Positions 1-64,000 of a stretch of 64,000 bases of DNA are shown in pieces. A program made the translations under genes and the position numbers. Source of the DNA: Mobula birostris. Lineage: Eukaryota. The stretch covers positions 19,726,630 to 19,790,629 of the forward strand of contig NC_092397.1 of assembly GCF_030028105.1 (NCBI RefSeq), written 5' to 3'. The notes beneath the pieces are model-generated. The model made no database searches and was not told where the DNA came from. It saw only the letters and a list, made by a program, of their open reading frames with translations. Each line of letters begins with the position of its first letter. Positions within the stretch are counted from its first letter, which is position 1.

Positions 1-2956
1 TCCTTTTCTGTAGTGAATATTGAAGTAAAGTATTCATTAAGTACCTCTGCTATTTCTTCTGGTTCCATACACACTTTCCCACTGTCACACTTGATAGGTT
101 TTATCCTTTCACGTCGTATCCTCTTGCTCTTCACATACTTGTAGAATGCCTTGGGGCTTTCCTTAATCCTGCCCGCCAAGGCCTTCTCATGGCCCCTTCT
201 GACTCTCCTAATTTCCTTCTTAAGCTCCTTCTTGTTAGCCTGACAATCTTCTAGATCTCTGACATTACCTCACCCTCTGAACCTTTTGTAAGCTTTTCTT
301 TTCTTCTTGTCTAGATTTACTGCAGCCTTTTTTGTACACCACGGTTCCTGTACCCTACCATAACTCCCCTGTCTCATTGGAACATACCTATGCAGAACTC
401 CACACTGTTACGTACCCCGTAACTGGGTTGCCAAACCAGCAGAAATGGAACGCTTGTTGGAGTCTGTGATTACGAGGAACTATTAAATTTTTATTAAGGA
501 AATAAGTAATACAGTACACTAATCGCAAGGATATAAATGTAATAGGTTCACAATGATAATACCCACATATACACAGAAATAGGGTAATAGGAATCAACCA
601 AGCTCTATCGTAGTCTAGGGGTAAAATGATCAGTCTTAAGCAGAGTTCAGTTCAGTTTAGTGCAGTTCGAAGTAATCACTGTTGTTGTACCGTTGGAGGG
701 AGGGAGGGAGAGAGATATATAGAGATGCAGTTGGTTTCGGGCAGATCTTTTGATATCTTCTGATCCCGCTGTGGTCACCGACTGTGGCCACTCTGTTCCG
801 GATACGATCATTCTTCCGCAGTGAACCCGGCACTCAGGCAAGGGCGGACACACACCCTGAGAGCATCTGATCAATTCCCGCGAACCGGTCCTCCAAACTC
901 CACCAACTTGTGGGGCACACTGCCCTTTCCAGGGTCTCGTGGTGTGTCTCGTGCCTCTTTTTATCCCCCTGCTGGGGTATCACCTGTCCATCAAACTTCA
1001 AACAATTCAGGTTCAAAGCAAATGGTCTGTCAATATGTTTCTCCATTGTCTTCCATTATCTCTCTCATTAGCATCATCCGTCCGGTAGCTCTGCTTGGCG
1101 ACACACATGACAACAGAAATATTCCCTGAACATTTGCCACATTTCTCCCGTACCTTTCCTTGAGAACATCAGTTCCCAATTTAAGCTTCCAAGTTCCTGC
1201 CTGATAGCCTCATAATTCCCCTTACTCCAATTAATCGCTTTTCTAACTTGTCTGTTCCTAGCTCTCTCCAATGCTATTGCAAAGAAGATAGAATTATGAT
1301 CACTATCTCCAAAATGCTCTCCCACTGAGAGGACTGACACCTGACCAGGTTCATTTCCCAATACCAAATCAAGTACAGTCTCTCCTCTTGTAGGCTTATC
1401 TACACATTGTGTCAAGAAACCTTCCTGAACACACCTAACAAACTCCACCCTATCTAAACGCCAATCGATATTTGTGAAATTAAAATCTCCCACCACTACG
1501 ACTCTTATTCTTATCTGTTTCCCTATCTGCTCCTCGATATCCCTGTTACTGTTGGGTGGACTATGAAAAACACACAGTAGAGTAATTGACCCCTTACTGT
1601 TCCTAACCTCCACCCACAGAGACTCCGTAGACAATCCCCCCATGATGTCCACCTTTTCTGCAGCCATGACACTATCTCTGATCAACAGTGCCACGCCCCC
1701 ACCCCTTTGGCCTCCCTCCCTGTCCTTTCTGAAACATCTAAAACCTGGCACTTGAAGTAACCATTCCTGTCCCTGAGCCATCCAAGTCTCTGTAATGGCC
1801 ACCACACCATAGCTCCAAGTAGTGATACATGCTCTAAGCTCATCTGCTTTGTTCACAATACTCCCTGCGTTAAAATAGACACATCTCAAACCGTTGGTCT
1901 GAGCACGTACCTTCTCTATCACTTGCCTGTCCTCCCTCACACACCGTCTCCAAGCTTTCTCTATTTGTGAGCCAACCGCCTCTTCCCCAGTCTCTTCAGT
2001 TTGGTTCCCACCCCCCAACAGTTCTAGTTTAAACTCTCCCCAATAGCAAACCTCCCCACCAAGATATTGCTCCCCGTGGGATTCAAGTGCAACTCGTCCT
2101 TTTTGTACAGGTCACATCTGCCCCAAAAGAGGTCCCAGTGATCCAGAAATCTGAATCCCTGCCCCCTGCTTTAATCCCTCAGCCATGCATTTATCCTCCA
2201 CCTCAATTCTATTCCTATACTCACTTTCCCGTGGCACAGGCAGTAATCCCGAGATTACTACCTTTGCTCTCTTGCTTCTCAACTTCCTTCCTAACTCCCT
2301 GTAGTCCTTTTTCAGGACCTCCTCCCTTTTCCTACCTATGTCAATGGTAGCAATATGTACCACGACCTCTGGCTGTTCTCCAATCCACTGCAGGATATTT
2401 TGGACGTGATCTGAAACATCCCGGACCCTGGCATCTGGGAGGTAAACTACCATCCGTGTTTCTTTCCTGCATCCACAGAGTGCCGAACTAAAGAGTCCCC
2501 TATCAGTACGGCCTTTCTCTTCCTTTCTCTGCCCTTCTGAGCCACAGGGCCGGACTCTGTGACAGAGGCTCGGCCGCTGTTGCTTCCCCCAGGTAGGCTG
2601 TTCCTCCCCCCCAACCCCCCCCAACAGTACTCAAACAGGAGTACTTATTGTACAGGGGGACAGCCACAGGGGTACTCTCTGGTACCTGACTCTTCCCCTT
2701 CCCTCTCCTGACTGTTAACCACTTGTCTGTCTCCTGTGGTCCCGGTTCGACCACCTGCCTATGACTCCCTTCAATCACCTCCTCGCTCTCCCTGACCAGA
2801 CAAAGGTCAACGAGCTGCAACTCCCGTTCCCTAACGCAATCCCTTGGGAGCCGCAGCTCGACACACCGGGTGCCGATATTCCTGTCCAGGAGGCTGGGAG
2901 ACTCCAGAACTTCCCACATCTGACACCGAGTACAGAACACCGGCCTCACACACATG
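1..2956 (-). mobile_element. CR1-clade LINE (ORF1 Zn-finger/SGNH esterase plus 5' part of ORF2), disrupted
   Basis: ORF 1074-2018 has APE motifs (CVYFNAGSI, VAITETW, VVVGDFN, SDHN). ORF1 pieces include CTRCQMWEV and VVVHIATIDIGR. Interrupted by a solo LTR. Confidence 0.9.
406..1112 (-). mobile_element. Solo LTR (Gypsy-like) inserted in CR1 ORF2
   Basis: TG...CA termini with short imperfect inverted ends (tgttacgt...acatgaca); 4-bp flanks acac/acag; CR1 ORF2 resumes on both sides. Confidence 0.7.
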
Positions 2957-3415
2957 CTTCCTTTGTCACATCTTTCTACCGATTTGTTACCATTCTTTAC
3001 CAGCAGAGCCACGCCATCCCCATTGCCCACCTTCCTGTCCCTCTGACACGTGTAACCTTGGGCACTTAGCTCCCAACTACAAACATGCTTCAGCCGTGAT
3101 TCAGTGATGGTCACAACATTAAACATGACAATCCATAACAGGGCAATAAGATTATCCACCTTATTTAGTATACTCTGGGTATTGAGATATAACAGTTTGA
3201 GTACTGTATTTGCTACCATAGTTGTTTCTGCATCCCTCATGCACTGATACTCACCCTGCTGGCTGCATTTATGTCCTATCATCTGCCTGCCCTTCCTGAC
3301 TGCATGCTATCTTTGCTTTTTTACCATCTGTCCTATCTTGCATCCTTTCACGCCTGTTCCCACGCCCCTGCGAAATTAGTTTAAACCCTCCCCAACCGCT
3401 CTAACAAACCAGCAG
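2957..3415 (-). mobile_element. Older CR1 APE-domain fragment
   Basis: LKLLYLNTQSILNKVD, VVTITESRL and GDGVALLVK in ORF 2503-3282. Confidence 0.75.
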
Positions 3416-4189
3416 TATGCCCACAAGAAAACAAATCTCAGGGTTGTATATGGTGACAGAAATGTATTTTGATAATACATTTACTTTCAGCTTTGAACTT
3501 TGTAGTAGAGAGCCGGGTGTTGTACTGGTCTGTGTCCTCACTGGCCGGTGCTGTGCTCTGGCAGCTCAGTGTGCTTGGTATACAGTGTCAGTGTTTCGAC
3601 AGAAGTGTGTCCTTATTACACAATTGATCTTGTCCATCCTGGAGCTTGGAAGATTGACTGGCGACCAGAATGATTTTTTCAGACTATTATTGGCAGAGAA
3701 TCATTCTGTGATCGTCGAGACTATTTGACCCATCAAATTTATACCACCTCCTGCTACAACATTTCCACAATCCCATTCCCCACTCTGTCCCCACAGCACT
3801 GCAGGTCATTTCCCCTGAAGGACCTGTCTAATTCCTCTTTGAACACTGGTTGTTCCTGCCACCACTCTGCTGAGTCCCGTATTTCCCAAGGTGAAGTCAA
3901 GAATATCTCCCTCCCTGGTGGACCACATATTGTTTCAGGAAACCTTAATGCCCCATCCAAGCCTCAGGGTGTAAGGGAATCCCAGTTACTCTGAGGAGAT
4001 TATTCACTCTCCAAATCTACTCTGTTGTTTTTGCATCATCCCATAACCTGCTAACATATCTGCTTCTGTCTCTTACTGGCGATTGGGAGGCCGACAGTAT
4101 AATCCCATCATGGTGATTGCACCTTTCTTATTCCTGATTTCTACCCACATTGTCTTACTGGATGAGCCTCTGGGTTGACCTTGACCTTG

Positions 4190-4640
4190 TGGCATTCTGC
4201 ATGATCAGTGTGTGTACTGGGCCAATGGCACCAACACGGGTGATGCCATCCGACTCAATAAACTGATTGGAAAGGCTGGCTCTTATAGGAGTCAAACTGG
4301 ACACACTGGAGGCCGTGGTAGCAGAAAGGACCCTACGGAAAATCCTGGCAATTCTGGACAATGTTTCTCACCCTCTGCATGCCACCTTGGCTGAACAGAG
4401 GAGCATCTTCTGTAACAGACTAAGACAACTCTGCTGCTCCAAGGAGCGCTGTATGAAGTCATTCTTACACTGAGCCGTCAGGATCAATAATGAGTCAACC
4501 TATAGCAGGGGAAGTGATGACCCCCCCGCCCCCACGTTAGACTGTTGGAGGTAACTTACTTTACTTTTTATTCTTCCTCTTGCTTCTCTTCTGATATTTG
4601 TATATCTGTGTGCTTGTAATGCTACTGAGACACTGTAATT
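4190..4640 (+). mobile_element. Rex1/Babar-like LINE 3' fragment
   Basis: RLNKLIGKAGS and ILDNVSHPLH match the C-terminus of the element at 63335-63895. Confidence 0.7.
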
Positions 4641-7540
4641 TATCCATTTGGACTTACTTCCTGTGTTAATCCACATCCACCAATGCCAGTTACTGACCTC
4701 TTACTCTTCCCATCACCTGTCCTGAAGGAGAGCCCAATGACCCATGTAACTAAAACCCTCCGTCCTGCACCAGCTCGTGAGCCACACATATAACTGTACC
4801 ACCTTTGTATTTCTTCCCTCGCTAGCACGTGACACCGGCATCACTTCCACCCACCACCACAGAGTTTCTACTGAACTTTTTCCCCAACTCCCTAAGTTCT
4901 CTTTGCAGGACTTTGTCTCTTTTGTTAGTGCCAATATGCACCACCACCTCTGGCTGCTCACCCTGCCCTTTCAGAATGGCCTGTACTTGTTCAGTTCCGT
5001 CCTCGACCCTGGTACCAGGGAGGTAATGCACCATCGTGCAGTCTCTCTCCTTGCCACAGATACACCTGTCTGTGACCCCGGCTAAAGACTCCCCTGTCAC
5101 TGAGGCTCACCGAGAACACAGAACAGTACAGCACAGGAACAGACCCTTCTTCCCATGATGTCTGTGCTGAACATGATGTCAAATGAAACTAAACCTCTTC
5201 TGCCTGCTTATAATTCATGTGCTTCAAATCTCTGAATATTCATGGGCTTATCTAAAACCCTGTTAAATGTCATTATCATATCTGCTAACAGGACTCCCCA
5301 TGGCAGCCCATACCCGGCCCTCACCACTCTCTGTACGGACTTAGAAATCTTACCCGCCCTAACGTCTACCTTTAAATTCCCACCCTGACATTTTAAAGCT
5401 ACGCCTTCTCATATTTGATATTTCTACCCTGGCAAAATGACTCTGCCTGTTTACCTTGTCTACACATCTCATAGTTTTATCATCTTCTGTCAGGTCTCCC
5501 CTCAGTCTTCTTCACTCCAGGGAAAACAGCCCTAGTTGGTCTGATCTTTCCTTGTAACTCAAGCCCCCAGTCCAGGTAACATTCCTGTGAATCGTTTCTG
5601 CACCTTTTCAGCTTAATCACATCCTTCCTCTCATGTGACCAGAACTGCACAGGGTACTCCTGCTGTGGTCTCATTATTCATTTGTACAACTGTAATGTGA
5701 TGTCCCAACTCCTCTCAGAGCCTTTGCCGATGAAGACAAGCATGTCGTGCTCCTTTTTCACCCCCTTGTCTGTCTGTGTTGGCACTTTCAGGGAATTACT
5801 TACCTGTGCCCCAGGTTTCTCTTTCATCAACATTCCTCAGGACCTTCCATTCACTGGGTATGTCCTGACCTGCTTTAACTTCCCAAAATCCATTATTGTG
5901 CACTTGTCTGTCACGGTAACAACACTTCTCTGTTTCTCTGCACCAATACCCCAGCAGTGAATGTCAATGGACCATTGAGCTCTGAACCTTGGTCATATAT
6001 GGTTTTATGAACCACTCACTGCTCCCGTCTCTATTTTGTTGTGTAGTTCAGCACCTTGACGCCTCTCTATTTCTCTCATTTACAATTTATCTCCACATAA
6101 ATAGTAGTTTGACTTTTGATTCCTCCTACCACTCTACACGCCATCACACTTCACCACATTAAACTCCATTTACCAAGTATTCTACTCACCAGCTGCTTCT
6201 TATCCTGTTGGAGAGACCAAATGTCCAATCACATCATGTCCCCCACCACATTCCCTGTCATTGACCTCCCTCCTCTGGGTCATTAATATCAATAATAAAT
6301 CATTGACGATCCAGAACTGGTCACTGGGACACTCCACTAGTAATATCATCCCAGTCTGAAACAGACCTGTTATTCTGTCTCAGTATGATGACCAGTCTTC
6401 AGTCAGTATTAACACACTTCCTTCCCAGTACTGAGCTCTGGTCTTGTGCACCAGCCTTACATGTGGCACCTTGGCAAATGGCTCCCGAAAATCCAAGAAC
6501 ACCACTTCTCCAACTTCCCATGTAAAGTCTCAAATCTCTGGTATATTTGTCAAACATGACTTAACATTCAACACCCCAGGTTACAGGGTCCAAGACCAGG
6601 TTCCAGATGGACAGGGTGGTGAAGAGGCTTTTGGAACACTGGCCTTCACTCAGGGCCCCGAATATAGAAGCTGGGATGAGATGTTGCAGTTGTACAACAC
6701 ATTGGTTTAGCCGCTTTTCGCAAATAGTGTTTAGTTTCTGTGACCCTGCTGTATGACAGACACCATTAAGCTGGAAAGAGTGCAGAGGAGATTTACGGGG
6801 ATGTTACTGGATCTCAAAGGATTTGTGGAAAGGTGTTTCAGATAATTTTCCCTGGAATGTTGGAGAATGAGTGCTGATATTGCAGAGGTGTATAAGAACA
6901 TGAGGGACCTGGGGGCTGGTCAGTAAATGGAATGAGCTGCTAGGGGGAGTGGTTGAGTCAGGTACATTAAAAAGGCACTTGGACAGGTACATGGAAAGGA
7001 AAGGTTTTGAGTACATGGGCCAAATGCAGAGAAATGGGACAAGGAGGAGGATAACCTTGTTCATAATATGGTGGTGAGGGGGTTACAGACCACAAGCTCA
7101 GATGGGAGCTTTGGTCATCGTGGAATCTGTGTGAATCTGACTGTAGACCCTGTTGACATGAAACTTTTCCAAATGATTTGTTATTTCTTCATTGATTATA
7201 GACTCCAGTACCAGAAGTGAAGTTAACAGGACTACAGTTACTTGCATTTTATCTTCCGTCCTTCTTCAACAATGGTTTTCAACTCCACTGGGACCTTTCT
7301 GTAACAGTGAGTTTTGACAAACTTCACTTTCTCTACTTTCTCTCCAGACTTCCTGTGAAAGCATCCAGTGCAGGTCGTTGGGACCTGGTAAAGTTTGCTT
7401 TTAGTCCCATTAGTTTCTCCCTTGTGATGGCGATCGTTACACATTATTGCACAATGTTGAAATGTCACCGTTAGATATCTGTGGGATGTTTGCTGTGCCC
7501 CACTGTGAACACTAATGCAAGTTATTGAGTTAACTTCTTT
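4640..7540. mobile_element. Cluster of decayed CR1 fragments in both orientations (ORF1 esterase, RT 3' ends)
   Basis: EQPEVVVHIGTN (4822-5100) and EYPVQFWS/LQLYNTLV motifs, with many stops and frameshifts. Confidence 0.7.
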
Positions 7541-7769
7541 GCTTGTTTCTTGTTACTTTTAGCTTTTATCTCATCATTGGTTCCTAAAAAATTCCTGATG
7601 CTCTTGTCTACCACCAGCCCTTGCCTCTGCATGTTCTTTGATTTAATATTTCCTAGAAAGCCTTTGACCACACCTCAGGATCTTGAGGCCACTCCTCCCC
7701 TTCTCTTCTTTCCCTCCCTCTCTCACCATCATTTTCCCTACATACAAAGTTCTTATGAAAAGTATTCAC

Positions 7770-9846
7770 ACCAGTTGTTCATTCCAGTTTGGCAGAAGAA
7801 TAAACCAGGGAAGGTAGTGCATCCGTGGCTGACAAGGGAAATTAGGGATAGTATCAACTCCAAAGAAGAAACATAGAAATTAGCCAGAAAAAGTGGCACA
7901 CCTGAGGACTGGGAGAAATTCAGAGTCCAGCAGAGGAGGACAAAGGGCTTAATTAGGAAAGGGAGAAAAGATTATGAGAGAAAGCTGGCAGGGAACATAA
8001 AAAGTGACTGTAAAACCTTTTATAGATATGTGAAAAGAAAAAGATTGGTTAAGACAAATGTAGGTCCCTTACAGTCAGAAACAGGTGAATTGATCATGGG
8101 GAACAAGGACACGGCAGACCAATTGAATAACTACTTTGCTTCTGTCTTCACTAAGGTGGACATAAATAATATTCTGGAAATAGTAGGGGACCGAGGGTCT
8201 AGTGAGATGGAGTAACTGAGGGAAATACATGTTAGTAGGGGAGTGGTGTTAGGTAAATTGAAGAGATTGAAAGCAGATAAATCCCCAGGGCCAGATGGCC
8301 TGCATCCCAGGGTGCTTAAGGAAGTAGCCCAAGAAATGGTGGGTGCCTCAGTGATAATTTTTCAAAACTCTTTAGATTCTGGATAAATTCCTGAGGATTG
8401 GAGGGTGGCTAATGTAACCCCGCTTTTTTAAAAAAGGAGGGAGAGAGAAACCGGGGAATTATAGACCGGTAAACCTGACATCGGTGGTGGGGAAAATGCT
8501 AGAGTCAGTTATCAAAGATGTGATAACAGCACATTTGGAAAGCGGTGAAATCATCGGACGAAGTCAGCATGGATTTGTGAAAAGATAATCATGTCTGACG
8601 AATCTCAGAATTTTTTGAGGATGTAACTAGTAGAGTGGATAGGGGAGAACCAGTGGATGTGGTATATTTGGATTTTGAAAAGGCTTTTGACAAGGTCCCA
8701 CACAGGAAACTTAAAGCACACGGTGTTGGGAGTATGGCATTGATGTGGATAGAGAATTGGCTGGCAGACAGGAAGCCAAGAGTGGGAATAAACAGGACCT
8801 TTTCAGAATGGCAGGCAGTGACTCGTGGGGTACCGCAAGGCTCAGTGCTGGGACCCCAGTTGTTTACAATATATATTAATGACTTAGACGAGGGAATAAA
8901 ATTCAGCATCTCCAAGTTTGCGGATGACACGAAGCTGGGCGGCAGTGTTAGCTGTGAGGAGGATGCTAAGGGGATGCAGGGTGACTTGGACAGGCTGGGT
9001 GAGTGGGCAAATTCATGGCAGATGCAATTTAATGTGGATTAATGTGAGGTTATCCACTTTGGTGGTAAGAACAGGAAAGCAGATTATTATCTGAATGGTG
9101 GCCGATTAGGAAAAGGGGAGGTGCAACGAGACCTGGGTGTCATTGTACACCAGTCATTGAAAGTGGGCATGCAGGTACAGCAGGCGGTGAAAAAGGCGAA
9201 TGGTATGCTGGCATTGATAGCAAGAGGATTCGAGTACAGGAGCAGGGAGGTACTACTGCAGTTGTACAAGGCCTTGGTGAGACCACACCTGGAGTATTGT
9301 GTGCAGTTTTGGTCCCCTAATCTGAGGAAAGATATTCTTGCCATAGAGGGAATACAAAGAAGGTTCACCAGATTGATTCCTGGGATGGCAGGACTTTCAT
9401 GTGATGAAAGACTGGATCGGCTAGGCTTATACTCTCTGGAATTTAGAAGGTTGATGGGGGATCTGATTGAAACGTATAAAATCCTAAAGGGATTGGACAG
9501 GCTAGATGCAGGAAGATTGTACCCGATGTTGGGGAAGTCCAGAACGAGGGGTCACAGTTTGACGATAAAGGGAGGCCTTTTAGGACTGAGATGAGGAAAA
9601 ACTTCTTCATGCAGAGAGTGGTGAATCTGTGGAATTCTCTGCCACAGGAAACAGTTGAGGCCAGTTCATTGGCTATATTTAAGAGGGAGTTAGATATGGC
9701 CCTTGTGGCTAAAGGGATCAGGGGGTATGGAGAGAAGGCAGGTACAGGGTTCTGAGTTGGATGATCAGCCATGATCGTACTGAATGGCAGTGCAGGCTTG
9801 AGGGGCCGAATGGCCTACTGCACCTATTTTCTGTGTTTCTATGTTT
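7770..9846 (+). mobile_element. 5'-truncated, relatively young CR1 LINE (RT domain and 3' UTR)
   Basis: YLDFEKAFDKVPH, GVPQGSVLGP, KFADDTK and LVRPHLEYCVQFWSP motifs; 3' tail ttctgtgtttctatgttt; absent from the right arm. Confidence 0.92.
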
Positions 9847-9958
9847 ACCCCTTAGAAGTAGATTGAATTTGGCTTTTTTTTTTGAAACTAATCAATGGGA
9901 AAAAACTCTTTTGTGTCAAAGTGAAAACAAATCTCTACAAAATGCTCTCAATTAATTA

Positions 9959-12174
9959 TACTTATACTTTATACTTCATTGTCGCCAAACAATTGATACT
10001 AGAACGTAAAATCATCACGGCGATATTTGATTCTGCGCTTCCCACTCCCTGGATTACTAGCATTAAATATTAAAAAATTAAATTATAAATCATAAATAGA
10101 AAATAGAAAAATGGAATGTAAGGAAGTGCAAAAAAGACGAGGGGCAGGTCCGGATATTTGGAGGGTACGGCCCAGGTCCGGGTCAGGATCCGTTCAGCAG
10201 TCTTATCACAGTTGGAAAGAAGCTGTTCCCAAATCTGGCCGTACGAGTCTTCAAGCTCCTGAGCCTTCTCCCGGAGGGAAGAGGGGCAAAAAGTGTGTTG
10301 GCTGGGTGGGTCGTGTCCTTGATTATCCTGGCAGCACTGCTCCGACAGTGTGCGGTGTAAAGTGAGTCCACAGACAGAAGATTGGTTTGTGTGATGTACT
10401 CTCCCGTGTTCACGATCTTCTGCAGCTTCTTTCGGTCTTGGACAGGACAACTTCCATGCTGGGTTGTGATGCACCCTAGAAGAATGCTTCCTACGGTGCA
10501 TCTATAGAAATTAGTGAGGGTTTTAGGGGACAGGCCAAACTTCTTTAGTTTTTTCAGGAAGTAAAGGCGCTGCTGGGCCTTCTTGGCAGTGAACTCTGCT
10601 TGGTTGGACCAAATCTGGTCATTTGTGATATTGACCCCGAGGAACTTAAAGTTTTAACCCTGTTCCACTTGCGCACCACCGACGTAAATTGGGTTGTGCT
10701 GTCTGCTACTCCTTCTGAAGTCAACAACCAATTCCTTCGTCTTGCTGACGTTGAGGGATAGGTTATTGTCTTCGCACCATGCCACCAGATTCTTAATTTC
10801 CTCTCTGTACTCAAACTCATTATTACCCAAGATACAGCCGACAATTGTTGTGTCATCAGCAAACTTATATATTGAGTTTGATGGAAACTTGGCTACACAA
10901 TTATGGGGGTACAGTGGGTACAGTAGGGGGCTGAGTACACAGCCTTGTGGGGCACTGGTGCTCAGAGTGATTGTTGAGGAGAGCTTGTCCCCTATTTTTA
11001 CAGCCTGGGTCCTGTCTGTGACGAAGTTGAAGATCCAGCTGCAGAACTGAGTGCTAAGGCCCAGGTTCCAGAGCTTAGGAATCAGTTTATTTGGAATGAT
11101 GGTATTAAAGGCAGAGCTGTAGTCAATGAAAAGGAGCCTTACGTATGTGTCTTTATTCTCCAGGTGTTCTAAGGAGGAATGTAGGGCCAGAGAGATGGCA
11201 ACTGCCATTGACCTGTTGCTCCGGTAGGTGAATTGCAAAGCGTCGAGGTTGACCTGTAGGCTGTGGTTGATGTGTGTCATAACCAATCGCTTGAAGCACT
11301 TCATAGCAATTGATGTCAGAGCCACAGGTCGGTAGTCATTCAGGCATTCCACCTTGCTCTTCTTCGGCACTGGAATTATCGTTGCATTCCTAAAACATGA
11401 GGGGATCTCAGTCTGAAGCAAGGAGCAGTTGAAGATGTCAGCAAACACTCCAGCTAGCTCACTTGCACAGGCCCGGAGAACCCGTCCCGGGACGCCATCT
11501 GGGCCCGTTGCCTTCCTTGGATTTATCTTCAGGAAGGCCCTTCTAACGTCCTCCTCGGTGACGATGAATCTCGATGCCACCAGGTCCGGTACATCCTCTT
11601 CTGTTCGAATCTTGCGTAGAATACGTTAAGTTCGTCAGGAAGAGAAGTGCCACAGTTATTGATATTCCCAGCCTTTTCTTTGCGCCCAGTGATCTCATTT
11701 TACCCTGCCATAGTCTACTGGCATCCCTCTGGTCGCCTGGGCTTCCAACTTGGCTCGATATTGCCTCTTGGCGCCCTTAATGGCTTTCCGGAGTTCACGT
11801 CTGGATTCCGTGTAGTGACTGGTATCCCTGGACCTAAAAGCTGCAGCTCTAGCCTTTAAAAGAGACTTGACCTTATAATTCATCCAAGGTTTCCGGTTAG
11901 GGAATACCTGGATCGTCTTGCGAGACACACAGTCCTCCGTGCATTTCCAAATAAAGTTCGTGACAGCTGAGGCATACTCATCGAGGTTAGCTGTCGAGTC
12001 CTTGAATACTAACCAGTCCACCAATTCAAAGCAGTCACGGAGGACTTCATCCGTTTCCCCCGTCCAATGCGACACTACATTTGACACCGTGACCTCCTGC
12101 TTCAGTTTCTGTTTGTAAGCCGGGAGGAGGAGTACGGCCTGATGGTCCGATTTTCTGAAGTGAGGTCGTGGGAC
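9959..12174 (-). mobile_element. 5'-truncated Rex1/Babar-clade LINE with 7-bp TSD
   Basis: RT ORF 10654-11580 ([38 protein letters not shown]). TTAATTA flanks at 9952-9958 and 12175-12181. Short tandem-repeat 3' tail. Confidence 0.9.
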
Positions 12175-13839
12175 TTAATTACGAATCTAAAACACAAAAT
12201 AATTGTCTGCATAAGTATTCACCTCCTTTAATATGACACACCAAATCATCAGTGGTGCAGCCAATTAGTTTTCGAAGTTACATGATCAGTTAAATGGAGA
12301 TGACCGTGTGCAGTCAAGGTGTTTCAATTGATTGTAGTAATAGTACACCTGTAAGTGGAAGGTCGAACTGCTGGTGAGTCAGTATCCTGGGGAAACTACA
12401 CCGTGAAGACAAATCAACACTCCGAGCTGCTCTGCAAACAGGTAATTGAAAAACACAAGCCAGGAGATGGATACAAGAACATTTCCAAGTCACTGAATGC
12501 CCTTAGAGTATAGTTAAGTCACTCATCCAGAAGTGGGAAGAATATGGCACAGCTGTAAATCTGCCAAGAGCAGGCTGTCCTCAAAAACTGAGTGGCCATG
12601 CAAGAAGGGGCCAGTGGGGGAGGCCACCAAGAGACCTATGATAACTCTAGAGGAGTTACAAGCTTCAGTGGTGGGAGAGATTGTGCAAACATCAACTGTT
12701 GCCCGGGTGTTTCACCAGTCGCAGCTTTACGGGAGAGTGGCAGAGAAAAAGCCACTGTTGAAAAATGCTCTCATGAAATCTTGCCTGAAGTTTCCCAGAA
12801 TTGTGGGGGACCCTGAAGTTAGTTGGACGAAGATTCTATGGTCTGATGAAAACAAAATTGAACTTCTTGACCATCACAAACACTAAGTTTGGAGTAAGCC
12901 AAACACTGCACAACATCAAAAACACACCATCCCTACCGTGAAGTGTGGTGGAGGCTGCATCATCCTGTGGGTATGCTTTACTGCAGCAGGCCCTGAAAGG
13001 CACGTAAAGGTAGAGGGTAAAATGAATGCAGCAAAATACAGGGAAATCCTGGAGGAAAACCAAATTCAGTCTTCAAATGAACTGCGACTTAGGAGAAAAT
13101 TAATTTTCCACCAAGACAATGACTGCAAGCATAAAACCAAAGCTGCAAAGGAATGCCTTAAAACAACAAAGTTAATGTCCTGGAGTGGCTTTGTGAGAGT
13201 CCATACCTCAATCCAATTGGGAATTTGTGGCTGGACTTGAAAAGATCTGTTCAGTCACCAACCCATGCATTCTGACAGAGCTTCAGCAGTTTTGTAAAGA
13301 AGAATGGGGAAAATTGCAGTGTTCAGATGTACAAAGCTGATAGACACCTATCCACACAGACTGAACTGTAAATACTGTTAAAGGTGCATCAACTAATTAC
13401 TGATTTGAAGGAGGTGAATACTAAGGCAATGAATTATTTTGTGTTTTATATTTACAATTAATTTAGATCACTTTGTGGAGATCTGCTTTCACTTTGACAC
13501 CGTGGAGTCTTTTCTGTTGATCAGTGTCAAAAAAGCCAAATTAAATCCATTGCAAAACAATAAAACATAAAAACTTCTAAGGAGACTGAACATTTTATAT
13601 AGGCACTGTATCCACTCCTTCACCAGCACGTTATGAACAAATCCACCCTGCTCATTTCCATTTTGCCGATTCAGTGTGGAACATTGAATACAGTGGAATA
13701 TCAAATTCCCAGTCTCTGTAACCATGTCCCTGCAGCAGCTGTTAGATCAAACATATTCATTAGTACACAATATGGAACAGATGGCAACCTGCCCTTCGGC
13801 CCACAATATCTGCGCCAATCATAATAATGATCAGAATTT

Positions 13840-15880
13840 ATAAAGTACTGGGGAGGTCTGACTGGAGTATTGTGAGCAGTTTTGGGCCATTGATCTTTGG
13901 AAGGATGAGCTGAAATCGGATGGGCTTCAAACGAAGTTCTCCAGATTGCTTCCAGGATTGAATGGCTTGTCATATGAAGAGTGTTTGATGGCTCTGGGCC
14001 TGTATTCACTGGAATTTCTGAACAATGAGGGGTGGCCCAATTGAAACATATTGAATGGTGAAAGGCAGTGATAAAGTGGATGTGCAGAAGATGGGAGTGT
14101 CTAATATCAGGACACAGCCTCGGAATAGAGGAGCATCCTTGTAGAATGTGGAGATGAGGAATTTCTTTAGCCAGAGAGTGTGGAATTTATTGCCACAGGG
14201 AGCTGTCAAGCCAGGACTTTATGTATATTTAAGGTGGAGGTTGATAGATTCTTGATTGGTCAGAGTATGAAGGGATACAGGGGAAAGGCAGGAGACTGGG
14301 GCTGAGAGGAAAAATGGATCAGCCACAATGAAATGTCGGAGCAGACTCGATGGGCCAAATGGTCGAATTCTGCTCCTATATCTCAGTCTGTGTCACTTCC
14401 TCAGAAACCGTAATCAATTTTATCAAGCGTGATCTGCCCACACAAAACCACGCTGATTGTCCCGAAGCAGGCTATGCCTTTCCCAAATGAGCATAAATCC
14501 TGTATCTCAATATCCTCCCCAGTAGCTTCTCTACCACAGAAATGAGGCTGCCTTGCCTATAGATTCCTGGATTCTTGTTATTTCCCTTCTTGATCAAAGC
14601 TGCAACATTTGCAACACTCCAGTCCTGTGGGACCTCACATGTTGTGATCGAGGACACATAGATCCTTGTCAAATCCCCAGCAATCTGCTCACTTGTTTCC
14701 TTCACTGTTGTAGGATATTTGCCTTCAGGCCCTGGAGTCTTATCCATCTTATTGCTTTTCAGACGTCCCAGCACAACCTCCCCCTTAATATCAACACATC
14801 TCTGCATATTAGCCTGTCTCACTCTGTTTTCAATTCCTTCACCTCGGTAAGTACTGACACAACGTACTCATTTAGTACCTCAGCCACTTGATCTGACTTC
14901 AACCACATCATTCCTCCTTTAATCTTGAGTCGACCTTTCCATTCTCTGGTTATCCTCGTTATATTAATACAAATCACAAGGCCTTGGGATTATCTTTGGT
15001 CCCACTCCACAAGGACTTGTTGTGGCCCCGATTTGGCCTTTCCTGGCTTTAGCATTTCCCCGCTATCTTTATATTCCAAAGGTACCCAGTCTGATTTTAG
15101 CTTCATAAACCTTCCATATCCTTTTGACTAAATTTAGGATCTCTCTGCTCATCCAAAGTTCCTTTACCTTACCATCCTTCTCCTCACTCCTCAGCAGAAT
15201 ATGATGATCCTCAGCTCAGAGTTGCTGGTCTTTAAACAACTCCCACATGTCAGATATGGACTTGTCTGACAGTGGCTGCTCCCAATCAATGCCCCTTGGC
15301 TCCTGTCTTCCTCTGTCCTGACTTGTCCTCCTGCAAATCAGTACCTTCATACAAGATCTAATTTTATTCTTACTCATAAGTAAAGAAAAGTTGTGATCAC
15401 TGTTCCCAAAGTGTTCACTGACTCTTGGCTGTCAGCTAGCCTGGCCCGTTTCTCAAAACTAATTCCCGTAAGTTCTCAACTCTGGTTGGGCCCTGTACAT
15501 AATGTTTCAAACACTCCTTGAATTCCCTGAACAAATCTTGCGCATCTAAGTATTGAGCAAGATCCAGTCAATTCTAGGGAAGATGAAGTCCCTCACTATG
15601 ACAACCCTGTTGTTCTGCACCTCTCCATAAGCATCAACATATCTGATCCTCCACCTCCTGGTGGTTATTGGGGGCCAATACGATAATTCCATTAGTGTAA
15701 CTGCAGATTGCCTCTGTAAATGAGCCTTCCAGTTTGCTGTGACATTCCCAGTGGGGTAACCTCTGCATCTTTTAACCCCCCACTCACATGTAAAACAATG
15801 AAACCCAGGAATGTTGAGCTGCCAGCCCTGTCCGTCCGATAACATAGTACTCCTAATGTTGAAATAAACTCGTTTCAGCC
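13840..15880. mobile_element. Decayed CR1 fragments (3' end on +, ORF2 on -)
   Basis: DKTPGPEG, PQDWSVANV and GLKRVYFNIRS motifs. Confidence 0.75.
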
Positions 15881-15989
15881 CATCAATCCCACCATGTTTA
15901 TTAGCCTGACATTGGCTCTCGTTCTTTTCAGACTCTGTGTGAGGGAGTTTTGTTTTTCGCTGGAGCGCTTTGTGTCGGATGAATCGTTG

Positions 15990-16140
15990 GAAATTGGCGG
16001 GTGTGGTAAAGTGAAGGCGGAGCTGGACGATGAGAGGCCGCTCTCGGCTCTGTCCGTCACTCTGACTCTGTCTCCTCCCCTCCCCGCCTCTGTCTCTCTG
16101 CGCGTTTCTCGGGCAGGTCGGGGCGCTGTGTATAAAAGGA
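15990..16140 (+). promoter_or_regulatory. H4 promoter
   Basis: TATAAAA 16131-16137; GC box ccccgcc; H4-box-like CAGGTCGG just upstream of TATA; TTGGCGGG at ~15994. Confidence 0.8.
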
Positions 16141-16182
16141 GACAGCAGCAGGCAGTTTGTCAGTGAGCAGCGACCTGAGTGA

Positions 16183-16503
<321 letters not shown>

Positions 16504-16536
16504 AAAACTCCCACTTCCTCCCGAGCACAAAACAAA

Positions 16537-16578
16537 GGCTCTTCTAAGAGCCACCCACCGCCTCACAGACGGAGCTGT
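16537..16578 (+). terminator. Histone 3' stem-loop and HDE
   Basis: GGCTCTTCTAAGAGCC 16537-16552, then ACCCA, then GGAGCTGT 16571-16578. Confidence 0.95.
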
Positions 16579-16906
16579 ATCCGCAACCTTTTAGATATTT
16601 TTTTATTTTATACTCAGCTAGGTTGCATTTGAAACAGATTGATCGATTCCGCATGGAACATACTTGAATTCTGCCTTTCCAGTCGGTGATTACCGCAAAA
16701 CCTGCATTAGGATCGATCTTAATCCTCTTATCAGTTTTGAACAGAAATCAGTTCACTCGTTTGGAGAACGATTCCGTAGTTGTGCATTTAAATCTTAACT
16801 GAGGAAATTATATATTAAATTTATTAAATCAACCTGAAATTGTATAATTCGTCATACAATTAATTGTAAATAAAGTAATCAAGCACCGTTGCTGGGTGCT
16901 CTGAAA

Positions 16907-17109
16907 TTGGCGGGCGATTTGAAATTAATTCTGCGCCATTCACTCTGCATGAATGAAGTCCGACCGCCCGCCAAATTTTTATTTGTGGTTAATTGTTATT
17001 CGCCGCCCGCCTACAGGAAATGAATCAACCAATCGTAGTAAGGAACCTTAATAGACTCCTGGTTCAGCCAATCAGAGCTGAAGGGCGGATCCTTTCCAAC
17101 AGTATAAAA
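16907..17109 (+). promoter_or_regulatory. H3 promoter (CDE/CHR-like element, two CCAAT boxes, TATA)
   Basis: GGCGG-N4-TTTGAA 16909-16923; CCAAT at 17029 and 17068; TATAAAA 17103-17109. Confidence 0.8.
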
Positions 17110-17173
17110 CCCTGTCCCGGAGCGCGTTTTGTCTATCTTGTTCCTGTATTTCAGCCTGTGTTCTCGGTTGTGA

Positions 17174-17590
<417 letters not shown>

Positions 17591-17619
17591 ACCCGGCCTC
17601 CACACCCAGCACAAGAAAA

Positions 17620-17661
17620 GGCTCTTTTAAGAGCCACTACCACAGCAAAGGAAAGGGCTGT
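17620..17661 (+). terminator. Histone 3' stem-loop and HDE
   Basis: GGCTCTTTTAAGAGCC 17620-17635; AAAGGGCTGT 17652-17661. Confidence 0.95.
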
Positions 17662-18419
17662 CGCTTGCTGATCTGTGTATTATCGTAGTGACGATCTGCC
17701 CTCCTGATGAGGTTGTTCGGTTTTTGCACTGATTGACCGCGATCATCAGCTGTTCTCTGCCGTCTGGTTGATTCAGCGAGGGACTGGAGATGAACGCGCT
17801 CCCTCCCCGTCAGGGTCTCACCTGGCCCTTCACTTCTCCCACTAACATGCCATGTACAGCTGCTGCGGCTGTTCTGTTTTGTTTGCTTTGGACATGCCCG
17901 GCTGTCCTTGGAGTGGGAGCATGCGGTCCCGATGGGTAGAGAGAGGGATTTCCGTGAGCGGTGACCCCAGGCAGTAGTGCTTATGTGTGAATAAACTTAT
18001 GCAGTTTTGTGGCTCATACCTGATTGAAGGTCAGCCTGCAAAGTCACCGGGTAGTTTATCATACATCTTTCCCCTACAGTCCATCCCCAGAGACAGATCC
18101 CTCTCTCAAGACTCCCCCTCCCCTCTCACATAGGTTTCAGCAGTTCCCAATCAACTCAGCTGAATCGGGCCTTGGGATGCGAGGCGCGGAATCTCAGTCA
18201 CGCTGTCCTGGAGCGGGAGAAGGAACTGGGCCTGCAGACTACCCCACCGGTCTCACTCTCTCTCACACACACAGCCCGAGTGAAACGCAGTGTTTCACTT
18301 CAAATCTGGGACGTGGCCGCACTGAATGTCAGAGTGGTACCGGGAATATCGGGTTTTATGCGAGAAGTTACCCCGCAAAACTCAGACTGACCCACAGCGG
18401 GAATCACAATATTCACGAT

Positions 18420-18458
18420 CAGCTCTTTTCTGAGATGTGGGTGGCTCTGAGAAGAGCC
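18420..18458 (-). terminator. Histone 3' stem-loop and HDE of H1
   Basis: Minus-strand GGCTCTTCTCAGAGCC (18443-18458); AAAAGAGCTG (18420-18429). Confidence 0.95.
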
Positions 18459-18494
18459 GTTGGGTTCAAACACTTACAAACGGTATATCTCAAT

Positions 18495-19145
18495 TCACTT
18501 TTTGACTGCTGTCTTCTTGGCCGCCTTCTTCTTCGGGGCTGCGAGTTTCTTGGGGCTCTTTGGCTTCGGCGCCGCTGGTTTCTTAGCTGCCGGTTTTTTA
18601 GCCGCTGGTTTCTTAGCAGCCGGTTTTTTAGCCGCTGGTTTCTTAGCTGCCGCCTTTTTAGCCGCTGGTTTCTTAGCTGCCGCCTTTTTAACCGCTGGTT
18701 TCTTCGCTGCCGCTTTCTTAGCCGCTGGGTTCTTGGCGCCAGATTTCTTGGTGGGAGATTTCTTGATGGCAGATTTCTTTACCGATGGCTTGTTCGCTTT
18801 CTTCACCGCTTTCACGGCACTTTTTCCTTGACCGGATTTAAAGGATCCCGAAAGACCTGCGCCCTTGGTCTGAACCAAGGAGCCGCTTTCCACTCTCTTC
18901 TTGATGCACATCCTGATCTGGGCGCGACGTTTTCCCACATCGACACCGCTGCTGGTCAGAGCCTTCATGATGGCCATAGCGGACATCCCCTTCCTATCGC
19001 GACAATCCGCCACAATCTTATCGATTTGTTCGCCCAGCTTGGGACCGGCTGGTTTGCTCCGGGCGGCCGCCTTCTTCTTGGGACTCTTCTTTGCGGCGGC
19101 GGGTGCGGCTGGAGGAGCCGTTTCGGCGGGTGCTGTCTCGGCCAT
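18495..19145 (-). CDS. H1: Linker histone H1
   Basis: 216 aa: AETAP N-terminus, globular domain ending LVQTKGAGLSGSFK, K/A/P-rich tail; stem-loop and H1 box present. Confidence 0.96.
   Translation of the reverse strand: MAETAPAETAPPAAPAAAKKSPKKKAAARSKPAGPKLGEQIDKIVADCRDRKGMSAMAIMKALTSSGVDVGKRRAQIRMCIKKRVESGSLVQTKGAGLSGSFKSGQGKSAVKAVKKANKPSVKKSAIKKSPTKKSGAKNPAAKKAAAKKPAVKKAAAKKPAAKKAAAKKPAAKKPAAKKPAAKKPAAKKPAAPKPKSPKKLAAPKKKAAKKTAVKK
18571..18735. repeat. 30-bp (2x15) tandem repeat encoding KKPAA/KKAAA in the H1 tail
   Basis: About 5.5 units of gccgctggtttcttagctgccg(g/c)(t/c)ttttta. Confidence 0.9.
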
Positions 19146-19220
19146 GTCGGCGACTCTGGAAAATCCTTCTCACAATCTGACTGAATGAGAACTAAAGCGA
19201 AAGGCGGCGGCACAGAGCAA

Positions 19221-19292
19221 TTTAAAGGCAGCGAGCGGACGGGGCGGAGACATCCTCCTGTCAGTTCCCGGAGACTTCATTTTTCTGTGTTT
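19221..19292 (-). promoter_or_regulatory. H1 promoter with H1-specific AC box
   Basis: AAACACA on minus (19286-19292); GC box 19241-19247; TATA-like TTTAAA 19221-19226. Confidence 0.8.
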
Positions 19293-19689
19293 CTCTCTCC
19301 TCAAAATTTCTCCGATTCCAATTGAAATCGGACACTCCGGAGACTCGGACTGGTCCCTGCCCGTCACTGAGGCCCGAAAGTTCGCTGGAAAGAGAGTTTA
19401 ATCGGGATTAAAGGCAACACTTTCTATTTTAACCCGTTTCATTACTGCACTGCCCGCGATCTCTCTCCATATTGTTGACCTGTTCTCTGGTTTTCGGCTG
19501 AAATTTTGAAACGATCTAAAACTTTGTGGTTAATTCCTGCTTCGGGACTGAGCTGGGGAGTGGGGCCATCCCGTAACAGAGAAATCTTTTCATTTTGTAC
19601 AGGAGGCACTGGGAAATCCGGCGATGTGTTCGGACCCACAAACACAGTGATACTCGTCTAAGCCGCCCGCCGCTTTAAAACACTCTCTG

Positions 19690-19835
19690 AATCAGCAAGT
19701 CAGGCAGCATCAATGGTGAGAATAAACATCGACATTTCGGGTCGAGACCCTTCATCAGGACTCTGATGGGAGATGCTGCCTGACTTGCTGGGTTCCTCCA
19801 GCATTTTGTCCGCGTTGTCGCGATTCCCAGAATCT
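19690..19835. mobile_element. Penelope-derived palindromic short insert
   Basis: Perfect 19-bp inverted repeat (19693-19711 / 19772-19790) around a hammerhead-like core; same family as 30866, 32135, 35190 and 40840. Confidence 0.75.
19727..19763 (-). ncRNA. Minimal type I hammerhead ribozyme motif (Penelope-associated)
   Basis: Minus strand reads gagtc-CUGAUGA-a-GGGUCucGACCC-GAAA-u-GUC-gaug: both core boxes, stem II and the GUC cleavage triplet are present. Confidence 0.6.
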
Positions 19836-19959
19836 CTTGGCATTATACTGACACATTGTTCACCTCTGCACCTTCAGAGGCCTGTACTGCTGTCAGAATA
19901 AAACGACAGGTTCCTCGTCATATAACACGGTGATAAATCTAATTCTGATTCCAAGGATT

Positions 19960-22900
19960 AAAGGACAAAGGACATTGTCTGGCCAAACTCTCTGTGTAAC
20001 TGAGAACCTCGGGTCCGGGAAACATCCTTGGAAATCTTTTCTACACTCTCCCCAGTTTAACCCCGTTTCCTAGAACAGTGATAAGAGCTGCACACAATAC
20101 GGCAAGTGTGGCCGCCAGTCACTTCCACAACTGTAACATAATGTCGCAACTGATATATTCTATCCCCTGACTAATGAACGCCAGCATGTGAAACCCCGTT
20201 CTTCACCACCCTGTCTACCAGTGACACAACTTTCAATGAACTGTGTGTACACTTTACCGCTAAATCTCTCCGGCCCATTCCAGTCCCCAATGACCGATCT
20301 TTCATAGTGTAAGTTCTACACTGGTTTGACTTTCCAATATGCACCGCCTCACACTTATCTGTATTGAAATGCATTTGCCACACTTGACCCTCTTCCCTAA
20401 ATGAGCACGATCACCCTGTAATCAGCGACAACCTACCAAGTAAAGTTGAGGGAAGTTATTCCAACTCATTAATAAACCTTTTGTGCACTGGCATTGATCA
20501 GTGAAGGTGATTAGTATCAAAATCAAGTTCATTATCACGGACATATGTCATTAACTTTGTTGTTTTGCTACAGCAGTACAGAGCAATTTCTAAAAAAGTT
20601 AAAATAAGAAATATATAATAAACAGTGTAAAAAGAGGATCAGGGAGGGGTGTGAGTCCGAAGATGAGAATAGGAAACCTAAACCTTGTCCATTCTTGCCT
20701 CTTTTACTCTTCATATATCTGAAAATAAATCTTTTTGTATCTTGTTTCTATTATTGGCCAGTTACTTTCATAATTCATCTGACTTCTGCATCTTGCTATT
20801 TTAGTTGTGCTCTTTTCTTTTTTTAAGTTTCATTATCCTTTAGCTTCCCAGTAATTTTGGTGATATTCTTTGCCCTCTCATGTTCTTTTATGCTGCCTTT
20901 GTCTTCTGTTGTTAGTGATGGTTGCCTCATCCTCCCTTTCAAATACTGTTTCTGCTGAGGGATGAACCGATCCTGTGTCTGCCAAATTTCTCCTGGAGAC
21001 TGAAACTTTTCATACAAGGTAATCTGAGGAAGTTGAAATGCCCAACTGCTGTAAGCTTGTTCCCATTACCCCTCTGTGTGATTTACCAAGATGTCTGCTG
21101 CACAATATCTGAGCCAATTGGGAGGCTGGTAGTATAATCCCATCAAAATCATCATTCATCATTTTATTTAAAACCTATACTTACAAGACCTCATCAAAAC
21201 CCCTCTTATTACTGCAACACACATCAAAGTTGCTGGTGAATGCAGCAGGCCAGGTAGCATCTCTAGGAAGAGGTACAGCAACCTTGATGTGTGTTGCTTG
21301 GATTTCCAGCATCTGCAGAATTCCTCATGTTTACCCTCTTATTACTGCAGTGTTGGTCTCCTTAATCAAAGATGCAACATCCCCAACTCGTAAGGTAGCT
21401 TTTAAATGTTTGCCCTTCACCTTAAACAATTACCCTGTAAATTTAGGCTTCCCTACCCTGACACAAAGGACAGTCACCAGACGGCTCCTTACTCTCTCAG
21501 GAGAGAGAAAGAGAGTCCCAGTCTGTCCAAGTTTCTGCTGATAATTAAGGTCCTCCAGTGTCAGTAACATCCTCATCAAACTTCCCTCCACACTTTCCAG
21601 CTTCATGACATCCTTCCTGCAACTGGATGATCAGAACTGTGCAAAATACAGTGTGGTCTCACTTTGACTTTTACGGTTGTCATACAGCATCCCAAATTCT
21701 CTACTCGGTTCCCTGATTAATGAACACAAATAGGCCAAACACCACCTTCACCATCCTGACTACCTGTGTTGTCACTTTCAGTGAATGATGTTTCTGTATT
21801 TCATGGACCCTCTGTTCTGTAATACTTACTCTCCAAGGGACAAGAATTTACTGTGCAGATCCTTCCCGAGTTGAACCTCTCGTAATGCAACACCTCACAC
21901 TTGTCCACGTCAATATCCTTCTGCCATTCTTTGGCCGACTTCCCCAGTTAATCTCGATCCCATTGTACTCTCAAAGAATCTTCCCTGTCCACTCTACCAT
22001 CAACATTGCTGTCATCCGCAAACTCACTAATCACATTAAGTACAATGTCAGAGAAATTGTTAACATCGATGACAAATGACAGTATGAGCACCGATCCCTG
22101 TGACTGTCACTGGTCAGAGGCCTCCAACCTGAATAACAAGCTGCCATGACCACCCTCTGACTCCTTCCACCAAGACAAGTATCTTGTCTGGCATCCCCTC
22201 TGCTCTAAATGTGTAATACAAAAGAAATAAAGATTAAATCAAAATATATCTACCTACGGCCTACATCTCTCAGAAGAGACGAAACCTCAACTCCTCACTC
22301 CAATTCTGTCCCACTCATACAATGACCGCTCTGTTTAAATCTAACTTCTTTTTATTGGATCTTGCCACCTTCCAAATTACGGGCAATCAAAAGTTTCCTT
22401 GGGAATTGTGACATGCAAAATGTGCCAACTGCCCAGGTTCACTTCATCAAACTCCCTCTCCCTTTACATAATCTGATAACTGTGTGGGACTGTGGCACTC
22501 AAAACTGTGGACTACAGGAAACCATGCCTGCACTGTTCTACAAGGCCACAAATGATTAAAAAAAACACTGTATAACAAACACTGGAATTCCCTAATTGAG
22601 ATGAATAGGGAGACGGGGTAACTGAAAAGATTCAAACAGAAGGAAGGTAAATGTTTGTAAAATCAGGGAAGTAAGATTGACATACAAGGAAGGCTGATGG
22701 CAGATCAGCCTTTATATGGAATTGTGGGTGAGGGATTAAGAGAGGACACACTGGAGGGTTCATCCAGTGAGACAATGTGGATGGAGCTCAGGATAAGAGA
22801 GGTGCATTCACTGATGGGATTATACCACAGGCCTCCCAAATGCCAGCAGGAGATAAAGGAACAGAAATGTAGCAGGTAATGAAAGATGTAAAAGCAACAG

Positions 22901-25900
22901 GGTAGTTGCAGTGGGTGATAAATTTCCCCAATGTTGACTGGGACTCCCTTAGAGTCAGGGGCTTAGATATCACCAAATATGTTAGAAGAATACTGGGATG
23001 TTACTTAACATAGAAGTGGATAGTCTAACCTGGGAAGGGGGTCAGAGAAAACATTGTATTGGGAAATGAGCCTGGCCATTGATAGAAGTTTCATTTTGGG
23101 AACGGTAAATAAGGACAAGACTGGACCCGGTGGTAATGTGGTCATTTGGGGTACAGTTAATTGCAACTGTCTACATTGAACATGTAAATGATGTTTAAAA
23201 GCAATCGGGTCAGAATTCAGACAGAACTGTTTCTATGAGGAGGAAACACAAGGATGGTAAGGTCTGGCAGAGGGGCATAGTGAGAGATGTTATGAATTCA
23301 GACTGAAAGAAAATGAAGAATAAGGAATATTTCAGAAGTAGAAATTGGAGAAGGCCTCTGGCAACATGAAACAAGTAAGAGAGAAGTTAGAGAGAGAATC
23401 AGAAGTGTGAAACGGGAAGAAGAAATAACTTTGGTGAGAAGGGGCACTGCGGAGAGGGTACGACAACACAAGCACAGAGGAGAGAATTTATGTCTGAAGT
23501 GTGCGAGGGACTAAACCAGTACTTCTCATCAGTATTCATCAGTGTGGTCATGGAGGATAGTGAGATCAGAGAAGGGAATGCTGATATTCCAGGGCATGTT
23601 GTTCCTCAGGCAATGGAGACAAATTACAGATTGGTGAGTCTTGGATCAATGTTCGGGAAATTATTCGAGAATATTATTAGAGATAGGATCTCTAATAAAA
23701 GTTAGGAGGGTAAAAGGAGGATATCATGAGTCAGAAGGCAAAGTGAGCAAAATCCAAGAGATTCTCTTGGTATATTCATAGGGCAAGGTAAGTTAGACAC
23801 AGAATCGTTCTCCTTGGAGGTGAACATGGCCATCTGTGTGTGGAGGCAAATGAAATAGGAGAGGCTATCCACGAATATTTCTGACAGTTATTTCACCATT
23901 GCAAAAATTCTTTAAGGTTGTTAAATCTCCAGGGCCTTATCAGGTACATTCTCGTACTTTGTGGGAAGCTGGAGAATACACTGTGGAGGCCAGGGGAGAG
24001 ATTATTTTGCTTCATCTCAGGCACCAGTTGAGGTTGCACATGATTGGACAGGGTGACTAATGTGGAATTGATAGTTTTGAGGCCAAGACTGTGGATGATA
24101 TGAAGAGACAGGCAGTGTTGAGGAAGCAGGGAGTCTGCAGTAGCACTTGACAGATTTAGAGAATGGACAAGGAAGTGCCAGATAAAATACAGCGTAAGGA
24201 AGTGTGTGGTCATGTACTCTGGTAGGAGGAATAACAGCCTAGGCTCTTTCTAATCAGGGAGAGAACAGAAATCAGTTGTGTGAAGGGTCTTAGTGCACGA
24301 TTCCCTAAAGGTTAATGTACACATTGAGTTGGTAGTGAGGAAGGCAAATGTAATACTTGCATGCATTTCAAGAGAACTAGAAAATAAAAACAAGGATCTA
24401 ATGCTGAGGCTTTGGTCAGACCTTATTTGGAGTATCATGAGCAGGGTTGGGTAACTTTTCTAAGAAAGGACGTGCTGGCATTGCAGAGGCTGTAGTGGAA
24501 ATTCACGAGAATGATCCCAGGACTGAAAGAGTTAGGATATAATAATCATTTGATAATCTGGGCCTGTACTCACTGGAGTCTAGAAGAATGAGGGAGAATC
24601 TTATAGAAACACATTGAATATTGAACGGCCTAGATAGCATTGATGTGAGAGGATGTTTCCAATAATGGAGGAATCTAGAACCAAACCACACCATCAATAA
24701 AAAGATGCCCCTCTAGAATAGAGATGAGTAATTTCTTTAGTCAGAAGGTGATGAATCAATGGATTTCATTTCCACAGGCAGCCATAAAGGCAGTCAGTGG
24801 GTTTATTTAAAGCAGAGGTTAGTAGATTTTTAATTATTATTAAGGGTATCAAAGTTTATGGGTAGAAGGCAGGAGAATGGGGTTGAGAGGGATATATGAT
24901 GGAATGGCAGAACAGACTGAATGGGCCAAAAGGCCTAATCCTGCTCCTGTGACTTCAGGACTGATGGTTTATGCGGTGCCATTGTTCAAAAAGGGTAGTG
25001 GAAACTACAGGCCCATCAGTCTGTAATTTGTTGGAAGAGTTTCTGATGAACAGGATCCACCAAAATTTGGTTTGATTCAAGACAGTCAGCACAGTTTTGT
25101 GCAAGGAAAATTATGTCTGGTAATTTCTTGCAGCCCTTTGAGGGGTTTCACAAGGACGTAGATGAGGTTAGGGCTGTGGATGTTGTCTATATGGACATTA
25201 GCCAGGCCTTTGACTATAGTCTGGAAGGTTAGATCTAGAAACTGGAATCTGGGGAGATAGTTGATTGATTCCATAATTGCCTCCGTGACAGGAGGCAGAG
25301 GCTGATGGTTGAGGGTTGTGTCTCAGACTGGAGCTGTCTGTCTAGTGGTGTGCCACTGGGTGACAGGACCTTTGTTGTTTGCAATTTATATAAATAATGT
25401 CCATGTGAATGTGTAATTCACTGAAAGTGACGTCTCAGCTAGATACGGTGGTGAAGATGGGGTTTGATCTGCTGGCTTTCATCATTCATGTCACTGAGTA
25501 CAAGAGTTGGGAAGAAGTGTTGCAGATACACAAGTCTTCGGTGAGGACTGATTAAAGGAAACCATGCTGACTTTGGCCTATTTTTTCATGTGTTGCCAAG
25601 TACCCGAAAATACATCCTTGACAATTGACTCCATCATCTTCCCAACCATTGAGATCAGACTAGCTGGCCTACGATTTGCTTTCTTCTGCTCTCCTCTCTT
25701 CTTTAAGAGTGGATGACCTTTGCAATTTTCCTGTTCTGTGGAACCACACCAGAATCCAGAGATTATGGGAAGATTATTACTAAAACTGCCACAATCTCTT
25801 CAGCCACATCTTTCATAGAACTGGTGTAGATAATCTGGTCCAAGTGAATTCTCTACCTTCAGACCTTTCAGTTTCTCAAGGACCATCTCCCTAGTAAAGG

Positions 25901-28003
25901 CAAAATCACTCATTTCTGCCCCCTGATTCTCTTGAATTTCCAGCAGACTGCTAATATCGTCCCCAGTGAAGACTGATGCACAATACTTATTCAGTTTGTC
26001 TGCCATTTTCCTGTACCCCATTACTACCTCTCCAGTAACATCTTCCAATGAACCAATATCTACTTTTGCCTCTCTTTTACACTTTGTATATCTGAAGAAA
26101 CTTTTGGTATCCTCTTTAATACCAGTGGCTAGCTTACCTTTGTATTCCAACTTTTCCCTCTCTTCATGACTTTTTTTGTTGGTTTTAAAAGTTGTAAATA
26201 CTCTGAGAGTCAGGGACATCTCGGAGCAGATACAGAACAGGGGGATGGTGTTCATTCAGCCAGAGATGGTGATTCACATCAGTACCAATGGACAGGTAGA
26301 AAAGGGATGATGTCCCACAGGGAGTTAGGGAAGAAGTTATGGAGCAGAACCTGAAATGTTGTAATCTCCAGTTTACTCCTAGTGCCCTGTGGTGGTAGGG
26401 ATACAAACAGAAAGTGAGAGCTGATGAATGTGTGGCTAAGGAGCTGATACAGGGACAGGGTTTCAGGATTACGGAACATTGGAACCTCTTCTGGTGCTGG
26501 GGTGACATTTACAAGAGGGATGGTTTGCAGTTTCACTGGAGGGCAGTCAGGATCATGAGGTTCATTGCTGCTCCCTATGAGGGTTGAAACGAGATTGACA
26601 GGGGGATGTGAAACAGAACACCAGTCACTGAACGGAGAGATTGAAGCTGAGTTAGATGCCAGGCACAGCAATATGTAACGATGGATTTTGAGGCAAATCC
26701 ACATCTGACCTGGAGTTTGTTTAAAGACCAGTGCAGTGTTTCAGGGCCAGTTTTTTCCAGTAAGAGGGAGGGTCAAGGATGGCAAGGTTCAGGAACCTTG
26801 GATGATGAGACAGGAAGTTAATTTAATCAAGGAGGAGGAAGAAGCATAAGTAAGGCTTAGGAATCTGTAATCAAACAGGGTGTTTGAGGACTATATTTAA
26901 AAAATAGGGGAACTCAAGAACATTCGGAGAGCTGGAAACACTGATGAAAAATCTCCGGCAAGTAGGATTGAAGATAATCCCATTGCATTCCATACATTCG
27001 TTGTGGTGAAAAGGATACCTAGGGCTGCACTTTGGGAGATCCAACATCAAGGGTGTGTACACAGTTAATGGCAGGAACATTAACAGTATTAACAAAGAGA
27101 AGGATGTCGAGGTTCAGAGATATTGGCTCCCTAAAACTGGAAGCACAGGTTGACAGGGAGGTAAAGTTGGTGTATGGTATGTTTACCTTCATCAGGCAAG
27201 GCACTGAGTTCAAGCCCCAGGACATGATGTTACAGGTTTATAAAATGCTGGTTAGGCCACATTGAGAGTATCGTGTTCAGTTCTGATCACCTCAATATAG
27301 GAAGCATGTGGAGGGTTTGGAGCAGGATGTCTGGAGGAGGTGTGCACTGAGGAGAGGCTCGACATGCTGAAACTTTTTGCTTCTGGAGTGGCGTCGGCTC
27401 AGGAGAGATTTGATAGATACCTGTGGAATTTTGTGGTCATGGTTGGTGTAGACAGCCAGTAATATTTTTCACAGAAGGCATGTATTTAAGCTCAGAGGAA
27501 GAAAGTGAAGACAACAGATTGATGGAGACATGGAATGCACTGCCAGGGGTGGTGGCAGAGGCAGAGAGCACAGGAGTATTTAAGGAAATCTTAGACAGTC
27601 ACAAGAATATGTAGAGAAGGGCCAAAGGGCCACTCCTGTACTGTCCTTTGTTCTTTGAACAGCAGATGGCCTCTGGGCATGGATCCGTGCAGGAGACTGG
27701 GATATTATATCCCCAACACAAAAATGGTTGTCGGAGGGGCAGGACCGGCAGCTCAGTTTCACAGTACAAATGCTACAGGTACGATGGAGTGGAGGGGAGA
27801 GAAGAGAAGGCGGAGATGTGTTTGACCAGAGAGAACATCTCAGTGGTACTTAGAGAAGACATCCCTGGGGGTTGCCGCATCATGTATACTGGGACCGCCG
27901 CACTGCAAAAGGGTTGGTGGCGCAGAATTTATTCTGTGCGTCCAGTTTTATCAATCAGTATTTAGAAGTTCCTACTAGAGACAGGACAGCACTGAACCTC
28001 CTT
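19960..28003. mobile_element. Tract of nested, decayed CR1 fragments
   Basis: Recurrent degraded motifs (WQMHFNTDKC, GLYHRPP, LNKYCASVFT, MLQVYKMLVRPH, PTRDRTALNL) in both orientations. Confidence 0.75.
21217..21333. mobile_element. Penelope-derived short insert with 16-bp TSD
   Basis: ccctcttattactgca at 21201-21216 and 21334-21349 flanks a fold-back fragment of the family. Confidence 0.7.
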
Positions 28004-28009
28004 GTCGAT

Positions 28010-28090
28010 CCACCCACTCCCTCCCTTTTCTTCCTGGCACAAACAAAAGTCTGTATCAGAGCGACCCACCGCCTCACAGAGGGAGCCGTG
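28010..28090 (+). pseudogene. Orphan H4-type 3' end with degenerate stem-loop
   Basis: gcacaaacaaaagtctgtatcagagcgacccaccgcctcacagagggagccgt aligns with the H4 3' flank gcacaaaacaaaggctcttctaagagccacccaccgcctcacagacggagctgt; no CDS upstream. Confidence 0.75.
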
Positions 28091-28615
28091 TCTCGGGAGA
28101 TCTGACCAAACTGACCCTTTCTTTGCAAATGTTCATTTATATTTCAGAGACCCAGGCGGACGAGATTTTCAGTAAATACTGTCAGTTCCATATGGTAAAT
28201 GTACTTTTGTAGATAAATGTAAAGCTGCAAATCAATATTGTTCTGTGAAGCGATGGGAATTGCTCATGAAGCGATCAGCGGAACGGTCCAGGGTCAACCC
28301 GCAATGTGAAACCCAGACAACGCGGTTTCAGGTCATGAAGACCAGAATCGTTCAATGATTGGAGATTAAATTCACCCTCCGGGGGCTGACTCTGAAAGTT
28401 CATTTCCCCACCCCGCAAGGGGAGAGAGCTCCATTCAGCCAGCAGAGAGGGGAAATGAGTCAGGGCGGAGCGGACCGCGTACTGTGCAGACTTATACCGG
28501 TTTAATTCGCGGAAGAAACACGACGGAAGGAGAGAAAACGTTACCAGGGATGCCTCCGATCGGGGCCGTGTCAGATACACAGCCGAGTTACTACGAACGG
28601 CAATCACCCGCTGTT

Positions 28616-28656
28616 CAGCCCTTCCACAGACACTGTGAGTGGCTCTGAAAAGAGCC
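28616..28656 (-). terminator. Histone 3' stem-loop and HDE of H2A
   Basis: GGCTCTTTTCAGAGCC on minus (28641-28656); GGAAGGGCTG (28616-28625). Confidence 0.95.
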
Positions 28657-28686
28657 TTTGGATAAATAGGTCCAGCTTACGTCGCC

Positions 28687-29330
<644 letters not shown>

Positions 29331-29852
29331 TCATTGTTCAAATGTAATCTGAAATTAAATCATTGCTGATCTGTTTGAGGACTGGGTCTTCGTATTTCCC
29401 CCTGTTACTGAAACCGGGCACATTTAATGTAAGTGTAGTTGATAATGGAGTGTCTGGGCACTCAAATTTCTTTCAACTCGTAAAAGAACCGAGTAAATCT
29501 GACACTCAGCTTCTGCCCGGTGCCGGCCATTGTGTAAACGTTAGCAGGTTATGGACAAACGGCTCTTCTCAAACTGTGACCAGCGGCTAGTCTGCAATTT
29601 TTTTAAAAAAAAAACTGTTGTATGAAAGAACCGTGAAGTCGTTCCGGCCTCGAATTAAAATGAGATTCAGAGAAGTTACCTAACTCCAACTAATAAACTC
29701 CTGAACCCACAGCTAAAACAGCAACGGGAGTGGGAGGAATGTTAAACACCAGGATTATAGGGGGAAGATGAAGCGGATATTCCAACCGCTCTTTAGCTCC
29801 TGTAAAAGTCACCACACATAAAACGTGCGCCATGTATTGCCTAAATGCCAGT

Positions 29853-29894
29853 ACAACTCTCTCAGTGAAATCGTGAGTGGCTCTTAAAAGAGCC
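29853..29894 (-). terminator. Histone 3' stem-loop and HDE of H2B copy 1
   Basis: GGCTCTTTTAAGAGCC on minus (29879-29894); GAGAGTTGT downstream. Confidence 0.95.
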
Positions 29895-29925
29895 GTTGTG
29901 TTTTCGATCATCTCACTGGGGAGCT

Positions 29926-30300
29926 TTACTTGGAGCTGGTGTACTTGGTCACCGCCTTTGTCCCTTCGGAAACGGCGTGCTTGGCCAGCTCCCCGGGCAG
30001 CAGCAGGCGCACAGCGGTCTGGATCTCCCGTGAGGTGATGGTTGACCGCTTGTTGTAATGGGCCAGGCGGGAAGCCTCGCCCCCGATGCGCTCGAAGATG
30101 TCGTTGACGAATGAGTTCATGATGCTCATGGCCTTAGAGGAGATGCCAGTATCGGGGTGAACCTGCTTCATCACTTTGTAGATGTAGATAGAGTAACTCT
30201 CCTTCCTCAGCCTCTTGCGCTTCTTCCCTGCCTTACCTGCTGGTTTGGGCAGAGTTTTCTTGGCGCCCTTCTTCGGAGCGGGTTTCGCTGTCTCAGGCAT
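29926..30300 (-). CDS. H2B: Histone H2B (copy 1)
   Basis: 124 aa with [14 protein letters not shown]...AVTKYTSSK. Confidence 0.99.
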
Positions 30301-30353
30301 TTCCGCTGACCGCTACAGACCCACAAATAAGCAAAACGGGCTCGGAGCACGAA

Positions 30354-30484
30354 TTAAATAGGCAGCGCCCAGAGGTGTATGCTAATGAGGGATGGGATGC
30401 CTAGGTTTCTCAATGGCTATTTGAAGTAACGTCCATGCAGTAAGATAATTTGATTGGATAGCTAAAGGAATTCATTCAACCAAT
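30354..30484 (-). promoter_or_regulatory. H2B promoter with variant octamer
   Basis: TATTTAA 30354-30360; CTCATTAGCATAC (H2B box, octamer 30379-30386); CCAAT elements at 30453 and 30480. Confidence 0.8.
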
Positions 30485-30865
30485 CAGAACTCGTTCTGCA
30501 CTACCCAGTGTTCGTTTTGGGTAACACCGTGGACAGGGACCTGTCGCCGATCTGGTGAGTTGCCGCTGCGGTTAATTCCGCAGGAAGGAAATCTAAAATA
30601 CAAAATGGACCAACTACAGCGGCAGTATTCGGTCATTCGGCCCGTCGTATCTGCTAGAAAAGCAGATGGAATAAGAAAAACACACAGTTGATAATATGAA
30701 ACGTTTATGTAATGAAACAGGACAGCAGGAGACCGAAGGTCAAATGGACCGGGTGAAAGATAAATTTACTGCAGCAGCATCATAAACACATAGTATCCAC
30801 GATACAGTGCTCACAAGAACTAAACTGCTGTACAGAATTGTAAAAAGAGAAGATAATTAGCAGTT

Positions 30866-30966
30866 AGTCCTGACGAAGGGTCTCGGCCCAAAACGTCGAC
30901 TGTACCTCTTTCCCAGAGATGCTGCCTGGCCTGCTGCGTTCACCAGCAACTTTGATGTGTGTTGCA
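30866..30966 (+). mobile_element. Penelope-derived insert with hammerhead motif (GAAA mutated to AAAA)
   Basis: agtc-CTGACGA-agggtctcggccc-AAAA-CGTC-gact. Confidence 0.7.
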
Positions 30967-31090
30967 GAGAATTTGAATTATCTCAAGACAGTCCATTGTA
31001 GTGTAAATTGATCAAAGTGGTGCTGTCTTGAGGTGGGGAGGAGCGTTGTTCGGGTTTGTTAAAGTACGTAATGTCTGTACATTACGTACA

Positions 31091-31721
31091 GGGTTCATTC
31101 TGTACCTGTCAGTCTCTGGTACAGTGTGAGAGTGTGGGGTTCATTCTGTACCTGTCAGTCTCTGGTAGTATGAGAGTGTGGGGTTCATTCTGTACCCGTC
31201 AGTCTCTGGTACAGTGTGAGAGTGTGGGGTTCATTCTGTACCCGTCAGTCTCTGGTACAGTATGAGAGTGTGGGGTTCATTCTGTACCCGTCAGTCTCTG
31301 GTACAGTGTGGGAGTGTGGGGTTCATTCTGTACCCGTCAGTCTCTGGTACAGTATGAGAGTGTGGGGTTCATTCTGTACCCGTCAGTCTCTGGTACAGTG
31401 TGAGAGTGTGGGGTTAATTCTGTACCCGTCAGTCTCTGGTACAGTGTGAGAGTGTGGGGTTCATTCTGTACCCGTCAGTCTTTGGTACAGTGTGAGAGTG
31501 TGGGGTTCATTCTGTCACCGTCAGTCTCTGGTACAGTGTGAGAGTGTGGGGTTCATTCTGTACCCGTCAGTCTCTGGTACAGTGTGAGAGTGTGGGGTTC
31601 ATTCTGTACCCGTCAGTCTCTGGTACAGTGTGAGAGTGTGGGGTTCATTCTCTACCTGTCAGTTTCCGGTACAGTGTGAGGTTCATTCTGTACCTGTCAG
31701 TTTCCGGTACAGTGTGGGAGT
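31091..31721. repeat. 46-bp minisatellite, about 13-14 copies
   Basis: Unit gggttcattctgtacccgtcagtctctggtacagtgtgagagtgtg. Confidence 0.95.
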
Positions 31722-31836
31722 TGGTACTTGGCACTGTGTCTCCCAGTCTCTCATGCAATGTAAATGTAGAAACTTCTTTCAGATTCATCCTCACAATTGA
31801 ATTCTTTTTAGCTTTTTAAACAATATCACACAATGC

Positions 31837-32268
31837 GATGTGGCCACACATTTGTTGGAGGTACAACACCTTATGGGTGGCTTCCAACCTGACAGCATGA
31901 ACATCGAACGCTCGCATTTCTGGTAATGCCTCCCACCCCCCCCCCCTTCACCATTTCCCATCATCTTGCCCACCCACCATCTCCCTCTGGTGCTCCTCCC
32001 CCCTTTTCTTTCTTCCATGGCCTCCTGTCTCTTTCACTAATCAACTTTCCAGCCCCCTACACGTTTCACACTCACCTTATTTTCTCTCTCCCCTTCCCCA
32101 CCTTTTAAATCTACTCCTCAGATTTTCTCCTAAGTCCTGCCGAAGGGTTTTGTCCCAAAACAGTGGCTGTGTTTTTTTCCTATAGATGCTGCCTGACCCG
32201 CTGAGTTTGTTCAGCATTTGTGTGTGTGGCTTGGATTTCCAGCAACTGTAGATTTTCTCCTGTTTGTG
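31837..32268 (+). mobile_element. Penelope-like element 3' fragment
   Basis: Degenerate GIY-YIG C-terminus (caacctgacagcatgaacatc), pyrimidine-rich UTR and degenerate hammerhead; flanks acacaatgc at 31828-31836 and 32269-32277. Confidence 0.7.
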
Positions 32269-33553
32269 ACACAATGCTGTACATCGGTATATCAGGGATG
32301 ATGTATCTGGTTACGTTGTACTAATCTGAATGGACTTTGGAGCAGAGCATCCAGAGCAACAAGTCCAGACCATTGAATCCAACTCTGGTCTTGTGATAAA
32401 TGTGTAACTTTCCTCGAGTCTCGGTGTGGGAGGGTTTGAATGGTGTGTATTGTGTAGCAACATTTGAACTGATGGAATTGAGAATGATTTTGACTGTAGA
32501 TATGTAACCAGTGTGTCCACAGTGATCAGTGATGGGACCTTTGTTTGATCAGATTAAAACACACATGGGCTGATCAGATCGCTGATGACATGAATATTGG
32601 TGCAGTTGTGGGTGGCGAGGAAGGTTGTCAAATGGACAGAAGTGGATATAGATCAATTGGAATCATGGATGGAGAAATGGGGGAAATGGATTTTAATCTG
32701 GACAAGTGTGAGGAGTTTTACAGGTAAAATGTCGTAAGAAACTCCACAGTAAATGGCAGCACCCTTAGGAGCACTAATACACGAGAGAACTTTATGTGTT
32801 TCTCTGTATTATCTTGCAAGTGTCACTAAAAGGAAGTAAACTACTCTAAAGATCACAGAGGGGGAGCAGTAAGAGGATCCAGTGGGGGGTGGGGTCGCTG
32901 TAGGGTAATGTCATGGCTGGAAATGTGCGTAATTAATGACCACTGACATTCTGTTGTGTTTCTCTTTTCGAAGCTGGACTGCTGTTATGATGTAAGTATG
33001 TGAAGTTTTTTTTTAAACTGTGCTTTATGTTTCTGTATTTGGAGGACAATAAATGAGTTGTTATGGTTTTCCTGAAACAGAAAATGCCTCATGCCATTTT
33101 ATTTGTAAAAGCCTTCACACTGCAAGAATACCACAGTGTCAATCTGCACCAAGAAAACCTGATCACATTCTCTTGAGGGTTAATGGCATTGCTGACTCTG
33201 AATTTACTGCCGTCGAATGCCAGCAGGGTCACAATCAGCAGAAACTCTCACAAAGCAGCTCTGTTTGTATTGTGTGCTTAGTAGGTCTGTGGGAGATACC
33301 CAGACTGTGAAGCTATAGTAATGGAGAGAGACACACTGAGCCAAGTCACAGCTTGATGGGCAGAGAGGAAAACAGAGAATTTGATGTTGTGTCCTTATGC
33401 CTGAACTATGCCCAGTTAGAAGTGTTGTTCCTCCAGACAGTGTTCAGGCTCACTGTAACAGTGTGACATCAGACATCAACATGAAAACTAAAATAATCTC
33501 AGCTGAGATATATTCTCTTTCACCTGTTGATCATCTTTGCAAACATTTTACAG

Positions 33554-34135
33554 GCAGAAAAGGCAAAGAATTTCTGTCTGAGAATCTCAAATGCAACAGC
33601 ATGTCACTTCTGTTGTGTCAGTCAGTTCCCCAGCATTTGAATGCTACCAATCACTGAATATGAAGGGGGAGATGGTTGAGAAGACAGCACACCAGAGTCC
33701 CAATACGTGGACTTGTCCATGGACTGACCTGATAAATGGCCATAGAGTTGATACCAGTGAGTTGGCGTTCACCGCCTCTCATTTTGGAAGGGATTCACCA
33801 GGCCACTGCACCTGCAGATACACCAGCAAGTTCACACGGGGAGAGGCCATTCACCTGCTCCATGGCGGACGGGATTCATTCAGTCACATGAGCTATTACA
33901 ACACCAGCCAGTTCACACCGGTGAGCAGCTAGACTTGGCTCTGTTGTCTCTGTCTCTCAGTATAGCTTCACACCTGTTCCAAGTGTGGGAGGAGATTCAT
34001 TCAGTTCACCCACCGTGTGAGGCTCCAGTGAGTTTACAATTCATAGAGGACACACTTCTGTCCTGAGTCAGCAAAGAAATTTACTCAAGTCATCCCACCT
34101 GCTGAAACACCAGCAACTTCACATCAGGGAGGAAG
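33554..34135 (+). pseudogene. C2H2 zinc-finger pseudo-exon
   Basis: caccagcaagttcacacggggagaggccattcacctgc corresponds to HQQVHTGERPFTC (frameshifted); further degenerate fingers with stops; acceptor-like ttttacag ending at 33553. Confidence 0.7.
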
Positions 34136-34914
34136 TTATAATAAGCTGTATATGGGACTGTTAATGTCAGATTCCACAGATCTTGTGGCTGCTCATCAGA
34201 CCCAGGACTGAACCCTGGTTACTGAGCATTGAGGGGGTTCATCCCACCATCTTAAAATACACTGATGTTTAATATTGTGGATCTGTCATAGACAAATACA
34301 TCAATTCCATTTCAAATCCTGTATCTCAGGTGCTTCCTCCCTGTCACACCGATAATGAACAGTCGAGAGGCCACTCAGTCCAGCTGCTACCTGCTTGTGT
34401 TCCTATTGCACACCAGAGCTTTCAACCCCATCCCTGCCGTTCACCACTAACTCACCCTATAATGTTCAGGATGTAACTGGTCACCGGTCTGGCGATGAAG
34501 AGGTTTACCTTGAATTCACTCCACGACTTTCTGTAAACTGCAGAGGATTAATTTACTGTGGTTTTCTCCCAAATATTCCTCATCCCTCACAGCTCTGGAC
34601 CAAGGCTGAAATCTTGTGTTGTTAAAATCTTCCTGTCCCGCTCTATTCATTGTTTTGTGTCATTTTCACTGATTTCGAAGGGCTGTGCCTCACATTGCTG
34701 GGCTGTTGCAATACAACACTCTCCTCTAAAGTACGACAGCAGAATGGTGGAGCAGAAACAAGAGGGGTCAGCACAAATGAGGGCTTTGGAGCTCCAGATG
34801 TGATGGAGGCTCGAGTTTACGTAGAGTAGGAGGGAATCAGACCAGGAGGATGAGGCTGCAAATGGAAGTTCAGCAACTTTTGGAAACTGATTGACTGAAA
34901 AAAGAGGTTTATGT

Positions 34915-35712
34915 TTGCAAAATACTGGAGGGACTCAGTGCCCCCCAGCGGCATCTGTGCAGACAAATAAATAGTTGATATTATGGGCCAAGACACTTCA
35001 TCCTATCTAGACTGTTTATTCCTCTGTTCAGCTGCTGCCTGACCTGCTGAGTTCCCGCAGTACTTTGTGTGTGTCACTTCAGAGTTTATTCCCAGCATCT
35101 GCTGAACCTCGAGTTTCATATCCGCATTTCTAAATGAGTGGGACTGTGACAGTTGTCATACAAAATGCTTGTTGACATTGTGTAATAAACAGGAGAAAAT
35201 CTGCAGATGCTGGAAATCCAAGGAACACACACAACATGCTGGAGAAACTCTGCAGGCCAGGCACCATCTGTGGATAAAAGTACAGCTGACGTTTTGGGCC
35301 GAGATTCTTCAGCAGGACTGGAGAAAAAACAATGAGGAGTAAATTTTAAAGGTGGGGAGGGGAGAGAGAAACACAAAGTGACAGGTGGAACTGGGAGGGG
35401 GAAGGATGAAGTAAAGAGCTGGGAAGTTGTTTGGTGAAAGAGATACAGGGCTGGAGAAGGGGGAATCTGACAGGAGAGAACAGAAGGCCGTGGATGAAAG
35501 AAAAGGGGGGAGGAACACCAGAGGGAGGCGATGGGCAGGCAATGAGAGGGAAAGGGGGATTGGGAATGATGAGCGAGGGGAGGCATGACTGGAAGATCAA
35601 GAAGTCGCTGTTCATGCCATCAGATTGGAGGCTGCCCAGATAGAATACAAGGTGTTGTTCCTCCTACCTGAGTGTGGCCTCATTGCGACAGTATACGAGG
35701 CCATGGATTGAC
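34915..35712 (-). mobile_element. Two adjacent Penelope-like fragments
   Basis: Minus-strand EEQHLVFYLGSLQSDGMN (GIY-YIG C-terminus) at ~35610-35665; degenerate hammerhead 35283-35320; fold-back copy 34915-35105. Confidence 0.7.
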
Positions 35713-35719
35713 GTCTCCA

Positions 35720-37565
35720 TTGAGTACACTGTTTGTGGAAGCTTGCTGTGTTCAAGTAGCTGCTGAGTTTTCTGCATAAAATCATTGACTGATTTTGAAA
35801 CATGTGGCGTGGAACCAGCACTTGCCCCTCAAATTAATCCAGTCTGTTAACAACAGCACATCACCTCCCTTTTCCAAAATACAATTCAACCACACTATCA
35901 CCATCCATTCCGTAAGTTTACACAAATGGGACGTCAGTGATATTGGTCTATAACTAGGAGGATCCATCAGGGGTTTCCCAGGTTTTAGAATAGACAGTAC
36001 AATTGCCATTTTCCATGAGGAGAGAAGATGGCCTGAACTCCAATTATGATTTTAAAAATGTAATATTATCTCAAGAGAGTTGTTGACCATATGTTTAAAC
36101 ATGCAATAACATGTATCATCCTTTCCTGGAGCCGTCTGACCTGTACTATAAATAGCTTTCTTAAATTCACACAAAGAAACTCTACATCACTAATACTATC
36201 ATTGCTACAGCTGGTTTCCAACACATTAAGGTATTCTTGTAAAACCTTATTGCTACATTGTTTAGTCTCTCCACCTATTTTAATTATGAATTGCAGCAAA
36301 TGACCAAGCCAGGACTCAACCGTCTCTCCTTCAGGAACAATTGTATTACCTTCTTTAATCAATATTCAGAACCCTATGAATCCCACACCCCCATTTTCTT
36401 AGTCATTCCCCAAACATCTTCAAGTTTAATAGTCCTTCCAATACTTTCACAATATGACCTCCAGTAAATCTTTTTCACAAGCTTCATTACTTTCCTCACC
36501 ACGGCCTGTGACCTGTTACACTTAATATGATCACGCGGAGAGTGATACTTAACTTTCCGAAATGCCACGTTTCTCTCAGTAACTGCCTCTGCACACTCCT
36601 CCGTCCACCACGGTACAGCTTTTCTCCCACTACTGCACTTTTTAAATTGAATCTCTGCCACCACTATTTGATGAATAATGTCACAACGTTTCTTTGCAGA
36701 AATCCACATCATCCTCACCATTCAGCCCAGACACTCAGCACATAAAACATTCAAACTTCTCCCAATTTGCTTTACCAGAGCTCCACCTCCTAAAAGTGGC
36801 CTCATGCCCCCCTATATAAATCCAAACTCAAGCTTATAAACATAGGAAAACGATCACTCCCCAATGCTTCATCTCCCATGACATCCCACTACTCACTCCA
36901 ATGTTCAAAACTAAAGTTAAATTTACAGCATTTTCAGAACTATTATGAACATTAAATCTTGTACCTCTCCCACCATAAAGACTAACAGGATATGAAATAT
37001 CTGAAACTCTTCTATAAACAAAATATCACCAATCTGAGAACAACCCCACAGTGAACTAACTATGTGTTAAAATCCCCACACCATACAACGCTTAGTGAGC
37101 TAGAGCTACATATACTCTCCAACAAATCAATCGGGAGCTTTCCACAATGGTTATAATAAGACACAAACACGAGGAAATCTGCAGATGCTGGAATTTCAAG
37201 CAACACGCATAAAAGTTGCTGGTGAACGCAGCAGGCCAGGCAGCATCTCTAGGAAGAGGTACAGTCGACGTTATAATAATATACCACTTTATTGCCCCTA
37301 CCTGTGGAATCAAATGTGTCTTCAAATGCCTCATACATTTCATTTACATCCACAACTCTATGCCCTCTCCCTCTCTTTAAAAAAAAACTTGCAACACCAC
37401 CTCCTCTACCAACTAATCTATCACGCTTAATTACAATATAACACTGGAAGGAAGAACTTAAATGTGGTAACAAATCAGGTTTCCTGATACATATAACATC
37501 ACATAGATTTGATAAATCAGAAATACATTTGAAGTCTTGCCCATTAGAAATCAGGCTTCTGGAAA
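35720..37565 (-). mobile_element. I/Nimb-like LINE ORF2 fragment (APE to start of RT), decayed
   Basis: RSLISNGQDFK, DVICI, GRGGGVA, VPWWTEEC and KPGKPLMDPPSYRPISLTSHLCKL motifs. Confidence 0.7.
37160..37269 (-). mobile_element. Penelope-derived short insert with 10-bp TSD
   Basis: gttataataa at 37150-37159 and 37270-37279. Confidence 0.75.
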
Positions 37566-37569
37566 TCAC

Positions 37570-37780
37570 CCTTCTGATGCAGGCGGGGCGCGGGCGGTGC
37601 GGAATGTAGTGGGACGTTTATGATTGGTGAAACAGTGCCTGATCTGATTGGAAAGAGCAAATACTCCAATCACAGAGCTGCCTTATTCACCAATCAAGAG
37701 ACAGCAACTGTAAAAGCGCGGAAAATACCGTCTAACCGCCGAAATAAACTGAAATTTGCAAAACACCGCCAAAAAAGCCT
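37570..37780 (-). pseudogene. Orphan H2A-type promoter (H2A CDS absent)
   Basis: Four CCAAT boxes and gccttattcaccaatcaagag, colinear with 29171-29330; homology to the H2A-H2B spacer continues toward H2B copy 2. Confidence 0.75.
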
Positions 37781-38342
37781 TTGTTGCTGAAATTAAACCA
37801 CAACAGGTTTGTTTGTCGGCTCTTTACCCCCGTTACTGGAGTCCGACACACTTAAACAAAGTGTAGTTAATATTGCGATGGTGTCTGGGACATTAGTTCA
37901 CCGATATCTTTCAATTGATAAACGATTGGAATAAAACCGATTCTCAGCTGCTGTTCGCGGTCGGTCATTGTGTAAACTCAAGTCAGTTTAGCAACGGGTC
38001 GCCCGGCAGAAAGTGGAGCTTTAACAAATGCTCTGAACGACCCGTGACAGTATTCAGCTCTCGCGTCGGAATGGGGTTAAGAGAAGTATCCAAAATGGGA
38101 CAAAGCTTAATGAACCCACGGTAATTAAACCAGAAACATTAGCGTCCATGTCAGAGAAATCTGATGACCGAGAGGAAGCGACGGGGAAAGGGGTGTGTAA
38201 CGATTCCGTGCCTGGGCAGTTGGCAGGAATTAACAGAGAAATTGGGATTATACTGAGCAGCGGACAGCAAATTCTGATTAACGGGAATAAGATTCTGAAT
38301 GAGCAATTCCAAATTTACCTCAATTCCATGTCTCAACATCGT

Positions 38343-38384
38343 GTAACTCTTTTAATGAAACCGTGAGTGGCTCTTAAAAGAGCC
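38343..38384 (-). terminator. Histone 3' stem-loop and HDE of H2B copy 2
   Basis: GGCTCTTTTAAGAGCC on minus (38369-38384); AAAAGAGTTAC downstream. Confidence 0.95.
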
Positions 38385-38421
38385 TTTGATTTTCCGGTTT
38401 GTTTTGTCAGTGAACTTGTCT

Positions 38422-38796
38422 TCACTTGGAGCTGGTGTACTTGGTCACCGCCTTTGTCCCTTCGGACACGGCGTGCTTGGCCAGCTCCCCGGGCAGCAGC
38501 AGGCGCACGGCGGTCTGGATCTCCCGGGAGCTGATGGTGGACCGCTTGTTGTAATGGGCCAGGCGGGAAGCCTCGCCCGCGATGCGCTCGAAAATATCGT
38601 TGACGAATGAATTCATGATGCTCATGGCCTTGGAGGAGATGCCGGTGTCGGGGTGAACCTGCTTCATCACTTTGTAGATGTAGATGGCGTAAGTCTCCTT
38701 CCTCGACCTCTTGCGCTTCTTGCCAGTCTTGCTCGCTGGCTTGGACAAAGCTTTCTTGGCGCCCTTCTTGGGAGCGGGTTTCGCTGGATCCGGCAT
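38422..38796 (-). CDS. H2B: Histone H2B (copy 2)
   Basis: 124 aa from the ATG at 38794-38796 ([11 protein letters not shown]...YTSSK). Confidence 0.99.
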
Positions 38797-38848
38797 TTCC
38801 TCGTCGGTTTCAAACACAATAATAAGCAGAAGCTGTTCGGAGCGCGGA

Positions 38849-38960
38849 TTAAATAGGCAGCGCCCAAAGCGGTATGTTAATGAGGATGGGAATACTGAGC
38901 ATTTCTATTGGCTGTTTGGAGAAATGAATCACCAATCGGAACGGCGCCAATGGGCGGGGT
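38849..38960 (-). promoter_or_regulatory. H2B copy 2 promoter
   Basis: TATTTAA 38849-38855; CTCATTAACATAC variant H2B box (octamer 38874-38881); CCAAT boxes; GC box. Confidence 0.75.
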
Positions 38961-40204
38961 TTACCGCTGTCGTTTGATGCGGGAGGAAGTACTGAAGGGC
39001 AGAGACAGGCCGGGCTGCGGGCTGAAATTGAAAAGGGAAACGCAATTTCAAAAGCCGAATGAAAATAAAATCAGATGAAATATTGTAAAATTAAACACTA
39101 GGACATTTAGTTCATGACATAGGGCTGCAGGAGAGTGAAGGAGAGATTTGGACATTTCAGTGTAAAGTTTAAATCGAGTTTATTTATGCACAGGTGAAAG
39201 GAACAAAGTATTTGTAGCAGCATCACAGACACATTGCATCAGAGACACAACACTGACAAGGAACACTGATATTAAATATGAATTATACCAAAATATTCAA
39301 ACAGACAGAAGACTATCAGAACAAAATCAAAATAACAAACAGATTATGCCGGCAGTGGGAGAATCATCCCTCTTGTGCTTCTTCATCTCGTCACTCTAGA
39401 TTCAGTGTCACACAACGCTGCCACTTTGATCTGGCCCATGCCTTCATCAACCAAGTCCAACACTTGCCTTTAGTGCATCTTCCCCCCCCCCCCTTACACT
39501 GGTCATCGGGTTTGTGGGGGTGTGCCCAGGGTTAGTTGGGGTGTGTGCCCCCTTGGACCTCAGAATTAGGTTTGAGGGTAGGGCTGGTGGATGTATATGT
39601 GGGGCTGGGAGAGATAAGGCTGTGGAGTTTAGTATGGTGAGATAGGTGGGGCTATGGTGGATAGGGTAATGTAGTGGAGTCACTTCAATCTGGCCCATTC
39701 CCTTCATTAATGTGGCCTGACACCACTTGGCTTAATGAACCGGGTGTTGCAAAGGGACACATCATCAGTAAAGCAACCTGGGGTCATTGAGTGTTTTGGG
39801 TCTTTAATCATGAGACATCCTCGCCCAGACAACCCAGCCAGGGTTAATCAGGCCCGCTTGTGTTTATCCCATGGATCAAGGTAACGAGAGGCATGTAATT
39901 CTGCATGTTGTGGGTATTTTAGACCTTGTTACTTGGCTTTATTTTGACCATTTGGGGAGTAGAATGTTCTGAGGCCTAGTAATCAGGCTTTACCTCCAAG
40001 TAAGGTTCAACTTTCCTACTTTCAATTTAGAATTGTCTTTATTTTGCATCTGTATGCCTGGGATTGCATGGGTTAAATTAACAGTGTTCACTGCAGTACA
40101 AATTAGTGATTAGGGCTGTGCAGATTGGTCCATAATTCCAAAATGCAAACATCTCTGAAATCCAGATTTTTTTGTGCTGACATGACATCACAAATGGAGA
40201 ATTT

Positions 40205-42700
40205 TACTCAGGATTAAATGGCTTGCCTAATGAAGAGAGTTTCACGGCTCTGGGCCTCTATTCACTGGAACTTCGAAGAAAGAAGGGTTACCAAATTGAA
40301 ACCTATCAAATAGTGAAAGGGCTTGATTGAGTGGATGTGGAGAGGATTTTTCCTGTGATGGGTGTGTCTAAAACTGGACCACACAGCTTCAAAATAGAGG
40401 GTCATCCTTTGAGAATGGAAATGAGGAGGAATTTCTTCAGCCACAGAGTGGTGAATCTGTGATTTTTTTTGCTACAGGCAGCTGTGGAGGCCAAATCACT
40501 GGGTATAGGCAGAGATTGATAGATTCTTGATTGGTCAGGGCATGAAGGGATACAATGGAAGGCAGGAGACTGCCTCTCAGAGGAAAAATTGATCAGTGAT
40601 GATGAAATGCCAGAGAAGGCTCGACAGGCAAAATGGCCGAATTCTGCTCCTGTATCTTATGGTCTTATGGACTCACTTAGTGACTAAATCTCTCCCAGAG
40701 ACTGTTGATCTCAGCTTTGACTCAACCCAGCAACTGAGGCTCCACATTACTTATATAAGGAATACAAAAGTTCTTTGTTCTCTGATTAACAAAACATCTC
40801 ATTTCCATCCTGAATGCTTGTCACCTCATTCTGAGCAACAGACACAAAATGCTGGGGAAAGTCAGCAGGCCAGGCAGCATCTATGGGAAAGAGTAACGAG
40901 TCGATGCTTCGGGCTGAGAATCTTCACCCTGAGATCTGATGAAGTGTCTCGGCCCGAAGTGTCGACTGTTAACTCTTTTTCATAGAGGCTGCCTGTCCTG
41001 CTGAGTTCTTCCAGCATTTTGTGTGTGTTGCGTTTGATTTCCAGCATCAGCAGATTCTCTCGTGTTTGTGATTTACGCCTCATTCTGAGGGTATTTTCCT
41101 CAGTTATGGAGTTCTCATTCAGGGGAAAGATCCTCCTTGCCTATTGCCTGTCATATCCTGAAAGAATCTAACAGATTTCCTCGTTTTCTCATGAACAGCA
41201 GGGAATGCAGACCCAGCCCACTCACTCTCCTCTCGCATAACCAACCTTCCATCCCTGGAACCAGCCCAGTCAGTGTGGGGAACAGTCACTGCACTCCCTC
41301 TATTGCAGGGATATCTTTCCTGAGGAAGTGTGACCAAACCTGGACACGATACTCAAGGTGTGCTCTCACCAGGGCCCCTATATAATCCCAGTGAGACCTC
41401 TGTACTCTCTTGTACAATCCCCGTGGATCACAGGACAAAATACTGTTTGAACATAGAACATAGAATAGTACAGCACAGTACAGGCCCTTCGGCCCACAAT
41501 GTTGTGCCGACCCTCAAACCCTGCCTCCCATATAAATAGAACATAGAATAGTACAGCACAGTACAGGCACTCTCATTACTTGTATCTGCATGTAAACTCA
41601 AGTGATTTGTTTACAAGAATGTCCAGGTCCCTCTGAACATCCTCATGTGGAAATGACTCTGATAGTTTGTTCCTGAGACTGGGTGATCGCACATTTCCCC
41701 ACATTCTGTTCCACCTGCCACATCCTCAACCATTCACTCTCCTGTATACATCCCCCAAACCTTCTCACTACTGTTACCGTCCCTCCCGCTCTGCCACAGC
41801 AGCAGACATAGTCACTGAGTTATGCAGCACAGAAACAGGTCCTTCAGCCCAACACATCCATGCTGACCAAGTGGCCAAACAAAATTATTGTCAGTTGCCT
41901 GCATTTGGCCCATGTCCCTGTGAAACTTCCCTCTCCACAGTCCAAGAGATATTGCAACTGTGCCCACCTACACCACCACTTGGGGTAGTTTGTTCCATGT
42001 AAACAGCACATTCTGTGTACAAAACCTGCTCCTCAGGGTCCTATTTAAATGTTTCCTCTCTCACTTTATATCTGTAATCTCCCGCTTCCAACTCCATAAA
42101 CCTGGAGATAACAGATTCACTGTTGACGGTATCTATGACTGCCATTATTTTATCACCTCTCTAATATCACATACACTCTGGTGAGAAAGGTCCTGGCCTA
42201 TGCAGCGTCCTGTTAAATCCCTTTTGCACCCTCTCCAGTTTAATGTCACCCTCTGATCACATGGCAACTATAATTGCACTTTGTGCTCCGAGAGTAGTTT
42301 CCCCGAGGCTGGTAGAGCTGTAACGTGACGTCACAGTCCAGTGCCCGATACTCTGACCGATGAATGCGAGTGTGGCGAACAGCTTCTTCACCGTCCTGCC
42401 TACCTGTGTTTACACTCTGAAGGAATTCGATATCTGCACCCCGATATCTCTGTTTTACAGCACACCCAGGGACAGACCATTCCCCACGGCAGTTCTGCCC
42501 TGGTTCGTCAATGACAATGGCACATCTCACATTTATCTGTCATTCCTCAAATCAGTGACCTCATTGATCACCGTCCTGTTGTAATGTTAGTTACATTGTT
42601 TCACACTCCACGATATCACCAACTTTAGTGACATCGATAAATTTGCTGAGCCGGGCAGTGACGTTATCAGCCCTGACTCAGCTCCCAGGCTTTTCCTCGC
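40205..42700. mobile_element. Decayed CR1 fragments
   Basis: GLYSLE-type RT end and CR1 3' UTR/tails (catagaacatagaatag at ~41450-41568). Confidence 0.65.
40836..41077. mobile_element. Penelope-derived fold-back insert with 12-bp TSD
   Basis: cctcattctgag at 40824-40835 and 41078-41089; two opposed degenerate hammerheads at its centre. Confidence 0.75.
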
Positions 42701-42884
42701 AGCGATACACGCGCAGTGCTGGAGGAACTCAGCAGGCCAGGCAGCATCTATGAGAAACTGGAAACAGCCAACGTTTCAGGCCGAGACCCTCCATCAGCAT
42801 CTGCACAATGGTCTTGTGTTTGGTTTTCCTTCGATTCTAAGTTACTGGATAACATGACCCATCCTCCAATCCTCTGCCACCACT

Positions 42885-43064
42885 CCTGCCCGAGAAACGC
42901 GCAGAGAGACAGAGGCGGGGAGGGGAGGAGACAGAGTCAGAGTGACGGACAGAGCCGAGAGCGGCCTCTTATCGTCCAGCTCCGTCTTCACTTTAATACA
43001 CCCGGCAATTTCCAACGGTTTGTCCGAAACACAGAGCTCCAGAGAGAGAGAAAAAAACGCCCTC
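42885..43064 (-). pseudogene. Orphan H4 promoter truncated upstream of TATA
   Basis: Near-identical to 43968-44140 and to the reverse complement of 15950-16117, but no TATA or CDS follows. Confidence 0.85.
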
Positions 43065-43506
43065 TAACACCACGTACAGAAGGAGTTCTAGGAATTTACT
43101 GGCGGTCGGACTTCATCGGATCAGAATACAGTGTGATTGGCGCTTGATCAATTTCAAATTGCCCGCCAATTTCAGAGCACCCAGCAACGGTTCTGGAAGA
43201 CTTTTTTTAAAAATTATCTACCGTTAGTTTTATCACGCATTATACAATTTCAGTTTCATTTAATATCTAATCCCCTGAGTTAAGATTTAAATGCACAATT
43301 ACGGAGTCGCTTCTCCAACCGAGTGAACTGATTCCTGTCCGAGACGGATAAAAGGATGAAGATCGATCTTAACGCGCTCAGAGGTTCTGAAGTAATCACC
43401 GACTGGAAAGGTAGATTCGCAGGAATATTGCAAACCGAACCGATTAATCTGTTTCAAATGTAACTCAGCTGAATGTATCGATAAAAATAATTAAAAGGTT
43501 GCGGAT

Positions 43507-43548
43507 ACAGCTCCGTCTGTGAGGCGGTGGGTGGCTCTTAGAAGAGCC
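43507..43548 (-). terminator. Histone 3' stem-loop and HDE of H4 copy 2
   Basis: GGCTCTTCTAAGAGCC on minus (43533-43548); GGAGCTGT downstream. Confidence 0.95.
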
Positions 43549-43581
43549 TTTGTTTTGTGCTCGGGAGGAAGTGGGAGTTTT

Positions 43582-43902
<321 letters not shown>

Positions 43903-46377
43903 TCACTCAGGTCGCTGCTCACTGACAAACTGCCTGCTGCTGTCTCCTTTTATACACAGCGCCCCGACCTGCCCGAGAAACGCGCAGAGAGACAGAGGCG
44001 GGGAGGGGAGGAGACAGAGTCAGAGTGACGGACAGAGCCGAGACCGGCCTCTCATCGTCAAGCTCCGCCTTCACTTTACCACAACCGCCAATTTCCAACG
44101 ATTCATCCGACACAAAGCGCTCCAGCGAAAAACAAAACTCCCTCACACACAGTCTGAAAAGAACGAGAGCCAATGTCAGGCCAATAAACATGGTGGGACT
44201 GATGGGCTGAAATGAGTTTATTTCAACACTAGGAGTACTATGTTATCGGACGGACAGGGCTGGCAGCTCAACATTCCTGGGGTTCATTGTTTTACATGTG
44301 AGTGGGGGGTTAAAAATGCAGAGGTTACCTCACTGGGAATGTCACAGCAAACTGCAAGGTTCATTTACAGAGGCAATCTGCAGTTACACTGTTGGGGTGT
44401 TTGTATTGGCCCCGCAACAACCAGTGGGGGGACATTATCTTCTCTAGATTAACTGGAACTTGCTTAATTCTTAAATGCGCCAGATTTCTTCAGTGAATCT
44501 GAGAGGTGTTTGAAACATTATGTACAGGGCCCAACCAGAGGTGAGAACAGTTGGGAATGAGCCAGGCCAGGTGACAGTTGAGGGTCAGTGAACATTTGGG
44601 AACAGTGATCACAAGTTTCATTTTTCTTAGTTACAAGTAAAAATAAAAGTAGATCTTGTATGAAGGTACTAATTTGCAGGAGGACAAGTCAGGACGGAGG
44701 AAGACAGGAGCCAAAGGACATTGATTGGGAGCAGCCACTGTCAGACAAGTCCACATCTGATGTGTGGGAGTTGTTTAAAGACCAGCAACTCTGAGTTCAG
44801 GATCAGCATGTTCCAGTGAGGAGTGAGGAGAAGGATGGTAAGTAAGGGATCTTTAGACAAGCGGAGAGATCCTAAATTTAGTCAAAAGGTTATGGAAGGT
44901 TTGTGAAGCTAAAGTCAGACTGGGTACCTTTGGAATATAAAGGTAGCAGGGAAATGCTAAAGCAGGTGATAGGAAAGGCCAAAAGGGGCCACAAACTGTC
45001 CTTGTAATGTAGGACCAAAGATGATCCCAAGGCCTTGTGATTTGTATTAATAAGACGAGGATAACCAGAGAATAGAAATGTCGACTCAAGATTAAAGGAG
45101 GAATGATGTGGTTGAAGTCAGATCAAGTGGCTGAGGTACTAAATGAGTACATTGTGTCAGCATTTACTGAAGTGAAGGAATTGAATGGCAATGAAAACAG
45201 AATGAGGCATGCGAATGTGCAGAGACATTTTGAGATTAAGGAGCAGGTTGTGCTGGGACGTCTGAAAAGCAATAAGATGGCTAAGACTCCAGGGCCTGAA
45301 GGCAAATATCCTACAACAGTGAAGGAAGCAAGTGAGCAGATTGCCGGTGATTTGACAAGGATCTATGTGTCCTCGATCACAACATGTGAGGTCCCACAGG
45401 TCTGGAGTGTCAGAAATATTGCAGCTTTGATCAAGAAGGGAAATAACAAGAATCCAGGAACCTATAGGCAAGGCAGCCTCATTTCAGTGGTAGAGAAGCT
45501 ACTGGGGAGGATATTGAGGCACAGGATTTATGCACATTTGGAAAGGCATGGCCTGCTTAGGGACAATCAACATGGTTTTGTGTGGGCAGATCACGCTTGA
45601 TAAATTTGATTGAGGTTTCTCAGGAAGTGACACAGGCTAAGATATAGGAGCAGAATTCAACCATTTGGCCCGTCGTCTGCTCCGACATTTCATTGTGGCT
45701 GATCCATTTTTCCTTTCAGCCCCAGTCTCCTGCCTTTCCCCTGTATCCCTTCATACTCTGACCAATCAAGAATCTATCAACCTCTGCCTTAAATATACAT
45801 AAAGTCCTGGCTTAACAGCTCCCTGTGGCAATGAATTCCACAGATGAACCACTCTCTGGCTAAAGAAATTCCTCATCTCCACATTCTACAAGGATGCTCC
45901 TCTATTCCGAGGCTGTGTCCTGATATTAGACACTCCCATCTTCTGCACATCCACTTTATCACTGCCTTTCACCATTCGATAGGTTTCAATTGGGCCACCC
46001 CTCATTGTTCAAAAATTCCAGTGAATACAGGCCCAGAGCCATCAAACACTCTTCATACGACAAGATGTTTCATCCTGGAATCAATCTGGAGAACCTCCTT
46101 TGAAACCCATCGAGTTTCAGCTCATCCTTCCTAAGATGAAGAGCCCAAAACTGCTCACAATACTCCAGTGAGACCTCCACAGTACTTAATAAAGTCTGAT
46201 CATTATTATGATTGGCGCAGATATTGTGAGACGAAGGGCAGGTTGCCATCTGTTCCATATTGTGTACTGATGAATATGTTTGATCTAACAGTAATTGCAG
46301 GGACATGGTTACAGAGACTGGGACTTCGACATTCCACTATATTCAATGTTCCACACGGAATTGGCAAAATGTAAGTT

Positions 46378-47890
46378 ATTAGGTTTTATTGTTTTGCAAT
46401 GGATTTAATTTGGCTTTTTTGACACTGATCAACAGAAAAGACTATGGTGTCAAAGTGAAAACAGATCTAAATTAATTGTAAATATGAAACAAAATAATTC
46501 ATTGCCTTAGTATTTACCTCCTTCAAATCCGTAATTAGTTGATGCACCTTTGGCAGCATTTACAGTTGAGTCTGTGTGGATAGGTGTCTATCAGCTTTGC
46601 ACATCTGAACACTGCAATTTTTCCACATTCTTCTTTACAAAACTGCAGAAGCTCTGTCAGAATGCATGGGTTGGTGAGTGAACACTTCTTTTCAAGTCCA
46701 GCCACAAATTCTCAATTGGATTGAGGTCTGAACTCTCACAAAGCCACTCCAGGACATTAACTTTGTTGTTTTAAGGCATTCCTTTGCAGCTTTGGTTTTA
46801 TGCTTGTGGTCATTGTCATGCTGGAAAATTAATTTTCTCCTAAGTCGCAGTTCTCTTGAAGACTGAATTTGGTTTTCCTCCAGGATTTCCCTGTATTTTG
46901 CTGCATTCATTTCACCCTCTACTTTTATGTGCCTTTCAGGGCCTGCTGCAGTGAAGCATACCCACAGGATGATGCAGCCTCCACCATACTTCACGGTAGG
47001 GATGGTGTGTTTTTGATGTTGTGCGGTGTTTGGCTTACTCCAAACTTAGTGTTTGTGATGGTCAAAAGGTTCAATTTTGTTTTCATCAGACCATAGAATC
47101 TTCTTCCAACTAACTTCAGAGTCCCCAACAATTCTGGGAAACTCCAGGGAAGATTTCATCAGAGCATTTTTCAACAGTGGCTTTTTCTCTGCCACTCTCC
47201 CGTAAAGCTGCGACTGGTGAAACACCCGGGCAACAGTTGATGTTTGCACAATCTCTCCCACCACTGAAGCTTGTAACTCCTCTAGAGTTATCATAGGTCT
47301 CTTGGTGGCCTCCCCCACTGGCCCCTTCTTGCATGGCCACTCAGTTTTTGAGGATAGTCTGCTCTTGGTAGATTTACAGCTGTGCCATATTCTTCCCACT
47401 TCTGGATGAGTGACTTAACTATACTCCAAGGGCATTCAGTGACTTGGAAATTTTCTTGACTCCATCTCCTGGCTTGTGTTTGTCAATTACCTGTTTGCAG
47501 AGCAGCTCGGAGTGTTGATTTGTCTTCACGGTGTAGTTTCTCCCAGGATACTGACTCACCAGCAGTTCAACCTTCTACTTACAGGGGTACTATTACTACA
47601 ATCAATTGAAACACCTTCACTGCACACGGTCATCTCCATTTAACTGATCATGTAACTTCAAAAACTAATTGGCTGCACCAGAGATGATTTGGTGTGTCAT
47701 ATTAAAGGGGGTGAATACTTAAACAGACAATTATTTTGTGTTTTTGATTTGTAATTAGTTGAGAGCATTTTGTAGAGATTTGTTTTCCCTTTGACACAAA
47801 AGATTCTTCTTCCATTGATTGGTTTCAAAAAAAGCCAAATTCAATCCACTGAGATTCAATGCTGTAAATTTTCATAGGAACTTTATATGT
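46378..47890 (-). mobile_element. Tc1-like transposon, mirror copy without nested LINEs
   Basis: ORFs 46692-46994 and 47046-47399 mirror 12938-13240 and 12533-12886; both TIR ends are partly deleted. Confidence 0.85.
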
Positions 47891-50800
47891 AGGGACAATG
47901 ATGGTGAAAGGGGGAGGGAAAGACAACATTGGTAGGAGTGGCCTCAAGATCCTGAGGTGTGGTCAAAGGCATTCAAGGAAATATTAAATCAAAGAACATA
48001 CAAAGAGGCGCTGGTGGTGCACAAGAGAATCAGAGATTTTCTAGGAATCAGTGAAAAGCTAAAAGTAACAAGGAACACGCAGAGAAGTTAACTCAGTAAT
48101 TTGCATTAGTGCTCACAGTGGGTCACAGCAAACATCGCACAGATATCTAACGGTGACATTTCAACATTGTGCCATAATGTATAACAATTGGCATCACAAG
48201 GGAGAAACTAATGGGGCTAAAAGCAAACTTTACCAGGTCCCAATGACCTGCACTGGAGGGTTTCACAGGAAGTCTGTAGAGAAAGTAGAGACATTGAAGT
48301 CTGTCAAAACTCACTGTTACAGAAAGGTCCCAGTGGAGTTGAAAACCATTGCTGAAGAAGGGTGGAAGATAAGAAGCAGGTAACTGTAGTCCTGTTAACT
48401 TCACTTCAGGTACTGGAGTTGATAATCTATCAAGAAATAACAAATCATTTGGAAAAGTTTAATGTCTACAGTCAGGTTCACACAGATTCCACGATGACCA
48501 AAGTTCCCATCTGAGCTCGTGGTCTGTAACCCCCTCACCACCACATTATGAAGAAGGTTATCCTCCTCCTTGTCCCATTTCTCTGCATTTGGCCCAGATA
48601 CTTCAAAACCTTTCCTTTCCATCTACCTGTCCAAGTGCCTTTTTAATGTACCTGACTCAACCACTCCCCCTAGCAGCTCTTTCCATTTCCAGCTTCCAGG
48701 TCTCTCATGATTTTATACACCTCTGCAATATCAGCACTCATTCTCCAACATTACAGGGAAAATTATCCGAAACACCTTTCCACAAATCCTTTGAGATCCA
48801 GTAACATCCCCGTAAATCTCCCCTGTACTCTTTCCAGCTTAATGGTGTCTGTCATACAGCAGGGTCACAAAAACTAAACACTATTTGCGAAATGTGGCCA
48901 AACCAATGTGTTGTACAACTGCAACATCTCATCCCAGTTTCTATATTCGGTGCCCTGACTGAAGGCCAGTGTTCCAAAAGCCTCTTCACCACCCTGTCCA
49001 TCTGGAACCTGGTCTTGGACCCTGTAACCTGGGTTGTTGAATGTTAAGTCATGTTTGACTAACATACCAGAGATTTGAGACTTTACAGGGGAAGTTGGAG
49101 AAGTGGTGTTTTTGGATTTTCGGGAGCCATTTGCCAAGGTGCCACAAGTAAGGCTGGTGCACAAGACCAGAGCTCAGTACTGGGAAGGAAGTGTGTTAAC
49201 ACTGACTGAAGACTGGTCATCATACTGAGACAGAATAACAGGTCTGTTTCAGACTGGGATGATATTACTAGTGGAGTGTCCCAGTGACCAGTTCTGGATT
49301 GTCAATGATTTATTATTGATATTAATGACCCGGAGGAGGGGCAGAGAGTGAGGAATCCACGGTGGCAATGACAGGGAATGTGGTGGGGGACATGTTGTGA
49401 TTGGACATTTCATCTCTTCAATGGGACATGGGGAAGCTGGTGAGTAGAATACTTGGTAAATGGAGTTTAATGTGGTGAAGTGTGATGACATGTAGAATGG
49501 TAGGAGGAATCAAAAGTCAGACTATGATTTATGTGGAGATAAATTGTAAATGAGAGAAATAGAGAGGGGTCGAGGTGCTGAACTACACAACAAAACAGAG
49601 ACGGGAGCAGTGAGTGGTTCATAAAACCATATATGACCAAGGTTCAGAGGTGAATGGTTCATTGACATTTACTGACGGGGTGTTGGTGCAGAGAAACAGA
49701 GGAGTGTTGTTACTGTGACAGACAAGTGCACAATGATGGATTTTGGGAAGTTAAAGCAGGTCAGGACGTACCCAGTGAATGGAGGGTCCTGAGGAGTGTT
49801 GATGAAAGAGAAACCTGGGGCACAGGTAAGCAATTCCCTGCAAGTGCCAAGACAGGTAGACAAGGTGGTGAAGAAGGAGCACGACATGCTTGTCTTCATC
49901 AGCAAAGGCTCTGAGAGGAGTTGGGACATCACATTACAGTTGTACAAATCAATAATGACACCACACCAGGAGTACCCTGTGCAGTTCTGATCACATGAGA
50001 GGAAGGATGTGATTAAGCTGGAAAGGTGCAGAAACGATTCACAGGAATGTTACCTGGACTGGGGGCTTGAGTTACAAGGAAAGATCAGACTGACTGAGAC
50101 TGTTTTCCCTGGAGTGAAGGAGACTGAGGGGAGACCTGACAGAAGATTATAAAACTATGAGAGATGTAGACAAGGTAAACAGGCAGGATCATTTTGCCAG
50201 GGTAGAAATATCAAATATGAGAAGGCGCAGCTTTAAAATGCCAGGGTGAGAATTTAAAGGTGGACGTTAGGACAGGTAAGATTTCTAATTCCGTACAGAG
50301 AGTGGTGAGGGCCGGGTATGGGCTGCCATGGGGAGTGGTGGAAGCAGATATGATAATGACACTTAACAGGGTTTTAGACAAGCCCATGAATATTCAGAGA
50401 ATTGAAGCACATGAATTATAAGCAGGCAGAAGAGGTTTGTTTCATTTGACATCATGTTCAGCACAGACATCATGGGAAGAAGGGTCTGTTCCTGTGCTGT
50501 ACTGTTCTGTGTTCTCAGTGAGCCTCAGTGACAGGGGGAGTCTTTAGCCGGGGTCACAGACAGGTGTATCTGTGGTAAGGAGAGAGACTGCACAGTGGTG
50601 CATTACCTCCCTGGTACCAGGGTCGAGGATGGAAATGAACAAGTACAGGCCATTCTGAAAGGGCAGGGTGAGCAGCCAGAGGTAGTGGTCCATATTGGCA
50701 CGAACAAAACAGAAAAGTCCTGCAAGGAGAGCTTAGGGAGTTGGGGAAAAAGTTAAGTGGAAACTCTGTGGTCGGGGGGGGGGGGGGGGGTGGAAATCCC

Positions 50801-52672
50801 AGTGCCACCTGCTAGCGAGGGAAGAAATACAAAGGTGGTACCGTTATATGTGTGGCTCACGAGCTGGTGCAGGATGGAGGGTTTTAGTTACATGGATCAT
50901 TGGGCTCTCCTTCAGGACAGGTGATGGGAAGAGTAAGAAGTCAGTAACTGGCAGTGATGGATGTGGATTAACACAGAAAGTAACTCCAAATGGATAAATT
51001 AGTGTCTCAGCAGCATTACAAGTGCACACATCTACAAATATCAGAAGAGAGGCAAGAGAAAGAATAAAAAGTAAGTTACCTCCAACAGTCTAACGTGGGG
51101 GGGGGGGTCATCACTTCCCCGGCTATAGGTTGACTCATTATTGACCCTGATGGCCCAGTGTAAGAATGACTTCATACAGCGCTCCTTGGAGCAGCAGAGT
51201 TGTCTTAGTCTGTTACAGAAGATGCTCCTCTGTTCAGCCAAGGTGGCATACAGAGGGTGAGAAACATTGTCCAGAATTGCCAGGATTTTCCGTAGGGTCC
51301 TTTCTGCTACCACGGCCTCCAGTGTGTCCAGTTTGACTCCTATAAGAGCCAGCCTTTCCAATCAGTTTATTGAGTCGGATAGCATCACCCGTGTTGGTGC
51401 CATTGGCCCAGTCCACACACTGATCATGCAGAATGTCACAAGGTCAAGGTCATCCCAGAGGCTCATCCAGTAAGACAATCTGGATAGAAATCAGGAATAG
51501 GAAAAGTGCAATCACTATGATAGGGTTATACTGTAGGCCTCCCAATAGCCAGTAAGAGACAGAAACAGATATGTTAGCAGGTTATGGGATGATGTAAAAA
51601 TCAACAGAGTAGATTTGGTGAGTGAATATCTCCTCAGAGTAACTGGGATTCTCTTACACCCTGAGGCTTGGATGGAGCATTAAGGTTTCCTGAAACAATA
51701 TGTCGTCCACCAGGGAGGGGGACATTCTTGACTTCACCTTGGGAAATATGGGACTCAGCAGAGTGGTGGCAGGAACAACCAGTGTTCAAAGAGGAATTAG
51801 ACAGGTCCTTCAGGAGAAATGACCTGCAGTGCTGTGGGGACAGAGTGGGGAATGGGACCGTGGAAATGTTGTAGCAGGAGTTGGTATTAACTTGACGGGT
51901 CAAATAGTCTCGACGATCACAGAATGATTCTCTGCCCAATAATAGTCTGAAAAAATCATTCTGGTCGCCAGTGAATCTTCCAAGCTCCAGGATGGACAAG
52001 ATCAATTGTGTAATAAGGACACACTTCTGTCGAAACACTGACACTGTATACCAAGCACACTGAGCTGCCAGAGCACAGCACCGGCCAGTGAGGACACAGA
52101 CCAGTACAACACCCGGCTCTCTACTACAAAGTTCAAAGCTGAAAGTAAATGTATTATCAAAATACATTTCTGTCACCATATGCAACCCTGAGATTAGTTT
52201 TCTTGTGGGCATACTGCTGGTTTGTTAGAGCGGTCGGGGAGGGTTTAAACTAATTTTGCAGGGGCGTGGGAACAGGCGTGAAAGGATGCAAGATAGGACA
52301 GATGGTAAAAAAGCAAAGATAGCATGCAGTCAGGAAGGGCAGGCAGATGATAGGACATAAATGCAGCCAGCAGGGTGAGTATCAGTGCATGAGGGATGCA
52401 GAAACAATTATGGTAGCAAATACAGTACTCAAACTGTTATATCTCAATACCCAGAGTCTACTAAATAAGGTGGATAATCTTATTGCCCTGTTATGGATTG
52501 TCATGTTTAATGTTGTGACCATCACTGAATCACGGCTGAAGCATGTTTGTAGTTGGGAGCTAAGTGCCCAAGGTTACACGTGTCAGAGGGACAGGAAGGT
52601 GGGCAATGGGGATGGCGTGGCTCTGCTGGTAAAGAATGGTAACAAATCGGTAGAAAGATGTGACAAAGGAAG

Positions 52673-55600
52673 CATGTGTGTGAGGCCGGTGTTCTGTACT
52701 CGGTGTCAGATGTGGGAAGTTCTGGAGTCTCCCAGCCTCCTGGACGGGAATATCCGCACCCGGTGTGTCGAGCTGCGGCTCCCAAGGGATTGCGTTAGGG
52801 AACGGGAGTTGCAGCTCGTTGACCTTCGTCTGGTCAGGGAGAGCGAGGAGGTGATTGAAGGGAGTCATAGGCAGGTGGTCGAACCGGGACCACAGGAGAC
52901 AGACAAGTGGTTAACAGTCAGGAGAGGGAAGGGGAAGAGTCAGGTACCAGAGAGTACCCCTGTGGCTGTCCCCCTGTACAATAAGTACTCCTGTTTGAGT
53001 ACTGTTGGGGGGGGGGGGTTGGGGGGGAGGAACAGCCTACCTGGGGGAAGCAACAGCAGCCAAGCCTCTGGCACAGAGTCCGGCCCTGTGGCTCAGAAGG
53101 GCAGAGAAAGGAAGAGAAAGGCCGTACTGATAGGGGACTCTTTAGTTAGGCGACTCTGTGGATGCAGGAAAGAAACACGGATGGTAGTTTACCTCCCAGA
53201 TGCCAGGGTCCGGGATGTTTCAGATCACGTCCAAAATATCCTGCAGTGGATTGGAGAACAGCCAGAGGTCGTGGTACATATTGCTACCATTGACATAGGT
53301 AGGAAAAGGGAGGGGGTCCTGAAAAAGGACTACAGGGAGTTAGGAAGGAAGTTGAGAAGCAGGAGAGCAAAGGTAGTAATCTCGGGATTACTGCCTGTGC
53401 CACAGGAAAGTGAGTATAGGAATAGAATTGAGGTGGAGGATAAATGCGTGGCTGAGGGATTAAAGCAGGGGGCAGGGATTCAGATTTCTGGATCACTGGG
53501 ACCTCTTTTGGGGCAGATGTGACCTGTACAAAAAGGACGAGTTGCACTTGAATCCCACGGGGAGCAATATCTTGGTGGGGAGGTTTGCTATTGGGGAGAG
53601 TTTAAACTAGAACTGTTGGGAGGTGGGAACCAAACTGAAGAGACTGGGGAAGAGGCGGTTGGCTCACAAATAGAGAAAGCTTGGAGACGGTGTGTGAGGG
53701 AGGACAGGCAAGTGATAGAGAAGGTACGTGCTCAGACCAATGGTTTGAGATGTGTCTATTTTAACGCAGGGAGTATTGTGAACAAAGCAGATGAGCTTAG
53801 AGCATGTATCACTACTTGGAGCTATGGTGTGGTGGCCATTACAGAGACTTGGATGGCTCAGGGACAGGAATGGTTACTTCAAGTGCCAGGTTTTAGATAT
53901 TTCAGAAAGGACAGGGAGGGAGGCCAAAGGGGTGGGGGCGTGGCACTGTTGATCAGAGATAGTGTCATGGCTGCAGAAAAGGTGGACGTCATGGGGGGAT
54001 TGTCTACGGAGTCTCTGTGGGTGGAGGTTAGGAACAGTAAGGGGTCAATTACTCTACTGTGTGTTTTTCATAGTCCACCCAACAGTAACAGGGATATCGA
54101 GGAGCAGATAGGGAAACAGATAAGAATAAGAGTCGTAGTGGTGGGAGATTTTAATTTCACAAATATCGATTGGCGTTTAGATAGGGTGGAGTTTGTTAGG
54201 TGTGTTCAGGAAGGTTTCTTGACACAATATGTAGATAAGCCTACAAGAGGAGAGACTGTACTTGATTTGGTATTGGGAAATGAACCTGGTCAGGTGTCAG
54301 TCCTCTCAGTGGGAGAGCATTTTGGAGATAGTGATCATAATTCTATCTTCTTTGCAATAGCATTGGAGAGAGCTAGGAACAGACAAGTTAGAAAAGCGAT
54401 TAATTGGAGTAAGGGGAATTATGAGGCTATCAGGCAGGAACTTGGAAGCTTAAATTGGGAACTGATGTTCTCAAGGAAAGGTACGGGAGAAATGTGGCAA
54501 ATGTTCAGGGAATATTTCTGTTGTCATGTGTGTCGCCAAGCAGAGCTACCGGACGGATGATGCTAATGAGAGAGATAATGGAAGACAATGGAGAAACATA
54601 TTGACAGACCATTTGCTTTGAACCTGAATAGTTTGAAGTTTGATGGACAGGTGATACCCCAGCAGGGGGATAAAAAGAGGCACGAGAAACGCCACGAGAC
54701 CCTGGAAAGGGCAGTGTGCCCCCACAAGTTGGTGGAGTTTGGAGGACCGGTTTGCGGGAATTGATCAGATGCTCTCAGGGTGTGTGTCCGCCCTTGCCTG
54801 AGTGCCGGGTTCACTGCGGAAGAACGATCGTATCCGGAACAGAGTGGCCACAGTCAGTGACCACAGCGGGATCAGAAGATATCAAAAGATCTGCCCGAAA
54901 CCAACTGCATCTCTATATATCTCTCTCCCTCCCTCCCTCCAACGGTACAACAACAGTGATTACTTCGAACTGCACTAAACTGAACTGAACTCTGCTTAAG
55001 ACTGATCATTTTACCCCTAGACTACGATAGAGCTTGGTTGATTCCTATTACCCTATTTCTGTGTATATGTGGGTATTATCATTGCGAACCTGTTACATTT
55101 ATATCCTTGCAATTAGTGTACTGTATTACTTATTTCCTTAATAAAAATTTAATAGTTCCTAGTAATCACAGACTCCAACAAGCGTTCCATTTCTGCTGGT
55201 TTAGCAACCCAGTTATGGGGTACGTAACAGTGTGGAGTTCTGCATAGGTATGTTCCAATCAAGGCTGCAGTAAATCTAGACAAGAAGAAAAGAAAAGCTT
55301 ACATAAGGTTCAGAGGGTGAGGTAATGTCAGAGATCTAGAAGATTGTCAGGCTAACAAGAAGGAGCTTAAGAAGGAAATTAGGAGAGCCAGAAGGGGCCA
55401 TGAGAAGGCCTTGGCGGGCAGGATTCAGGAAAGCCCCAAGGCATTCTACGAGTATGTGAAGAGCAAGAGGATACGACTTGAAAGGATAAAACCTATCAAG
55501 TGTGACAGTGGGAAAGTGTGTATGGAACCAGAGGAAATAGCAGAGGTACTTAATGAATACTTTACTTCAATATTCACTACAGAAAAGGATCTTGATGATT

Positions 55601-57240
55601 TTAGTGATGACTTGCAGCAGACTGAAAAGCTTGAGCATGTAGATATTAAGAAAGTGGATGTGCTGGAGCTTTTGGAAAGCATCAGGTTGGATAAGTCGCC
55701 GGGACAGGATGAGATGTACCTAGGATACTGCGGGAGGCGAGGGAGGAGATTGCTGAGCCTCTGGCGATGAACTTTGCATCATCAATGGGGACAGGAGAGG
55801 TTCCGGAGGATTGCGGATGTTGTTCCCTCATTCAAGAAAGGGAGTAGAGATAGCCCAGGAAATTATTAACCAGTGAGTCTTACTTCAGTGGTTGGTAAGC
55901 TGATGGAGAAGATCCTGAGAGGCAGGATTTATGAGCATTTGGAGAGGTATAATATGATTAGGAATAGTCAGCATGGCTTTGTCAAGGGCAGGTCGTGCCT
56001 TACGAGCCTGATTGAATTTTTTGAGGATGTGACTAAACATATTCATGAAGGGAGAGCAGTAGATGTAGTGCAAATGGATTTCAGCAAGGCATTTGATAAG
56101 GTACCTCATGCAAGGCTTATTGGGAAAGTTAGGAGGCATGGGATCCAAGGGGACAATGTTTTGCGGATCCAGAACTGGCTTGCCCACAGAAGGCAAAGAG
56201 TGGTTGTAGACGGGTCATATTCTGCATGGAGGTCGGTGAGCAGTGGTGTGCCTCAGGGATCTGTTCTGGGACCCTTACTTTTCGTGATTTTTATAAATGA
56301 CCTGGATGAGGAAGTGAAGGGATGGGTTAGTAAGTTTGCTGATGACACAAAGGTTGGGGGTGTTGTGAATAGTGTGGAGTGCTGTCAGAGGTTACAGCGG
56401 GACATTGATAGGATGCAAAACTGGGCTGAGAAGTGGCAGATGGAGTTCAACACAGATAAGTGTGAAGTGGTTCACTTTGGTAGGTCAAATATGATGAGAG
56501 TATATAGTATTAATGGTAAGACCCTTGGCATTGTGGAGGACCAGAGGGATCTTGGGGTCAGAGTCCATAGGACACTCAAAGCAGCTACGCAGGTTGACTC
56601 TGTGGTTCAGGTGGCATACGGTGCATTGGCCTTCATCAATCCTGGAATTGAACTGAGGAGCCAACAGGTAATGTTGCAGCTATATAGGACCTTGGTCAGA
56701 TGCCACTTGGAGTACTGCGCTCGGTTCTGGTCGCCTCGCTACAGGAAGGATGTGGAAACCACATAAAGGGTGCAGAGGAGATTTATAAGGATGATACCTG
56801 GATTGGGGAGCATGCCTTATGAGAATAGGTTGAGTGAACTCGGCCTTTTCTCCTTGGAGCGACGGGGGATGACAGGTGATCTGATAGAGGTGTATAAGAT
56901 GATGCGAGGCATTAACTGTGTAGATAGTCAGAGGCTTTTTCCCAGGGCTGAAATGGCTGCCACAAGAGGGCACAGGTTCAAGGTGCTTGGGAGTAGGTAC
57001 AGAGGAGATGTCAGGGTAAGTTTTTTTTACACAGAGAATGGTGAGTGCGTGGAATGGGCTGCCAGCAATGGTGGTAGAGGCCGATACGATAGGGTCTTTT
57101 GAGAGACTTTTGGATAGGTACATGGAGCTTAGAAAAATAGAGGGCTATGGGTAACCGTAGTAATTTCAAAGGTAGCTACATGTTTGGCACAACTTTGTGG
57201 GCTGAAGGGCCTGTATTGTGCTGTAGGTTTTCTATATTTC
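52673..57240 (+). mobile_element. Near full-length CR1 LINE (ORF1 Zn-finger/esterase; ORF2 APE-RT), inactivated
   Basis: ORF1 CTRC...LIGDSLVR; APE 53616-54520; RT 55873-56766 (DFSKAFDKVPH, PQGSVLGP, FADD); 3' tail gttttctatatttc; frameshifts and a solo LTR insertion. Confidence 0.92.
54522..55229 (+). mobile_element. Solo LTR (mirror of 406-1112)
   Basis: tgtcatgt...acgtaaca termini; flanks ctgt/gtgt; AATAAA 55140-55145. Confidence 0.7.
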
Positions 57241-58306
57241 CTCTCTCCCCAGAGGGAGACTGCAATCTGGAACACACTGCCTGAGGGGGTGGTGCAGGCT
57301 GGTATTTAAGGACCATCTGGATGAGCATTTGAATCACGAAGGCAGGGTAGGAGACAGACCAAGTGCTGAGTTAGTGGGGACAGATTCTCAATGGTCGGTA
57401 TAGACACGCAGAAACCACTGACTGTGAAAGTGCAGGGGGAATCTGAAACACAGAATTTCAGGGTGGACTCAGCTAAAACATTCAGAACCCAGTACGATGG
57501 ATTTTTGTTGGACAAAGGTACTAATGGCCACATACTGAACCAACCCCCTCAAAAGGTGACCAAAATGCTGCCATTCCCTGTGCACCAGTAACAATACTTT
57601 TGTCTGGGAATTTGGTGAAGTATTCTGGGTGATATTAGGAGATATGTCTGACACCTTGGTCACAGTGGGAGGGTGCAAATATTTTCTCAGAGGGTAAGGG
57701 GTTCAGTGGAACAAGCTCACAGCTGAGAATGAAGGTGACAAACCCCACTGCAGTGGAGGACTGCTGTGGTCAGGGTTGTACAGGATAGAAACAGACCCTC
57801 TGGCCCATCACATTTATGTTCCCCATCATGCACAGCTGTACTAATCCCACTTTCCTGCATTAGTTTCATATCCCTCTGGGCCTTGCTCACTGAAGCCCCT
57901 GTGCATGTGCCTCTGATATTGTTACACAGTTCCCTGTATGTGGCATCACAGGTAGACAGGATTGTGAGTTCTACTTGCCTTGTCAGCCAAAGAACTGCCT
58001 CTCATTAGAGTTGGACAAAACTGTTTAAAGACAGATTTAAAGGGGATCTGAGGGGTAAATATTTCACACAGAGAATAGCTGGCATCCGGAATTAACTCCC
58101 AAAATAGAGTCACTGGTTTATACAGAAATGAAACAGTCTCTTCGGTACAACTCATCCCCGCCGACCAAGTTGTCGACCTGAACTCGGCCCATCTGCCTGC
58201 ATTAGGCCCGAATCCCTCTCAACCTTTCCCATCCATGTGACTGTGCAAATATGTTTTAAATATTGTACCTGAGGCAGAGAGCCGGTGCAGTGAGGCGCTG
58301 ACAGAC

Positions 58307-58560
58307 ACTCACTGTTCCGCGGGCAGGAAGAGGAGAGGCGGATCCCACAGCGGAGCCGAAACCCCAACAAGTGGAGACCGGCTCCACCATCCCGGACTTC
58401 CCGCACTGGACCGTTTCCACGGAAACGACGATGGTGACTGTAGGGCTTTGTGACGTCAACGCGCCACGGGTCAACAATCGCATGGAGTCACGTGACAGTA
58501 ACCCGACAGCCGGGGAGGCGGGGCAGAGGGAGCTGTCAATCAGCAGAGCGGCTGAAAAAC
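58307..58560 (-). promoter_or_regulatory. CpG-rich promoter and putative first exon of an unidentified minus-strand gene
   Basis: RFX X-box GTTTCCACGGAAAC 58413-58426, CRE TGACGTCA 58451-58458, GTCACGTGAC 58487-58496, GC box 58515-58524, donor GTGAGT on minus 58307-58312. Confidence 0.55.
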
Positions 58561-58864
58561 TTGTCACCATTGTGAACAGAATGGGGAGAGTGGGAGATTT
58601 CCTGGGACGTGACCCACTCCCCTATTCCCTGGAATTGAGTGTGTTATACACAGTAACATTCATATTATAATTTAGCTCTTCGATCTTATAAATATGTCAT
58701 GTTTGTATTTTGTATATTTTTGTGTGGATAATCTTTTATAATTTGGGATGAAGGATGTTGGAACTAGATCACTGGAAAAAAACGTCACGGAAAAATATTG
58801 TCAAAGCCAAAATATTAATCCAAAGTAAGTTGTTATCACACTTCGCATAAGGCACCATATAGTT

Positions 58865-61130
58865 CAAAGATCAAATTAAAATTTATTCTCACAGTACATA
58901 CGTGTCACCACAGATAGCCAGAGATTCTTGTTCAGCGGGCATGCTTAGCAAATCTATAGAACAGTAACCGTGAACTGTAAATATGAGGAACTATAAACTG
59001 TAAACAAATTGTGTAAATGCAGAAAAATGAATAGCAATAAATAACAAGCATGAAATAACGATATAACAGTCCTGACATGAGTGTATCTATCCCCTTTTGT
59101 TCAGGACACTGATGATTGAGGGGTAGTAACTGTTCTTGAAGCTGGTGGGGCGAGTCCTGAGGTACTTGTACCTTCTACCTGATGGCAGCAGTGAGAAAAG
59201 AGCATTGCCTGGGTGGTGAGGATCTTTGCTGATGGACGCTGCTTTCCTCCGGCAATGTTTCATGTAGATGTGCTCAGTGGTTGTGAGGATTTTACCCGTG
59301 ATATACCGGGCCGAATCCGCTACCTTTTGTAGGATTTCCCACTCAAAGGCATTGGTGTTCCTATACCATGCCGTAATGCAGCCAGTCAGCACACATTCTG
59401 CCACACATTTATAGAAGTTTGGCAAAGTTTTCGATGACCGGCTGAATCTCTGAGTGCCCTGAGGAAGCAGAGGTGCAGTCGGGACTTCTTCACAATAATA
59501 TTTATATGATGGGCTCAGGACAGGTCCTCAGAGAGTGACACACAGAAATTCAAAGTTACCGACCCTTTCCGCCTCTAATCGTCCTTTGATTACTGGCTCA
59601 TGGACCTCTGGGTTTCCCCTCCTAAAGTCACAATCAGTCCCTTGGTCTCATCCACATTGAGTGAGAGGTTGTTGATATTACACAACTCAGCGAAGTTTTC
59701 AGAGTCCCTCCTGTATGCCGATTAATCACCCTCTTTGATACAGCCCACAACAGTTGTGTCATCAGTAAACTTGTAATTGTGTTGGAAGTGTACTTGGCCA
59801 CACATTCATACTGTCGGAGTAAAGTGAGTGTGGGGGGGGGGGGAGGATGCGGGAAGCAAAGCACACTCTGGGTGGGACTCCTGTGCTGTGGAGGAGATGT
59901 TTCTTGTCAATCCAAACTGACTGGGTTTTGCAACTGAGGAAATCCAGGATCCAATTGCACAAGGGGGTATTGAGGCCCAGGACTGGGAGTTTACTGATCA
60001 GTTTTGAGGGGATGACATTGTTAAGTGCTGATCTGTAATCAATAAAGGGCATCCAGATGTTTGCACCTTTGCTGTCCAGATGTTCCAGAGTTGTGTGAAG
60101 AGACAACGAGACAGCATCTGCTGTTGCTTCAGTTGGTGAAATGGAGAGGATCCAAGTCACCATTCAGACAAGAGCTGATATGCTTCAACACCAGCCTCTC
60201 AAAACACTTCATTGCTGTGGATGTAAGTGCCACTGGGCAATAGTCATTCAGACAGGTTGCCACGCTCCTGTTGGGCACCGATATGATTGAAGCTTCCTTG
60301 AAGTAGGTGGGTTCCACACACTGCTAGATCGAGAGGTTGAAGATATCCGTGAATACACGAGCCAGCTGGTCAGCACAGGTCTTCAGTACTCGGCCAGGTA
60401 CTCCATCCAGACCAGATGCTTTCCTTGGATTCACTCTCTTGAAGGCAGCCTGCACGTCATCTTCAGATACTGAGACCAAATGACCATCGGGAGACACGGG
60501 GGTGCGCGATGGTTCCTTCCTCTTCTGCCTGTCCAAAGTGAGCATAGAAGGCATTGAGCTCGTCTGGAACCGAAGCTGTGCTGTCCCCTTTGTCACGAGA
60601 TTTACCTTTGCAGGAGGTTCTGGCATTCAAACCCTGACACAGATCTTGAGCATCACTCTTTTATTCCATTCTATTCCAGAATCTCCACATTGCCCAAGAG
60701 ACGGCTTTCCGCAGATCATACCTGCAGCTCTTGTAGTATTCCTGATCTCCAGACCTGAATGGATCTGATCTGGTGCTCAGCAGGTTCCAGATCTCAGTGC
60801 TTACCCAGAGCCTCTGACTTGGGAAAAGCCTCAATGATTTTGTGGGGACACACGCCTCCACAGCTGTTTTAGTAAAGTCTGTAGTGACCCCGGTGTCGTC
60901 CTTCAGGTCCTGAGATGAGTTCTTGAACATGGCTCAGCCTGCTGACTCAAGGCAATCCTGTAACCGTTCCTCTGCCTCCCAACACCACCCCTCGGTTATC
61001 TGGATATCTGGAGCCTTGTTCCTTAGTCTCTGTCTGTATGCAGGTAGCAGGAGTACAGTCAAATGATCCAACTTAACAACAACAGGCATTCCTGATCGTG
61101 GTGTAGCAGTGCCCTAGTGTGTTGGGACCT
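58865..61130 (-). mobile_element. Rex1/Babar-clade LINE, decayed
   Basis: [34 protein letters not shown] and SLLPSGRRY motifs. Confidence 0.85.
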
Positions 61131-61264
61131 CTGATGCAAAAGGTTACTACTTCAGATTCATTTTCTTTCAGATATCTACAGGAAAATGAATACAATGGAA
61201 TTGATGAAAACTACAGACAGCAAAGACTGACAGACAAATCATGTGCAAAAGAAGACAAATAGTG

Positions 61265-61761
61265 GAATATCCTCCTCTTCATTATTAATTACATTGTCCT
61301 TAGATTCAGTAATTAGTCTAATTAACGTTCGCCTTGTGGTAACATGTTCACACGGGATCTTAGCTTCCACACACACCTCTTTGAGCTGATCCAGTTGCAA
61401 AAGCCATAGGCTCTGAGACAAGGTCTCTGCCAACTCCCCCCGATCCATTATGTGTGAAGCAGCCGCGCCCCCAAAGAAGCGCGCTCCCGCTCTCCATCAA
61501 ACGCGATCCGTGTCCTCATTGTGGCCACACTGAGCGACGTTAATTGTCCCGGGTTCCGGCACCAAATATTTGTTGCACACAAAAGGGATTTCCAGGCGTG
61601 CCGAAGTTTAAAATAGCCTCTTTATTTTCCTTTCTGGAAACACCGGAACACAGCGCATCGGCTTTCCACGCACGCTGCCGGGCCGTCTCCGTCCACTCCA
61701 TCACATCCCCGGGACCCCTCAGCTGCCCCAACTGCCTGGATAAGCTTTGCCCCTTGTAACC
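61265..61761 (-). mobile_element. Gypsy-like LTR retrotransposon 5' end (short LTR, PBS-Phe, start of gag-like ORF)
   Basis: TGGTGCCGGAACCCGGGA (minus 61547-61564) matches the complement of the tRNA-Phe 3' end at 17/18; LTR ends ...CA at 61571 with AATAAA inside; ORF MDRGELAE...LKEVC follows. Confidence 0.7.
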
Positions 61762-61989
61762 ATCAACCAACCCACTGAACATTAATCAAATTGTCAATGA
61801 ACCAAATAACAAAACCAAAGCACTAAAAATAATATGAACATCATATAAGAAAATTAGGGGGGTATCCAGTGTCCATTACTATGCTCCACATTACTATGGG
61901 TCCCACTTTGGCATGGGTGACCCTCCCAAAAGCCAAACCACAAGGGCCTTGTCTCCAGCCAGCTTCACTCTCCGGTCATTGAGGCAGGT

Positions 61990-63170
61990 TTCAGACATCC
62001 CACCTCTCCCGGAAGATCCGGGAGTCTCCCGCATATCGATAGTGGCTCCCTGACGCCCGGGAATTATATACAATATCCCGGAAATAGATTTATTTTTTTG
62101 AGAGGGAGAGCGAGCATCCTGTTTGGTCTCTCTTCGTGCTGAGAGTGGTCTCCAACCACCGGGCCGTGAGGAAACAATATGATTTGGCGATATGAAACGA
62201 TATGAGTCAGCTGCACCTTTTCTCACTCCCTGTCACGCACTGTTGAGCTCGAACGCACGCGAGGTCATTACGCACGCCTCATCCATGTCAGCGCGGGAAA
62301 AAGATCAACTCCTGGAGCTTGTAAGTGACGGCGGGCTGAAAAGTATGTTTGACATAACATCTCTGCCGGCATTCTGGATCAAAGTCAAGGCTTACTATCC
62401 TGAGATAGACACGAAAGCACTGAAAACGTTGCGTCCATTTCCAACATCATATCGCTGCGAAGCGGAGTTTTCTGCAATGAATGCAACGAAAACTAAATTG
62501 CGGAATAGACTGGACATAAGGAACCCCCATCGAGTATCGCTGTCTCCCATCACGCCTCGATGGGACCGTCTTGTTGCAGGAAAACAAGCCCAGGGCTCAC
62601 ACTGATTCAGCGATATTGGTGTGTTGCAATGAATTTATATGTTTACACGGGGAAAATATGCGCTGTGTGTTTAATATCCAAACGTTACTTAAAATGTTAT
62701 GATGCTATTGACTTATCACCTATATTCCGGTCGTGATTAACACCGCCCCCCGCTCCCCGCCCCCGGGTCGGCCGGTCCGCAAGAATATTGTCAATATTGA
62801 ACCGGTCTGCGGTGCAAAAAATGTTGGGCACCGCTGCTAAGTAGACCTATCAGTTTTCTCTGTGGGCGGGCTTTACAGTCGACCTCAAAAACAATGACAG
62901 TGTTGCTCGCTGCACCTTTTGCAACAGTGACCTTTCTATTGCCCATGGTGGGTTAAAATGTAAAAGACATGTTGAGGTGAGTTTAACAGGTGTCATTACA
63001 GCATAGGTAACGTTATTTAAACTAGCTGGTTAGCTGCTAAGGAGCCACGCTATTGATGTCCTACGTGATGAGGCCAACCTCCCTGCAGACTTGCTTAAAG
63101 TTGTAATAGAATAAACATGATAATAAAATATAATATAACACATATTTTAATGTCACATTTGCTGCATATA
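61990..63170 (+). mobile_element. Host DNA-transposon remnant (hAT-like) with BED-type zinc-finger fragment
   Basis: ARCTFCNSDLSIAHGGLKCKRH at ~62904-62970. Confidence 0.45.
62143..62836 (+). mobile_element. hAT (Buster/Charlie-like) internally deleted element
   Basis: hATC dimerisation motif FWIKVK..YPEI...PFPTSYRCEAEFSAM..KTKLRNRL; imperfect TIRs gagtggtctccaac / gttgggcaccgctg. Confidence 0.75.
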
Positions 63171-64000
63171 GTCATAGTCATAGTCATACTTTATTGATCC
63201 TGGGAGAAATTGGTTTTCGTTACAGTTGCACCATAAATAATAAATAGTTAAATAGTAATATGTAAATTATGCCAGGAAATAAGTCCAGGACCAGCCTATT
63301 GGCTCAGGGTGTCTGACCCTCCAAGGGAGGAGTTCTAAAATTTGATGGCCACAGGCAGGAATGACTTCCTATGACGCTCTGTGTTGCATCTCAGTGGAAT
63401 GAGTCTCTGGCTGAATGTACTCCTGTGCCCAACCAGTACATTATGTAGTGGATGGGAGACGTTGTCCAAGATGGCATGCAACTTGGGCAGCATCTTCTTT
63501 TCAGACACCACAGTCAGAGAGTCCAGTTCCATCCCCACAACATCACTGGCCTTACGAATGAGTTTGTTGATTCTGTTGGTGTCTGCTACCCTCAGCCTGT
63601 TGCTCCAGCACACAACAGCAAACATGATAGCACTGGCCACCACAGACTCATAGAACATCCTCAGCATCGTCCGGCAGATGTTAAAGGACCTCAGTCTCCT
63701 CAGGAAATAGAGATGGCTCTGACCCTTCTTGTAGACAGCCTCAGTGTTCTTTGACCAGTCCAGTTTATTGTCAATTCGTATCCCCAGGTATTTGTAATCC
63801 TCCACCATGTCCGCCCTGACCCCCTGGATGGAAACAGGGGTCACCGGTCCATTAGCCCTCCTCAGGTCTACCAACAGCTCCTTAGTCTTTTTCACATTAA
63901 GCTGCAGATCATTCTGCTCACACCATGTGACAAAGTTTCCTACCGTAGCTCTGTACTCAGCCTCATCTCCCTTGCTGATGCATCCAACTATGGCAGAGTC
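63171..64000 (-). mobile_element. Rex1/Babar-clade LINE 3' part (runs off window)
   Basis: ORF 63335-63895 (KTKELLVD, YKYLG, LRRLRSFN, LDNVSHPLH); (gtcata)n tail at 63171-63188. Confidence 0.88.

What the first reader, a model, noticed from the sequence alone, without database searches (positions are those of the whole stretch)
19727..42800. Family of Penelope-derived short inserts carrying minimal hammerhead ribozymes scattered through the histone cluster
Seen: at least seven related sites (19727-, 30866+, 32135+, 34975-, 35283-, 40900/40936 both strands, 42765-) share the consensus (c)agtc-CTGA(T/C)GA-agggtctcggccc-GAAA-C-GTC-gact(g). That is stem I, CUGANGA, stem II, GAAA, a loopless palindromic stem III (ACGU) and a GUC site. 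Two copies are attached to a GIY-YIG C-terminal remnant. Known: Penelope-like elements carry minimal type I hammerheads thought to cleave as dimers. Inference: this is a non-autonomous, ribozyme-bearing retroelement family. Only the 19727-19763 copy keeps both core boxes; it lies ~580 bp upstream of H1 on the same strand.
Basis: partly seen in the sequence, partly recalled or inferred. Interest (0 to 1): 0.7.

Follow-up and report, generated by a model that had tools for sequence, protein, structure and literature searches.

The report
Penelope stubs with decayed minimal hammerheads
These short inserts are leftover end-pieces of a very common Penelope-type jumping gene that carries an already described tiny ribozyme motif (predicted to cut only in pairs); they are no denser near the histone genes than elsewhere, and many start right at the motif, which likely marks where one of the element's RNAs begins.

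Summary
All eight sites are real. They are seven insertions (40900/40936 is one insertion with a 12-bp target-site duplication), and two more were missed (21.2k, 37.2k). They are 5'-truncated, often head-to-head copies of the end repeat (pLTR) of an abundant Penelope-like element that encodes its own RT and GIY-YIG protein; locus L083 holds a complete copy with a 1016-aa frame between two hammerhead motifs 3.5 kb apart. The motif fits the published minimal type I hammerhead of such elements and has 6,161 exact genome-wide matches. Every window copy is damaged; 19727 keeps both core boxes but has a weakened helix III and helix I and lies outside the H1 promoter. Density is the genome average (11 vs 8 expected, P=0.19). 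A separate non-autonomous lineage is not supported: short and long copies share the same variants. One extra feature: many copies begin at the first base of helix I (-31 to -28), not at the cleavage site, often behind an extra G, while 0 of 18 long copies stop there. This likely marks a capped RNA start. The scan noted this family and this start before (33 findings, at least 19 genomes). New member of a known kind.

The parts
19727..19762 (-). Best-kept hammerhead motif of the window: both core boxes, helix II intact; C15.2 changed to U (AUGU), one helix I base deleted; older subfamily
19693..19820 (.). Head-to-head insertion holding the 19727 motif: sense arm on - (blast 19773-19693, ends at about +38), inverted tail arm on + from 19771; folds as a long hairpin (z -5.4)
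21201..21349 (.). Missed copy: head-to-head tail arms (+3..+67 and +46..+103), no hammerhead, 16-bp target-site duplication at 21201-21216 and 21334-21349
30861..30965 (+). Young stub, -36..+67, 96% identical to L083; G12 changed to A (GAAA box broken)
31837..32268 (+). Older truncated copy: GIY-YIG C-terminal remnant (31837-31920), pyrimidine-rich UTR, motif from 32133 with both boxes broken, tail
34905..35106 (.). Old head-to-head pair; motif arm on - (34973-35002) with both boxes broken, tail arm on + (35030-35106)
35185..35774 (-). Older truncated copy: GIY-YIG C-terminal remnant (35774-35589, 54% aa identity, one stop), UTR, motif 35319-35283 with both boxes broken, tail
37162..37272 (-). 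Missed young stub, -5..+105, truncated inside the motif
40824..41089 (.). One head-to-head insertion carrying both 40900- and 40936+ motif remnants, 12-bp target-site duplication at 40824-40835 and 41078-41089; + arm keeps CUGAUGA but has GAAG
42717..42803 (-). Older stub starting at the motif; A9 changed to G (CUGAUGG), helix I and III damaged
18495..19295 (-). Neighbour, not part of the element: histone H1 frame (ATG 19145) and its proximal promoter-like motifs (about 19220-19295)

Best explanation
The sites are decayed, 5'-truncated copies of the end repeat of an abundant protein-coding Penelope-like retroelement, which carries a minimal hammerhead motif predicted to cut only as a dimer, and the short copies were likely made when the element's reverse transcriptase started inside the RNA leader and ran off a capped RNA start at the first base of the motif. 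Shown: layout of the full element (motif, ATG at +139 from the cleavage C, RT + Cys linker + GIY-YIG, UTR, second motif 3,513 nt on), two 3' ends at about +68 and +103, target-site duplications, head-to-head pairs, a 5'-end peak at -31 to -28. Inferred: target-primed reverse transcription from the two internal start sites as shown for anole Poseidon; a capped transcript starting at A(-31); long copies made from a second, read-through or circular RNA; cleavage by the parent motif. The window copies are most likely inert passengers with no role at the histone genes.
For: Same end lies about 295 nt after the stop of RT/GIY-YIG frames; L083 has inverted pLTR + direct pLTR + 1016-aa frame + second motif; 104 of 104 scored matches to P0001 are 95-100% identical, 5 with a stop. 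6,161 exact motif matches, reversed control 0. 3' ends cluster at +68 and +103, 35 nt apart, like the 30-40-bp PLE tail (PMC8557442) and the two RT starts of PMC11167929. Duplications of 5-16 bp in 17 of 49 simple copies vs 2.3 in shuffles. 5' ends: in the unselected 750 kb 7 of 17 young copies reaching the motif end at -27..-35 and none at +20..-24; genome-wide 535, 334, 313 and 227 copies lose the consensus at -31, -30, -29, -32(purine only), of which 24/30, 21/30, 6/10 and 30/30 inspected are true ends. Base before A(-31): 65 G vs 35 A in the 100 listed, against 16 G vs 33 A two bases downstream (P=2e-4). Copies spanning the tail-ORF junction: 4 of 4 short ones end at -30/-31, 0 of 18 long ones do (P=1.4e-4). 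A(-31) sits in YYANWYY in both subfamilies (sequence; initiator consensus recalled).
Against: No RNA evidence for a start at -31 or a cut at 0. The peak is 4-5 nt broad and 5' junctions often use microhomology with the target, which blurs it. The same AG is preceded by a pyrimidine tract and branch-point-like words, so it also looks like a 3' splice site, as in D. virilis Penelope (PMC4209133). The G excess is modest and counted by eye from listings. One of the 18 long copies is the query locus itself, and short vs long was judged from blast ends. ViennaRNA's best monomer and dimer folds are not the active hammerhead fold (monomer -12.6 vs -8.6 kcal/mol for helix I+II), no compensatory stem changes were seen within the family, and the tail is as conserved as the motif in old copies. 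The youngest intact elements mostly have G10.1-U11.1 instead of the conserved G-C.
Confidence: 0.8

Rival explanations
1. The -31..+68/+103 stubs are a self-propagating SINE-like family: each carries the putative initiator and the RT start sites, is transcribed on its own and is copied in trans by the Penelope protein.
For: Fixed 5' and 3' ends, own target-site duplications, about 35 of 94 tail-bearing alignments in the unselected sample start near the motif without upstream UTR (slightly different cut-offs); long copies never stop at -31, so the stubs come from a different RNA.
Against: No variant separates 86 short from 38 long copies picked by the same pattern, and their haplotype spectra match; mean tail identity to L083 is 0.956 vs 0.955. 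Stubs occur in every age class alongside long copies.
Confidence: 0.15
2. The 5' peak is a copying stall or splice-related boundary, not a transcription start: RT stops at the edge of the pyrimidine tract / 3' splice site or at helix I.
For: Pyrimidine tract + YAG directly upstream in both subfamilies; D. virilis Penelope has an intron ending at helix I (PMC4209133, PMC2377424); broad peak.
Against: No shared upstream exon among truncated copies: flank is target DNA or an inverted arm; a spliced template predicts A or C, not G, before AG (exon-end consensus recalled); a stall should also stop long copies, yet 0 of 18 stop there.
Confidence: 0.25
3. The 19727 copy has been kept as a working ribozyme that cuts read-through RNA upstream of H1.
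For: Only window copy with both boxes; same strand as H1, 582 nt upstream.
Against: Helix III palindrome and helix I are damaged by the usual CpG-type decay, it has no tandem partner, does not fold as a hammerhead (z 0.1), and family density gives one copy per 8 kb anywhere; 19 of 21 descriptor hits in 750 kb of arbitrary DNA are copies of this family with both boxes.
Confidence: 0.03

Closest known systems
Minimal hammerheads (min-HHR) in pLTRs of metazoan Penelope-like elements (Cervera and De la Pena 2014, PMC4209133; Xena, Poseidon, Neptune of fishes, coelacanth, Xenopus)
   Same: Type I, helix I 4-5 bp, unpaired base between A9 and 10.1, no loop 3, palindromic 15.2-16.2, mostly single motifs on truncated copies, some on opposite strands.
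   Different: Helix II only 3-4 bp (7-8 bp in Schistosoma); youngest subfamily has G-U at 10.1-11.1; far more copies (6,161 exact, roughly half a million pieces extrapolated) than the 4,000-9,000 reported for coelacanth and Xenopus; cartilaginous fishes are not named in the sections read.
Endonuclease-positive PLEs of Neptune/Nematis type (Craig et al. 2021, PMC8557442; Arkhipova et al. 2013, PMC3846280)
   Same: Single RT + GIY-YIG frame with Cys-rich linker (C-x4-C-x2-C), partial tandem pLTR, adjacent inverted truncated copy, optional 30-40-bp tail, short target-site duplications, microhomology 5' junctions.
   Different: A strong pile-up of 5' ends at the first base of helix I is not described in the passages read; clade not fixed by a tree here.
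Anole Poseidon PAc (Frangieh et al. 2024, PMC11167929)
   Same: Two internal RT start sites that define the tail; motif just upstream of them; no sign of RNA ends at the cleavage site.
   Different: In PAc the ORF begins inside the hammerhead and RT starts 111-118 nt into the ORF; here both start sites lie before the ATG (+139).
Non-LTR retrozymes (bioRxiv 10.64898/2026.07.22.740005; PMC7229834, listing only)
   Same: PLE-derived, non-coding pieces with a type I hammerhead; reported in one chondrichthyan.
   Different: Retrozymes are head-to-tail arrays of motif-bearing units; the window copies are solitary or head-to-head and show no lineage of their own.

Membership tests
Endonuclease-positive Penelope-like element | Single ORF with RT and C-terminal GIY-YIG | tested here: met
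   L083 1016 aa: GIY-YIG 23.2 bits (cut-off 22.6), RVT_1 E 6e-4 (below cut-off), DKGG and YIDD motifs
Endonuclease-positive Penelope-like element | Direct pLTR in partial tandem and adjacent inverted 5'-truncated copy | tested here: met
   L083, L091 direct; L031, L085-L087, L090 inverted
Endonuclease-positive Penelope-like element | Optional 30-40-bp tail and short target-site duplications | tested here: met
   3' ends +68 and +103; 17 of 49 duplications vs 2.3 null
Neptune clade | CX2-5CxxC linker between RT and endonuclease (shared with Nematis) | tested here: met
   C-x4-C-x2-C at aa 883; feature from PMC8557442
Neptune clade | RT phylogeny grouping with Neptune rather than Nematis | not tested
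   No reference PLE proteins were fetched
Minimal type I hammerhead of PLEs | CUGANGA, GAAA, UH with helix I and II | tested here: met
   Met by the family (N7 is the one freely varying core position in 40 old copies); within the window both boxes only at 19727
Minimal type I hammerhead of PLEs | Extra base between 9 and 10.1; palindromic 15.2-16.2 without loop 3 | tested here: met
   A at -20; ACGU self-complementary; broken to AUGU at 19727
Minimal type I hammerhead of PLEs | G10.1-C11.1 pair | tested here: inconclusive
   G-C in older subfamilies; G-U in most near-full-length young copies
Minimal type I hammerhead of PLEs | Self-cleavage as dimer | not testable with these tools
   Needs a bench assay; predicted lowest-energy folds are not the active fold
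Rfam hammerhead families | Match to a covariance model | tested here: not met
   No hammerhead hit at E<=5 in the window or E<=10 in 6 loci with perfect motifs
Non-LTR retrozyme / independent non-autonomous family | Two or more consecutive head-to-tail units with complete motifs | tested here: not met
   Window copies are solitary or head-to-head; the whole genome was not screened for such arrays
Non-LTR retrozyme / independent non-autonomous family | Own lineage with diagnostic variants | tested here: not met
   86 short vs 38 long copies, no site with P<0.09

The most novel reading that the evidence does not exclude
The stubs are a genomic CAGE record: this Penelope-like element makes a capped RNA that starts exactly at the first base of its hammerhead, its RT binds the leader in cis and runs off the cap (copying it as an extra G), giving more than a hundred thousand 100-135-bp inserts, while full-length copies come only from a second read-through or ribozyme-made circular RNA. 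Two template classes would explain pLTRs, stubs and head-to-head pairs in one mechanism.
Probability: 0.4. Interest if true: 0.45.

Novelty: new member of a known kind. Interest (0 to 1): 0.2.

Why it matters
As found, it is an ordinary passenger: one piece of this element occurs about every 8 kb, so its presence among histone genes carries no information. The family itself is a useful test bed: it is young (intact 1,000-aa frames, 95-97% identical), huge, and its copy ends can be counted genome-wide. If the fixed start at helix I is a capped RNA start and long copies come from another RNA, the open question of which RNA Penelope-like elements copy, and what their hammerhead is for, becomes testable with 5' RACE and one in vitro assay.

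Tried and rejected
Rfam: no hammerhead model matches; miRNA-like hits are only the fold-back of inverted arms. Pfam on four window frames near the remnants: 0 of 4 matched; the link was made by tblastn instead. Histone-cluster enrichment: rejected; no H3/H4 match in 140 kb of flanks. Cleavage footprint: 5' ends at +1 are rare (2 of 118 at risk vs 27 at -31 in the incidental set, which is partly non-independent; 0 of 17 in the unselected set). Spliced-template model: no shared upstream exon. A 2-bp TG duplication from a GIY-YIG stagger: rejected, duplications are 5-16 bp. Allele differences between short and long copies were an artefact of how the two sets were picked; they vanish with equal selection. 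Full-length copies starting at -31, expected if the capped RNA were also their template: 0 of 18. Expression: no RNA holder listed; 4 of the 22 listed runs were laid, all contigs, which cannot show starts, cuts or strand; their joints to 3376 fit older subfamilies with a different UTR. Lunse et al. (PMC5785218) is not held, so it is known here only from its citation in PMC6765202.
Full report
Numbering used throughout: the predicted cleavage nucleotide C17 is 0; the first A of helix I (AGUC) is -31. The window is G000:C33:19726630-19790629 of a 4.0-Gb genome.

Observation. All eight sites align to the stated motif on the stated strands, and only 19735-19758(-) keeps both core boxes. The sites belong to seven insertions: 40900- and 40936+ are two arms of one head-to-head insertion with a 12-bp target-site duplication, and 19727- and 34975- also have inverted arms. 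Two further insertions were missed, at 21201-21349 (16-bp duplication, no motif) and 37162-37272 (cut inside the motif). GIY-YIG C-terminal remnants precede 35283- (E 1e-13) and 32135+ (E 0.003). Copy by copy: 30866 lost G12; 32135, 34975, 35283 and 40900 lost both boxes; 40936 reads GAAG; 42765 lost A9; 19727 has AUGU for the ACGU palindrome and a deleted helix I base. No window copy is intact.

What it is. The 34-nt motif has 6,161 exact matches in the genome and the reversed control has none. In 20 of the first 30 loci the motif continues upstream into a pyrimidine-rich UTR, and in the longest of them into a frame with RT and GIY-YIG residues. Searching with that protein gave 241,962 first-look candidates; the 104 scored are 95-100% identical and 99 have no stop in the match. 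Of 20 stretches fetched around the longer frames, L083 is a complete element: inverted pLTR, direct pLTR with the motif, ATG at +139, a 1016-aa frame, UTR and a second motif 3,513 nt after the first. Pfam gives GIY-YIG above its cut-off and RVT_1 at E 6e-4 below it; a C-x4-C-x2-C linker marks the Neptune/Nematis type (PMC8557442, passages read). 3' ends cluster at +68 and +103, matching the optional 30-40-bp tail of PLEs and the two internal RT starts shown for anole Poseidon (PMC11167929, main text parts 1-2 read). Simple stubs have duplications of 5-16 bp in 17 of 49 cases against 2.3 in shuffled pairings, so they are primary insertions, not erosion products.

No link to histones. 75 arbitrarily placed 10-kb stretches hold 94 tail-bearing alignments (one per 8 kb, about half a million if extrapolated, arms counted apart); the window holds 11 (8.0 expected, P=0.19) and 140 kb of flanks hold 16. 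H1-box, GC-box and TATA-like motifs (names recalled) lie within about 150 nt of the H1 ATG at 19145, so the 19727 insert is outside the H1 transcript and more than 400 nt from the proximal promoter.

The ribozyme. The family motif meets the published min-HHR description: helix I of 4-5 bp, CUGANGA, an unpaired base before 10.1, GAAA, palindromic ACGU without loop (PMC4209133, parts 1-2 of 4 read). In 40 old copies N7 is the one freely varying core position and the bases just after helix I vary by subfamily. Against this: the tail is as conserved as the motif, blast seeding favours conserved columns, no compensatory stem changes appear within the family, the youngest intact elements mostly carry G-U at 10.1-11.1, the lowest-energy monomer and dimer folds are not the active fold, and Rfam has no match. 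That fits published low or protein-assisted activity, but cleavage is untested here.

Non-autonomous family? With equal selection, 86 short and 38 long copies differ at none of 11 polymorphic sites (all P>0.09) and share haplotypes. The strong differences came from sets picked by different queries. The stubs are therefore best read as products of the protein-coding masters; a self-propagating subset is not excluded.

Where copies begin. In the unselected sample 7 of 17 young copies that reach the motif end at -27 to -35 and none between +20 and -24; over all ages 35 of 47 alignments ending at -17 to -45 have no element UTR upstream. Genome-wide, 535 of 6,161 lack A(-31), 334 of 6,495 lack G(-30), 313 of 6,808 lack T(-29), and 227 have a purine at -32; 24/30, 21/30, 6/10 and 30/30 inspected loci are true ends. 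Ends at the cleavage site are rare. The base before A(-31) is G in 65 and A in 35 of the 100 listed matches, against 16 G and 33 A at -29 (counted by eye; P=2e-4), as expected if a cap is copied. Among 30 of 40 matches that span the tail-ORF junction, 8 end before reaching the motif start; of the rest, 4 of 4 short pieces end at -30/-31 and 0 of 18 long elements do (one of the 18 is the query locus). A general stall would hit long copies too, so two RNA classes are the simplest reading: a capped RNA starting at A(-31), inside a YYANWYY word in both subfamilies, and a read-through or circular RNA. The same AG also looks like a 3' splice site, as in D. virilis (PMC4209133; PMC2377424, passages), but no shared upstream exon was seen. 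No RNA run could test this.

Known or new. PLE hammerheads on truncated copies, inverted pairs and tails are published (PMC4209133, PMC8557442, PMC3846280 passages, PMC6765202 passages); a 2026 preprint (parts 1-2 of 5 read) reports PLE-derived retrozymes in one chondrichthyan. Seven searches (listings and abstract starts seen) showed no paper on the fixed start at helix I; subscription journals, supplements, Repbase and Dfam were not seen and may hold this family. The scan's own notes hold 33 findings of this kind in at least 19 genomes, several with the same fixed-start and extra-G reading; they are unchecked notes and agree with what searches had already shown. Verdict: real, a new member of a known kind, no histone role; interest 0.2.

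Noticed in passing
window 1-16602 vs 43483-55589: Large inverted segmental duplication (arms 90-99% identical) around the histone cluster, including two H4 genes (16183-16503 +, 43582-43902 -); shared repeats continue in the flanking loci L038/L039, L040/L041, L048/L049.
   Followed up: no
window 28275-28676 (-) after H2A 28687-29136; H2B 29926-30312 and 38422-38904: Seven histone 3' stem-loops (Rfam RF00032) mark H4 x2, H3, H1, H2A and H2B x2; the two H2B copies differ in N-terminal sequence.
   Followed up: no
window 42862-43054: Third, partial copy of the H4 upstream/promoter region (85-87% to 43945-44137 and 15948-16140) without an H4 frame, next to the 42765 stub.
   Followed up: no
window 31075-31772: 46-bp tandem repeat of about 15 units directly upstream of the 31837 GIY-YIG remnant.
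   Followed up: no
L167 (G000:C13:10000001-10010000): A second minimal-hammerhead-like motif with a different helix I (AGCU/AGCU) and helix II; possibly another PLE family.
   Followed up: no
L051-L100: The youngest, near-intact elements mostly have U at 11.1 (G-U pair), a subfamily-wide change at a conserved hammerhead position.
   Followed up: partly
L002 motif: With C at N7 the core GACG can pair with CGUC at the cleavage site, giving an inactive fold 4 kcal/mol more stable than helix I+II alone.
   Followed up: partly
L183, L191, L193 junctions: Short GAAGGG pieces from inside the motif are added in front of the -30 end, as if the cDNA re-primed on the second GTC of the motif after reaching the template end.
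   Followed up: no
L081, L082, L085, L091, L096: In-frame 210-bp tandem duplication in the Pro/Ser-rich N-terminal part of the ORF, present in some intact copies and absent in L083 and L084.
   Followed up: no
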